A DNA stretch of 64,000 nt from Sphaerodactylus townsendi (lineage: Eukaryota), in the NCBI RefSeq assembly GCF_021028975.2, contig NC_059438.1:21204001-21268000 (forward strand), written 5' to 3'. This document shows, one piece after another, positions 1-64,000 of the stretch. Position 1 is the first letter of the stretch, and every line of letters starts with the position of its first letter. The position numbers were made by a program, and so were the translations under genes. Below the pieces are notes generated by a model. It did no database searches. It worked only from the letters and a program-made list of their open reading frames with translations, and had not been told where the DNA came from.

Positions 1-499
1 GAAATTCTGCTCCTGGGAGACAGTGGACCCTGGGAATAGTGTGAGGGGAGAGTTGGAGGTCTGATTGGAAGAGGGGAAATGGGCAGAAATCCTTTCCATA
101 CACAGAAAGGCTGGCAGGATCCAGACCACTACTTGTTATAATCTTTTGGGTATCCAGTGGAGTAACCACTTGTTTGTTACTCCCTTGAAAGTCTTTCCTT
201 TCAACTTTAATGCAATCCACATAGACTTGTGACTTTTGTCTGGTTTTCCTCCAGGGACCTGCAGTGCCCCAGGTGGGTACATCCAGTTCAGATGCAAGTC
301 CTTGCTGTGGTGAAGTCATTCTTGAAGAAATGAAGACTGTCTGGTTTCTATTTCCCCCTGAGGTTATTCTGAATTCGATTAAAACACAGACCACAATTCA
401 TTATGAATTTTGGATTTGCAAACCAGTGTTTGGTCCAGTTTGGCACACAATTGAACAACAGATTGTGATCTGTGCTTGAGAAGAATGGTTCACATAACT

Positions 500-623
500 C
501 AGGGGTGTCCAACTCTGGCGCCCCAGATGTTCAGGAACTACAATTCCCATTAGTCAGTGCCAGCATGGCCAATTGGGAATCGTAGTCCATGAACTTGTGG
601 GGTGCCAGAGTTGGACACCCTTG
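500..623. mobile_element. Palindromic hAT-type MITE (TIR caggggtgtccaactctggc)
   Basis: 8-bp TSD acataact (492-499 / 624-631); shared core, internally deleted. Confidence 0.85.
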
Positions 624-2510
624 ACATAACTGGTTTGCTGTGGCCAAAGGTCATATATTTTTTCTCAAGTTGCCTATTTCAGGGATAGTGGAGGTAGTAA
701 TTGGATTCTCGGATGTTTGAGGTGGGGGTAAGGATTTCATCGTTCTGGAATATTTTTCAGAACCTTGCTCAATTTTTTTGTAAGTCTTTCAGTTAAAAGC
801 AAGATTTGAAAATTGTGCTGACAAATCCCAGCACCCACGGAGTTTAATGCAAGATTAGAAGCCAAAAATCTCCCTTGCTGCTACAGTGGACATTAACTCA
901 TTTGTCTTCTGCTGCAATGTTACAATCCCCTTTCCAGTAAAGCAACCCCAACATTTAGTTCCCAGCACGACTTTGGGTGAGGAGGAATGCCAGCTCAAGT
1001 GATCAGAAGACTGTGTGCAACTTCACAAATTTCCTTGTTCAGGCGTAATGTTGCTCCATGTGCCAAGGCAAAGAGAAAATATATCACTATAATCTTTGTT
1101 TAAACTCTTGAGTTCTCTGTTAAGGCATTATGCACACTTAAAGTGCCATGACACCCACAGGCACCAGTATAGGGACTCCGATATTGGACTTACAAAAAAT
1201 TGAGCAAGGTGCTGAAAAATGTTTCAGAACGATGAAACCGTCACCCCCACCCTAAACATCAGAGAGGCCAGTGACTGTTGCCACTATACCTGAAATAGGC
1301 AACTTGGCTAGCTGCATATACAGCAGGCTAGCAGTAGGCTAACTGCATATACAACATTTGCAGGTTTCTGCATTTCTGTTCTCCGTTAGAAATGAGACGA
1401 TGATCCTAGGAAAATAATTACATTCAGTGTAATTATTTTCTGCTTTACGAATTTGCTCCCGTATGAAGGCTTTACTCGCTTGATCAAAACGGCCAGCTTT
1501 TTCCCAAGAGCCTTTGTGCCCTGTCTTGCAGGCACCTGGAGGGGAGCGACGTTGGTTGATTTATCAGTCCAGTACTTCACATGCTGTGATGTTGTCTGGG
1601 CTGATGAAAGGACCTGCGTAACAGTAGATGGGAGATCTGATTTCAGTTTTTTTTTACCAGCAACAGCTTCTTTGGGGAGCCGTTAATGGACATTCTTTCA
1701 TTCTCAGCATCAACAGGCTGCTGTTTCTTGCACGATATTACCTTTGATGAAGCAAATGACCCTGGTTTGCTAGATTATAACTGTGTGGTTATAACCGGTA
1801 AACACATCTTTGTGTCTGTTTTTTTCTCCTTCTGTTTTTTTATGCCTGATGCTGCAACAGGTCTCTATGCCTATTACTTTTTCTTGGAAAAGTTCTCATC
1901 TCAAAGTCAAACATGCCGACAATGGAGAAGATAATTACCCACCTGCAGTCATGTCCTTGTTTTTCCTTTTATGACCACTGTTTGTTTGGTCGTGGTGGAA
2001 AGAGAGAGCTTGACGATGCACAGTTTGTTGTGCAAACTGCCAAAAGTATCTCCGAAGCCTGAGATACGGGCTTTGTAAACCAAGCACATACTCTTGGCTT
2101 GCTGCTCCATATGGTTTGTGGTCTCTGCTGGCATCTGACATCTGTCCTTGGAAGGGCCCATAGGTCAGTGGCAGAGCACGTGTACAAAGATAACTGGCAT
2201 ATCAAGCTACAACATTTTGGGCAGTGTGGTTGGGAAAGAATTCTGAGATCTTGGGGACCTGCTGAAAGAGTAGATGACTGGACCAGGTGGTATGACTGGA
2301 TACAGGTCGGCTTTAAATTGTATACACACTTACATACCTATCTACCTACCTACCTACCTTTCAGTGCCTCCTGAAAATCTCCATGGAGGGAACTCACCTC
2401 TTCAGGGAACCCATTCCACAGAGCCAGAACCATGGTAGGAAAGGCCCAGTCTTTGGTCAATGAGAGGGTGGCCACTTTAAGTGGTGGGATAGCCAACAGA
2501 AAGATGACTG

Positions 2511-2634
2511 GAGTGCTACGTGGTTTCCGGCCTGTATGGCCGTGTTCTAGCAGCATATTCTGCTAGAACACGGCCATACAGCCCGGAAACCACGCAGCAC
2601 TCCAGTGATTCCGGCTGTGAAAGCCTTTGACAAT
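2511..2634. mobile_element. Penelope-like element remnant with inverted terminal structure
   Basis: 47-bp-arm hairpin plus tail gattccggctgtgaaagcctttgacaat; 13-bp TSD agaaagatgactg. Confidence 0.7.
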
Positions 2635-2821
2635 AGAAAGATGACTGATGACTCTCTCTGACACACAAGGACATTCACTTCATGTTCATTAGGTTTGATG
2701 TAAATGTTGCCTATTAGATTTTGTTCTTTATCTTCTCCTCTGGGTTGGTTGGTTAGTTGAAGATTGAAACATGTGTCCAGGTCACAGAGAGAGTCCTAGG
2801 GCAAATCATTTTGAGCTTTGT

Positions 2822-3093
2822 AGAAGAAGAGTTTGGATTTATAACCCCCTTTCTCTCCTGTAAGGAGACTCAAAGGGACTTACAGGTCCTTTCCCCTCCT
2901 CTCCCTACAAGAGATACCTTGTGAAGTAGGTGGGGGCTGAGAGAGATCTGAGAGAACTACTAGCCCAAGGTCATTCAGCAAGAATGTAGGACCAGGGAAA
3001 CAAATCTGGTTCCCCAGATAAGACTCCACCGCTCCTGTGGAGGAGTGGGGAATCAAACCCAGTCCACCTGCTCTTAACCACTACACTATGCTA
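2822..3093 (-). mobile_element. Squam3-like tRNA/CORE SINE
   Basis: Reverse complement of the 30908 copy; (CTT)n tail. Confidence 0.8.
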
Positions 3094-5167
3094 GAATGAA
3101 AAGAATAATGAATTACTTTGCTGTTCAAACTATACAAATATTGTCCTTCGACTTTTAAGGTTCCTTTCATACAGGCTGTTTAAGCCCATTTTGACTTTGG
3201 AAGGTAAATTGTGTGTGTTTTTTAAAAAAAAGTTTTACACACCTTTTAATCTAAGTTTCCTAAGCTATTTAGAACTTTTGTTTTGTTTTGTTTTATGATT
3301 CTTGGCTTTTATTCCTTACATGGGAGTAAAAAGAATATGTTTTCCTTCAGAAGCCAAAACAGGTTTAAAGAGCATGAATGAAAGGGACCGAAATCAGATA
3401 AAGGCTAGGCAGAACGAACTGTGTTGGTCTACTATCCATTCCGGACTCTAGTAAAATATGGTTTGCAGCTGAGGATGCTAGAATGACTTTTGTAGTCCAA
3501 AGACAGATACTTACAAGCAAAAGATTCTGTTCTGATTTCTTATTTTTGTTCTATTGATCTTCTCCATCCCACCCCACCCCACCCACACACACACTTCAAC
3601 ATGGAGATTTACTTTTTGCAGAGATTAGAGCAACCAACATGGTACTTTTGCAAAAATGAATCAACTCCTCCAGGTCCTAGACCTAGACAAAGAAATGACT
3701 AAAACTCGTCTTAGTTGTAACCTCAGCAGGATATATTCTTTCTTTTTTTTCCCAGGCAGGTGGCTTAATTAAATCAAGGCATGGATACGTACAGTACAGC
3801 AGGTGAAACCTCCAGTAGCATAAACAGATCAATAAACTGATTTGTGTTTGCTGACCAGAAGAGATTTCTAATTACCAGTGCTCTGTACTCCCCCGTTTTT
3901 GATGGTGCTGGAGTAATTAGAAGAGTAAAAAAAATCCAATTCCCTCTTGTGGGGGAGTTTGTTTCTGTTTAGCTCCACTTAGCTGGCCTGGTAATGCTGA
4001 CTCGTCTTTGGAGGCAGAATGTGGTAATTTATTTCCAGTTGTCTATTTTGGAACTTACTTTCTTAGTTCAAGAGCTGAGCTTTCTGACTTTGAGAGTGGA
4101 GGGTGCTTAATGCTTTCTGTAGGAGTTACATTTACAATTACAGAGTATAACATAGACTTGAAATAACGAATCTTTTTCAAGATTAATATATATTTTTTGC
4201 AACCAGTCCCGATTTGCCACCTACATATTGAATAAATACTAGTATTTTGGCTTTAAAAGAGAATCTTTGATCTGTTTAGATGACACTTAACAATTCTGAA
4301 TAGCAAGTTTCTCCTTAGCATGGTTTGGAAAGATGCTATACCAATTGGATTCTGAGTATAGTGTGTATCATGACATTACCCAGAACTGTTCTGCAGAGGA
4401 GAAAGTGGTCTGAGTCATGATCCAGCAAACTTCTTTAGATGTTCGGAAGGGCTCGTTCTTACCAGTGGTGTGTTTGACTCTTTCTCATCCAGCAGCATTA
4501 ATTAATTTTAAAATGACTGATTGTGATTAGCTCCCATTGGAAACAATTAGGAATGGGGCCCTTTTGGGGAGTCCATAACTTTGGATCTCCTGAACCAAAC
4601 TTCACCAGACTTGGGTGGTATCATCAGGAGAGTCTCCTGAAGATACCCTGAAATTTTGGTTCCACTAGCTTAAAACATGCACCCCCTACAGGCCGGAAAC
4701 GGGAAAAATAACTAAAAAATTACCCAAAAATGCGAACGAACCCAGGTAAACCAAATCAAGGATTTGGCTGATTCAGCTATACTGATAATTTTACAGCCAA
4801 ATGAAGCTGAACCCGAATTTTACCAAATTTTTTCAGTATTGCTCAAGCTTAATTGTGATATAGCATTGTGTGGCTTCTATCTTCATTTAGTTTCTTGCAT
4901 GCTTCTCTGAATTCTGACCCCTAATCCTTTCTCTCTTATGGCCAGTTGATATATATTCAGGAGATTCAGTGACAGTTTTCCTGGACTGTCTGTACCATTG
5001 GATTGTACCCTATCTGAAGTTTCTTACAGCACACAAACCTAGAATGCCAGGCTTAGTCTACTCTTCTTACTGGCTTGCTGCTATTCTCTGTGCAGTTGGG
5101 GTGTTTTGTTTGCTGGTTTATAGGCGTTTAGCTTGCAACAGCTCTGGCCCACCTGCCTGATGTAGTA

Positions 5168-5465
5168 GCTAGCGTGGTATAGTGCTTAAGAGAAGGTGGA
5201 TTGTAATCTGGAGAACCGGATTTGATTCCCCACTCCTCCACATGAGCGGCAGACTTATCTGGTGAACTGGATTTTTTCCACTCCTACACATGAAGCCTGC
5301 TGGGTGACCTTGGGCTAGTCACAGTTTGTTCAGAACTCTCTCAGCCCCACCTACCTCACAAGGTGCCTGTTGTGGGAAGAGGAAGAGAAAGGAGTTTATA
5401 AGCCACCTGGAGGCTCCCTATAGGGAGGAAAAGTGGGTCTAAATATAAACTCTTCAAACTCTTCT
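5168..5465 (+). mobile_element. Squam3-like SINE
   Basis: A-box gtggtatagtg, B-box-like tttgattcccc, CORE gggtgaccttgggctagtcac. Confidence 0.8.
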
Positions 5466-7412
5466 ACAATCCAGACTATGTTTTTACTAGGTGATTCGGG
5501 TAAATTTGTCAGCTGGTTCTTAGCAAAACTGCAGGGCTCAATATGGATTTGCAAGTCCTATCATGCAGAAATTGAGCCTCCATAATGGGTTGACAGATTA
5601 ATTGATCTATTTTATGAAATCGTGTAAATCAATAAGCAGCAAGGTAGTTTTGGAGGAAGTGGTAAAGGACCAAGGTTTTTTGTGTCTACAATAAGGGAAA
5701 AAGGGACAGAAGATCTGTGTCTTCTACACGATAGAGCAGTTTTGTTTACATGGTGGCCCTTTAAGACATTCACCCCACTGAGCAATGATTGAGAACTCAA
5801 CTAGATGATATGTCTGACCCAAGCCAAGTCAGTAGGGCCCCAACTGGACTCACGTTAGACGTAGTATAAGACAGCTGACAGTCTCATGTGATGTGGGACT
5901 GGATTTGGCTTACAAGCATCGCACGGAAGGAAGAGGGGCTTCAGCTTTCCCTCCTGAGCCTTTTTTCTGAGTGGAAACAACTGTGGAGGGGGATCCTCCT
6001 TGCTCCATTTGTTCTGACTGCAGAACCTGGAGCTCTGGCCAAGACAAACAATCTTCCTGTGGCTTGGAAAACTGTGTGGGAGGAAAAGCCAAAGCCCTTC
6101 CTCCCCCCATGCCTGTGAGCTTCATCCACCCCTGCAGTGCTTGGGAATGTTAAGTTCCTGACGTTTCATGCGTGCAAGTTGAGCCGAGGTTCGCCTGACC
6201 TGATTCGTGCCTTCCTTATCATAAGAACATAAGAACGAGCCTGCTGGATCAGACCAGAGTCCACCTAGTCCAGCACTCTGCTAAATCCTCTAGTTGAGCC
6301 TTCAGACCAATGGCCTGGGCAAAAGAGGCTTTAAAAACCTCCGCTAAGCTTGCTTAACTTAACAAAAGAGTAGGCCTTTCAAAATGATTTTATGGTGGTC
6401 TAGATATGGATCTTTTGGAATTCCTCACTTTTCAGGTCAGGACTGTGGAATAAGCGCTTCAAAGGAAGGCTGTTGTTTTAATAGGATCTCTGGAATTGGC
6501 ATCAGTGGCAACTAAACACCACGAAATCTTTTAATCTGTTTTAAGATTGATACAGAGATGGTTAACACTGCAAAGTAAGTAGCTGTGGAATATAAGCTTT
6601 CAGATGTGAGTGCTGTATAAGGTGTATTTCTTCTACTGGCTCTTGGAGAATTGGTGCTTTTTAATCTTGTGTCTTGTCTCTGTGGACGGCTTTCCCAACC
6701 AGTCTCCCAAAACGCTTTTGGGGCCAATTCACAACACTCTTAGCAGAAGGTTGGTAGATGCTTCCTGTTCTTCTCTCTGGGACTCTTGGATTCAGGAATC
6801 ATGCAAATGGTGTTAACTGCATAGTTCCTTCTCGCCCAATTGTATCCAGACTGAAGAAGGAGGCAATATTTGGGTGGAAGAGAAACATGCAGTTATCTTA
6901 ACCTGCACGATCCCTGTGTCCCGGTGGTCACACAGCACTGGTGGCAGAGGTCATGGTGATGAAGTGCTCCAGCTCCATTGCCAGACAAGTGTGAACTGGG
7001 CCTTAGGCATGTGTAGCCGAGCTTGTAATTGTGGGTGAGCGTAACTGTCAGAGTTCAGTTTGGGAACATATTGACCCATGGGCTACCTCTGATAATTGTG
7101 GCTTTGTCTGGGAGAGATTGGGTAGGGAGATCCGGAATCCTGCCAAGAACACAAATCAAATTTGTGCCATTTTTTAATGTGACTTCTTTCCATTCTCCTC
7201 CAGAAAGGTGGGAATGAAGGGACGGCATGGGCACGAAAAGGGTTTTGTTGGGTCCTTCACTTATTTCCTGAGCTAGTACTATGGGAATTCTTGTACGCTT
7301 CAAACAAATAGCTTTGTCCACTCATTGCTGCTCTTGGCCATCGTGCCTTTATTAATTCTTCCAAATAAATCATTGAACTTTCCTCTCTTACCTGTGTCCC
7401 TTGAATTTTCAG

Positions 7413-7730
7413 CCGTGGCCAAGCGTGTCCAATCTGGCGAAGGATTTCATCGACCGCCTGCTGACAGTGGACCCTGGTGACCGGCTGACGGCCCTCCAAG
7501 CCTTAAAGCACCCCTGGGTGGTCAGCATGGCTGCTTCCTCTTCCATGAAGAACCTGCACCGTTCCATCTCTCAGAACCTCCTCAAGAGGGCATCATCTCG
7601 TTGCCAGAGCACCAAGTCGGCCCAGTCCACCCGCTCCAGCCGGTCTACCAAATCCAACAAGTCTCGGCGTGTGCGGGAGCGGGAGCTGCGGGAGCTGAAC
7701 TTGCGCTACCAACAGCAGTACAACGGCTGA
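7413..7730 (+). CDS. PSKH1: Serine/threonine kinase H1, last coding exon (rest of gene lies upstream of the window)
   Basis: Acceptor ttttcag at 7406-7412, then [72 protein letters not shown]...[13 protein letters not shown], nearly identical to the recalled human PSKH1 C-terminus. Confidence 0.97.
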
Positions 7731-9071
7731 CCGTTTCACAGGAGGTTGCCGGGATTTTTATGTTTTATCAAATGTGTCATGTGCTGTGTCTGTTAAGCAG
7801 GAGGAGCCCTAGACACCCGCCGGCTTTCCACTTCCCTCTCCCAAAGAGCAGCCTCCATGGCCACGCTCCTGCCTCAAAGGAACTGGGTCTTTCGGAACCC
7901 TGCAGTATCCTCGCTGCTGCCAGAAGGAAGCCCACCTCACCTGTGTCAGTCACAGTGTCTTTTCCCCCATATGGGACAAATGGAAAAGTCCCCTTCTTGG
8001 ACAGGCCTTGGAAGAAGCCCAAAGCTCATTGCCAGAAATCCTGAAGCCACACAGAGAGGAGAGAGCCTGTCCTCGACCGAGGATTCTTGCTGCTTCTAAC
8101 TATTTATTGATTCCAAATGGTTAAAAACCAGCATTGGTTGCCAATGGGGTCTGGTGGATGACTGACTGGTTTATGGTCTCTCTCAAGTCAGGGTCCAAAG
8201 AGTTCCCTGTATATGAGGGTTCTAGGTATCTCTCTGTGCTCAGAGTTGCCCTTTTTGTTTTCTTCTAGCTGCAGCCACTCACACTGTGTTGAATGGTGTT
8301 GCAGAAGTTGCCATAATATCAGGGGGGAAGTGCACAGGACTGTGGTAGGGATGGAACTTGGGGGCTGAAAATCCAGGTATCCTCTTGAAACTGTTTGTGC
8401 ACAGCCTTATAGTCCTGGCCTGTGTTTCTAAGCATCACGGTTTACTGCTTTCCAGTCACCTCACAGTAAAATGGGGGCCACCCCCTTTTTGAGATCACCT
8501 GGGGAGAGTCAAAGACTCCTCTGCTGTTTTTGCCCTGGCACATCGTGGGCCAAAGAAACTGATATCCTTTAACCACACCAGTCTTAATTGGGTAGAAAGG
8601 GATGCGTTTTGTCTCTCCCTCTTTCCCCCTATGCATTTTACAGCATTTATGTCAGTCTCTGTTTTATTGTCCCATTCAATGCTGGGTGGGATGAATGTGA
8701 AGCAAAATGCAGTCCTGTCTCCAGGTCTGACTCACCTGAAGCCGTGTGTGTGACTCAGTCACCTCACTGCAAGAGACAGAAGAAGCCCACCCACCCCCAG
8801 TCACAATGAAGGCATGAAAAATATATTCTTTTCACTAAAGGCTTGTGTTGAACACATGAGGTGCTTCACATATCTCCTGTTCCCACCTCTACAGTTGGGC
8901 TATTGGGGTGCTGACAGCGGACCTTGGGAATCTCATGGTTTAAAGGGTCCCCAGAATAATCCATGCAACTACTCCCTCCCCTCCCCATTGATTATAACCC
9001 CTTGGTTTTAACACACATAATCAGCCATGGGTGGCTTATGGCAGGGATGTCTTTTGAACCAAGTAACATGG

Positions 9072-9275
9072 ATGGCCCAGGCTCTCCCAATCTTGTCAGG
9101 TCATGGAAGCTAAACTAGGTTGACTCTTGTTAGTACATGGATGGAAGACCTCCAAGGAAGTCCAGGGTTGCTGTGTGGAGGGAGTCAGTGGCTAACCACT
9201 TCGGTTTGTCTCTTGCCTTGAAGAAACTCAGGAGGGTTGCTGCAAGTCAGTTTCAACTTGATGGCGCTTTCCACA
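9072..9275 (+). mobile_element. 5S rRNA-derived SINE (5S-Sauria-like)
   Basis: Head resembles 5S (cccaatcttgtc...ggaagctaa...ttagtac.tggatgg.agacc) plus an RTE-like tail; relatives at about 26318-26478 and 33247-33446. Confidence 0.7.
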
Positions 9276-10904
9276 TGCAGTATGAAACAATCCAGATGGG
9301 TTCCAGTGCGGAAACCTTGCCCCATAACATAGCAGCAAATCTCACCTTCATGTAAGAAAAAGTTACATTCTGTCCTCAGGCATAATAATTGGTTAGACCT
9401 CCAGCATGATGCAAAACTCACGCACTGTTCCCTTCCCTGCCCCATGGACTTAAACATTTGTTCCACCTTAAGGAACAACTGAGCATCTCCTGGCTTTGTG
9501 CTCATACCTGCAGAGTTCAGTGAGTGGCATTGGTGGTCTTAGTTGGAGCTCTCTGCCTTACTTCCGACGGACTGCAACAACACCATTTCTCAAACCAGTT
9601 TGCCTATAGCTGTTCTGCTACATAGGTTGTGGTAGTAGGGGCCTTATACTTGAACGCTGTTAAGTTGTACTATTGCTGACCAAGACTCTTCCTGTTGCGT
9701 TGCACAGTGACTCAGCAGAAAGTCTTGGGAGAGTGCCTGGCGGAAGCCTCTGGGGTTAGCTCCTCTATGCTCCCAATATGCATTGTTCTCCATGAAAGTG
9801 AGACGGGTGTGCAGGTCTAGCTGTGGTTTGGGGATTCTCCATTAGCAAATAGGCATGTAAAAAGGGCTTTGCGTTCTTGTGTTCAAAGAAAGTTTTAGTG
9901 TTCTGATACAATGGGACTGCTTCATCTCCTTAGTGTGGCAACAGGGTCGGAGGCGCATTGTGCCAAAACTGGTAAGCCAGGGTGACATCTAGTGGTTCAG
10001 GATACACTTGCTCTTTTGTGTAGACAGGCTGTTATTCAGCTTCAAGTCTTGCAACATGATTGAAGGTTTGTTTGCAACTAGAGGTGTAGCGTTGTTTGTT
10101 GTCCACCTCTAGGGTCACACTGGCCTTCTGGGTCGCATACATGGCACATGTATGTGACTGCTTCTGAAGGTACCAGGGTATTTTTGTTTTCCTGGCTTTT
10201 CTTTCCTTCCTGCTGATTCTGGTGAGGATGCCAGCTTAGTGAAAGACTGCCCCCTCTGTGCCAAAGCTGTTGCCTCTGGAGGTTAGTTTTTCCTACCCAG
10301 GAATTGTGAGGCCAGGCTCTACAATATCATCATTCCCCTGTGTGAATTAAGCAGCGCTCTCACATGGTGGGGTTGGCTCATGCTAATCTGGATATCCACA
10401 CCTGATTTATTATGTATGTGTTTGCTAAAGCAGGTGACAAGTGTCAACGCATGGGTTCATCCCTGGCCGGCTTTTGAGATTGGCCACAGCTTCCACTATC
10501 CCATCCCCCACCCCCCGGCGATCTTGTAAAGACATTGGAACTTAGCAATACTGTGTGAAACTCTCCTCAGATCGTGGCATGTGAAATCTGCTTGGTCCAT
10601 GGGGAACGGGACGGGAGCCCATGTCATTTCAGAGAATGGCTCAGATGCTACTTTGCTACTAAGCAGGAAATCCAGAGATGCCATGGACGATATGGAACGT
10701 GGCTGAGGTACAGCCACTGACCCCGTTGTGCTGCTGTTGTGGGGTTTGTCTCTCCTGGGTTTGTGGCTGGGACAGCCACAGCCTCTCCATACTTCTCTGC
10801 TGCTCCCCAGAGTTGGGCTGGTGCCTTGAAGCATCATTGTGGGTGCCTTGAAGCCTTAATGTCATCTGGTGGGGATGGGGAAGAGGAACTTATTCTGGCA
10901 TCTT

Positions 10905-11095
10905 ATTCTGGCCATGGCTAAGTGGTGGAGCATCTCCTTAGCATGCAGAAGGCCCCCAAGATTCAATCCCTGTCATTTGTGGTTGAAAAGGTCAGGCTGC
11001 AGGTGATGTGAAAGAGACCCTGGAGAGCCATTGCCTATCTGAGTAGGCAACACTGGCCCTTGGTGGTCTGATTCAGTATAAGGCAGCTTCCTATG
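10905..11095 (+). mobile_element. tRNA-derived SINE with a CR1-like tail
   Basis: ggctaagtggtggagcat...ttcaatccc...ggtctgattcagtataaggcagcttcctatg; relatives at about 18185-18390, 22620-22820 (-), 24760-24950 (-), 52055-52170 and 60515-60700 (-). Confidence 0.65.
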
Positions 11096-11189
11096 AGGGT
11101 AGCTTGGAGCCGGATATGTGTGCAAATGTCTATCAAACACCTTCTTCATAAGGCCTTGGGTACTTTGGAGCCTGCTCTTGCGGGACCAA

Positions 11190-11340
11190 AGCCCCTTCCG
11201 CACATGCAGAATAATGCACTTTCAAGCCCCTTTCACAATTGTTTGCTAGTGGATTTTACTATTCCACACAGTAAAATCCAGCTGCAAAGTGCATTGAAAG
11301 TGGGTTGAAAGTGCATTATTCTGCATGTGCGGAAGAGGCC
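11190..11340. mobile_element. PIF/Harbinger-type palindromic MITE
   Basis: TIR gccccttccgcacatgcagaataatgcactttcaa, 3-bp TSD caa. Confidence 0.8.
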
Positions 11341-11495
11341 CAAGTCCATTTTCCTATGGAATAAAGCTTTCTTCCTTGATGACCTGGATGTGTGTCTACT
11401 TGAGGGAACCTTGAACTGTGTCCTTTTCATGCTAGCTTCCTGTTGCAGGATTCCCACAAGGAGTAACCTCTACCCTCCCACCTCCATCTCTTGTG

Positions 11496-11955
11496 CAGGG
11501 GTCCCTAACCTTTTTCAGCCTGTGGACAACTTGTAAGTTCTGACATAAGGTGCTGGATACAACCACGAAAGGGCCACTGTGGGAGGCAGAGCCAACCCCC
11601 AAATGGCCACTGCTGGAGGTCACAGCACACACACAGAGAACCCAACTACAGGGGACCAGAAGAACAATTTTTTTAAAAAATGCATTAGCAAAGAGGAGCA
11701 AGAGAATTAACACACACTGTGGTGGCAGCTTGTGCCAAAACAACGTTATTTTAATATGGACGTCCAATCAGATTCCCCATCTAAAGCCCAGCTGGGCTGT
11801 TTGCCCCTCCTGGCCTTCCCCACTTTCTAAAAACACTGGGTTGAGTCAAGAAAAGATGACAATGGGTGTCATGAGCCTCTTGTGGGGGGTGGTATATAAA
11901 TGAAACATACAATAAACAATACAGTGGGACCATGGGTGCCACATTGAGACCCCTG
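11496..11955. mobile_element. Older non-autonomous hAT element in the PSKH1 3' region
   Basis: Termini caggggtc...gacccctg, TSD ctcttgtg/cccttgtg. Confidence 0.7.
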
Positions 11956-14900
11956 CCCTTGTGTCTTCATTGGCCTTCAGCCGTTTCTCAGGCATGCCTG
12001 AGTTGTCCCTCTGCAATTCAACCTAAGGTTTCCCTCTGATCCTAACTCCTTGTCCTGCATTGAGGGCTAATCTTAAAATTTCTAATGAGTTTGAGGTGGC
12101 GGTGGCTAGTTGCAGAGTACACGGCTGCAGTTGGAAGTGAGAATGCCCCGAAGCCCCGATGCTTGTGCGTGGAAGTTCTCTGCAAGTCAATAGCCACGAA
12201 CAAGCTTGTGAGCCAGACGGAAAGTGGAGAAGGTCGCGTCAACACAAACAGGCAAGGTGGGTTGAGGCCACCCAGTAGGCAGTCAGCAAGCCACAGTCTT
12301 CATGCAGGAAAGTTGCCAGAGCCTCACAGCCGACCCCTTTAAGTCCTCCTGTTTAATACTGTGGAGCCCTTCAGATGTGATGTTGGTTGATGCCAGTTGA
12401 TTACTTCTCCAGTGAAGGCGGGTTGAAGTGGGTAGTTGTGGCTCCTTCCTAGGAATGCTGGTATCGTTGCTGCTGGAAATATACTGTGACTGCAGCTCCC
12501 CCACGAGCTGTCCCATGTCCTCATCCGCCAGTTGCTGCTTTAGAAAGGAAGAGAACCTTTTCTAGAGCCGTGGTTTCCTCTCTCGGAGGGCTGGCCCCAA
12601 ACTTCCCAGCACAAACCTCTTGGCCATCTCCCCCGGCTTCACGATGTCATTTCAACACACATCTCCCTGCCAATGGCAGCTGCGGTTGAAGAGGAGGTGA
12701 AGGGAGATGTCCCGTTTCTTAGAAGACCACAACACAAGGAAGGCTGTTTTTGGTGGACAATCCTGTGTTGGACTTAACACCTTGGCTTGTTCTTGAGCCG
12801 GACAGCCAAGCCTTGTGAACAGACTAGGATTCCTGTGGATACAAAACTCTGGTATGGCGGTTGCTGATGGAGAAGTCCTGCTCAACCCTTCCTGCCATGC
12901 ACATGTTCAAAACTTGGACATTTTGGAAATCTGGAAAATGTTGTTAATTGTGTCGTTCAGTCCGTCTTGTTTGATATTTTCACTAATGAAGCAGGAGCTG
13001 CCATGAAGCTCTGGGAATTGGTCAGTAGGTTGTTTTGGATAATGGGTTCACTATTTCTGGGAGAGCATCCAGGAAATGAGAGGGTGGAAGGAGGCCACCC
13101 TCAATTTTACGTGCTGTATTTGTAGCTCCGACAGCCATTTGAAGAGCTTCCCAAGTGCCTGTGCCGTGTGTCTTAGTCCAAACATTGCTCCATGTGATTT
13201 GCCATCCGGTGCCTTATGTAAACCACTGGGCCTGGTGCCTTCTGAAATCTAGTGTCAAGTTGCTGCCTGCAATCAGGTCCCAAAGAACCACACAGCTCAT
13301 AATGAGTACCCAAATGTGGCGTTGCACTTATTTCTTGTGCACTCACTGCCATGCAGGCATTGCAGGTTGCTAGTGAACTGCAAGGGAAGGGTGGGATGGG
13401 GTCGGGAGTCAAAAGCTGTTGATGGTATGGCATAAGGGCTTTGCTCATATGAGAAAATAAAAATCATAACATGCATGCTCAAGCTCTGAGCATTCCTAAA
13501 GCAGTTCTCTGAATCCTAAATCTCATATCTGTCACTTCTAAACAGAGACCATGTGAAAAATGTGAACCACCAGAATGAAAAGTCTATTTAGACCCTCAGA
13601 GTGTGGCCTGGACAGCCCCCATGAGTGAAAGATTCATGGCTTCTCTGCACATTTTTCGTTGTGCTTCTTCACAAATGTCCTGGCCGCTTTGATGTCATAT
13701 GGTGATAGTTTAAATGCAGACATCTTAAATTGGTGGCTTTCAGATCTTCTACAATCCAGGGACCCTTTTCAGAGAGGACTCCCTGGGCATCCAAGAGAAA
13801 CCCCAGCACCACAAAGGCGGTGCATTTTAGGACATGCCTTCGGCAACCTGTTGAGCTTTTACTTTACACTGTGCAAAAGGCAAGTAAGCCTGAGCATGGA
13901 CCCAAACAATGTGGCTACATGCTATTGGGGGGAAATCTAGGGGCCAGAGTAGACATCTCTGACCTTGATGGACCAGGAGGCTTACTCAGCTGAAAGCAGT
14001 TTCATTCGAGTAGACCTTCTGAGGGAAGCTTTTTGCTGTTATTAAACACAGTTTGGAAGCTGCAGGTTTACATTAAGGTTAAGGCCCGACTAGTGGCAGG
14101 CTATTCTACTTAATGCTGCACAAAGGTGATCTTTGAACTGTGGACCACCCCATCGTGGCATCCTCCTGTCCTTTGAACTTTCCTGCTATGACCAAACTGT
14201 GCCTTTTAGAAGTCTCCCCCGTCGGCAAGTTTTCAATAACTTGCCATGACTTTGTGGACATCTGTATGTTGTGCACCCCCTCGCCCATTACATCTTCTTC
14301 CGTTTACCTTCTCCCATTCAGTCCTGACCCCAGAACTTTTTGTGGTTTATCCCAAACCAAAATTATGCACGTATGTTGGGGGCTTTATTTCTCACGTCAT
14401 CCCCCATCCCACCTTTTCTGGTTCTTTTGAGACCACTTTTATCCCAGTTTTTTTTTCTGAAAGCCACTTTTGAGTCATCTTTTCCCTCATGCATAACATT
14501 TCTGTCTGTCCCATGTATCCCATCCATGTCCAGCCTGCATATTGATGATTGGACTCCCCCCCACCTCTGAAGATTGGTGGTTTGTTTCCTTTCCCCCACA
14601 ATTGCACTAAAATGTCAGTATACTGCTAGTGTGTTGTGACAATAGGCTTAGCAGTTTTTCTGAATTCCTAGCTTTTGTTTTTTTTAAAGGGTCAGTCTCT
14701 CGCATGCTCCCTTGTGGAGATGTGCCTTTCCCCTTATATTTCCATAAGGGAGGAGGCTTAATACTACTTTTTAAATGAAAGTTGAGAATCAAGAGCACCT
14801 GCTGAGCTCAGTGTTACAATACTCTAGATGTTCTAGCCACATATCAATATTTTAGTGCCTTTTTTAAAGGGCGAAACCGCCATGCCACCAATGACACCAT

Positions 14901-15344
14901 AGATTATAACATCGTCTGCCCATGAAAATCCTGATTATTTAAGGTACGTGCAGAAGAAAATAAACTGTGAAATGCAGGAGAGCAGATATGTGGAAAAACT
15001 GTGCCCAATCCATTCCAGTGCTTGTGGATTGACTGCCAAGAAAATCAGGAGCAAGTCAAGCGTGCGGAAAAGCCCTGTCTCCAAATTTGGGTGGTGTCAG
15101 GTCTCTTCTTCCTCCTTTGCAGTAAGGTAGTGGCCTGTTTCCTTTGTGTCTCAACTGTTCATGGCTGTAATATTTTTTACTGGTGCCTTTCCCTCCCCAT
15201 TTATTTTTTTACACTATGGAATCTGTGTTTTGTATGGTGTGATTTGATACATGGCAATTAACCTGTAATGTTGAAATTGGTATATAGAATTATTTATTTT
15301 GTGTATTCCGTCCGTGTAAATTTGTATATGTATCCTGTTTATTC

Positions 15345-15350
15345 AATAAA
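15345..15350 (+). terminator. Candidate polyadenylation signal of PSKH1
   Basis: AATAAA ending a TGTA/AU-rich block (15160-15350) typical of distal 3' UTR ends, followed by G/T-rich sequence. Confidence 0.55.
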
Positions 15351-16193
15351 ATGTTGGCTTTCGCACAGTAGTTGGCGAAGTGCTATTGTTAACTAGTGGC
15401 TGTGGTTGCAGCAATTTTTTAATGGCAGCATTGTTTTCAATTTGAAGGAGCAAATATACATTTTCGGGGAGTTCCAGGAATGCTTTATAAAATCATCCTG
15501 GAGTTGAGCCCATCCTGGCCCCATTTTTCAGACATCAATTTTTTATATTTCTGTAGTTCGCTCTTACAAAATTAAGTTTTTACCGAACGCAACATAGAGT
15601 GCTTATACAGGTGGCACCTGGCTAAAGACAATGTATTCCAGTATAAATGTTCATGATTTGGAGCTCACTCCATCTCAGGTTAAACACCTGCTATTAGTTT
15701 TTGAAGTACCACTGGACTTTCAGTTTAATATTGTTTTGGCTGACTAACATGGCTAACCTTGCTAAAGAATTATTAGAACAGGATACTGTTCACGTTTTAC
15801 CTATGTGAAAAATGGACAAAGAGGCTTACTGGTTTGTATGATGTGAATGTGTTCGCATATATGTTTGCCGACTCAGCAAGATAGCCAAAATGCGCAAGAC
15901 TGGTTTTCAGCACCTCTCTAAATGTCTTGCTGTAGTTTGTGGAGGCTAGAATTGATTCCACTGTTGGCTGCCAAACGCTACAGCTGCTGGAAGTAAGTTC
16001 CAAATTGTGTTGTGGGTGTTTGAATAAAACCCCTCCAATGGTGCACAAAGGGAAGGGCTGACCAATGTTAACAAGAGCCTTCATTTTTATTTCTTTCCAG
16101 TGAAAGACTTGACTGCTTGCTTGAGCTTTCATCTGGGTTCAACTGTCCCTCTGAACTTCAGTCCCCTTCCTAAACAGGAATAAACTTGGTGAT

Positions 16194-16199
16194 TTTATT
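16194..16199 (-). terminator. Polyadenylation signal of CTRL
   Basis: AATAAA on the minus strand ~28 nt after the stop (second copy at 16086-16091). Confidence 0.6.
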
Positions 16200-16226
16200 C
16201 CTGCTTTGAGCTCCCCCAAGGCGTGA

Positions 16227-16388
16227 TCAGTTTCTCGCAACGACTTGGTCTATCCAGCTGCGGAATTTGGAGACTCGAGTGTAGGCGGCCGGCGTTTGGA
16301 CATTGCAGTTGGATGTGCCCCAAGAGACTATCCCAATCAGGTTCCAGATTGAACCTTTCAGGCACACGAGGGGACCTCCAGAATCACC
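16227..16388 (-). CDS. CTRL: CTRL exon 7 (GDSGGPLVCLKGSIWNLIGIVSWG...WIDQVVARN*)
   Basis: 162 nt, catalytic Ser GDSGG, TGA at 16229-16227. Confidence 0.96.
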   Translation of the reverse strand, partial: GDSGGPLVCLKGSIWNLIGIVSWGTSNCNVQTPAAYTRVSKFRSWIDQVVARN

Positions 16389-16749
16389 CTAGAGAGACAG
16401 AGAGAGGAAGAATTTCACTTCAGTTTTACCAGATGCACACTTTATCGATGCCCACCTTTCTCACGTTATAGCATCTTACTCCATTTGGGTAGGAGAATGG
16501 GCTGCCTGCTAGGGGGTGGTTGACTTTTCACATATATATTCCGCTCTCTGTCCAAGGAACAAGGCTAGCAACCGGGGGAGTTTACTCCCATTTCACATTC
16601 ACAGTGTTGAGGGCATTTGGTTGCACGCACTGAAGGGGAGCCACAAGAAATGCATCTGCAGCTACTGCAGAGAAGCTGTCCTTAAACCTACAATTGCCTA
16701 AGGATTGCAGTGAGGTAGGCGGGGCCGAAAGAGTTGCTAGAGACTAGCC

Positions 16750-16897
16750 CAGGGGTAGGGAACCTGCGGCTCTCCAGATGTTCAGGAACTACAATTCCCA
16801 TCAGCCCCTTTCAGCATGGCCAATTGGCCATGCTGAAAGGGGCTGATGGGAATTGTAGTTCCTGAACATCTGGAGAGCCGCAGGTTCCCTACCCCTG
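16750..16897. mobile_element. Perfectly palindromic hAT-type MITE (TIR caggggtagggaacc), inside a SINE in CTRL intron 6
   Basis: 148-bp exact palindrome, TSD gactagcc on both sides. Confidence 0.92.
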
Positions 16898-17031
16898 GAC
16901 TAGCCCAAGGCCACCCATTAGGCTTCATGTGGAGTAATGGGGAATTGGATCCTGTTCTTCAGATCAGAGTCCACTGCTCCTAACCACTACACCAGGCTGG
17001 CCCTCTCTCCTTTGCTTAGTCACACTCTTAC

Positions 17032-17165
17032 CTGGCAGGAGGAGGCACCGGCACCCCCGGCGCATACCATAGAGCTGGTGACACGATTGCCCCAATATTG
17101 CTGGCACTGGTTGACCGTCACCAAGGGTATAGCCACCTGCTGTAACTTTACTGCTGGACTATTTG
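17032..17165 (-). CDS. CTRL: CTRL exon 6 (NSPAVKLQQVAIPLVTVNQCQQYWGNRVTSSMVCAGGAGASSCQ)
   Basis: 134 nt; Ser at the S1-pocket position 189 (chymotrypsin-type); canonical splice sites. Confidence 0.96.
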
Positions 17166-17518
17166 CTGGGGAAACAAGCAAATTTCAGGCATCGAAAGGG
17201 CAACACAACAACAGAGATCCCCCTCCCCCCCATGCCTTAATCTGTCCTGTTAACATCTCTCTGTTATCAAAGATATATGTACAGAAGTACCTTCACCTAC
17301 CCTTGGCGAGATTTCCCCCTCTTCCCTCTCCTCCCAAACCCTAATCTGCAGCTGTTGGTACATCTGTCCTAGGTAGATTGCACAGATGCCGATTCTTCCC
17401 TTCTGGAAGCGTTCCAACATTCAACTCCAAACACAGTGCTCAATTCCTGGATTGCATTTATCCTCTTTTCCTGCTAGGCTGTTTCCCCGTTTGACTCCCA
17501 CCCATCTGCCTGACGTAC

Positions 17519-17699
17519 TGTTGGTGCTGGTCCGTCCCCAGCCAGTGGTGACACATCTCAGCCCTTCGGGCAGCGTCTCCGTGGCAGAAGCCAGGCAGAC
17601 GGGAGACACGCGGGAATTCAGCTGAGCAGGAGAAGAAAGCTTCAGCAGGGTGATATCATTGTTGAGGGTGCTGGGATTCCAGGAGGGATGGGTGATGAC
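17519..17699 (-). CDS. CTRL: CTRL exon 5 (VITHPSWNPSTLNNDITLLKLSSPAQLNSRVSPVCL...TTGWGRTSTN)
   Basis: 181 nt, catalytic Asp (NNDITL), donor A|gtacgt. Confidence 0.96.
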
Positions 17700-18991
17700 C
17701 TGGAAAACACAAGTAAAAAATAATCCGGAGGTTAAATAGTTTGTGCTTAAAGGTCTCCTCCTTGGTCTCCCTTTAGAACTTGCAGGGCATGCAAATATTT
17801 GTCAAGTGAAGTATATTCAGTTTCACATAAAGATGTTAGTAGATTGTATATTCCTCCACCACAGAACAAAGCATGCTGGACCTTCTTTGTTATAGAATGC
17901 TCCACCTGGATCCCTACCTAGCCCTGCTCCCCCCACTATCCATTTGAAAGTTAAAATACAATGTTCAGTAATACACAACAAAATAATGGTTTTGACAAAG
18001 GCAATGCATAAAAATGAATGATAATTCTCATATTTGTTTGGGACTATATTCTAATGCAGAAGCATGTGATGCCTCAACTGACCAAACTAACATCTTTATG
18101 TGAAACTAACATCTTTATAGTAGCTGCTAATTGCCTGGAAGTTGATGAGACTATTCATGCCCTGATGGCAGATATACTTAAAGGGGAGAGTTGTGGCTCA
18201 GTGACAGAGCATACATTTGACATACTGAAGGCCAAAAATTCAATCCCTAGCTAGCACCTCCTTTTTAAATAATCAGGTCACAGGAGGCATGAAAGACCTC
18301 CACCCGAGACCCTGAAGAGCGGCCGGCTGCCAGTCTGAATTGACTTTGATGGACCAATGATCTGATTCAGCTTAAGACCACTTTGTGAATTAATAATTGC
18401 CAGGGTTGCCCTATTGAGCCTCATGTCGCTCTCTTCCATGCCTTAGTGAATTTCAGTCTGGACTACTATAATACATTCTTAGTGGGACTGCTCCTGAATA
18501 CAGTTCAGAAATTTCAACTGATGCAGAATACCACAGCCACTCTTTCACCTGGTATTACAAGGTTGGTTAATGCTGGTTTTCTGTCTTTTTTTCAGGACCA
18601 AGTTCAAGGTGATGACTGTGGCTTATAAAAGCCCTAATCATCTATATCAAAAGGTGTCTATTTCTATAGGAGCTTCCGCTGTGCTTTTAAACAGAGAGGC
18701 CTTGCTTTAGGGTCCATCTCACAATGAATCTATGGTCTTCAGCATGGCCTTCTTGAAGGTTGCCCCAAAGCTCTAGAATGCCTTCTCTGTGTGAAGTTGG
18801 TTGACCCAATTTATTCAGCATTGTAAAGGATGGCCAATGCACTTTGGCCTTTTAACACTTAGTAGTTTTCCTGCTTCCTGGTTTTCTTATCTAAGTTATT
18901 TTGACTTTAATGTACCATTATCAAGTTTTGTTTTAAAATTCCAGGCAGTTCCAAAAAGGCAGGAGGGCATGGCAAGTTATAACGGACTCAC

Positions 18992-19070
18992 CTTGGCAAT
19001 TGTCTTAATCTGGACTGGCTCTGCGTTGGAGTTCCGATCGTATTCTCCAAGAACCACGTAATGTGAGAGG
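18992..19070 (-). CDS. CTRL: CTRL exon 4 (LSHYVVLGEYDRNSNAEPVQIKTIAK)
   Basis: 79 nt, VVLGEYDR motif as in CTRL, canonical splice sites. Confidence 0.95.
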
Positions 19071-19448
19071 CTGGAGGAAGAGAGAATTGCTCGTGAGGCT
19101 GCTCAAGGGCACATCCCTAACATGCCAGTATGACCCTCTGTGACAGCAGGCTTTCTGCTGAAGGAGTGTAGCTGAAGGTGAATAACATTAGCGAATATCA
19201 TTCTTTCGTTGAAATCGGCACGTTGCCTTTTGGGTCAAATCTGAAGGTGAAGCAGCTCAGTGGAATTCTGCAGCTGCTGAATTTGCCAACAGCTGGCCTA
19301 AAAACCATTGAGAAATACCAGTTGGCCTCCTTCTCTGAGGTTTATCATTCTCCCTTTCCCACTCTAGGTAGGTTTGAGTCTCCAGCTCCACAAAAAAGCT
19401 TTTGCCTCCTCTCAGCGCTTTCTCAGGGAAATCAAGAGTCCTTCTCAC

Positions 19449-19528
19449 CTTGGGTTACAATGAGCTGCAGTAGCGACCCAGTTCTGGTTGATCAAGGAAC
19501 CTCCACAGTAATGGGCCCGGGAGCTTGT
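19449..19528 (-). CDS. CTRL: CTRL exon 3 ([26 protein letters not shown])
   Basis: 80 nt, catalytic His motif TAAHC, canonical splice sites. Confidence 0.96.
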
Positions 19529-20000
19529 CTGGGGAAAAAGAATCCAGCAGTGAAAAGGGGAAAGACGGCTTTGGAAGCGAAAAAAAAAAACAAGAGGTGC
19601 TCAGTGTGGAATTGACATAATTGGTTCATTCAGTTTGTACAAATAAGTCAGGTGACATCCAAGCCAACTGGTTGCACTCCAACATTTTCTGTATTGCTTG
19701 ATATTTAAATTGTTGTCCTTGGGCAGGTATGAAATTAAGAGCGTGGAAAATATAAAAAAACAAGTGGGGACCCGCAAGAAACTTGAGGGAAGGGGGAATT
19801 ACCCCCACTTTTGTTTCCTCCCATCTCCCCTTACTTCTCTGCCTCTTACTGTTCAACCTGATACCCCTTCTCTTACTTCTTTCTCTTTCCCCTAGTCCGG
19901 CTCTCTTTCTCTCTCTCTTTTTGCAGCTGTCTTTCTGCCCCACTACCTCAGCTCCCTCTTACTCTTCCTTTCTGCCCCATGCTCCAGCACTCCTTTTCTC

Positions 20001-20431
20001 TGGAGTGGTGTAGTGGCTAAGAGCAGGTGCACTCTAAACTGGGGAACCGGGTTTGATTCTACCACTTGAGCTGTGGAGGCTTATTTGGTGAACCAGATTA
20101 GCTTCTGCAACACACGTCAGCTGGGTGACCTTGGGGTTGGGGTCACAGTTCTTCAGGAGGTCTTCTTCAGTCTCACCCAATCTCACAGGGTGTTTGGTGT
20201 GTGGTGGGAGGGAGATTGTAAGTCTTTGAGTTCTCCCACATACAGCAGGGGTCTTCAAACTATGGCCCTCCAGATGTTCATAGACTACAATTCCCATGAG
20301 CCCTACCACTTGGCCATGCTGGCAGGGGCTGATGGGAATTGTAGTCCATGAACATTTTGAGGGCCATAGTTTGAAGACCCCCTGCCTTACAGAAAAGAAA
20401 GGGGGGTATAAATCCAAATTCCTCCTCCTCT
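20001..20431 (+). mobile_element. Squam3-like SINE interrupted by a MITE
   Basis: Same head, core and tail as the other copies. Confidence 0.75.
20246..20384. mobile_element. Palindromic hAT-type MITE (TIR caggggtcttcaaac) nested in a SINE
   Basis: TSD acatacag/ccttacag; shared core. Confidence 0.85.
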
Positions 20432-21044
20432 GTTCACCACAACCCTATATTCTTTGCTGGCCCACTGTGGTAGCTAAGGTTGGCCCATTGCAACTCTACC
20501 TAAGGTAAGGGGCGAGTGGGGGGGATTTGTGGAGGATTTAACTCTTCCATTTAAAAAAGTCAGATTTTTCGGAAGACCCAGGGGGTCTCCTAAGTCTGCA
20601 GAAAAACCTGTTTGGATATGTTCCCTGTATCTGCAGGTGTGGGGCACATGTTAGAATTCAATATATAGATATTACTGACTCTATGCTTTGGTTACAACAA
20701 GAGAAGCGGTAACTCTTCCACCCCCCCCAATAAAGAATAAAAATTGACTAATGGGCTTCCGTGATTGCCCCCAGGCTCTAGAATGCCCTCCCCTTGGAGA
20801 TTTGCCATACACCTACCCTTTATGGATTTAGGTGTATGGCAAAGACCGTCCGCTTCACCCAGACATTTGGTTCGCCTCCTTGGAAACCCCCTCTACAGAT
20901 GCTGTTCTAGGGGGTGGGGTGGAAGCAGGGGTGAGTGTTATTTTAAGGTGATTTTTTTGGCCTGTTTTAATTGTTACCGGTATATTTTATTCATGATGTT
21001 TATGCTTTTAAAAAAAAGATTTGTAAGCCACCTAGAGACACTAG

Positions 21045-21372
21045 NNNNNNNNNNNNNNNNNNNNNNNNNNNNNNNNNNNNNNNNNNNNNNNNNNNNNNNN
21101 NNNNNNNNNNNNNNNNNNNNNNNNNNNNNNNNNNNNNNNNNNNNNNNNNNNNNNNNNNNNNNNNNNNNNNNNNNNNNNNNNNNNNNNNNNNNNNNNNNNN
21201 NNNNNNNNNNNNNNNNNNNNNNNNNNNNNNNNNNNNNNNNNNNNNNNNNNNNNNNNNNNNNNNNNNNNNNNNNNNNNNNNNNNNNNNNNNNNNNNNNNNN
21301 NNNNNNNNNNNNNNNNNNNNNNNNNNNNNNNNNNNNNNNNNNNNNNNNNNNNNNNNNNNNNNNNNNNNNNNN
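21045..21372. other. Assembly gap (328 N) in CTRL intron 2
   Basis: Run of N. Confidence 1.
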
Positions 21373-21965
21373 TTTTCAGGGTTACAGGCCATAATTTCGA
21401 CTTTAAGGATCATAAAAGCGTGTCGTAGCAGAGGAAAGGAAACTGTCGTTAAGATGCAAACCAAACATCACAAAAAGAGTAACACTCTTCGGCTCTGCTT
21501 CTTCAGACTGGACGTTATGCAACATAGAAACGGCCAGCAAAGCTGCACCTGGGGCTCAAAGGCCATCGACAAAAAGAGTCTAGAAGATGGAGCAGAGAAA
21601 GTTTGGGGCAGACTTTTAATTAGGAGAATCAGTGAGCCTCTCAGCCAAGGCTACCGGGACAGGAACGCGCAAGGTCTGTTCTCCCTTTGAAAAGATAAGG
21701 GCCAGCAGTCATTCAGATTCCATCTAGCATTAATTGGAACAGATGAGTCTCTTGTCAAGCAGACAGCAGAGGCATCTGTTGGTGGCAGCACAGAGCCCTT
21801 GACCCAGTTCTTGAGACTCTCTGCTGTTTTGGATAGCTGCATGGTTCACAGCGCAGTTGTATGCGGTGTTTGTCCTGTCTTCGCCTACTGGGCCTATTGA
21901 GGAGCAATCCTGCGTAGGGTCACAGTCTTGTGACACAATGTGTCCTGTTTGAGAACTGTCTTGAG

Positions 21966-22568
21966 CAGGGGTCCCCAAACTTTTTAAACAGGGGGCCAGT
22001 TCACGCATGGCCAGATTTCCGCTGGCAGGACCAAGTTGATGCGTCACCAAGGGAGCACGATCCATCTGCTCCTCACCCCTCCCCCCGGCCGAGAGCTCCC
22101 ACCCCCCCCCGCCGTCCCCTTCCAATCCCGGCCCTGAAGCTCCGCCCGCCTTTCTTCTCTCACAGGTGCGGGTGATGCGGTCCCCTCTGGTCGCTTGGAA
22201 TGAGTAGCCACGCTTGAGGAGTTTTGTAAACTCCAGTCCAGGGTGCCAAGCTCCAGGGGCTGCCTTGGAGTTTGGGCACCTCGACCCCCTGGTGGTTACA
22301 AACAGCCCTGCCGGGCCACTCGCTGCTCATTCCAAGGCGGCCGGAGGGGACCCGCATCAATGCGACAAAGGGAAGAAAGGCAGCTCTGCTGCATTGGTAC
22401 GGTCCCTCCTCGCCAGCTTGGAATGAGCAGCGAGTCAGCCCGCGCTTAATGCTGTTTGTAAACCTGGGGAAAAGGGGAGATAGAGAAGGGGGGAGATCCG
22501 CTTCTGCCCAGCGGGTCGATAAATGCCCTCCGGCCTGATTTGGCCTCAATGAAGTTTGGGGACCCCTG
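21966..22568. mobile_element. Non-autonomous hAT element, OposCharlie1 (OC1)-like end, 603 bp
   Basis: TIR caggggtccccaaact, perfect TSD gtcttgag, GC/CpG-rich interior. Confidence 0.85.
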
Positions 22569-23143
22569 GTCTTGAGACACAATAAAGGTTCATCTTGGAC
22601 ACTTTCCCTGGGATCAGATATGTGAAGCTGCCCTTGCTGCACCAGACCTTTGGTCTGTCCAGGTCAGCACTGCCTACTCTGACTGGCAGCAGCTCCCAAG
22701 GATTTTGGGTAGAGGCCTTTCACATCACCTCCTTATCCAATCCTTTTAACTAGAGATTCTGGGAACGGAACATGGAACCTTCTGCATGCAGAGCTCCTCT
22801 ACCACAGAGCCATAAGCTCCCTCCCTCGTATAATCGCCAGCTCTGGTTTGGGAAGTACGTGGAGATTTGCGGGGTGGAGCCACAGGAGGATTGGGGAGGG
22901 GAGGGACTTTCAAGGGGGTACAATGGTATACAGTCTGCCTTCCAAAACAGCCATTTTTGTCCAGGTAAACTGATCTCTGTCGCCTCGAGATCAGCTGTGA
23001 TAGGAGATCCCCAGCCACCACCTGGAGGTTGGTAACCCTATTCCCCAAACCTCCTGATTTCAGTGTTATACTTGGAAAACCAGAGCCAGCACTGCTTCTT
23101 CCTGTTTCCCACACATACACCAGCTCTGTGGTCCATCCTTTTG

Positions 23144-23865
23144 GAATCATAGAGTTGGAAGAAACCACAAAGACCATTAAGTCCAACCCCCTGCCGTGCA
23201 GGAACACACAATCAAAGCACTCCCAACGTACATTCATCCAGCCTCTGTTTAAAAACCTCCAAAGAAGGAGACTCCACCACTCTCCAAGGCAGTGATTTCC
23301 ACTGTCTAACAGCCCTGACAGTCAGAGTTCTTCCTAATGTTTAGGTGGAATCTCTTTTCCTGAATTTGAATCCACTACCTTACGTGTCTCTAGTTCAGTG
23401 GTAGTAAACCTTTGCCTATAATCAAGCATGGATTACAATTCATCATCAGCCCCTACCAGCATGGCCAATTGGCCATGCTGGCAGGGGCTGATGGGAATTG
23501 TAGTCCATAACATCTGGAGTGCCAAAGGTTCGCCACCATGGCCCTAGTCTCTGAGGCAGCAGAAAACAAGCTTGCTCCCTCTTCGACATGACATCCCTTC
23601 AAATATTTAAACAAAGCTATCATGCCCCCCCTTAATTGTCACTTCTCCAGACTAAACATCCCCAGCTCCCTAAGCCTCTCTTCGTAGGGCATGGATTCTA
23701 GACCTTTTACCACTTTGGTTGCCCTCCTCTGGACACATTCCGACTTGTCAATATCCTTCTTAAATTGCAGTGCTCAGAACTGAACACAGTACTCTCTAGG
23801 CAAAGTCTGAGCAATGCAGAGTAGAATTGTACAATTACTTCCCTCGATCTAGACACTGTACTCTA
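23144..23865 (-). mobile_element. CR1 LINE 3' fragment
   Basis: Reverse complement of the 58239 fragment; ends ctatgattc. Confidence 0.85.
23396..23541. mobile_element. Palindromic hAT-type MITE (cagtggtggcgaacc type) nested in CR1
   Basis: Shared core; degenerate TSD ctctagtt/ccctagtc. Confidence 0.8.
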
Positions 23866-24037
23866 AGTGTGTCTCTAGGTGTGCAATGCAGCAGGCAAGT
23901 GGAAAGAACAGGTGATTGGGGAAAGGGGGGGAATATACAAGAGAAGCTGCCTTGTCTTTAGTGGCTGCTGTTTCTCTTTATTCAAGGCTGTGAAACACAT
24001 CCCCTCCCCGTTCCCCCGCCAAATCAACCAGTCTTAC

Positions 24038-24141
24038 CTGCAGAGAGACCTGCCAGGGCCAGGAGCCTGAAACTGCGTTCTGTCCATTAATGATTCTCTC
24101 TGTGTCTCTCACGTTTGGTCTAATTGCAGGGACGCCACAGC
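24038..24141 (-). CDS. CTRL: CTRL exon 2 ([34 protein letters not shown])
   Basis: 104 nt, ttcctag acceptor, CAG|gtaag donor; chymotrypsinogen propeptide and activation site. Confidence 0.96.
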
Positions 24142-24419
24142 CTAGGAAGCAACAAGCAAGCCAAGAGTTAAAAAAAATCAGCGGCCTTGATGGGGACTGG
24201 ACCAGCGGTCACTTTAGAGCAAAATGGACCTTTCCCAGCTTTGCTGGGCTCTTAGCGAGCTGGCCCAAGTATGGGGCGGGGAGGGGGGAAGCATGTACAA
24301 CTCTGCTTGCTGAGCTCCTGGGAGCAGCCAGGGGCATGCTGGGAGCCCAGCTCTCCAGTGACACCCAGCCCAAGCCTTTGCAGCATGGTCAGCATCAGTG
24401 CATGCCGCTTGCTCTCCAA

Positions 24420-24616
24420 CAGTGATTCTCAACCTTCCTAATGCCGTGACCTTTAATACAGTTCCTCCTGTTGTGGTGACCCCCAACCATAAAATTATTT
24501 GTGTCTTGGTTCCTAAGACCATTGGAAATATGTGTTTTCCGATGGTCTTAGGCGACCCCTGTGAAAGGGTCGTTCAACCCCCAAAGGGGTCGCGACCCAC
24601 AGGTTGAGAACCACTG
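24420..24616. mobile_element. SPIN (Space Invader)/URR1-like non-autonomous hAT MITE in CTRL intron 1
   Basis: cagtgattctcaaccttcctaatgcc...gtggtgacccccaaccataaaattatt...ggtcgcgacccacaggttgagaaccactg matches recalled URR1/SPIN termini; TSD ctctccaa/ctctagaa. Confidence 0.85.
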
Positions 24617-25194
24617 CTCTAGAACATCCTACTGTGGAAACATGCAAAAGTGCTACCAGGGGTATGGCGAAAAATGCTACCAAGGGAAGGGAGAAATAAT
24701 CGCAGTTCCTCTCTAAATGTGCTTGAAGGTGGAGCATAAGCTTAGCAAGGACCCAAGACACATGAAGTTGCCTTATACTGAGTCCTTCAAAGTCAGTACT
24801 GTCTACACACTGGCAGCAGCTCGCCACAGTCTCAGGCGGAGATCTTTCACGTCACTTGTACCCCATCCCTCTAACAAGAGATGCTGGGGATTGAGCCTGC
24901 GATCTCCTGTATGCCAAGCTGATGCTCTACCACTAAGCTATGGACTCTTCCCAAAGATGCCAGGAAGCCTCCAAGGCAAGGACAGGAAGTTATCTCCCCT
25001 TTCTTCTGAATTACGATAAAATTGGGCAGAATGGCCTGCAGGAAGGGAGATGTAACCAGGTGTGTTCTGGGTAGTATAGCACATAAATAGCAGCCTCCTG
25101 ATCTATCTTTCAGCCCCATCAGTCATAAACAAGGAAGGGGACCCAAAGGATGACTGAGTCCAGAGATGGTAAGAGGTTGACAGGTGCAACTCAC

Positions 25195-25255
25195 CCAAGA
25201 CTGTGCCGAGGAGGGTTAGGAAAGCCACAACTGCAGGTGCCCACAGAGAAGTCAT
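25195..25255 (-). CDS. CTRL: CTRL exon 1 (signal peptide MTSLWAPAVVAFLTLLGTVL-G)
   Basis: ATG at 25255, hydrophobic leader, phase-1 donor G|gtgagt, TATAAA ~55 nt upstream. Confidence 0.88.
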
Positions 25256-25306
25256 TTTGGTCAGAAACCCCAGGGAGCTACAGAACGATTGCCCTGCGCC
25301 ACTTAC

Positions 25307-25312
25307 TTTATA
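25307..25312 (-). promoter_or_regulatory. TATA box of CTRL
   Basis: TATAAA on the minus strand 52-57 nt upstream of the ATG, with an E-box CAGCTG at 25321-25326. Confidence 0.7.
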
Positions 25313-25631
25313 CTACTTGGCAGCTGCACTTGGCTCTTCCAGACCTTGAGCTGATAATAGTGGCAGGCCAAATTTAGCCTGTGCCGTGTGCAGATGCTGT
25401 GCCACAAGGTTTCCTTGCCAGAACCACAGAGCTAGCAAGAGCAGCTGGGGCCCATAACTGCCACATTGTCAGAGGGGGATTGGGAGACCCATGGAGGGGC
25501 TTCATTAATATATTTTAAGAATGAACCCAGAGCAGTCATCCTGGAGCCCTGTTTTCCTTTCTGTAACACTGTCTGTGTACACTGGACTGAGTGAGCCAGA
25601 GCAGGGTAGGGGTTACAGCGTTGGACTAGGG

Positions 25632-25770
25632 CAGGGGTCTGCAACCTGTGGCTCTCCAGATGTTCATGGACTAAAATTCCCATCAGCCCCTGCAAGTTGG
25701 CCATGCTGGCAGGGGCTGATGGGATTTGTAGTCCATGAACATCTGGAGAGCTGCAGGTTGCAGACCCCTG
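25632..25770. mobile_element. Palindromic hAT-type MITE (TIR caggggtctgcaacc) upstream of CTRL
   Basis: TSD gactaggg/gactagtt; shared core. Confidence 0.85.
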
Positions 25771-27589
25771 GACTAGTTTGAATCGCCGTGTTGCCATGAA
25801 GCTTCTTGGATGACCTGGGAGAATGGCATCTCTGTTAGCCTAATCCTACCTCTCAGGGGGGTTGTAAGGATAAAATGGAGGAAGGATAAAATATTATTTA
25901 CCTCCACCAGGAAGAAGACGACCAAGGTGTACAAAATAAAAATGTTATTAGCCACACTAGCAAAGTGAGATGGTTGTGCACAATCTTCTGTTATGCTGTT
26001 ACAAGTGGCAGATACCATTTCCCTTGTAGGAAAATCTGAAGTGTTAGACTTGCCCATTCTTCTCCCCACAAACCATTTCCATAGTGGCGGGTGCTGAGGG
26101 CTCATGCCCACTTACTTCTCTTTGCTGCCTGAGTTATTGTGCACATGCACAGTTGTTCATGTGCACAGATATCCCAGGCAGCAAAGAGAAGCAAGTGGGC
26201 ATGAACCTTTACTCAGCTGAAGCTGGGATTTCAAGCACATGTGTCACATATGGGATGTCCCAAGTCAAACCCTGGTAAAAGACACTGTGGGAAACTAACT
26301 GTGCAAAACCCAGACCCAGATGGCCCAGCTTAACCTGGTATCATCAGATGTAGAAGCTAGCCGGGTCAAGCTGATGGGAGACCACCAAGAAGCCCAGGAT
26401 CACTTGAGGCAAGCAATGGCAAATACCTCTGTTCTTCTCTTGCCTTGAAAACCTTGGCTGTGACTTGTGGGCACTTTGCGCGCACAGTTGTGCAGGGCGA
26501 CCTTATTGCTCAAATGTGGCCTACATGGACGACAAATTCCACAACTGCATGCTAGGAGCTCTCAGGCTGAAGCTTTAGGCAGGGAGGCTGGGACAGGCTG
26601 GAGCAACTGGGGAAGCTGCAGGATTGGAAGCCAGTTAGTGTGTTACATGAAATGTCTCCAACTGGATCAGGATGAAGGAGTCTGTACAATGTTCCTGCCA
26701 GTTTTCTAGCTCCCGGTCTCCTTCCTGGAGTCCACAAGTCTTTCCCAAGGACATTCACTCCATGCCCTTCACCATGTTTACTTGGCTTTGCAAAGCCATG
26801 GGTGGGAATGGGATGACAAGAGGGAGTGCCTGACTGTGTATCTGAAGTGTCATGTGCTAAACATGTGTGCATGTCCCACGGTAGCTCCTTGTAACAGGTG
26901 TGAAGAAGACCTACTTTCCCAGGGGCTGGTGATTGGCCAGTAGTGTTTGGGACAACCATGTCATTACATTTGCTGGCAAGTTTTGCTCACAAACAGATCT
27001 GCACACCATTTAGCCATGAACCCGAAGGCCAAACTTGGAAGGGGGGAGTGATAAGAAACAGGAGAAATGAATGTTTTCATTAAATGGTAAGAAACCCAAA
27101 TGCCGTTTTTAAACACAGCTGATCTTTTGGAACACCATATTGGAATCTACCCAATGGTGGCACTTCGGATTCTCTATGTCACTTGACCCAACTTTCTCAG
27201 TTTTGCATGTATTTCTCAACATTACTTTTTCTCCACTGTGAGCATGTTGGCTCACCGATGAGCAATCCTGTTTATTTCCCCTGAAATAAGAACTTGCCTT
27301 TCTGCAGAAAAGGTACGGTTTTCACCTGTAAGAAGACATGCAAATTTTGTTTACTCTTCATTGTGGTCTCTGAGCACTCAAGATATTTTAATCTGTGCAT
27401 AATTTTGTTTGGGACTTTCTAAAGTTTCCTGGCTTCCCTTCCCAAGAACCTGTTGTCCCATGTTGTAGGTTTAGGATTGTGAAAACTCTTTCCTCAACGG
27501 GTAAGCATGATATGGGGCACCCTAGCTCCTTTTTATTCCTAAGCTTTCCTAAGGGTCTAGCTGGCCAGATTCTAGTCACAGTGTGCAGT

Positions 27590-27660
27590 GCCCAAGTCAT
27601 AACCATTTATAAAACATCCCAAGTCATAGGGCCCAAATCATAACCATTTATAAAACATCC
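27590..27660. repeat. 30-bp direct repeat (2 copies, 11-bp spacer)
   Basis: gcccaa(g/a)tcataaccatttataaaacatcc twice. Confidence 0.85.
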
Positions 27661-29914
27661 AGTCCAGGAATTCAGTTTCACCCTATATTTTATGAGCCAT
27701 ATCTGAAATGACATAACTATTATATCTTGGCTTGCAGCCTGAGCTTCAGCCCTGCCCCTCAGACCTTTGGACCATAGTAAAGTGTACCTATTTCTCCCCA
27801 ACCCCTGCTTGGATTATGTGGTGATGACATCTGGGATTGCCAATTTTGGCTTGGGAAATTTCTGGAGATTTGGGAGCAGTGCCTGGGGAAGTTTGGGGAA
27901 GACGCTGTTCCGGAACAAGGCTGGGAAAATCATTGCTGTACTTCTACCACTCAGCACATACGTATGACAGGGAAAGCCACACCACCTAGAAGTCATGGGC
28001 AATTTGGCTGCAAAGACCCAATTTGAGCTTTTAAAAAGGGAAGATCAAGAAAAGAGGAATTTGGCCTGCTTACAAAGTTTTTGGGAAGTGAGTTGCCACA
28101 TTTCTGAAGTTTACCTCAGTTCTCCCTTAGAACAGGCCCTTAATCCTCAATACCATACACCAGTGTTCTATAAGCTTTCTAGCAACCTGGCATGGCAATT
28201 CATTGCAGTCCTCTTCAGGGCATTGGGAACACCGCCAGGCCAGAACAGGGGGGCGGGGCCATTTGGCATGGGCCTACGGTTTTGAGGGGACCTATGTGAA
28301 GAAGGGGTAACCACTTCAGATCTGAAATTCTGAATCAACACGAACGTACTGTTGTATTTACTGCCTTTTATTACAGTACTGTACATTTGCTCTTGTTCAT
28401 ATAAAGGGTCTCCGCACATGAACAGTCAAAAGCAGCTCATAGCACTGTGCGCACGGTTTGTGTGACTACACTTTGTACGTTAAACATGTGCGTAAGTCTC
28501 ACGCTGTATGTCTGAAAGGCAGGTGTGTGGCAGAACTGGCGTTCCCAGGGGTTAGCTGCCCGGCAACTCTGGGAGAAGTGATTAGATGCCTAGTTCTTCT
28601 AATCAAATATGCTATTATTTTTGTTCAAACCAAAATATTGAAGCTGGAAATTTGTGGGAAGTAAATGACCGCAGGTTTTAATGGGGAAGTTTAAGAAAAC
28701 TTGACACAGCAGGTCCTTGTCCTCAGCACTCCCCACTGGGAAATTCCCCCAGTTCTTACAGTCAAGTGCCATTCAACTATCCGGTACACCAGTGGGGCAT
28801 AATGGGGTTAAAATGTTGGGTTAGGATGTGGGAGAGCCAGGTCAGAGCCCCTTCTTTGCCACTGAAGCTCATTGGGAGACCTTGGGCCAGTCATGCTGTT
28901 TCAGCCTAACCCACCTGACAAAACTTCTTTACCTGTAACTTCACCTCTCCAACACCTTTCCAACATTAAGTTGGAAAATTCCTGGAAATTTGTTTTTTTT
29001 TGGGGGGGGGGGGGAACCTAGAAGGGTGTGGGGTTTTCAGAGGTAGTCTCATTTTCTGTTCTTTTTTTAAGGTCCTCACTCTGTATTTTAAACGCCGTGT
29101 AATTTTTTTTTGTTTTCTTTTCATATTAAACCCTCTAAAATGTTTAATAATTTGCATTTGTATTTCACATGCTGCAACCCATAGTATCTTTTTGCTCAGG
29201 CTGGCTAGATTGTTTCCCCATTAATTCTGAGTTTCTTTTGTTCCTGCTCCAGAAAAATTATAATACATATTTTGGTCATCAGAAGAACCACATTTGGGTT
29301 CCTGGTGGGGACAGTTTTGGGGTGGAAGATTAGGGTGCATATTCTCCAAAGCCCGTTCTCTACAGCAGGAAAGTTAATAGAAATCAATTTTTTCAAATAT
29401 GGAACAGGCAGACGCTTAACTGGGGGGGGGGGGCGGGGGGGCAAGGGACTCAAGCCCCAGGCACTCCTTGGGGAGGTGCAGGAAGAGCCCCCGCCCCAGT
29501 TGATCTAGGCTGGCCTTGCTGGCTGGACGTAAGTTAGCTTTAATGGTAAAGCAACCAAAGGCTTTTGTAGTGGGGGTGGCGGTGGCAGTGAAAGGGGGGA
29601 GGTAATCCACATTCCCCTTTTGCCACTATCACTGGTCACTTTAATTAAGATTAACTTACTTTCAGGTGAATGGTGCTATGGCTGGGAGGAGACTGGAGGG
29701 CAGAGACGGGCCAGGGAAAGAGCGCCCTTCCCACCCTCAGCCTCCTCCCAGTCACAGCCCCTCTCACCTGAAAGTAAGTTGATTTTAAAGCAACCAGAGG
29801 TGCTTTTAATAGACCACTCCCCCCATTCCACCAAAACTCTCTTCCTTTGCCCTTCCTGTCTCTTTCTCTCTCTCCCCCTCTTTCACTCTCTTCCCCCTCT
29901 TTCTCTCTGGATGC

Positions 29915-30070
29915 AGGATACACTACTGAGTAGTTGTGCAGGAGAATAAGATCTTGGGGTTCAGGTGGACAGTAAGTTAAACATGAGCAGTCAGTGTGAT
30001 TCAGTGGCAAAAAGAGCTAATGCAATCTTGGGGTGCATCAATAGGGGCATAGCATCCACATCGCAAGAGG
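29915..30070 (+). mobile_element. CR1 ORF2 fragment
   Basis: [31 protein letters not shown]. Confidence 0.8.
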
Positions 30071-30907
30071 TTGGGAGGGGGGTGCAGTTTGAGAGCTTGG
30101 CCCAGGCACCATTTTCTGTAGATACACCCCTGGCAACAGGGATGGCAGGGAGCACTGGTTCTGAGAGAGTGAGTACAGAACGATTTCTAGAAGCGTTAAC
30201 AATTTGGGGCGAATTGGAACAAAATGTTCTGGTTTTCCCCTAAAAGTGACTGATTGTACTCTAGCACGGAAAACTCAGAACCAAGGAGTTGCCCAACTTC
30301 CAGCATAATCAAAATATTTCCTCTTTTGACATTTCTTCCCCTCAGAAGAGGCGAAAAAAGAGAATGTGGCAATGCTGGAACTGCATTCAGGCGCGAAATA
30401 TCAGATTTATCCCAAAACCATTCAGGATGATGAGCCTGGGGGAAACAGTGGGACTTCACCAGACCCTTCCTTGAGACCCATGCTACAGTTAAACACACAT
30501 AAAGCTGCCTTGTACCGAATGAGTCCACGGGTTCCATCTAGGTCAGTACAGTCTCCTCAGACCGGGCGTAGCTCTCCAATGTCAAAGATTCTTTTCCCAT
30601 AGATTTTATTTCATTTCCACTCCCTTCAACCACAGGGTGGTAGGATTGTTGGTAAGAAAGAAACAGAAACGTACAACAAAATAATAAATACTGAGATTGT
30701 TTAAAAAACATGTACAAAAAAATCTCTGGTGACAGCTCTTCGCCAACCCACATTATTAGAGAATAATAATTTCAGTATAATTGCTAGAACACAAAACACC
30801 AGTGTTAATAAGAGATCTCAATGTCTCAGGTGGCCACCTTTCATACCACTTGGAGATGCTGGGGATTGAATCTGGAATTACCTGCTTCCCAAGCATGTAC
30901 ACTATCA

Positions 30908-31202
30908 CCAGTGTGGTATAGTGGTTAAGAGCAGGTGGATTCTAATCTGGAGAACTGGGTTTGATTCCCAACTCCTCCACCTGAGTGGCAGAGGCTTATC
31001 TGGTGAACCAGATGTGTTTCTGCACTCCTACATTCCTGCTGGGTGACCTTGGGCTGGTCACAGTTCTCTCAGAACTCTCAACCCCACCTACCTCACAAGG
31101 TGTCTGCTGTGCGGAGAGGAAGGGAAAGGAGCTTGTAAGCCATCTTGAGTCTCCTCACAGGAGAGAAAGGTGGGATATAAATCCAAACTCTTCTTCTTCT
31201 TC
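30908..31202 (+). mobile_element. Squam3-like SINE, full length
   Basis: tRNA-like head, CORE, tail ataaatccaaact(ctt)n. Confidence 0.85.
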
Positions 31203-31545
31203 ACTGAGCCATGGGCCCTCCCCAAATGAGGCTGTGTTTGTATGTAGGGGGACTGTCACTCTGCCATTCTTTTTGGTATCTCCAGGAGTCTCTCAGGTAT
31301 ATCCATCTGTTTTGGCGTCCAAGAAAGTAGATTCCTTTGAAATATAGTCTTGGAAGAGAGTGTTATGGATATGGTGGACTGACAAAACTCCCAAATAAGT
31401 AGGTTTTAGATCAAATCAAGTCTGAACTGTCTCTAGAAGCTAACATGACTCATCTGAGTCTGTTGTACTTTGGTCACATAATGAGAAGGCAAGAGTCATG
31501 AGAGAAGATTAATGCTAGGTAAGGTTGAAGGCAGCAGGAAAAGAG

Positions 31546-32347
31546 CAGGGGCATAATGCCCATTGGGCAAGGTGGGCAGCTGCCCAGGGCATCACCTTGT
31601 GGGGGGCATCAAAATCCAGGGTTCGTTTTTGGGTATTTTTAGTGGTTTTCCATTTTTGGCCTGCAGGGGCGCAATTTTTAGGCTAGAGGCACCAAATTTG
31701 CAGTGTATCATCAGGAGACTGTCCTTATGCTCCCCGCCCCCAAGTTTGGTGAGGTTTGGTTCAGGGAGTCCAAAGTTATGGACTCCCAAGGGGGTGCCCC
31801 ATCCCCCATTGTTTCCAATGGGAGCTATTTCCAGGGGGAGCTAATTTCCAGGGGGAGCTAATAGGAGATGGGGCTACAGTTTTGAGGGTCCATAACTTTG
31901 CCCCCCGTGAACCAAACTGCACCAAACCTGGGGGGTATCATTAGAGCAGTCTCCTGATGAGACCCTGAAAGTTTTGAGACTGTGCCTTCAGAAATGTGCC
32001 CCCCAGCCTGCAACCCCCATTGACAGCAATGCAGAAAACCCAATGCAGAACAAAGATTCTTGGGCAAATTTCTGGTATGTTCCTGCAGGGGGCGCATTTT
32101 TGGATGTATCTGCACCAAAATTTCAGGGTATCATCTGGAGACTGTCCTGATGGGATCCCCCAAGTTTGGTGCAGTTTGGTTTAGGGGGTCCAAAGTTATG
32201 GACCCTCAAAAGGGTAGCCCCCATATCCTTAGCAAGAAATGGGAGATGGGGCAAAAAAATTTTGGTTGTGGTGGAGTGGCTGCCCATGGTGGGCGGCATC
32301 CAACTCAGGTTTTGCCCAGGGCTACAGTTTGCCTCGTTATGCCCCTG
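31546..32347. mobile_element. Non-autonomous hAT element (802 bp) with internal subrepeats, inserted in an RTE fragment
   Basis: TIR caggggcataa / ttatgcccctg, perfect TSD gaaaagag; recurring internal units such as gtccaaagttatggac and gtatcatcaggagactgtcct. Confidence 0.85.
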
Positions 32348-32368
32348 GAAAAGAGGAAGGTCCACCAT

Positions 32369-32508
32369 GGCCCCTTCCGCACATGCAGAATAATGCACTT
32401 TCAATGCACTTTGCAGCTGGATTTTACTGTGCGGAATATCAAAATCCACTTGCAAACAGTTGTGAAAGTGGATTGCAAATGCATTATTCTGCATGTGCAG
32501 AAGGGGCC
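32369..32508. mobile_element. PIF/Harbinger-type palindromic MITE (same family as 11190)
   Basis: TIR ggccccttccgcacatgcagaataatgca, 3-bp TSD cat. Confidence 0.82.
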
Positions 32509-33246
32509 CATGAGATGGATTGATTCTGAAAGGGAAGCCTCAGCCCTCAGTTTGCAAAACCCGAACAAGGCTGTTAAAGAGAGGACGTTTTGGAGGACAT
32601 TGACCCATCGGGTAACCATGTATCTGAAGCAACTTGGCAGCACTTAACACACAACACAGAGCACAACACAGAGCACATCATTACACATATTTTTGAAATT
32701 CTTTGCATTTCTTCTGCCAATCAGAAGGCAGATATTTTTAGTTTACTTTGTTTACTTCATTTATAGCTCATCTTTCTCACTGAAACTCAAAGCAGGTAGC
32801 AGAACTGGAAAACACGTTTGATTTATCCAGTACATATATATGATGTGTTTGTGTTCATAATGCACATATGTACACATATGGTGATCCAGACACAGGCAGA
32901 AAAGGTGTACTCCAGTATATGCCTAATTTCTACTAACTTTTTTCTATGATGATTGTTAGTTGGAAAGGAAGAACCTGTCTGGGAAATCATGTATTCCTTA
33001 CTGTGAGTTTCGAGCCTGCAGATCCGGTCCATTAGCAGAGCTATTTTCCTCTACTGGAAAAAAGACAAAAAGCAGAAAGGGATGCATAACAGAGAATGTC
33101 ATTTGCACAGAAGCATAAAGGTAGGGTCATTTGATTCAGGGATAAGTGCACAATAGCTCCCATTCACTTCAGAGTTATTGTGTGTAAGGGTAGTGAGACC
33201 CCGTTGATACATTCAACAGAAGCTAAGTGTTGTCATCCTGACCTTA

Positions 33247-33446
33247 GTGCCCAAGCTAGTCCGATCTTGTCAGATCTCAGAAACTAAACAGGGCGCACTC
33301 TGGTTTGTACTTGGATGGGAAACCATCACGGAAGTGAACAGTTGCTACACAGAGGCCGGCATTGGCAAACCACTTCTGTTCGTCTCTTGCTGTGAAAACC
33401 TACGAGGTCACCATACGCTGGCTGTGACTTGATGGCCCTTTATACA
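33247..33446 (+). mobile_element. 5S rRNA-derived SINE
   Basis: ccgatcttgtcagatctcagaaactaaacaggg...gtacttggatgggaaacc. Confidence 0.72.
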
Positions 33447-33778
33447 GTTGCTGTCTCAGTGAGGTTGTGGCACCAAAGCGTGATCCCAACAGGATGTTCT
33501 GCAAGGACGTTGGTTGAAGCAAGTGGTGCTTCCCCACTTGGGACATAAAAATGTGAAGGTCAGCAGAAAGCCAGAAAGAGGTATCTGAGTAGGAAATCTT
33601 AGTTTGCATAAGAAAACGTGAAAAGAGGAATTTAAGGTTCTTACAAAACGTTTCTGAAGCAGAGCCAATCTATGCCAGTATTAGCCCCTGTCATCATTTC
33701 CTCTTGGTGCTAGAGTTCCGATGTGTGTTGATTATTAGTTGTTTGCTCACAAGAGCTGAGCTCCACACAAGAAGCAGC

Positions 33779-34792
33779 ATGGCCCTCTACAATACCTCAG
33801 AGCTGGAAAGGAACAGCACAGTGACAGAGGAGGAGCGTGAGTCCATCTCTGTGTTCCCAAGTATGTTCCTCCTTGTTTGCTTCCTGATTGGAGTCCCTGG
33901 GAACGGCTTTGTGGTCTGGACTATTCTGACCAAGTTCTTCAAGCGTTCCTTGACCCTTCTTCTCATCCTGAACTTGGCTGTCACAGACTTAATTGTCATG
34001 AGCACTGTACCATTCTGGATGTACTCTTTCCTCTACGGCTGGGTCTTTGGAGATGTGTTTTGCAGAGTCCTCAAGTTCCTTGTCTACTTGACCATCTACG
34101 CCAGCATCTTCTTAATCACGCTGATGAGCCTCCATCGTTTTGCCGTCGTGATCTTCCCATTTGCTTCCCAAAAGTTGTGGCGGCCGCGGGCAGTGCACTG
34201 TGCGTTGCTGATGCTCTGGCTGGCTGCCTGTCTTTTTGGAAGTCCAATTCTGATTGTGTCCTCGAAACCCAAGAAGGAAGGAATCTGCACAGATGAAATG
34301 TACTACACGGATCAACAGCGAATAACGGTGAACTTTGTGGAGACTCTGTTTGGCTTTGTGATCCCGTTCACCGTGATGGCTGTCTGCTACTCCTGTGTCT
34401 TGAAAAGGCTTCGGATGCTGAAGAGCCATAAGAAAATGAAAACCGGGAAGCTAATTGCAGCTGTGGTCCTCTCTTTCTTCGTGTGTTGGCTCCCTTACCA
34501 CGTCTTCAACATCCTCATAAGTGCAGCACTGATGCTGAAAACGGAACGCCCGGAGACGGCAAAAACCTTGCTAGGAGTGACCAAAGTGGCAACGAACATC
34601 CACGGGGCTGTAGCCTTTGTCAGCAGCTGTCTGAACCCGATCCTGTACGCCTTTGCCGCGCGGAGCTTTCGTGGAGGGCTCCGGGAGACCAATTTTGCCA
34701 AGTTGTTCGCGAAAATTCACGAAGACTCCGAAGAAAAATCTGCCTTGGAGAAGTCTACAGGGGACAGTGGTCTTTCAACGGAGAAGTTGTAG
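33779..34792 (+). CDS. Leukotriene B4 receptor (BLT1/BLT2)-like class A GPCR, intronless, 337 aa
   Basis: ATG in a strong context (gcagcATGG) at 33779; the ORF-track start at 33704 is a TTG. Seven TM segments with GVPGNGFVVW, LNLAVTD, FCR, YASIFLITLMSLHRF, ETLFGFVIPF, CWLPYHVFN and SSCLNPILYAF, matching BLT-family signatures; N-glycosylation sequons NTS and NST. Orthology to LTB4R is not established, so no symbol is given. Confidence 0.92.
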   Translation: MALYNTSELERNSTVTEEERESISVFPSMFLLVCFLIGVPGNGFVVWTILTKFFKRSLTLLLILNLAVTDLIVMSTVPFWMYSFLYGWVFGDVFCRVLKFLVYLTIYASIFLITLMSLHRFAVVIFPFASQKLWRPRAVHCALLMLWLAACLFGSPILIVSSKPKKEGICTDEMYYTDQQRITVNFVETLFGFVIPFTVMAVCYSCVLKRLRMLKSHKKMKTGKLIAAVVLSFFVCWLPYHVFNILISAALMLKTERPETAKTLLGVTKVATNIHGAVAFVSSCLNPILYAFAARSFRGGLRETNFAKLFAKIHEDSEEKSALEKSTGDSGLSTEKL

Positions 34793-36569
34793 GAATACAT
34801 ATTTTTCTTCTACCTGGAGAGCAAGCCATGTGTACATATGCACACTCCTGGAAATAACTTATGAAGTTGCTGGAATAGGCATGAGAACTAGGGAATGTTT
34901 CTGGCAGGAAGCAATGAGAGAAGTATATTTCTGAAAACCAAGCAGCTCCATCTTGCCTGTTAATCACACCTTTCATTGAATAGCAGTTTTCCACTGTGAA
35001 GACCTCCCTTCTGTCTACTGTTGTAACCACACAATGACGACTTTTCTGTGTTTCTTCTGTCGCAGCTGTAAAAGCGGAGGTATTCATGGTTGCAACGGAG
35101 TATCCCCATGGTAGCAGGAATGTGTAGACGTCTCAACTTCAGGGGCAAGGGGGCATGTCACAGGGGAACACCTAGAGAAGGTGTGGGCTCAAGATCAAAA
35201 AAGATCAGTCTGAAGTAAACAATGTAAAATAGATCTCCATTATGTAAATTAAGAATAAGTGTACCAAAGCTAACTGAAGAGTTCATTACAACAAATGTAG
35301 TCTATATGCATGTTGCTAGAATTGCTCAACAGTGAATGTATGTCTACTGCTTTGTGTTCTCTTGATGAATTTTTAGGTGTAGTTTTAATAGGCTGGGTTC
35401 ATGTCGGAGGGAAAGAAATTTATTGTTTATCTCAGACTCAGGACTAGATGCAAGGAAGCTCTAGCTAAAAAGAGGAAAGGACCTAAGTGTGATATACCAG
35501 AACAATGCAGACATGCATGGCCTAGCTATACTCTGTCTCAGATAAAGATATTGGTATGGTCAGTTTGTTAGGCCTGACAAGTTGAGGTTCAGCAGTTGAG
35601 AAATCTGTATGCTTGCATGACAAAATTGCATTGTCCTGAACAAACGACTATGGGTATTATCATTAATTATTTACACGCTGCCTTTATTATTTTGTGCATT
35701 ATTGAACATGGTACTTCGATACAACAGCATTTATAGTTCATTGAACAACTATCATCAAACTTTCAAATGGATGGGGGCAGGGAAGCAGGGCTAAGCAGTT
35801 GGGTCAGGTGGAGCATTCTACAACAAAGAAGGTCCAGCATGCTTTGTTTTGTGGGGGAGGAATATACAATCCACTAACATCTTTACATGAACCAGATTGT
35901 GCCGTCAAAGGATCTTTTTGTACTGAGTACCAGCATCTTTTGTTCACGTCCCATGGGAGAAACTGGTGAAAATCAGCACAACCTTATGCATGAGTACCGG
36001 CAACTTGTTTTTAAAACACTGGAGTCATCAGAATGTTTCGTTTATTAACATTTCCTCCTCTTAATATGAATATGTCAGAGGTGGGAGCTGATGGATATGT
36101 CCACATGCCCATTCAGGACAGCTGGCCGTGGGAAAGGGCTCTACTGCACTAGACTCAGTGCAAACAACCAAGAATATATGTGTGTTTTAACTGACTTGAA
36201 TTACTTCACTGGTACATTTTAATTAGTGTGGTATTTTTAATTGTTATTGTCTGCTTGGTTTTATTTTATTGTTGGGAGCCTCTCTGAGCATCCTGCGAAG
36301 AGAGAGCTGCTTACCCTTGTGAGAGAGACTCAAAGGACGATGCAGTGAATGGTTGGCGGAGCAGCTGTCTATTTCCTGGTGGGGCCTGGGAAGAAGAAGT
36401 GGTGTAGCGTTCTTGTTAAAATGGCTGTTGGAGTTGTTGTGAGGGCGTGCAGGCCCAACGTGTATGCATCAGATTTAAATAAACACAATGAGCTCCTTTG
36501 CAAGTGACTGAAATCAGTTCTTTGAGGACTGTCTAGAGGATCTTCCTAAAGCCGCACTGTGGCTCTCAG

Positions 36570-36772
36570 TAGGGATGCCAACATCCAGGCGGGACCTGGA
36601 GATCCTCCGGAATTGTAGCTCATCTCCAGACTACAGAGATCAGTTCCCCTGGAGAAAATGAATCCTTTGGAAGGCAGACTCTCTGACGCTGTACCCCAGT
36701 GAGGTCCTGGTCACCTCCGGGCTCCATCGCCAAATCTCCAAGAGTTTTCCAAACCTGGATCTGGCAACCCTA
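36570..36772. mobile_element. Abundant ~200-bp element with TAGGG(A/T)TGCC...GGCAACCCTA termini (probable hAT-type MITE)
   Basis: Other copies or fragments at about 22835-23040, 38432-38780, 40066-40421, 40909-41050, 44250-44401, 47697-47909, 51537-51790 and 52865-53145. Confidence 0.7.
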
Positions 36773-38024
36773 CCCCCACCTCCCAATTCCCTGCCAGTGA
36801 GCTGGGTGGACCTGACAACCCTGCCCCATAGTTCCAACACTGTTGCATGATCATGTGCCCATCATGTGTTGCTGTAAAGGTCGGAGGGGGAGAAGGCAAA
36901 TTTTTTTTTGTTCTTATTTGAGTTTAAAGAAACTTGGTTTTTGGAGATGCTGAGGAATAATGATCATGAATCTGTTTTGTTTACTTCCTTCCCAGCACTC
37001 AGCTACTAGTCCCCAGAAGACGTTTGGGAGTGGAGACTCATAAAGCAGCATTCAGCAATATGATGATGCCATTTCCAGTCATACAACCGGAAATTACATC
37101 ACGGCATTGCCAGATGCCCTAGCATTCCACAGTTTCCTTGGGTGAATGCAAGAGGACTCAGCGATGTGCTGACATCATTTCAGATATTGCAGGGTGGAAA
37201 TGATGTTGTCACATTGCTGAATGATACTCTGGTACCCTGCTTTTCCCTTCCCACTTGCCGGAGCGAGACTGGACAATCGGGAGAGGGGCAGCAAACGACG
37301 GTGCTACTTTTCCTTGCGAGGGTGGATTTTTAAAAAAATCCAGCATAAAACACCTGGTAAACAATGCAATAGGACTAAGATTATAGAATTAGGAAACAAG
37401 GCAACCAAAACACTATAATGCAGAAACTGGATTACAAAGAAAGAAGTCAGGAAAGGCATATACAACAAACATTGCAATAGGCTACATTTAGGACATTTCC
37501 CAACTGAAATAGGTTTGAAAGGTGGGTAATTCTCATTGGATGGAATGGGAATGCATCACCTGACACAGGTGATTTCCAGACTGGACTTCTAGGCTAGGCT
37601 GAGAGAGAATGGTTGGCCCGAAGTTGTTCAGTGAGCGTCCACAGCAGAATGGGGATTTGAGCAGACATTTTTTCTTTCAAAGATGGATGACAGCTAGAGC
37701 AGGAAGGCCTTAGTTTCATTATTTGGCTTATGTTAGAAAATATATGTCCCACTTTTATGCTTATTAAGTGCTCAAAGGAGTTTACAAGTAGTAAATTAAA
37801 GTAGGGTTTTGTTTATAGCAATATTAAAATATCAAAACTCATACTGTAATCCTAGGATGACATTAGCTGTCACCCTGTCCTGTTGAAAGCAAAATTGAAC
37901 TTATGTTCAGTGTAGGAGCGCAGAAACAAATCTGGTTCACCAGATAAGACTACCCCACTAAGGCTTTGGCCCCTTCCAGATGGAGAGAAGCAGCCACAGC
38001 CAGGTTGGTGTTCTTCAGGTAGCA

Positions 38025-38211
38025 TCAGGCACACTTGGGCTTGCCAAGGCAGAAGGGCAATTCCGGAGCAGGAACCAGAATGTTCCCAAAGACAGGCTGG
38101 TAGTTCTCCGGCAGGACTTGCAGATTCTGCACCATTATCTCAAGCACGTTGTTGCGAATTTCTTTAGAGACGTCACCCCGCACTTCTAGGAGCATGGAAA
38201 TGTGGTCGTCA
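38025..38211 (-). CDS. EXOC3L1: EXOC3L1 last coding exon (DDHISMLLEVRGDVSKE...FCLGKPKCA*)
   Basis: 187 nt ending in TGA. Confidence 0.93.
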
Positions 38212-38525
38212 CTGTGGGGGGAGAATAAGACAGATGGCAAATTACCTCTCCTTGGCCCTCTTGCTGACAATCACTCCCCAAGTGTCTTCAGAAGCCCCAA
38301 AAGTCCACTACTTCACCTTGTTTCCTCAGCTGCCCCTCAGTCACACAGATGTTCAGAATCACAACAGGCAATTTCCACTTCCAGTTTGGGAAACCAAGTT
38401 CCAACTTGGCTGCCTCTAGGTGTGGGCATGAATAGGGTTACCAGCTCTGGGTTGGGAAATACCTGGAGATTTGGGGGTGGGATTTGGGGAGAGGGGGGAG
38501 CTCAGCGGATTATAATGCCATAGAG

Positions 38526-38662
38526 CATAGGTGTCAAACTCGCGGCCCTCCAGATGTTATGGACTACAGTTCCCATCATCCCCATGCCAACATCATGCTG
38601 GCATGGGGATGATGGGAACTGTAGTCCATAATATCTGGAGGGCCGCGAGTTTGACACCTGTG
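38526..38662. mobile_element. Palindromic hAT-type MITE (TIR cayaggtgtcaaactc)
   Basis: TSD ccatagag/ctgtagag; nested in a TAGGGTTGCC-type element. Confidence 0.85.
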
Positions 38663-39405
38663 CTGTAGAGTCTACCCTCCAAAGCGGCCATTTTTTCCTG
38701 GGGAACTCATCTTGATTGCTCAAGGATCAGTTGTAATATTGGGAGATTTCCAGGTGCCATCTGGAGGTGGGCAACCCTTTGCTGGCAATAAAAAGCAGCA
38801 TGGAAACTGCATCCACCTGTCTTGTTCCCTTACTGCATACTCTGCAGCTGTCCCACCCCTGCCCCTACATGCTGTGCCTTGGTACTCCCCCATTAGATGT
38901 AGGGACCCAGAAAAAAACCTGGAAGAAATGGAAGAAAAAACCCTAATATTTTTCATGAGGTCTTTAAAATATTTTTTCCAATGAAAATATTGGGAAGTCA
39001 AGGGAATGCTGGAAAAAACCCTCCTATGAAATAGTTCCCCTTTTCAAATGAGTGAAATGTTTTTAAAGAGCAGGTGGGCATGCTGTAAACACATACCGCT
39101 CTTAACTACAAGATGTATTTTTGCACTAGAAGGAAAAGTGGAGAAGTGGGGAATCAAACCCCATCTTCATGAAGATAGCATGCAGAACTTTGATTGTTTC
39201 TGTGGCCCTTTTGACCTGACTCTTCTCTTGTGGTTGACGTTTGCACGTCTTCCTCAAACCAGTATGACACATATAGCCGCAGACTGGGTAAAGTAGCTTA
39301 TTGCCTATATTGCTAAAGGTGGGGAGATCAGATGGGGCAGAAACTGCACGGAAGCCTCAGCAGAAAGCTCTGGAAATTTCACTGAGAACTGAGTTCTCTC
39401 TAACC

Positions 39406-39847
39406 CAGGGGTAGGGAACCTGCGGCTCGAGAGCCGCATGCGGCTCTTCTGCCCTTGCACTACGGCTTCACAAGCTGAGCCGCCGGCCCCATCCTTGCCC
39501 ACCCTGCAGGCAGAAAGGCAGGCGCACCAACTGCCTGCGGTTGGCTGGGTCGCGCCGTGGGCTTCCCCTCTCGCCCGCCCCATTTGAGCGGGGCGGGTGC
39601 TTTCCCGGCGGCCGGCAAGGCCGAGCCACTGACCCCATCCTTGCCCGCCCTGCAGGCAGCAGGGCAGACACATCCTTGCGCTTCTCAGAATGAGCGGAGT
39701 AAAAGGTAAAAAAAAAACCCCCTATATATATATATAGTGTTATCTTTATTTTAAATGTCAAAAATTATTTGCGGCTCCAAGTGTTTTCTTTTCCCGTGGA
39801 AAACGGGTCCAAATGGCTCTTTGAGTGTTAAAGGTTCCCTACCCCTG
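39406..39847. mobile_element. Non-autonomous hAT (Charlie-type) element, 442 bp
   Basis: TIR caggggtagggaacct / aggttccctacccctg, perfect TSD ctctaacc, CpG-rich interior (probably young). Confidence 0.9.
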
Positions 39848-40157
39848 CTCTAACCAGTAGCCACAGAAAGGAGAAGACAGCATTTGACTGTGCAGAGCTG
39901 TGCAGATCTTAGTACTATCTCCTTGTGTAAACAAATATGCATTTTATTTACCAGAAATCTGAAGAAAATTGGTGTACAGAGGCAAAAAAGAGCGCCAGAC
40001 AAGTTGGGCCCACATGAGGCACAAAATCATCTGGATGTTCTCCTTTATGGCACGGGCTTCCTGTTTAGTGTTGCCAATTCCTGGCTGGTAAATTCCTGGA
40101 GATTTGGGGGATAGAACTAGGGGAGGGAGTTGGGAGGGACTCCAGCAGGCTATAGTG

Positions 40158-40305
40158 CAGTGGTGGCAAACCTATGGCACTCCAGATGTTCAAGGACTAC
40201 AATTCCCATCAGCCCCTGCCATAATGGCCAATTGACCAGGCTGGCAGGGGCTGATGGGAGTTGTAGTCCATGCACATCTGAAGTGCCATAGGTTTGCCAC
40301 CACTG
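40158..40305. mobile_element. Palindromic hAT-type MITE (TIR cagtggtggcaaacc)
   Basis: Perfect TSD ctatagtg; nested in a TAGGGTTGCC-type element. Confidence 0.9.
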
Positions 40306-40556
40306 CTATAGTGCCATAGAATCCACCCACCACAGCAGCCTCCAGGGGAAGTGATCCCTGTAGCCTTCAGAGCAGTTGTAATTCTGGGAAATCTCCAGGT
40401 CACAGCTGGAGGTTGGCAACCATGTTCCTGTTTTTCCCTGAATAATGGCATCCACATGTGGAAGTAGGTAGACCACACCAACTACTGAGAGCTGTATTTC
40501 CTTTGGCAGGTGCCAGATGGCGGTACAGCTAACTTCCTAATATTTGGGTGCCTTAC

Positions 40557-40681
40557 CTGATGTCAGGATATTTAGTCACGAGTCCCAGCACTTCCAAGCT
40601 GAGCAAAGTGGGATCCTTGAGGCTGATCAGCTCCTGGAGATCAGCAATCACGTTGAGGGTCTGATCGCTCTCCTTCAAGCC
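40557..40681 (-). CDS. EXOC3L1: EXOC3L1 coding exon 12 (GLKESDQTLNVIADLQELISLKDPTLLSLEVLGLVTKYPDI)
   Basis: 125 nt, canonical splice sites. Confidence 0.94.
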
Positions 40682-41149
40682 CTGGAGAAAGAAACAGGCG
40701 CTGAGGAGTCAGTGGGTTGGACCCTATCTGCACCCCACCATTCCACTGAGCAAATTAAATTAGCTTCCTACGGAAAACTGCTGTGGTCAATTACCATCTG
40801 GTCTGTATTTTGCCCTTTCTGAGAGCAGTGATGGACCATCATCTCCAGGTCTTTTTGGATATCTCATCTGTTCTGGACCCTTTTCTGTTTGGATTCAGTC
40901 TGGGATATAAGGTTGCCAGCTTCAGGTTGGGAAATCCCTGGATATTTTGGACGTGGAGCTTGAGGAAGGTGGGTTTGGGGAGAAGAGGGACTTCAGTAGG
41001 GTATAATACCATATGGTCCATCTTTCATTTTCTACCGATGAACTGATCTCCATGCAACAATGATCTGTTACATGGAGATCAGTTGGATCTTTGTTGCATG
41101 GAAATCAGTCTTAATGTTAATCAGTCTTAATCAGTCTTTGTTGCATGGA

Positions 41150-41717
41150 AATCACTGGCTCCCAGTTGAGTTCTGGATCGTCTTCAAGGTATTGGTTTTA
41201 ACCTTTAAGGCCTTGCGCGGCCTGGGACCCTCGTACCTACGAGACCGTCTGGCCCCATATGTCCCACGTCGGTCCCTGCGTACTGCGGAGGCCAATTTGC
41301 TGGTGATCCCCGCCCCCTCTATGATGCGGCTGGCCTCCACCAGAGCCAGGGCTTTTACGGCCCTGGCCCCTGCCTGTGGAATGCTCTCCCTCCAGCTGTC
41401 CGGGCCCTGCGGGACCTCAATGAGTTCCGCAGGGCCTGTAAGACTGAGCTTTTCCACCGGGCCTTCGGGGAGACCAGCTGCTGATGTGGGTGCCCATAAC
41501 AAACATGCTGTGAAACATTCTAGACCCACTGTCCCTCTCCTAAGAGGAGTTTAATAGTCGGATGCCATCTATTTTAAACTTAAACTTAAATTGGGTTTGA
41601 TAGCTGAATGCTGCTGCATTTTAAGTCTTAATTCAATTTTATTTGTTTTATTGTCTGTCTGTTAGTGTTGTACACCGCCCTGAGCCCTCCGGGGGAGGGT
41701 GGTATAAAAATGCAAGA

Positions 41718-41748
<31 letters not shown>
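41150..41748 (+). mobile_element. L2-type LINE 3' fragment with (AAAT)n tail
   Basis: HWLPVEFWIVFKVLVLTFKALRGLGPSYLRDRL, typical of the L2 ORF2 C-terminus. Confidence 0.85.
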
Positions 41749-42010
41749 AGCAGGAGATCAGCACCATCTGGGATATGGGACTGAAATGGTGTGGGGCGGG
41801 GGGGGGGGGGGCACACACACAAAAGCAGTCCACTCAAACTCCGGAGAATCTTCAAAGGGAAGATTTTGAGGATGAAGTTTCCAAGTTGTGGCTCCCTCTT
41901 GCTGATTCTGCGCAAGCCTGGCCAGCAGAGTCAACCCACCTTTCAAAAGAAACTCCTGGTCTCTGCTAACCCTTTCCCTGGAGAAAAAACAAGCTATTCC
42001 CTTCTCTCAC

Positions 42011-42166
42011 CAGGGTACAGAAGAGCTGCTTCAGCTGAGAGGCGTCCTGCAGCATCCGCCTGCCCATCTGGTCTCTCTCCTCTGTGTTCCGGCACACAAT
42101 TTTCTTCTGCAGCAGCGCCTTCACGTACTGGCTCATAACCACGTGCTCAGAATCCACAAGGAGATC
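42011..42166 (-). CDS. EXOC3L1: EXOC3L1 coding exon 11 (DLLVDSEHVVMSQYVKALLQKKIVCR...QLFCTL)
   Basis: 156 nt, canonical splice sites. Confidence 0.93.
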
Positions 42167-42291
42167 CTAAACATCAAGGGGGGAAAGACTTGGTTCATTC
42201 ATTCTGGCTACTTCTGGTGGAAGCTGGTCTAAGGGGAGGGCAGAAACGTGGGGTATAAATGCTTCAAAAGAAATAAAAATAAAGAGTCCAG

Positions 42292-42573
42292 GGCCCTTTC
42301 CCCACTCACCTTTGCCCGAGGGTTGCTGCGGGCAATTCCCGGCGCGCGCAATTCCTGCCGTGCGCCCTGGCTTCCCCACGACCCCGTGCTCTGCGCGGGG
42401 TCGTCAAAAGGCGCCATTTGAAAAGGCGCCAGAAATTCCGCGCGTCGAGGGGGCGCGAGAGAAGCAGCGTCGGGGCGGCTGCGTTCTCGCCGCCCCTGAA
42501 GTGGGGAGGGCAGCTGAACCCCGCGCTACTTGAGGAGAGTAGCGCGGGGCTTAAGGAAAGTGGGGAAAGGGCC
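42292..42573. mobile_element. PIF/Harbinger-type MITE, CpG-rich
   Basis: TIR ggccctttccccact / agtggggaaagggcc, 3-bp TSD cag. Confidence 0.8.
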
Positions 42574-42856
42574 CAGGTTTAAATCTCTGGCAACTCCAAC
42601 ATAGAAAGATGTTGGGGCTTGGGAAATTTTTTTCTCCTGAAATCTTGGAGAAATGCTGCTAGTTAGTGTACAGCGCTTAATGCACCGATCTGATGCTGTA
42701 CAAGGGTTAGGGTTCATATGTTCAACACATGCACGGTGGATCTGGACATCCAGCTGGTATTAGGGACACCTGCAGAGGACGGCTGTCTTCAAAGGCCAGA
42801 TGTCAGCCAGCTAGCAGCAAAGGATTCTCCCCACCACCATTACCCCCAGACCTTAC

Positions 42857-42979
42857 CGTGCTGAAAGGTTTGCGAGCCCTGCAGAAGACTTTCACGTGGG
42901 TATCGATCACCTCACATATGTTACGCATCATTTGGGGGTCAGATAGCCAGTGGCGGGAAGGCAGCTGTACAAACAGTGG
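42857..42979 (-). CDS. EXOC3L1: EXOC3L1 coding exon 10 (PLFVQLPSRHWLSDPQ...KPFST)
   Basis: 123 nt, canonical splice sites. Confidence 0.93.
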
Positions 42980-43544
42980 CTGGAGCAGAAAGGGATATCT
43001 CCGTACGTTTAAAGAAAAATGTATATCTCCTCTTCCCTTCCTTTGAAAAGGAAGCTCACGGCAGCTTACAAAGCAACCATAAAAATACAGGCAACCCTCA
43101 TATACAACAGCATAAATAATATATGCAATGTGTATCATAAAATCGGGAAGAAATACACAGGAACAGATTTTGAGCCTGAAGAGACCTGTTCAAATTATAT
43201 ATTTTAATGTGCAGCACTGCAAGTTCAAAGTCTAATGGTCTTCTCCTGGGAATTCCAGTGGTCCAAGCTGCTGTAGCAAAACCAAACAGAAGTCCTGTGG
43301 CACCTTATAGACGAACAGCATTTATTCCAGCAGGAGCTTTCATGAGCCAGAATTCACTACTACTGATTCGGACTGCATCCAGACTGACCTCTGTCTCACA
43401 GAAGCTCAGTAAATGTTAAGTGTTTACGGTGCCATTGGACTTCTGTTTTGATGTCTTGGGTCTGAAGGCACAGAGGGAAACTGAAATGGCCTAGTTCGGC
43501 TTATGTGGAGACCACATCTTCTTCCTTCTGTTAGAAATAGGTAC

Positions 43545-43686
43545 CTGCAGATCTGCTAGCAGCTCATCCAGTAACAGCCGGCATGCCTTCTTCTGGGCCT
43601 TCTCCAGGGCGGCCTTCAGTGAGGACGGAATCTTGTGGGACTCTGAGAAGGATGCCCCTTCCGTACAGAGGACTGAGACTGAAGTG
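43545..43686 (-). CDS. EXOC3L1: EXOC3L1 coding exon 9 (TSVSVLCTEG...LLLDELLADLQ)
   Basis: 142 nt, follows a 117-nt intron. Confidence 0.9.
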
Positions 43687-43803
43687 CTGCCCATTGAGAG
43701 GAAAGGAAGAGTTGGGAAGTGGGCTTGTTGCAGAGTGCCAAGGGTCTGGGGATGGGATGGCAGCCATGACAGGAGAAGTGCCAATCACTGGCTGGGTGAG
43801 TAC

Positions 43804-43914
43804 CTGAGAGCCAGACAGTTGTTGATGGTTGACAGCATATATGGGGCATAGCACTTGGATGCAGCAGGCTCTTGTTGATGTTCTCTGTTGAATTCCGACA
43901 GGGCCTCAGTAAGG
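43804..43914 (-). CDS. EXOC3L1: EXOC3L1 coding exon 8 (LTEALSEFNREHQQEPAASKCYAPYMLSTINNCLAL)
   Basis: 111 nt, donor AG|gtactc. Confidence 0.9.
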
Positions 43915-44883
43915 CTGCAGAGAAGAACGACAGTTACAAGGGCATCTTGTTCACCTAGTTAGATCTCTGCCTTCTCATGAGTGTAAAGATTAGCACATGA
44001 GCTTGGAAAACTCATGAAGATTTGGGAGGTGGTGCCTGTGGAGACATCACCTGGGGAAGAGAAGGAGCTCAACATGGATGTTATGTAACTCTAGGACTTC
44101 CATTTCTCCCAGACTCTATGATATACCTCTATACTTGCCATTTTCTTCAGGGGATATCTTTGGTCTGAAGATCAGTTGCTCACTAAAGACTTGTGATTCA
44201 AGGGAATCCTTGAAGAATCCTTCCCCAAAGTAATAGCCAATTAGAGTAGGAATGGGGTTACCAAGTCCAAGTTGGAAAAGACCTTGGTGTGATATAATGC
44301 CATAGAGTCTACCCTCCAAAGCAGTTGTTTGCTTCAGGGCAACTAATCTCTTTTGTGACTCCAGGAGATCTCCAGGCCCTACCTGGAGATTGGCAACCCT
44401 AGCGATCCAAACAGCCTTTACTGGCTGCACTTACAGAGTCCTTTCCATGCCCTCTAGAGCAGCAGTCTCTGACCTTTTGAGCCTGCAGGCACAATTGGAA
44501 ATCCTGGTAGGTGTAGCAACAAAATGGCTGCCACAAAATGGCTGCCACAGGAGGTACAGCCAACCACAGAATGATTGCTATAGCTTTACTTCAGTAGCAC
44601 AGTACAGATTCTTGTGATGTGGTAGCAGCTGTTGCCATCGCAACATTTTAAAAATTGCACAGCCAATCAAATCTCCAGGAGTCAGTCAGAAGCCTTGCCA
44701 TGCAAAAACCCTACCTGACCCCACCCATTTCTTGAAAACACTTGGCAGACACCAAGGAGAGCTTGATGGCATCTGCAGGCACCATGTTGGGGATACCTGC
44801 TCAAGAGGGTCCTTTCCCAGCATGACAACCACTCTCCTCTGTTTCTGGACCCCCACTGAAGAGGCAGTAGAGGGACAACTGAC

Positions 44884-44984
44884 CTGCCCAGAAAGGCTTC
44901 CAATTCTGCCAGAGCCATGCTGCGCACCTTCTGCAGGAGATTATCTGAGATGAGGGAGGCCACTCGGATGTTCTCATCTAGCAT
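44884..44984 (-). CDS. EXOC3L1: EXOC3L1 coding exon 7 (MLDENIRVASLISDNLLQKVRSMALAELEAFLG)
   Basis: 101 nt, canonical splice sites. Confidence 0.94.
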
Positions 44985-45107
44985 CTGACATGCAAGAGGA
45001 AGAAAGGGAAAGAGATGAATGGGAATCAAAACCCCTGACCTTCCTTCTGCAGCCGGGTCCCCCTCTCCTCCCCTACATGGGTCTTCTTCTGGCCCACTTC
45101 TTCTCAC

Positions 45108-45233
45108 CTTCATAACAATGATGGGCAGAGTGGTCTGGAAGCAGCCTTGGTAGTCTGACTCAGGCTCTGTGTCGCTGAACCACTCTTTGAACTCTATCTC
45201 CAGGGTCTTCTGCATCCATTCAGCAATGCTAGC
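45108..45233 (-). CDS. EXOC3L1: EXOC3L1 coding exon 6 (ASIAEWMQKTLEIEFKEW...LPIIVMK)
   Basis: 126 nt, canonical splice sites. Confidence 0.93.
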
Positions 45234-45533
45234 CTAGAGAACCAAACAAAAGACCTTCTCAGCCAAGTCTACAAACTTGTAGTGGGTGCCATGAGGCCAG
45301 GCGCAAAATGCTGGGAGGTGCCAAGTCCTGGGCAACGGAGGTAGCTGCTTCTCAATGGCTGCTGTTTAAATACACAGGGGTGATTTCACCAGAGTTCTTC
45401 TCATGCGCTTCTTTTTCAGTGTGGCAGAGTTAGGGCACTGGGAGAGAGGAAACACCTGGAGTTCTACCTCGCTTGGCCAAGAAGCTGTGCTGAGGAAACA
45501 GGATGTTTTAATCTGCTGTTGACCCTTCCTTAC

Positions 45534-45651
45534 CTGCACTTTGACAACATATGTCTCTTCCAGGTAATCTATCAAGTCCGCAGCAAGCAGGGGCCTCAAG
45601 GTAGAAACATCCACTTCGGGGAGAAGGTTTGGGTGTGCCATCATTTCCGCA
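45534..45651 (-). CDS. EXOC3L1: EXOC3L1 coding exon 5 (AEMMAHPNLLPEVDVS...VVKVQ)
   Basis: 118 nt, canonical splice sites. Confidence 0.93.
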
Positions 45652-46904
45652 CTGTGGAACAACAAGGCATGTTAGGATTAGACATTTTTCAGTGCCAACC
45701 GCTCCTTCCTCCCTTACAGCATGCGTAGGCTTGGCTGTGCAGTGCATCCCCATTGCAGAGTTATATAATGATGATCACTTTTAAACTGTGACGGATTTGC
45801 CTATAGGCTTGGCAGGCTGAAGCCTAGGGCCTCAAAATTTAGAAGTCTCTGACTAAAGTGTATAATATTTTTGTGGCGCTTCCCCTTCCCTCCCCGGGCC
45901 TTCAGGTGTGGGCTCCTTCCCTCCCTCCCTTTCCTGGGGGCTGACTTCCCCAGAGGTGTTCTCTTCCTGTTGGCCCGGAGGGCCAAGAAACAGTTTTGCC
46001 CACAGGGCGCCTCGTGACGTAGGCTGCCCCGCCCTGGTACCCAAACCTCACCACCCAGGTCCCCGGTGGCTTCCCTCCCTTGGACTGGCTGTAGTTCCTT
46101 CACTAGCAGCCAGTTGTAGTTAGGCCTGCAGTCTCGCCCTGGCCAGTTGCTTCACTGAGCCTTTGACTGCTTCTCCACGGCAAGCCAGCTCCCTGGCTTG
46201 CCCGCTCGTCCTCCTCCCTTCCTGAGATTCCTCTCTCATTAGACAGTCCCTCTTCCCTCCCTGAGATTCCTCTCTCACTAAACCGTCCCTCTTCCCTCCC
46301 TTCAACAGCCCGCTGCAGTGGCAGCTCTTGAGGTCTTGGGCTCCCTTCCTTAAATAATCTTTCTTGCTCCAAGGTCCTCCCCCTCCCCAGCTGCCGCCTC
46401 TCTGAGCTGAGCCAAGCCGGCTCAGCTGTGTTTCGGGCGCGGCCAGGTCTCTGCTCTTTCCCCACTTCCACATTCCTGGCTGCTGGCTGGATGCAAGGTC
46501 TCCCCCATGGCGGCGCGTCTCTTTCCCGATCGCTGGTAAGTCTGGGTGCGGGGAGGGAGGGGGCGGGCGTCCCAAATGCCGGGACTTCGCCCGCACCCGG
46601 ACAATTTTTGACTTGTGCACTGCCCCTCCCCCGGTGATTTCTGTTCAATCTGCTGCTGCACATGTGTTGTGCATATTAGCCACATGTGTGATGTGATCTG
46701 CCTTGAGTCCCTGTGAGATGGGTGGACTTCACACCAACCTTCCTAGACTCCAACTCCAAATCTTGAGGAATTTCTCAAACTGGAGTTCAAAACACTGTCT
46801 ATCTTCCCCATCTACATTTCAAAACCTCATCTACACTTAAAAATTAGTTGTCCCTGTTGCCTTCCCTGTCTATGACCACAGCATCCTAGAGTATTGGTAC
46901 TGAC

Positions 46905-47580
46905 CTAGGGTAGACATGGAGAGCCCAGTGAAGGACAGCAAAGATCTCCTGCTTGTCCACGTCGTGAGTGAGGATTTGATGGAAGTGGTGCGTGAGGCTC
47001 TGGTGATACATGGCAGCAAAGGTCGAGAGTATGTTGTAGTGAGGCGGGCAGCATTGGACCATTAGATCTTTCACAATGCACAGTTCAGCCAGGATGGCAC
47101 TCTGCAAGGAAGCCAAGTACTTGGAGAGGGACCATCCCTGGGCCTCTCTGGGTACAGTCTGGAAGTGGGCGGCCACTATGGTGTCCTGGATGACCTGAAA
47201 GAACTTCTGCCGCCAGCCCTTTGGCCGTCCTGGTGGGAGGAAACCAGGGACCTGTGATCTTCGCAGCAGCACAGCATCGATGCCCTCTTCTCGCTCGATA
47301 ATGCGCACAGCAGAAACAAAGAGGGAAGGGTCCTCCAACATCAGCTTCAACCCATGGGCCACAATATGCCATAGCTGCTGGGCCAGGGCCTTATTCAGTT
47401 CCTGGAGGCCCCCAAAGTAGGATTCTATGCTGGCCAGGTAGGAAGGGCTGAGCAGGTTGTGGTCATGCAGTTGGGACAGGATGCCACCTTGCAAGCTCTC
47501 CAGGTTCATGAGCCCCATGTGAGCTTCCAGAAGATGCTGACGTTGCAAGAGGTTGAAACTCTCAGAAAGGAGTTTGTGAA
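46905..47580 (-). CDS. EXOC3L1: EXOC3L1 coding exon 4 (HKLLSESFNLLQRQHLLEAH...LHWALHVYP)
   Basis: 676 nt, Sec6-domain sequence, AG|gtcagt donor. Confidence 0.94.
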
Positions 47581-48869
47581 CTGTGCAAGGAAGAGGAGAA
47601 GGAACAAGGAGAAGATGTTCAAGGTCTCAAGATTGTGAACTGGACGCTGAAGGAAATTTTGAGGGGGACCAGCTACCTCAAGTGTCTTGGAAGAAGGGGT
47701 AGGATTTCCTACCTGTAGATGAGGCCTGAGGATCCCCCAGAACTACAGCTGACCTCCAGATGACAGATATGAATTCCCCTGGAGAAAATGGCTGCTTTGG
47801 AAGATTCTATGGGATTACACTCTGCTAAGGCTCCACCCCCCAAACCTAGTCCTCCCCAGGCTCCACCCACAATCTTCAGGAAAGTCCCAAACCAGAACAG
47901 GCAACTCTAGGAAGAGGTGAGAGAACAAAAATGTCAACGAGAGTGACAGAAATGATGCAGACCTAGAAAATAAGTATCATATCACCAGTTTTGCTGCCTA
48001 GATAGAAGATTGTTTATTTAATTCATTTCTGCTCTACCTTTTTTCCCAAATAGGGACCTAAAGTACTTTTTACAATGTTCTCTTTCCCTCCATTATATCC
48101 TCACATCTACCATATGAAGTACATTGAAGCTGAGAATGTGTGACTAGTCCATGATCACCAAAATATGGAACAGCAAAGATTCAAACTTTGGGCCTCCCAC
48201 ATTATAGTCCAACTGCTACCCCATATAATGAATCAGTGAGTTGAATCAAGCAGTCATTTTCTCCTTGGAAGGTTACTTTAATTGCAGTCACTCCATGTTG
48301 GATATGCACTGGCTTTAAATGGGAAAAAAACCCCAAACGCTAACATTGTTAACATATGAATGATAAGTTTATAAGGACTTCCATCATTTTTCACATCTTT
48401 GTAGAACGTTGAATCAATCCATCAAATAACTCAATGGCCATTGATTCACGTGTGGTCACCTTAGTTTTGATCGTACATTCCCTTCGAATTTGATTCTCGG
48501 TTACACATTCGTTTTCCCCTTGTTGGCAGTCACCCCGTCCATAGATCAGAGAATCCCCACGGTTTCAGAATTCTCTTACGGAGTGACTTTTTGTCTCCCT
48601 TTGGAGGGAAAGTGAAGGAGATGACCATGCATGAAGCTTTCCTTGATTTTTCTTGCTCTTTTTCGCCTTTGTCTGCCCATACCAAAGTAGCTCCTCTCAC
48701 GCTTTTTGATGGGGGCCAGCAGGCCACCCTTTCAGGACAACCAGAGGAGTTTCTTCTTTATTTTCATGGAAAAGGTCTATCGCTGGAGCAGTGAATCCAG
48801 TGAAATAGATAAGGCTGGGTTTGTTAACAAAGCTTTTGCCAGCCTTCCTTTTTATAATTATAATTATAA

Positions 48870-48870
<1 letters not shown>

Positions 48871-48920
<50 letters not shown>
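48871..48920. repeat. (TTA)n microsatellite
   Basis: About 16 units. Confidence 0.95.
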
Positions 48921-49959
48921 GGATTTAATATACCGCCCTATCCCCGAAGGGCTCCTTGTCTCCTCATCACCAGCTGTCACTGCCTTTTTTCTTTCCTCCC
49001 TTCCTCCCCAGACTCCTGCAAGACAAGTTTTTATTGCTCAGCATGGCAGACTCTGTTTTTTCTTATCAGCTGGCAGGTCTATGAACTAACGCTACACCAA
49101 ATACAACAACAACAACAACAAAAAGGTGGCAGGCAACCTCCCCAAATGGAGGCTGTAGGGAAACAGCAGGAGACAGATGGGCAAAATGGTGGATTAGTTT
49201 GGATAAAGACACTTCACAGGAGGGTGTCTTATATAAACAAAAAACCATGGGGGGAAAGAAGAGTGTAAACAGGAAAATTCTACTTCAAAGCAAACTTAGG
49301 GAACGATGGTTATTCAGCTGTGTGGTAAGTAATGCATACACGAATAGAAGAAAATTCCAACCAGCTTTTGGTAGCCTGTGAGTGGAAGATGTCTTTTGCT
49401 TCCTTCTATTTCTATTTCTACTTCTGCTGATGTGTGATTGTGTTTGTTTTTTAAATCTGATGTAAACAACTTTGAGTCCCATTGATCAGGGGACAGATTA
49501 CAAACATTTCAGATAAATAGATAAAATAGCCAGATGCCTGTTTCAGGAATTATTGTGGCTGTTTTCAGCCACTTTCTTTAAAGACTTCTGAATAGTCACT
49601 AATTTATCCCCTGCTGTTCTTCCCAAAGTAGTGTACATCATTCTCCCCTCCCTCGTTTTGTCTTCACAACAAACCTGAAAGGTAGGTTAGGCAGACGGAG
49701 GGTGACTGGCCCCAGGTCACCCAGCAAGCTTGCATGACAAAGTGAGGATGTGAGACTGCAGACTTTAGTCCAGCTCTCTGACCACTGTACCACACAGGCT
49801 CATGTGCTAAAGTTTCACAAGACAGGGGTTAAAAATGTATACCTGCTGTTCAGTGACTTCAGAGTTTCCTTGCAGTGGTGAAAAAAGAAAGAAAGAACCA
49901 TGCTCCAGAACCCACCCTCAGAACAGCACGGTGGAGGAACCGTGCCAAGAATGCCTCAC

Positions 49960-50179
49960 CTGAGAAAAGCTGCGGCAGTGTGCTGACAACCGAACCAAGC
50001 TGGGTGTGTTCCAGCGCCACTTCCCGTAGCAGCTGCAGGCTCTGGAAGGATCCTGCGCTGGACGCCAACTCCTGCTGCACGCTTTCCAGGGCTTGCCTCA
50101 CATGATGAATGTCGGCCAGGGCTGAATGGAGCTGCTCCAAGCCTGTGCTCATCCCCTCTAGGTAGGACTGCACAGTAGA
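49960..50179 (-). CDS. EXOC3L1: EXOC3L1 coding exon 3 (STVQSYLEGMSTGLEQL...LPQLFS)
   Basis: 220 nt, canonical splice sites. Confidence 0.93.
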
Positions 50180-50287
50180 CTATGGACAGGGCAGAGTGAA
50201 AGTAGAGTAGCAAGGCAGGCGTTCACACCTGACAGGCAGTATTAGAGGGGATATTAAATACTAGGAGAAGGGATATGGCTCAGGGGC

Positions 50288-50636
50288 AGAAGAAGAAAAA
50301 GTTTGGATTTGTACTCCACATTTCTCTCCTGTAAGGAGACTCGAGGCAGCTTACAAACTCCTTTCCCTTTTTCTCCCCACAACAGGCACCTTGTGAGGTA
50401 GGTGGGTGAAAGAGTCCCGAGAGAACTGTGACTGGCCCAAGGTCACCCCATCAGGCTTCATGTGTAAGAACAAGAAAACAAATTCCGTTCACTAGACGAG
50501 AGTCCACTAATGTGCAGGAGTGGGGAAACATAAGCAGTTTATCAGATAAGAGTCCTCTGCTCGTGTGGAGAAGTGGGGAATCAAACCGGGTTCTCCAGAT
50601 TAGAGTCCACTTCTCTTAACCACTACACCACACTAC
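50288..50636 (-). mobile_element. Squam3-like SINE with a duplicated head segment
   Basis: Reverse-complement copy; gtggggaa...ccagat segment repeated. Confidence 0.78.
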
Positions 50637-50715
50637 TTTCTGAGGTAGGCAGTATTTGCTTTTCATCAATTCGGTATGTGATGCGATTCTTTTAACATCG
50701 CAGAAAGCCCTAGAA

Positions 50716-50861
50716 CAGTGGTGGCGAACCTTTGGCACTCCAGATGTTATGGACTACAATTCCCATCAGCCCCTGCCAGTATGGCCAAGTGGCCGGGCTG
50801 GCAGGGGCTGATGGGAATTGTAGTCCATAACATCTGGAGTGCCAAAGGTTCGCCACCATGG
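50716..50861. mobile_element. Palindromic hAT-type MITE (TIR cagtggtggcgaacc)
   Basis: Perfect TSD ccctagaa. Confidence 0.9.
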
Positions 50862-51190
50862 CCCTAGAAAGAATACTGGGTAGCCTGCTCGAGTGTTTTT
50901 ATCCTAAAAATGCACTCCAGGATAACCTATGCGGAAATCTGTGTGACCGATCAATACAAAATCAGCTCTGGAAAATTAATGAATAGTTAAAACGAAAATA
51001 TATGCATATAGCATAACATACATAAATTGAAAGGGAGCAAGGAATATTAAAGCCCTCCTCCCTCAAACGAGCAGAGTCGAGACTAGGGCATATGGATAAA
51101 CAGGAATACAACCATGCAAGGACTGGGTTTTTAAAACCAGAGTGACCCAGAGGTTCTGGGAGGTATGCCTCTGTTGTTGTGATCGCCCAC

Positions 51191-51351
51191 CTTTATACGG
51201 GACTGGATGGAACTGTTGCGTTGCAGCTCCCGGATCCGATAGAACCCCAGACCCCTCAGTTGCTCTGTCCGATAAAATATCCCTGATGCCCATTTCAAGG
51301 CAGCGCCTCTTGCTAATTTTTCAGCCTTTTCCACTTCCGGCCATTCCTCCT
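51191..51351 (-). CDS. EXOC3L1: EXOC3L1 coding exon 2 (EEWPEVEKAEKLARGAALKWASGIFYR...SRIK)
   Basis: 161 nt, strong acceptor ttttctctttcag. Confidence 0.95.
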
Positions 51352-52540
51352 CTGAAAGAGAAAAACAGACTCGAGGAACGAACCTTGACGAGACAGGAAA
51401 ATCTCTTCCACCCCAGCTGCTTCCCTGCATGCAGAAAGGAAACAGGATGCGACTGTCTGGGAATGAATAGTCAATGGGCAGAACTGAGGGCCTTTTGCTG
51501 GAGAAGCAGAGAGAAGGAGCTTAACCCTTTCCTTGTTAGGGTTGCCGGGTCCTCCCTAGCTACCAGAAGGGGTGTGTGTGTGGGGGGGCAGGTTGGGGGG
51601 GGCAGGTTTGCCAGATCAAGGTTGGGAAATTCCTGGAGATTCTGGTGGAGCCTGGGGAAGTCTTGGACCTCAGGGGGGTTGCAATGCCATTGAGTCCACT
51701 CTCAAGGCACCCATTTTTTCTCTCCAGATTTCTGTAGTCTGGAGATGAGCTGTAATTCTTCTGGATCCCAGGTCCCCTATGGAGGCTGACACCCCAATTC
51801 CGCACCGATCTGGTGGCTTCTCCATTGCAAACAGAGAACCCCTCGAGTGCTTTTTCTGTTCAAGGAATTCAAACCGCATCTCACCTCTGGGATAAATAAG
51901 TTACCCAGGAGTTACCCTGTCAAGATGGCGGATGATGTAAAGAGACTGGTACTCATCCATCCCTCAGGACCAAATCAGATATGACAGCAGAGACCTCTTT
52001 GTCCTGTTGCAAGGGTGTGTGCAGGAAGGGGGGGGAGTTCTTTTATGTGAAGAGGGAAGGGCTGTGACTGCTTGCCGGCAGGAGGTACCCGGTTCAGTCC
52101 CCAGCATCTCCAGTTTAAAAGGATAAGGTTGTGATTTGAAGGACTTCTGCCTGAGGTAAAGGTAGGGTGAAGCTCTGTGGATGCTTTCAAATGATCTACT
52201 CCAGTTTGGATAACAAACCAAGAGCCAACCTCAGTGTGGAGGGAATTCTAGTTTTGTATTTACAAGGATCTGAAGTAAAAGATCATAGGGCAGCCTCTCA
52301 AATGTTAAATGTGATCTTCCCCTAGCCCTCTGGTGTGCAGCCTATTCTCCCAGCTCCATTCTCCAGCATGTATGAAGTAGGCCGAAGCCTCCTTTGTTTG
52401 GCTCCCAGGAAATCTTCCTGAGTTCTGTTCCCTGACAACACATCATCTCTTGCTCAGCAGAAATTTATCTCCATTCTGTTGTCTGCTTCCCAGCTGGAGG
52501 CCCTGACAATAAACAGCCGGAAGATTTATGAACAATATTA

Positions 52541-52712
52541 ATATTGTTGAAGGGTTTTACGGCTACAATCAACTGGCTGTTGTGGTTTTTTGGCCGTTTG
52601 CTCATAGAGCATGCATGCCTCTGAAGATACCAGCCATAGATGTGGTCGAAACGTTAGGAGCAAAAACTACCAGACCAGGACCACAAAGCCCAGAAAACCA
52701 ACACCAGCTGAA
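52541..52712. mobile_element. Penelope-like remnant with a minimal hammerhead ribozyme core
   Basis: cctCTGAAGAtacc...ggtcGAAAcgttagg at 52618-52658; flanks related to the 2511 element. Confidence 0.62.
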
Positions 52713-53616
52713 TTATGAACACTTTTCTTAAAAGGGGAGTTTCATCAGTGACACTGAGGCCTCCTAGTTCTGTCCCTCAACGCTCCCTCACACTAGAGTG
52801 GGCAATTTCACTACCATAGAATCACCCAAACAGGTCCTGGTTTCCCATGTTTTGCAATACCTTAACCTCTAATTCGGTTGCCAACCTCCAGGTGGGGCCT
52901 GGGGTTTCTTCCAGTAATACAACTGATCACCAGACTACAGAGATCAGTTCCTCCGGAGGAAATTGCCGCTTCGGAGACTGGATTGTCTGGCAAAGTCCCT
53001 GCCCAGGGACATTGGTGACGGGCGGAAAATAAATACACAGGAAATTATCACATCCCTGCTTAGCTGCCTTCCTTCCTCAAACCCGGTTCTCCTCAGGCAC
53101 TGGCCTGTAATCCCCAGGAATTTCTCAAGCTGGAGTTGGCAGCCTCACCCACCGGCCTTCTGGTGGTGTTGGGAATGGGAGCTGCTATTGGGAAGGGGTT
53201 GAAGCAAGCAAAGTATAGGGACAGCTACTGTGTGGTTGCCTTGTTGCTACTATGACTAACTCTGCTACTCAAAGAATCCAAATGGGGTGGAAGCAGCCTG
53301 GGTCTTACATTACAGCTTGCTTATTTCTAGAAGCTGCAGTCCTTACTGGGGCTCCCTCTCTGTGATTCTCCTCCCCCTACACCCCAAAGAGTGACCTATC
53401 CAGAAAACTCTCTCACCCTGTCATGGATGCTGTTTTCCCCCTCAACTAGGAAGGTGTCAGAAGGACAGGGAGTTAACCCTTTCCCCAAAAGACCAAAGGT
53501 GGAGACAGCCACAGAGCTAGGAAAGATGCTTCACCCATTACCCTCCTCACCACCTATTCCTGACATCCTGCCAGGTGGTACGGCCACCAGGATCCTCGAT
53601 CCGTGCCTCCCATTAC

Positions 53617-53659
53617 CTTTGGGGCTGGTGGATTCTTCCTCCTCTGCGGACATGCCCAT
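53617..53659 (-). CDS. EXOC3L1: EXOC3L1 first coding exon (MGMSAEEEESTSPK)
   Basis: ATG at 53659 (alternative 53653); phase-1 donor G|gtaatg fits the next exon. Confidence 0.7.
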
Positions 53660-53974
53660 AGCCTTCACTGCAGTGAGCCTGTTTGGAGTCTAGGGCTGGG
53701 CTCCGCTGAGGAAGCACAGCCCAGAGCCAGCTGTAGCCGTTTCCGTCAGTGATACCACTCACATCTCCTCAGGGGCCTGTTCTGTAACGCTGCAGATATA
53801 CTCAGGATGTAGGAGCAGGAGGGCGGGGAAAGCTGCAAATGGACACTTTAGTTCTTGGGGAAAGCAGAGGCTGCAGCCGCCCAGCAAACAGGGGGCCATG
53901 ATCCAGGCCATGCACACAAGTATGAATTGTGGTTGCTCTGCATGTATCTCTCTGCTTTCTACTACGCAGTCCTT

Positions 53975-54285
53975 ACTGGGGGAGTGGGAGTGGGAAGTGG
54001 GGGAGTGGGAAGGGAGGGGTGGCATGCAAGGGAAAGGGAGGGAGAGGAGGGAGGGAGGGAGGGTGGCATGCAAGGGAGGGGAGGGAGGGGAGGGAGGGGA
54101 AGGGGGCCCGGCATCTGGACATGGCCCACCCACCCTAGCAGAGGGAGAGGGAAGGGAGGGGTGGCATGCAAGGGAAAGGGAGTGAGGGAGGGGAGTGAGT
54201 GAGGGTGGCATGCAAGGGAGGGGAGGGAAGGAGGGAGGGAGGGAGGTGTGGCATGCAAGGGAGGGGAGGGAGGGGAAGGGGGCTT
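53975..54285. repeat. G/A-rich minisatellite with a GGCATGCAAGGGA core (5 copies)
   Basis: Cores at 54021, 54065, 54163, 54207 and 54250. Confidence 0.85.
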
Positions 54286-56379
54286 CAATGTGGATGCTGG
54301 GCATAGGTGTCTGTGGAAAATTATCGCCTCTTTTTCTTTATTTATAAATGTTCCTGAGCAAATAAATCAGGAGAGTTAAAGAGATGCACAGATTACTTCT
54401 GCTTTTCAGAACTTAACACAGCCAGTTTGAAAACTCCCCTTCCCTTCTCTGGATGTCCTTAAGAAGAAAAAAGAAACCCCCGTGCATTCCATGTGGCTGA
54501 ACAAGGTGAAGTGCTCCTTCCATTCAAGGAAACGGTCACTTAACATGAATGGGAATCATTCCTGCTACTCACTGTACCGTGCCCTGAACTGCCAGAGTTC
54601 CAAGGGAAAGAGAAAACCCCTCCTTGTTTAGCGAGTATAAGCCTAGCCAGTGATACTTCCTATGTGGCCACCAGTGGCCACCATATGGAGTGTGCACAAT
54701 GCGTTGTAGGAACCAGCATGGTGCAGTCATGGGAAAAGTGTAGATCTAGGATCTGGGTGGCACCTACTGGGCTTTCTCTCAGCCTAACTTATTTTACATA
54801 GTTGTTGTTGTAAAGTTGGTGTAAATTGCACCAAGCCTGAAAGGGGTGATACAGAAGGGGGCAGGGGTGGTGTAGAAACCTAATAATAATAATAAAGTTG
54901 AAATGGAGGGGGAGAATGAAGTAAGGGAGTTTTCTCCCACTGGGGAGAAAAGTGGAGAATATATATCTAAAATAGACATACATGCATGGGTTAACCCCTT
55001 TGTAAAAATCTACTATCTCAGCCTTCATGATACAGGGCAAAAATGTGCCTAATGCCTTCTTACTAGGAGTATGTCTGAGACCTTCATGATAAGGCTGGCA
55101 TTTGTGGGGGGAGCTGCTGCTGTCGAGTAAGATAACCAGTTCCCAACCAGTGCCATTCTATGGTTCTGATATCAGCAGGAAGCAGTTTAGGACTGAAGGC
55201 AGTAATAATTGGAGACCAGGGTAAGGCTAAGAGAGACAAAGGGGGAAATTTTAAAGACGTTAGGCGATCGAGTGATCTACATCCATGCAGACAGCATAAT
55301 TTGTGGTGACTTCAATATTATCCTTGATGGGGTTGCCTTGTACTTCTGTAAGAGGCCAGTGTGCTTTCGAAATCTATTTGGGAAAATGATTTATTTATTT
55401 AGAAAAAGCAACATGGAATCTGCCCTGGGCAATATACAACTCAGTATCAGTAAGCCAAGAACAACATGTCAAGCCAAATAACAAACTCTCAGAAGTGCTG
55501 GAGTTTTTGGATTGCCTCCACTGAGCAGGGTGTGCGTGTGTGAACGAGATGGCTTTTGAAGCCCCCATCCAACTCTCAGATGAAGCACCACCTTTTGTGT
55601 ACAGGGTGCTTTTCAAACTTTCGTTTGTTCTCACTGCTGGCATGCAAGATCATCAGTCCTCATACTTTGCAAATATGAAACTTCAGATGCAATCCAGTGA
55701 CTAGTCTGCCATTGGCCAAGCAAGCATCTGAAGCCAATTCCTGAGGCCAGGGGTCAACTTTGCTTATGCAATGTTTTGGGGTGCAGGCAATGGTCCTTGT
55801 ATCCCATCTGGCTGTTAAAAACACAGAATCAATTCCAGGCCTGTGCTTTCCTGGCTAGCTGGCAACTCTTCTAGCCCACCTGTGTAATGTTTATTTATTT
55901 CATTTCCATTAACCCGCTTTTCTCACCCAATGGGGTGACCCAAAGAGGCATATACCGGTAACATTTGTTTTCTATTTTATGCTCACAACCACGCTGTGAT
56001 ACCCTTCCCTTTCTTTTGCTTGCACCTTTCACAGCTCCTCTAATCAGACTTCAGGAAACTCCCGTTGTTTCCAATGGGCATTCAAGTCAAGTCGCCCTTC
56101 ATTGGCGTATCAGCATTAAAAACACACAAAAAAACTCTCCATTTATAACATACTAGAAGATCTTGAGAATCAGCTGCAATACTATAGAAGTCTTACTCTA
56201 TTTTTGTAGACGCATCTCAATACTGATACGTAGAAATTTGGCTGCTGTATCGGTTATATTATCAGCATCATTATTTAACATGCATACGATTTTTTGGTTG
56301 GTCTGATAAACTTTTTTACTTTTGCCAGAACCGGTTGCAAAAGATTTCAGTGGCCATTCCAAAAGTACGTTCTCTGAGG

Positions 56380-56713
56380 AGCGCTGCGTCCCATTGGCCA
56401 GCAGAGGTCGCTGCCGCGAAGAGCTCTTTCCCCGAAGGAGCCCGTTTAGAGGGCGGGTTTTATTTTAAAAAGGGGGCGGGGACAAAAAAGAAAGCGTGCT
56501 AGGCCCCGCCCCTTTCTCCCCAAGGTGGCTCCTTTCCTTCTCCTCCCGTCGTGCTGTGCGACGGCCGGAAGCGGCGGCGGCGACGGGGTCACCGCGCGGG
56601 GGCTGCACCGGGGACCTCGACGCTGAGGCAGGCGGATGGCGGAGTCCGGGCCTCAGCCGCCGGGGGGCGGCCCCAGCCGGCACGAGAAGAGCCTGGGGCT
56701 GCTCACCACCAAG

Positions 56714-56751
<38 letters not shown>

Positions 56752-56900
56752 CGACCTCAAGCTGGTGAGAGGGGGAAGGAGCCGGGCAGCACTCCCGGTG
56801 GGGCCGTGCGGGGTCGGGCGTGGGGGGGGGGGGACCGGCAGTGGAGAAGTAGGGGGGGAGTATGGAGCGGTCATGGCAGGTCAAGCTCAGCATTGCCCCC
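56380..56900. promoter_or_regulatory. CpG-island promoter of E2F4 (divergent from EXOC3L1)
   Basis: CpG-dense; inverted CCAAT at 56393-56397, GC boxes at 56451, 56472 and 56501, ETS-type CCGGAAG at 56565-56571. Confidence 0.8.
56636..56764 (+). CDS. E2F4: E2F4 exon 1 ([43 protein letters not shown])
   Basis: Short N-terminus plus start of the E2F4/5 DNA-binding domain; donor CTG|gtgaga. Confidence 0.96.
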
Positions 56901-56943
56901 CCCCCCTGGAGTTCATGGAGAAGTGACGGGAGCATGCTCGCGT

Positions 56944-57080
56944 TGCAGAATGAGACTTATTCCACATGTGTGCTAATGCATTGCAGAATGGGGCTTATTA
57001 CACATGTGTGCATGTGCAGAATGGGGGTTATTTCACATGTGTGCCAGTGTGTTGCAGAATGGGACTTATTCCACATGTTT
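56944..57080. repeat. Four-copy 33-38-bp tandem repeat in E2F4 intron 1
   Basis: TGCAGAATG..(C/G)TTATT.CACATGT at 56944, 56982, 57015 and 57053. Confidence 0.85.
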
Positions 57081-58238
57081 ATGTGATGTAGGAATGGCAT
57101 TTAGCTGGACGGTGGTCTCAGTATAGGACTGCACTGATTCCTCCCCCTCCCCCCCCTGCTTCCCTGTAGGGAGGATGAGGAGAAAGATGAAACATACCAG
57201 GTAGAATCCTTCCCATCCCACCAGAGATACGGCATAAGGGATCGAAGTAGTAGGGTTAAACCCCGTGCTTGTCCATCCAGCCCTCCCTGGTAGACATACA
57301 GGTGTATCAGACTGGTTCAGGTTCCCTCCTTTCTGTCGTGAAATCTGGATCAAGCTTTCTAGGCAGAATCTATCTTGCCTTACCACAGAGAGGATGGGCT
57401 TAGGGAGCGGGATCGGTGGGGTCAAGTTCAGATCCCTCCTCAATAGAGTCTATGGAGTAAGATGTCTGGCATGGGGTGGGACTTGCTCCTTGACTGTGCA
57501 CACTGGGGTAAATGGAACAGATGTGCTTGGATCAGTCCACCCGTGCCATCCTAACTTCATTTTGCTTTGAAATGGCACCCAATCACTTGCTTTCGCTTTT
57601 CCTTTTGCGAGCATGCCGACCTGAGGGATAGGTTTATGACCGAAGGGACAGCCCCATTATATAGGCTCTGTATGATGCTCTCTCCACCCTGCAAAGTAGT
57701 TTCCCCTGTCCTCGCCCTTCATCAGCAAAACCTTCTACTAAGGAAATGCCTACTAAGGCGTCACGTCTCTTGAACAGGGAGAGAGGCTGATTTGCATGGC
57801 GGGTATGCAGGAGTGCATGAAGGGCTCTCTGGGCGTGCGGCACAGGTTTGCTGCTTTTGTCGATCAAGCGCAGGTGTGACAGATTGCCAGCCCAGAAGCA
57901 CAACTCTGGCAGCGCTTGGGGCACCTGCCTTACCGCAACAGCAAAGGGGCTGTGGGTGTCATCTGCTCTTCCTGGAGAGCTTAACTGTAACTGAAATCTT
58001 ACTTGGTTCTGCTGCAGTGCTGGGAGGGTGGAATGTAGGAAACCCCATCAATAGTCTTGCAGTTAAAGCTTCTCGCTACAGTGCTCTGCGTGGACCAGAT
58101 GTGGCTGATGAAGAAAAGGGAAGGAGCTTCAGATGCTGTCAACCACAGGCATTTTTCAGTGAAGCATCACCAAAGCATTGTTCTAATTCACATTTGATGG
58201 CTTGTATGTTACACTTGGAGGGCTGTGTCACTTACAGT

Positions 58239-58698
58239 TGTATTCAGTTCTGGGCACCGCAATTCAAGAAGGATATTGACAAGGTGGAACGTGTCCAGAG
58301 GAGGGCAACCAAAAGGGTAAAAGGTCTGGAACCCATGCCCTACAAAGAGAGGCTTAGGGAGCTGGAGATGTTTAGTCTGGAGAAGCGAAGGTTAAGGGTG
58401 ACATGATAGCTATATTTGGAGGGATGTCATGTCGAAGAGGGAGCAAGCTTGTTTTCTGTTGCCTTAGAGACTAGTACACGGAGTAATGGATTCAAGGTGC
58501 AGGAAAAGAGAATCCACCCAAACATTAGAATTTCCTGACTGTTAGGGCTGTCCGACAGTGGAAATCACTGCCTCAGAGAGTGGGGGGAATCTCCTTCTTT
58601 GGAGGTTTTTAAACAGAGGCTGGATGAACATATGTCGGGAGTGCTTTGATTGTGTGTTCCTGCATGGCAGAGGGTTTGACTTCCAACTCTATGATTCT
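58239..58698 (+). mobile_element. CR1 LINE 3' fragment in E2F4 intron 1
   Basis: Encodes [31 protein letters not shown]...SLEKRRLR (CR1 ORF2 C-terminus); tail ccaactctatgattct. Confidence 0.9.
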
Positions 58699-61147
58699 TA
58701 GGGAGAGGCCGGCTTTGGACATTACTGCTAGATTCTCTCCAGAGGTTTTTGTTGGACTGTGAGTTTGAACAGGGGCTGCTGTGGCATTGGGGCCAGTTCA
58801 AGAGAGGCAGAGGTGATTATTCACTGTGGCAAGACAAAAAGTCCTGTGAGATGTGTCAAGGCTAACAGACTGAAAGTACAGACCTGTGCTGACAGTTGGA
58901 TCCTTAGCTGCTTTACTCAGAATTCTACTGAAGTGAACTCAGTGGGGCTTTCTGCCAGGAAACTGTCGTTAGTATTGTACTGTGACTGACTCGGCTCTAA
59001 ACCTATTGAAACAAATGGTTTTAGATTGCATTCATTCTGCATAGGAATGCAGGGATGCTATGAGAGAAACACTTTAATGGATTGGAGCCCATCAGATATC
59101 TCAAGTAGTCGCTTAAGGAGGTTAGTGCATACACCCCAAGTATGTGGAGAATAGCCAGGGTGGTATGGTAGTTAGAATTTGGCCAGGATTTGGCAGATCC
59201 CTGCCCTGCCATGGAATCTCACCAGGTGAACATGGATTAGTCACACACACACACTCAGCATAAGCTACTTCCTAGAGTGGTTTTAGAGATCTAATGGAGG
59301 AGAAAGAGGTGAGGCACTTTGGGTTTCCATTGGTGGAGAAAAAACTACATTCATGTAAGTAAATTTATAAACATTTTATGTGTTTAGAGTCAGAGTGCAT
59401 CTAAAAAGCAGATCAAAGGATTAGCAATGTGTTTCTGGTAATCAAGCAGAACACAAATGAATATAGTATCCAACAAAAACAAGGACCAAAATGTAGGTTT
59501 ATGACCAGGGATGCAGTTAAGCTGATGCAGGCGAGTATCACAATCTGATAAGGAAGTGGTTCTTCTCTTCTTTTGCTCGGATTCCCCTGAGAGAGACAGT
59601 ATCAGTAAGAAATGTGACTTTCACCCTTGCTTATGATTCACTGCGAGTGAGTGACTACTGGAGGTGACTAAGCAAAGCAAGGTCAGGATGATAAAGGGGC
59701 AGCTTCTTTCCTTTGTTAGCTGGCCATTTCTGGAAGCCACATTCCACAGAGCCCAGGGAATTCCCAGTTGGCAGCTTTGCTCTAGAACCGTTCTGGAAAC
59801 GTGGTTTTCACTGGAATGTGATGGCTTAAAACTCTGCTACACAGTGTCCTGGGAGGCAGAGCCAGACTTGTCTTGCCAAACTAGTTGCCTCACAAATGTT
59901 GGGAAGGTTAGGAAGCGGAGCATAGTAATTATGTCTGCCGCTGGCTGACATGCCAGCTTTTGCTCCATCTCTGACACAATGGGGGCGTCCCACTTGGGGT
60001 TTACTGAGCTAGTAAATTCTGATGGAGCTGTTGTGCAGTCATCCATGTAGGCCATTTGCACCACTTGTCCTTGTGGCATAATGTGTCTGGGAGTTCCACT
60101 GGATTACTGTCGGGCAAAATCATACTCTTATTTATTTTGAGCAAGCTTCCTATCAGTTTCAGTTAATGACTTAAAGTGGTTTGCATTTTGAGACACAGTG
60201 AATAATTTTTTCCAGTGAACTCCATGCATTGATCATAACTGAAGAATTCCTATCTTGTTTGTAGTGCAAATACATTTCTTCTGGAAGGCTTCTGAATCAC
60301 TTTAAGATTCAAGATACAAAAGTGATTGGTCATCCTGGTTCTACAAGGCTGGGGTGCTTATATGCTGTCCAGTTATGGCTGTTGTAGCTTTGACTGCATA
60401 TCCACAAAAGAGCCCGTTATTTGTCCAGCAGCAGTGCTGCCCAGATAGTTCGTGAAAGGAGATTTCTCACATTTCCCAACTGATACTCCATGGTCCTGAA
60501 CATCATGTCCACACACATAAAGCTCCCTTATAGTGTGTCTGCCCAGGTCAGTTTGTCACTTTGACTGCCAGTGTCTCTCCACAGTATCAGGCAGGGATAT
60601 TAAGCATCACCCACTGCCTGATCTTTTTAGCTGAAGATGGCAGGGATTGATCCTGGACCATTCTGTATGTCAAGCAGATTCTCTTTTGAGCCACACCTTC
60701 TCCTCAAGTATAACAGCAGTACAGATACTCAGAAGATTGGAAACTTCCTCCTAAATCTCAGGGGCTGTCATGTATATTACAGAGGGGGAAAATAACACAT
60801 TTAATTTCCTCCTGTAACTTGCAAAACAGGACTCCTTCGCCTCACCAGCACTGAGATCTGGAACCCTAAGGCCAATATATGCGTTGTCACTTTCCATGTA
60901 AGCTTGTCAGGTGAATAACCCTCTGCACAGATGGAACATCCAGAGGCAAACAGATCTGACTTCATTCTTCTGGGAAGTGGGGGTGGCAGGGAGGCCAAAG
61001 ACAGTTCTTGGACACAATTGATAAAGTGGAACTTGGCTGGAGGTGGTTTTTCAGTATTATGTTTGGGTACTATTCTATCCAGATGCCCTCAGACAGAGCA
61101 TAACAATGGACTTGTAGTTCATTGAATTGTTACTCCTTTCTCCTTAG

Positions 61148-61257
61148 GCAGCAGACACCTTGGCAGTGCGACAAAAGAGGCGCATCTATGATATCACAAA
61201 CGTCCTGGAAGGTATTGGGCTGATTGAGAAGAAGTCCAAGAACAGTATTCAGTGGAA
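61148..61257 (+). CDS. E2F4: E2F4 exon 2 ([36 protein letters not shown])
   Basis: 110 nt, RRIYD motif. Confidence 0.97.
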
Positions 61258-61695
61258 GTGAGTACTGATAGATCAGCAGCGACAGAAGGAGACCATGAAA
61301 GCGGGCTTTTATTCTCAGGAGCATTCTGGTGGCAATTGCTCACAAGGTTCCATCGCCATGAGTAGGTCTTTGGGCACTACAGACAGCGCTTGGCTACAAA
61401 AAGAGCTGTGCGTTTAAGCCAGAGGGAAGATCCCCTACACTTTATACCTGAGTGTGAGGGCCAAAATATTAAGCAACTTCTCATTTCGGGGGTGTCTCAA
61501 CTAATAGAAGTAAAAGAGGAAACAGTGGAGGGTGAAATTGATAGAGCCTTCCATATAAATTCTGCAATCAGGTTTCATATTATGTGTGGTGGAAATGGCA
61601 GTGCCCCTGATACCTTCAAAGACCCCTTTGGTGAATGGAGAGGCTGTCTATTTACAGCTCTTGTTCCCCCTCCATTTCCTTCCTTCCCCCTCCAG

Positions 61696-61857
61696 AGGTG
61701 TGGGACCGGGCTGCAACACCCGTGAGATCGCCCATAAGCTGATCGAACTGAAAGCTGAGATCGAGGACCTGGAGCAGCGGGAGCGAGAACTGGAGCAGCA
61801 GAAAATGTGGGTCCAGCAGAGCATCAGGAATGTTTCCGACGATGTCCAGAACAACAG
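61696..61857 (+). CDS. E2F4: E2F4 exon 3 ([26 protein letters not shown]...VQNN)
   Basis: 162 nt, dimerisation coiled coil; ends at the U12 donor ATATCCTTT. Confidence 0.96.
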
Positions 61858-62711
61858 ATATCCTTTCCCTGCACCGTGTTCTGCTTTCATCCCCATTTTT
61901 GCCTCAGACGCTCCTGCTGCAGTGGGCAGGAAGAAAATGTTGGTTCCTGTCCTCTAAAGCAACACTTGAATGACAAGCTAGTTCAGCAAATGTCAAAAAT
62001 TCAAGCATTATCTCTCTGAATCAGGTCTCCATCAGTAGCTAGCACAAGGTCTGAGGGTGGAGATAGCCGCTTCTTGTGGGTAGGTTTCTGCAGCTGGTAA
62101 TCAGATGAGCTGCAACATGTGGTAGAATTTTTTCCTTATAACCCTGTGAGGTAAGATAGACCTGAGAATGTGTGACTAACCCAAGCAAGCTTCTCCGGGA
62201 GCGTGGGGATTCAAATCTGGATTTCCTATATTATAATCCAGCATTCTAACCACAGCAACTTAATAAAGCCTTGGATTTTTTTTCTTAGCAAGCTTGGAGC
62301 AATTCCCAAGGCTTAAAAAAATGACTGAAGTTGGGGGCCTCTTTGATCCCCAACTGGATAAAGTATGCTTTTTAATGTAAGCAAGAGTTAATTAACTTTT
62401 TCATGTCCTTTCTCCATAGAAACTCTCATCCTTCACTATGTTTGTTTCCTTATTGCTAATTTTTAAAAAATCCATATCAAAAGAATTGTCAGTTTTAAAA
62501 CTTCACTCTCTGTTATGTCTTTGTTGACACAGACATACTGAAAGAGGAGAGAGAGGGGTGGGGCTGGATATTACTAGCATTCTGCATATTCTACTGAGAA
62601 AGCTGATTCAAATAATAGGTTTCGTGGAGCTTCCATAGCTGTACCTTTTGTAGATCTTGGAATGATCTCTTTACTACTGGATCCAACAGACTTTTCCTTA
62701 ACTCCAGGAAC
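61858..62711 (+). other. U12-type (minor spliceosome) AT-AC intron, E2F4 intron 3
   Basis: 5' splice site ATATCCTTT, branch TTCCTTAAC at 62694-62702, 3' splice site AC at 62710-62711; splicing restores the frame. Confidence 0.95.
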
Positions 62712-62755
62712 GTTAGCCTATGTGACCGATGAGGACCTCTGCAAATGCTTTGCAG
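62712..62755 (+). CDS. E2F4: E2F4 exon 4 (LAYVTDEDLCKCFA)
   Basis: 44 nt after an AC acceptor; donor G|gtgag. Confidence 0.94.
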
Positions 62756-63573
62756 GTGAGCTGAAGTATCATATCCTAGTTAGGCTTCCCTTCCTCACTA
62801 TTTCTTTGTGTGGTTAATTTTCCCATAGTTGGGTGCTGCTTCTGAAAAGACACAGGCAACTTTTGATTCTCCCAGTGAAGTCTGTTCTATTTCTGCTTCC
62901 ACGTGCACCTTAAAAGTCCTTTTTTTTTTGCTCTTACAAAGCTCCAGACAAGAAGGGTTGGATCCCACAATTCCCTTTCATGTAGTCCAGACCAAGTCTC
63001 ACTTCACTAATGGAAGTCTTCTCTGTCAAAATTATTTAGCTGGAGGCAGTTGCAGGATCCCGCCTAAACTCTTTTCCCTTGGGCCTTTCCTCACCCCCTG
63101 ACTTGACTAAACTGTGGTTTGCCGATTATTTCTGAAGGCAGACCTTGTGCCTAGCCTGATCTTTCAAACAGTTGCTGTGGTAGCATTTATTCTGTGTCAC
63201 CATCTGCTTATTGGATGGCTAGATTATCTTGGCTGAAATTGGCCATGAGTACTCTCAAACAAAACAAAACAGTCTCCAAATGGAGAGTGTTTTGTTTTGC
63301 TTGATTGTGCTTAGGGCTTCACCTCTCCATTTTTTTGAAATTGACCATGCCCTGTATAAAAAATACAAATGCCCTTGGGCGAAATTCACCTGAGGACCAA
63401 AAGGCGGGATGTTCCAGAAAGCATCATACTGATGATTTACAAGGAATGAGGAGGGGACGGCTTAGGAAAAGATACAGGTGGAGTTCTTTTTTGTAGGATC
63501 GTGAGTTCTGTGGCATCCATGTTCTGTGCTTGGGCTAGCTCCGTCTCATGACCACGTTGTTCTTCTATTTCAG

Positions 63574-63635
63574 GTGACACACTGCTAGCCATTCGAGCCC
63601 CATCAGGCACTCAGCTCGAGGTTCCTGTTCCTGAG
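63574..63635 (+). CDS. E2F4: E2F4 exon 5 ([20 protein letters not shown])
   Basis: 62 nt, marked-box region, canonical splice sites. Confidence 0.95.
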
Positions 63636-64000
63636 GTGGGTAGAATGGAGTGGGTTCTTGATAGAAAAAAGCCAATTGCTGGGAGTTGCTTACAGCTGGG
63701 AGGCTTGGTGCGCTTTTGCAATTCTGATGCAGTTACTTTAAAACATTAGTGATGCTGATAATAATTTATAGAAAATTATTTATAGCCTGGATTTCTCTCC
63801 AAGGCAAGTCACAACAGTCTCACAAGAAGAACATTTTAGAGGGTAGCCATCATGGTCTGCATTAGAACTTCTGGATTTGAGTCAAGTAGCATCTTAGAGA
63901 CCAATGGGGTTTTCAACAGAAGCTTTTGAGTCAAAACCTTTCATCAGATATAATATACAAGATACGAAGGTCTCTTCATCAGGAAGATGAGAAAATTTAT

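What the first reader, a model, noticed from the sequence alone, without database searches (positions are those of the whole stretch)
500..50861. One palindromic MITE core with six different hAT termini
Seen: eight 124-148-bp elements (500, 16750, 20246, 23396, 25632, 38526, 40158, 50716) share the inner palindrome ccagatgtt-(c)atggactacaattcccatcagcccctgccagcatggccaa|ttggcc... Their outer ~22 bp differ: caggggtgtccaactctggc, caggggtagggaacctgcggctc, caggggtcttcaaactatggccc, cagtggtggcgaacctttggcac (three copies), caggggtctgcaacctgtggctc and cataggtgtcaaactcgcggccc. All have 8-bp TSDs with TA at positions 4-5. The first 23 nt of the 16750 copy are identical to the left end of the otherwise unrelated 442-bp hAT element at 39406, and are used at both ends. 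Inference: a persistent parasitic core repeatedly acquires the terminus of whichever hAT transposase is active and copies it to the other arm, i.e. serial transposase switching.
Basis: partly seen in the sequence, partly recalled or inferred. Interest (0 to 1): 0.7.

Follow-up and report, generated by a model that had tools for sequence, protein, structure and literature searches.

The report
Gecko hairpin transposon swaps its ends
A tiny hairpin-shaped jumping DNA, abundant in a gecko genome, keeps one shared middle but carries the ends of several unrelated transposons, which it likely captured one after another so that whichever transposon enzyme was active would keep copying it.

Summary
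Real. Eight 124-148-bp palindromic elements in a gecko window share a ~50-bp arm core but differ in their outer 22-23 bp. All have 8-bp TA-centred target duplications (4 perfect, 4 at 6/8). Termini differ far more than cores (both-arm differences 33/184 vs 11/314). Two termini match the left ends of core-free hATs beyond the 16-bp TIR: 23/23 to a 442-bp element in the window and 22/23 to published autonomous OC1. A third matches a core-free hAT family of other animals (weaker test). The rest resemble Anolis TIRs only. In a relative about 3% diverged, the 442-bp element's site is empty and the 16750 site probably so, while copy 40158 is present, hinting at a time order. Best reading: repeated end capture at a shared GGCnC motif plus arm copying (inferred, 0.65). 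New here: 13 of 16 arms carry the THAP11/ZNF143 motif ACTACANNTCCCA, the best-kept part of the core; function untested. 'Six transposases' is not shown; about four end clades. No genome, Dfam or Repbase was available. Ten paper searches found no description of this pattern.

The parts
500..623 (.). Palindromic MITE, GTGTCCAACTC-type 22-bp ends, asymmetric shortened centre; perfect TSD
   Evidence: this end type recurs as a genome-wide loose-end consensus in 4 of 4 runs
16750..16897 (.). Perfect-palindrome MITE; both ends equal the left 23 bp of the 442-bp hAT; perfect TSD; probably absent in organism C
   Evidence: record 25 leaves the window at 16751 with 48 letters left
20246..20384 (.). MITE with OC1-type ends (22/23 to OC1_Das-Auto left end), centre deletion, TSD 6/8
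23396..23541 (.). MITE of the 50716 family; left arm strongly decayed, right arm intact; TSD 6/8
25632..25770 (.). MITE with CTGC/GCGGCTC-type ends, centre deletion shared with 20246; TSD 6/8
   Evidence: end type genome-wide in 4 of 4 runs
38526..38662 (.). MITE with GTGTCAAACTC-type ends, inserted in a ~200-bp host repeat; TSD 6/8
40158..40305 (.). MITE with HT1-like ends (variant), perfect TSD; present in organism C
   Evidence: records 19 and 23 run into its two ends
50716..50861 (.). MITE with HT1-like ends (15/16 to hAT-HT1_AC TIR), perfect TSD
39406..39847 (+). 442-bp ordinary asymmetric non-autonomous Buster-type hAT without the core; donor-type end for 16750; empty site in organism C
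   Evidence: record 19 bridges 39397 to 39848; relatives L008, L035, L079 at both ends
21966..22568 (-). 603-bp OC1-type non-autonomous hAT without the core, perfect TSD; shows OC1 was in this genome
   Evidence: the end at 21966 matches the OC1_Das right end at 37 of 39 nt (read by eye)
24420..24616 (-). 197-bp SPIN-type non-autonomous hAT without the core
   Evidence: TIR as SPIN
16788..16800 (+). THAP11/ZNF143-type motif ACTACANNTCCCA in the left arm (example; 13 of 16 arms)
16847..16859 (-). Mirror copy of the motif in the right arm (example)

Best explanation
One non-coding hairpin core in a gecko genome carries, at both ends, 22-23-bp termini of which at least two match the left ends of unrelated Buster-type hAT transposons, and it likely gained them by repeated end capture and so likely rode successive transposases. 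Shown: shared core, divergent termini, TA-centred 8-bp TSDs, left-end identity for two end types, junction right after a GGCnC motif common to all ends. Inferred steps: (1) a new hAT lands beside an old MITE, whose TSD is itself a preferred target, or serves as repair template; (2) a microhomology deletion or template switch at GGCnC joins the new left end to a core arm; (3) fold-back copying makes the other arm identical; (4) the symmetric product is amplified by the new transposase. Speculative: the core's paired ACTACANNTCCCA sites bind a host factor (THAP11/HCF-1 or ZNF143) and make such short ends usable.
For: Both-arm differences 33/184 in termini vs 11/314 in cores. No terminus-core correlation. 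23/23 to the 442-bp left end and 22/23 to OC1_Das-Auto left end, with an OC1-type element in the same window and none of six core words in the OC1 consensus file. Crude chance of either match from the profile of the other termini about 2e-7 per candidate family. In ordinary relatives bases 17-23 are left-end specific, yet the MITEs have them at both ends. Core variants cross end types: missing C in 23396, 50716 and 38526 but not 40158; GGAAC variant in 500L and 16750; centre deletion in 20246 and 25632 but not 16750. Empty site for the 442-bp element and probable empty site for 16750 in organism C, where 40158 is present. Contigs with a 38526-type end adjoining a 39406-type start: 12 in X5, 5 in X4, 1 in X1. 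Precedent for inverse duplication of a subterminal end in the Goblin MITE (PMC3814204, passages).
Against: Only 8 copies could be read whole; no genome was held. No gecko transposase was found. Three end types (500, 38526, HT1-like) are tied only to 14-16 nt of Anolis TIRs. The CTGC match came from a pattern that fixed most positions; 9 of 32 allowed variants of bases 8-11 were seen, and the 16750 variant in 0 of 118 loci. 16750 and 25632 ends are only 3-4 bases apart. The four-gamete test is not clean: 25 of 28 terminus-terminus column pairs also fail it. The adjacency joints have sides of 20-23 letters, which the tool flags as unreliable. The 442 family and the 16750-like ends are abundant in organism C too, so their activity is not confined to after the split. 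Both arms of 20246 differ from OC1 at one base.
Confidence: 0.65

Rival explanations
1. Stepwise convergence: a weakly cross-mobilised MITE gains point changes that fit a newly arrived transposase, arm-to-arm conversion fixes each in both ends, and the terminus comes to resemble the new left end without any DNA being captured.
For: All Buster ends share a frame, so only 3-10 changes separate the types. 40158 vs 50716 and 16750 vs 25632 look like small steps. 20246 is one base off OC1 in both arms.
Against: Full 23/23 identity includes bases 8-11, which vary freely among close relatives with the same subterminal motif. No intermediate ends stood out among the best-supported loose ends (817 rows not shown). 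Whole-arm resets such as 16750 (500L-type core variant in both arms) fit one-step copying.
Confidence: 0.15
2. Core traffic: each hAT had its own palindromic MITE, and cores were homogenised afterwards by ectopic conversion among very many copies, so the cores moved between ends rather than ends onto a core.
For: Incongruence is symmetric. Copy density is high (8 per 64 kb; core depth about 1e5 times the flank). The uneven decay of 23396's arms hints at one-arm conversion.
Against: It needs homologous cores to begin with; OC1 and the 442-bp element contain none, so a first capture is still required for each.
Confidence: 0.1
3. Neutral drift under one tolerant transposase lineage: the ends simply mutated, arms co-evolved through the hairpin, and matches to other hATs are chance.
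Against: Ends, which a transposase must read, differ more than the core. Matches of 23/23 and 22/23 have crude odds near 2e-7 each. End types are discrete genome-wide families.
Confidence: 0.07

Closest known systems
Non-autonomous Buster/Charlie-type hATs of Anolis (hAT-HT1, hAT-HT2, SPIN partners; orphan hAT-N1 to N8; Novick et al., PMC3014272; read: text parts 2-3, Discussion part 1, passages; supplements unavailable)
   Same: 8-bp NNNTANNN-type TSD, 16-bp TIRs of the same frame; orphans that share only TIRs with an autonomous family; end swapping between hobo subgroups by recombination; hAT-N1_AC is a 135-bp element with 57-bp TIRs and a SPIN-type end, a likely Anolis counterpart (only its first 20 bp are printed).
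   Different: The paper describes no single core shared across different transposase families, and no use of a left end at both sides.
OC1 / OposCharlie1 and its MITE OC1_Das_NA (PMC3621081; read: passages and supplement passages)
   Same: Left 23 bp match 20246 at 22 positions; horizontally transferred, present in lizard by its table.
   Different: OC1_Das_NA is an asymmetric internal deletion of OC1; none of six core words is in the OC1 consensus file.
Core (HCD) SINEs with exchangeable LINE tails (PMC11481361; abstract only)
   Same: A conserved centre persists while the part read by the partner enzyme is exchanged.
   Different: Those are RNA-mediated retroelements with one swapped 3' tail; here a DNA transposon changes both ends symmetrically.
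Goblin MITE of Aedes (PMC3814204; passages)
   Same: Long TIRs made by inverse duplication of a subterminal end; microhomology at junctions; template-switch model.
   Different: All of Goblin derives from one parent element; no foreign, reused core.
THAP11 binding site / SBS2 / M4 promoter motif (PMC3627581 and PMC7154149 passages; PMC5006282 listing only)
   Same: 13 of 16 arms match ACTACANNTCCCA, 14 of 16 match ACTAYRNNNCCCR; 14 nt are identical to the printed SBS2.
   Different: The downstream ZNF143 half matches at only 5 of 11 bases in the common core; binding untested; the published TE source is MLT1J, a retroelement.

Membership tests
Non-autonomous hAT (Buster group) MITE | 8-bp TSD, TA at positions 4-5 | tested here: met
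   4 of 8 perfect, 4 of 8 at 6/8, TA in 16 of 16 flanks
Non-autonomous hAT (Buster group) MITE | About 16-bp TIR of the Buster frame, YARNG start | tested here: met
   the right ends of 23396 and 50716 and both ends of 38526 depart at bases 2-4
Non-autonomous hAT (Buster group) MITE | Short, non-coding, high copy | tested here: met
   124-148 bp; 8 in 64 kb; 9,029-41,405 contigs laid per run (the tool warns depth is no copy number)
Non-autonomous hAT (Buster group) MITE | Mobilised by a hAT transposase | not testable with these tools
   inferred from TSDs and a probable empty site
Internal-deletion derivative of OC1 | Interior homologous to OC1 | tested here: not met
   0 of 6 core words in the OC1_Das consensus file
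Internal-deletion derivative of OC1 | Distinct left and right subterminal ends | tested here: not met
   20246 has the left-type end at both sides
Internal-deletion derivative of the 442-bp family | Interior homologous to the parent | tested here: not met
   similarity stops after base 23; core absent from 39406-39847
Anolis hAT-N1_AC | Sequence identity of the 57-bp arm | not testable with these tools
   only 20 bp printed; supplements unavailable; its SPIN-type end is on none of the 8 copies
THAP11/ZNF143 (SBS2/M4) site | ACTACANNTCCCA submotif | tested here: met
   13 of 16 arms, none elsewhere in 64 kb
THAP11/ZNF143 (SBS2/M4) site | Downstream ZNF143 half-site | tested here: inconclusive
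   5 of 11 bases against the single printed SBS2 string; no matrix was available
THAP11/ZNF143 (SBS2/M4) site | Occupancy in vivo | not testable with these tools
   no gecko ChIP or ATAC data
Structured RNA gene (Rfam) | Match at gathering score | tested here: not met
   one tRNA-like hit in the window, none on the elements

The most novel reading that the evidence does not exclude
The core is a portable, host-factor-driven transposition enhancer: paired THAP11/ZNF143 sites on a hairpin let any Buster-type 23-bp end work, although such short ends are nearly inactive in a tested Buster element, so the same core has been re-armed by each horizontally invading hAT across lizards and perhaps other vertebrates, a DNA-transposon counterpart of core SINEs that also scattered a housekeeping promoter motif through the genome.
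Probability: 0.2. Interest if true: 0.8.

Novelty: new variant of a known kind. Interest (0 to 1): 0.55.

Why it matters
Most MITE families are thought to die with their transposase, and the origin of orphan MITEs is an open question (PMC3814204, Introduction passage). A core that is re-armed by each invading hAT would give a concrete route for orphan MITE origin and long survival, and a dated record of horizontal invasions. It is directly testable with a gecko assembly and cell assays. If the core makes 23-bp ends work, it is also a possible minimal-end design for Buster vectors, since 24-bp ends of AnBT were inactive and 41-64-bp ends nearly so (PMC12637253).

Tried and rejected
No whole genome held, so no genome-wide clustering. 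Six viral-contig scans for core or termini found nothing. The metagenome scan for the paired core motif found nothing. The genome-contig scan gave 5 single-motif prokaryote hits, treated as chance. No autonomous transposase lay inside any element delimited among the metagenome loci. A search of those loci for the other termini with up to 2 mismatches found no direct match for 500, 38526 or the OC1 type; one HT2-like left end (L044) has the same GGCCC continuation as 20246. Status of 38526 in organism C was uninformative; X1 showed no differences from the window in its orthologous pieces and gives no outgroup. The four-gamete test was run and judged weak. Ten paper searches found no description of the core or of one core with several hAT ends; the library lacks most subscription papers, Repbase and Dfam. 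PMC12676858 and PMC2997546 (passages) were not relevant. The hAT-HT1 left end beyond 16 bp could not be obtained. Rejected: assembly artefact (terminus-flank junctions recur in independent runs); RNA gene; tandem or chance palindrome.
Full report
Context. The window is from a gecko: a GPCR ORF at 33779-34789 has its five best named relatives in geckos (79-87%), the next at 64% or less. Trypsin-like, Sec6 and E2F exons lie nearby. No whole genome was held, so genome-wide evidence comes from contigs of public runs laid on two stretches and from collection scans.

Observation. The eight elements are present at the stated places, are the only core matches in the window, and fold as hairpins far beyond shuffles. 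All 16 flanks have TA at positions 4-5; 4 TSDs are perfect and 4 match at 6/8. The first 23 nt of 16750 equal the left end of the 442-bp element. Corrections: 20246 runs to 20384; the 'three copies' are one family of two (23396, 50716) and a variant (40158); the six ends form about four groups.

Ends versus core. In the alignment of 16 arms, differences carried by both arms of an element number 33 of 184 cells in the first 23 columns and 11 of 314 in the core (cells are not independent, so the Fisher p of 1e-7 overstates). Mean between-element distance is 0.29 for ends and 0.12 for cores, with no correlation (Mantel rho 0.12, p 0.31). Ends are what a transposase reads, so drift predicts the opposite. 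Three core characters cross end types: a missing C (23396, 50716, 38526, not 40158), a two-base variant (500L, 16750) and a centre deletion (20246, 25632, not 16750). Against: 25 of 28 terminus-terminus column pairs also fail the four-gamete test, so that test alone is weak.

Are the ends real families? Laying four runs on 16660-16930 put 9,029-41,405 contigs per run on the element; summed depth over the core was about 1e5 times the unique flank, which the tool says is no copy number. The best-supported loose ends in all four runs rebuild the 25632-type and 500-type ends with TA-centred flanks (24 rows shown, 817 not). The end types are therefore discrete genome-wide families.

Do they belong to other hATs? 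(a) 16750: 23/23 to the 442-bp element, which is an ordinary asymmetric hAT with relatives in other animals at both ends (84% over 62 bp, 88% over 100 bp). (b) 20246: 22/23 to the left end of autonomous OC1_Das (PMC3621081 supplement). An OC1-type element without core lies at 21966-22568 (37 of 39 nt to the OC1 right end, read by eye), and none of six core words occurs in the OC1 file. A crude profile estimate puts each match near 2e-7 per candidate family. (c) 25632: 12 of 118 metagenome loci (many redundant) begin with this end and continue as core-free hATs, e.g. L026, 854 bp; none of the 118 has the core motif. This is weaker, since the pattern fixed most bases and 9 of 32 allowed variants of bases 8-11 appeared; the 16750 variant was in none. 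(d) The rest match only Anolis TIRs from PMC3014272 Table 1, compared by eye: 50716 to hAT-HT1_AC 15/16, 500 to hAT-N5_AC 14/16, 38526R to the family listed as TcMar-N15_AC 16/18. In ordinary relatives bases 17-23 differ between left and right ends; the MITEs carry the left form twice, and in each case similarity stops right after GGCnC.

Time order. Organism C is about 3.4% diverged (52 differences in 1,546 aligned bases of five pieces). One of its contigs bridges 39397 to 39848 contiguously, an empty site for the 442-bp element, and runs 23 nt into 40158, which is thus present; another starts inside 40158's right end. At 16750 its contig leaves the window at 16751 with 48 letters unplaced, which fits an empty site but the letters were not printed. 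So both elements with the 16750-type end postdate the split at these loci while 40158 predates it: 2 against 1. The 442 family is also abundant in organism C, so its activity was not only recent.

Mechanism. Shown: anatomy and matches above. Inferred: a new hAT lands next to an old copy (old TSDs are ideal targets; joints of a 38526-type end to a 39406-type start occur in 12, 5 and 1 contigs, though with short sides) or acts as repair template; a deletion or template switch at GGCnC joins its left end to a core arm; fold-back copying rebuilds the palindrome; the new transposase amplifies it. Inverse duplication of an end by template switching was proposed for the Goblin MITE (PMC3814204), and end swapping within hobo subgroups is reported in Anolis. 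I put this at 0.65, stepwise convergence at 0.15, core traffic at 0.10 and neutral drift at 0.07.

Why this core? Abundance alone may suffice. But 13 of 16 arms carry ACTACANNTCCCA, the THAP11/HCF-1 motif that overlaps ZNF143 sites (PMC3627581), found nowhere else in the 64 kb, and its specified bases vary less than the rest of the core (4/176 vs 50/416 cells, non-independent). The ZNF143 half is only partly matched (5 of 11 against the string). In a tested Buster element, TIR-only ends were inactive and 41-64-bp ends nearly so (PMC12637253), so success with 23-bp ends suggests the core supplies something. This is untested. Unchecked earlier notes report the same motif in hAT MITEs and as head-to-head pairs about 70 bases apart in other vertebrate genomes (spacing here is 61-71); they are leads only. 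I also recall similar palindromic cores with varied ends in other lizards and frogs; that is recall and comes from no call.

Known versus new. Each piece (orphan hAT MITEs, TIR sharing, recombination, core SINEs changing LINE partners) is known. One DNA-transposon core capped by left ends of several hAT families was not found in ten searches. Dfam, Repbase, most subscription papers and the Anolis supplements could not be seen, and the families may well be catalogued there one by one. Verdict: real, new variant of a known kind, interest 0.55.

Noticed in passing
window 38433-38776 and 40066-40421: MITEs 38526 and 40158 both sit in copies of the same ~200-bp host repeat, at TA-centred 8-mers about 8 bp apart: a target hot spot.
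   Followed up: partly
window 23396-23468: Left arm has 21 differences from its own right arm in 63 columns, while the right arm is identical to 50716R; a 13-nt stretch is replaced and its first 9 nt occur nowhere else in the window. Possible one-arm conversion or error-prone hairpin repair.
   Followed up: partly
window 11191-11339 and 32369-32508: A second palindromic repeat family with a different core, two copies 85% alike.
   Followed up: no
window 2504-2609, 26099-26207, 29645-29788, 31663-32229, 63242-63317: Further single palindromic elements unrelated to the core.
   Followed up: no
window 11496-11955: 460-bp hAT-like element with TSD 7/8 and a decayed end carrying TGGCACC, close to the motif in the 500-type end.
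   Followed up: no
window 39474-39521 and 39620-39667: Direct repeat inside the 442-bp element; contigs of runs X4 and X5 show ~170-bp deletions between the repeats.
   Followed up: no
window 22286-22469: Imperfect internal palindrome within the 603-bp OC1-type element.
   Followed up: no
window 60632-60700 (-): tRNA-like Rfam hit, 37.7 bits, possibly a SINE head.
   Followed up: no
PMC3014272 Table 2, TcMar-N15_AC: Its printed TIR matches the 38526 right end at the first 16 bases, which suggests it may be a hAT listed as Tc1/mariner.
   Followed up: no

Follow-up and report, generated by a model that had tools for sequence, protein, structure and literature searches.

The window analysed here, a 64,000-nucleotide stretch of Sphaerodactylus townsendi DNA, carries a reading frame that resembles the leukotriene B4 receptors and has His-Arg-Phe at the DRY position and an altered ligand pocket, which raises the question of what receptor this gecko gene encodes and what it binds. 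We found that it is an intact member of the GPR190 group, neither BLT1 nor BLT2, and belongs to a subtype apart from GPR190A. Residue numbering was anchored on the human BLT1 sequence, which agreed with published residue numbers; the counts below cover 23 named squamate and 12 amphibian members, with six unnamed sequences and one partial sequence excluded. The features of the gene are:

33779–34792, + strand: GPR190-group (LTB4R-like) class A GPCR, 337 aa, single-exon CDS, from translation, Pfam and tree.
34004–34018, + strand: TM2 Thr76-x-Pro78-x-Trp80; Trp2.60 in 35/35 named tetrapod members, Phe/Tyr in BLT1.
34073–34075, + strand: Lys99 (3.29; human BLT1 His94), gecko-only within the subtype.
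34133–34141, + strand: His119-Arg120-Phe121 at the DRY position (3.49–3.51); His-Arg in 23/23 squamates and 6/12 amphibians.
34259–34261, + strand: Ser161 (4.64; human BLT1 Arg156); Ser/Ala/Thr in 23/23 squamates, Arg in 12/12 amphibians.
34265–34267, + strand: Lys163, from the codon check; patchy, 10/23 squamates.
34286–34297, + strand: ECL2 Cys170-Thr-Asp172-Glu173; C-x-D-[DE] in 23/23 squamates.
34592–34606, + strand: TM7 Thr272 (7.35, BLT1 Arg267), Asn273 (7.36, BLT1 Asn268) and Gly276 (7.39, BLT1 Ile271).

The frame is open throughout, without a stop, and its start ATG lies in good context (A at −3, G at +4). A codon check reproduced exactly the intact frame, the His-Arg-Phe codons, Lys99 and Ser161 described in an earlier, sequence-only reading of the locus, and alignment with BLT1 bore out its statement that Tyr3.37, Glu5.42 and the TM6 YHxxN motif are retained (Y102 as Y107, E185 as E188, YHxxN as Y240–N244). 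Contigs from two DNA runs on two samples, one run possibly being the assembly's source, span 33265–35713 with zero differences, and the reading frame is therefore not an assembly error. This interval is single-copy, and very high-copy repeats flank the gene at window positions 30670–32537 and 38142–40000. A longer UniRef model (P0121, with 18 extra N-terminal residues) was rejected: it matches the window only from 33740, and orthologues begin at the ATG of the frame.

Pfam identified a 7tm_1 domain (E = 3e-51), which places the protein in class A, and the GN, LAxxD, CWxP and NPxxY motifs and the disulfide cysteines are all intact. The best relative of solved structure is BLT1 (E = 5e-50). The AlphaFold model and the Foldseek search contributed the fold only: the model has seven TM helices and helix 8 with a mean pLDDT of 68, values are about 51–67 around ECL2, the orientation of which is not readable from the model, and Foldseek ranked BLT1 first, followed by lipid- and peptide-binding receptors nearly tied.

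A six-frame search of the genome identified four BLT-family genes, namely the window's receptor (C14, 21.24 Mb), a gene at C14 9.05 Mb (L002; C14:9051397–9052407, L002:1441–2451, − strand) and a BLT1/BLT2 tandem pair on C15. The L002 protein (P0122) is 39% identical to the window's receptor and has an ERV motif, Val3.29 and Gln4.64. The C15 genes have Arg4.64 and DRC, with His3.29 in BLT1 and Tyr3.29 in BLT2. Because this separate pair is present, the window's receptor is an additional gene. No second GPR190 copy or remnant beyond L002's gene was found by tblastn of the window and 29 further loci.

We reconstructed trees of 78 rows (quick), 137 rows (FastTree) and 43 hand-picked rows (careful maximum likelihood), with no mammalian BLT2 row, and all three agreed on the receptor's position. 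In the careful tree, BLT1 and BLT2 from shark to human formed one clade (100/99) that excluded the gecko receptor. It fell in the sister branch of BLT1/BLT2, with support of 99 in the quick and FastTree trees and 90/94 in the careful tree, the latter value, for the branch of all non-BLT1/2 rows, falling below the starred threshold. The sister branch contains sharks and rays, lungfish, ray-finned fish, amphibians, birds, a turtle, marsupials and squamates. It also contains P0275 (UniRef name Si:dkey-148a17.6), with which the gecko receptor shares the branch (99 in FastTree, 90/94 in the careful tree).

This branch is not new, having been named in 2019: Rinne et al. (PMC6504862) placed a proposed orphan receptor, GPR190, beside the LTB4 receptors and divided it into subtypes A and B, plus a single platypus sequence. 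In that paper, fish GPR190A is labelled si:dkey-148a17.5/6, and GPR190B comprises expanded ray-finned fish genes (si:ch73-113g13); the group has no human orthologue, and the survey's reptile and amphibian sample was anole, softshell turtle and Xenopus only. P0275 carries the GPR190A label and groups with gecko L002, a turtle, birds and frogs, so L002 is the gecko's GPR190A. Like GPR190 as described there, the window's receptor lies in an orphan branch by the LTB4 receptors, and it shares Trp2.60 and Gly7.39 with the branch that holds P0275.

The tetrapod subtype of the gecko receptor unites squamates, salamanders and caecilians (95/93 in the careful tree), with lungfish as its sister (87/88). 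The union of this subtype with each of three groups was rejected by AU tests: BLT1 at p = 1.4e-38, tetrapod GPR190A at p = 0.0009 and a long-branched marsupial GPR190 row at p = 0.002. These p-values are somewhat generous because the groups were named after earlier trees had been seen. The proposal of a separate BLT paralogue is thus upheld, the receptor nesting in neither the BLT1 nor the BLT2 clade; with respect to BLT2 the evidence is its position outside the 100/99 clade, the AU tests having covered BLT1, GPR190A and the marsupial row. It is set apart from GPR190A by the AU test, by the gecko's separate GPR190A gene and by its residues, GPR190A having mostly E-R-x and Gln4.64 whereas the window's receptor has HRF and Ser161. 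Zebrafish Blt1 was considered as its orthologue and rejected, having His3.29 and Arg4.64 and grouping with BLT1. The subtype joined a fast-evolving ray-finned clade (His or Gln at 3.49, mostly Arg4.64) at only 55/12, and the ch73-113g13 (GPR190B) label was on 0 of 18 looked-up clusters of that clade; judged from this join, the subtype may be the lobe-finned counterpart of GPR190B.

To assess the distribution of the subtype, we used searches with a word filter, run on predicted proteins grouped into 90% clusters. Among the best 120 of 372 matches, the closest were all gecko proteins. Full-length orthologues occur in geckos, skinks, lacertids, a worm lizard, an anguid and snakes, and seven unnamed close matches sit nearest snakes, lizards or a salamander. 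There was no subtype member from iguanians, turtles, crocodilians, birds, frogs or mammals among the best 120 of 372 and the best 120 of 609 matches; the same database does contain BLT1 from anole, turtles, alligator, tuatara, frogs and mammals. Full-length tetrapod and lungfish members scored 479–562 bits and the others at most 449 (best 120 of 609), a gap that makes a hidden annotated member unlikely. As the groups of the anole, softshell turtle and Xenopus show no member among the matches listed, the subtype was probably not sampled in the 2019 survey. GPR190 proteins occur in seven marsupial species, which limits the mammalian absence to the gecko receptor's subtype; among the matches listed, the subtype alone, not GPR190, appears absent from mammals. 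The suggestion of an eicosanoid-signalling branch lost in mammals consequently fails for GPR190 and holds at most for the subtype. The marsupial proteins (P0079, P0083, P0084, P0086, P0087, P0091, P0092) have a very long branch, a shortened ECL2 and an odd amino-acid composition.

The neighbours of the gene in the window, from a domain scan of 449 of its 505 candidate frames, are:

7377–7727: kinase exon.
17424–17801, − strand: chymotrypsin-like (trypsin-family) protease exon, the upstream neighbour.
41969–47626, − strand: Sec6-domain exons, the downstream neighbour.
61559–63746, + strand: E2F4 exons, the E2F exon matching E2F4 best in the PDB.

We take the kinase, protease and Sec6-domain genes to be PSKH1, CTRL and EXOC3L1, respectively. 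Presumably these three share human 16q22.1 with E2F4, NFATC3, ESRP2 and PLA2G15, and we assume that this region pairs with 14q11-12. Gecko GPR190A sits between an ESRP gene and PLA2G15 with an NFATC-type exon 107 kb away, and an exon with best match NFATC4 lies 108 kb from gecko BLT1 on C15; the NFAT exons were found with PF16179, PF00554 gave Rel-type genes only, and PF13520 gave SLC7-type matches on both C14 and C15. Okuno et al. 2015 (PMC4349892) name nfatc4, in a figure legend, among the neighbours of the blt genes, a setting found in the gecko for the tandem pair on C15 and not for the window's receptor on C14. The GPR190 group is probably the whole-genome-duplication counterpart of the LTB4R locus, followed by a local duplication that gave the two gecko GPR190 genes.

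For 12 same-species or same-genus pairs, identity to the gecko protein was 59–89% for orthologues of the window's receptor versus 68–85% for BLT1 (82–89% versus 80–85% among geckos, 59–67% versus 68–72% for other squamates), which indicates comparable constraint. With 19% of one RNA run from a related species read, depth was 0.5–1.8 over the four bins with the frame and its 3′ flank and 0 in four repeat-poor bins of the stretch; this signal is weak, as the library lacks strand bias and DNA carried over from a diverged species would likewise map best on coding sequence. The low RNA depth, the unusual DRY motif and the missing iguanian, turtle, crocodilian and bird orthologues among the best 120 of 372 and of 609 matches are what a decaying, non-functional copy might show, yet such a copy is hardly credible beside full-length orthologues across squamates, conservation near that of BLT1 and two copies in several species. 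Two subtype copies occur in several squamates (P0005/P0006, P0010/P0012, P0014/P0025, P0015/P0016, P0021/P0029), those of Lerista with adjacent locus tags. In skinks, one copy has Arg3.29 and Lys7.36 and the other Met3.29 and Tyr7.36, residue differences that suggest ligand divergence.

Human BLT2 has QRC at the DRY position, and the His-Arg-Phe of the gecko receptor had been read as a sign of altered basal activity. The amphibian members without His-Arg have Gln (five) or Leu (one of 12) at 3.49, and His-Arg is also found in the sturgeon, paddlefish and bichir relatives. As in the gecko receptor, His-Arg occupies this position (HRL, HRM or HRF) in 16/16 fish proteins named Blt2a or Blt2b, and zebrafish Blt2a/b give dose-dependent responses to 12-HHT (PMC4349892). 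BLT1 D114 is part of a phosphatidylinositol site, and D114A lowers activity in a reporter assay (PMC8894450). HRF is therefore no evidence for raised basal signalling.

The cryo-EM study of BLT1 by Wang et al. 2022 (PMC8894450) reports that R156, R267 and H94 reach the C5-hydroxyl of LTB4 via water and places the LTB4 carboxylate at N268. In the same work, R156A, R267A and H94A nearly abolish the LTB4 response, I271A lowers it and N268A has no effect. The gecko receptor differs at all four of the positions R156, R267, H94 and I271 (S161, T272, K99 and G276), and N268 is retained as N273, a retention that means little given the N268A result. Three pocket changes, R267 to T272, I271 to G276 and F74 to W80, extend those in the sequence-only reading. 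Human BLT1 (PDB 7VKT) shares with the gecko receptor its fold and Y3.37, E5.42, G5.46, W6.48, YHxxN, N7.36 and F7.43; the two are 34% identical over the 7TM core and differ by H3.29K, R4.64S, R7.35T, I7.39G, F2.60W, M3.36I and D3.49H. The gecko's true BLT1, in a separate clade and on a separate chromosome, is 52% identical to human BLT1.

R4.64 and R7.35 are invariant in 18/18 squamate BLT1 proteins and both absent from 23/23 squamate subtype members; R4.64 and, in most cases, R7.35 are also present in the BLT2 rows checked, unlike in the gecko receptor. The squamate-wide pocket change thus comprises the loss of both arginines, Gly7.39 and the acidic pair behind the ECL2 cysteine. From these residues, the ligand of the gecko receptor is likely not LTB4, in line with the different ligand proposed for it earlier. 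A third, low-affinity receptor for LTB4 or 12-HHT, overlapping BLT1 and BLT2, would explain why BLT1 is the best sequence and fold match, and it could appeal to the carboxylate contact Asn7.36, kept in 19/23 squamates, and to position 3.29, which varies even among BLT1 orthologues (His 10, Tyr 5, Asn 3 of 18 in squamates, His thus not being fixed); against the loss of both arginines and the silent N268A mutation in BLT1 (PMC8894450), we regard it as highly improbable. At 7.36, squamate BLT1 has Pro in 17/18 proteins where human BLT1 has Asn, and the BLT1 of this gecko has Arg.

According to the sequence-only reading, the basic residue that binds the ligand carboxylate may have moved from Arg156 in TM4 to Lys99 in TM3, or to Lys163, so that an eicosanoid carboxylate would bind in a new pose, with basal activity possibly altered by HRF. 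Lys3.29 together with Ser4.64 in 6/6 gecko sequences counted and in three further geckos agrees with this, as does a parallel basic gain, Arg3.29 and Lys7.36, in two skink paralogues. Across the 23 squamates, however, 3.29 is Met in seven, Lys in six (all geckos), Leu in three, Ile in three, Val in two and Arg in two (the skink paralogues), which leaves 15/23 with a hydrophobic 3.29 and no basic 4.64, and Lys163 is as patchy as noted above. Since the amphibians all have Arg4.64, it was lost in the squamate stem uncompensated, and Lys99, confined to geckos, is a later gecko addition. The role given to Arg156 comes from an older view quoted by Okuno et al. 2015 (PMC4349892), in which R156 binds the carboxylate, whereas the BLT1 structure shows both R156 and H94 at the C5-hydroxyl (PMC8894450). 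With His-Arg in 16/16 fish Blt2 proteins and the lowered reporter activity of D114A (PMC8894450) also against it, this model of a relocated counter-ion with altered basal activity is very unlikely.

The reading that we prefer, at a probability of about 0.55, is that the gene encodes an intact GPR190 orphan, likely a Gi-type chemoattractant receptor that is gated by a lipid-tailed ligand different from LTB4. Its tree position, intact class A motifs and residue changes are observed; the steps that follow are a proposal from residue comparisons. The deep hydrophobic tunnel of BLT1 would be largely retained (Y3.37, G5.46, W6.48, Y6.51 and F7.43, with E5.42, H6.52 and N6.55), so an acyl tail would still fit. 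The polar network that reads the C5-hydroxyl of LTB4 (H3.29, R4.64, R7.35) is missing. The squamate pocket mouth would have turned acidic through Asp172-Glu173 in ECL2, so that a head group that is neutral or cationic would fit better than a free carboxylate. A crude count of rim charge gives +1 for geckos, −0.8 for other squamates and +1.9 for BLT1, the regained positive charge in geckos partly cancelling the acidic shift there. Lys99, as a later gecko change, would more likely pair with Asp172/Glu173 than replace Arg156; the Lys99–Asp172 pairing and the orientation of the acidic pair are candidate features. Gi coupling and a leukocyte role would be carried over by analogy with BLT1/2 and the chemoattractant receptor family.

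The same features may suit a different kind of ligand. T-x-P-x-W with Trp2.60 is typical of chemokine, apelin and angiotensin receptors, and chemokine receptors have Glu at 7.39. Trp2.60 and the acidic ECL2, constant in the named tetrapod members and the squamates, respectively, would also be compatible with a peptide, and a cationic peptide or small protein, instead of a lipid, as the ligand of this GPR190 subtype would accord with the near tie of lipid and peptide receptors after BLT1 in Foldseek. We consider this unlikely, because 7.39 is Gly instead of Glu, the N-terminus is short, the BLT pocket residues Y3.37, E5.42, H6.52 and N6.55 are retained and the nearest characterised relatives are lipid binders.

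In a wider and less probable proposal, GPR190 is a second, whole-genome-duplication arm of the leukotriene receptors in jawed vertebrates, absent from placentals, and the ancestor of squamates saw the subtype exchange an anionic oxylipin, recognised by Arg4.64 together with an ECL2 Arg, for a neutral or cationic mediator recognised by the acidic ECL2 pair. C-x-x-R after the ECL2 cysteine is present in 2/2 lungfish proteins, most GPR190A and many shark proteins, and 6/12 amphibian members have an arginine at that site. If true, the squamate switch would amount to a lizard- and snake-specific chemoattractant axis with its own mediator. A salamander paralogue (P0030, P0033, P0035, P0037) with QRF, Glu7.35, Asp/Thr7.39 and an acidic ECL2 (C-x-D-W) represents a separate move towards an acidic pocket.

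The gene is a genuine orphan receptor and a modest finding. The orphan group, named in 2019, and the annotation of orthologues as 'leukotriene B4 receptor 1-like' in many squamates were already known; the separate subtype, its tie to the LTB4R paralogous region and the squamate pocket shift were absent from the published literature searched. In that search, with subscription literature largely outside it, we found no published study of the subtype and no ligand, G-protein or cell-type data for any GPR190. The results correct the family map, with four BLT-family receptors in one gecko, and provide a natural series for GPR190 deorphanisation, from amphibians with Arg4.64 through most squamates, with an acidic mouth and no basic 3.29 or 4.64, to geckos with added Lys3.29. 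They have no direct bearing on human biology, there being no placental member among the matches listed.

Automatic names in the GPR190 branch are unreliable. In fish, sharks, birds, reptiles and marsupials, many entries under the names 'leukotriene B4 receptor 1' or '1-like' belong to GPR190, which can mislead comparative immunology. Many ray and teleost proteins with the NCBI name 'leukotriene B4 receptor 1' (P0042–P0045, P0060, P0062, P0065, P0260, P0264, P0266 and others) are without His3.29 and fall in the GPR190 branch where placed, and other proteins of the branch are named C3a receptor-like, FPR1 or CXCR4. Elsewhere in the gecko genome, C6:120.22–120.60 Mb holds a cluster of more than 10 chemoattractant-receptor (FPR/CMKLR-like) genes, with similar copies on the small unplaced contigs C663 and C670.
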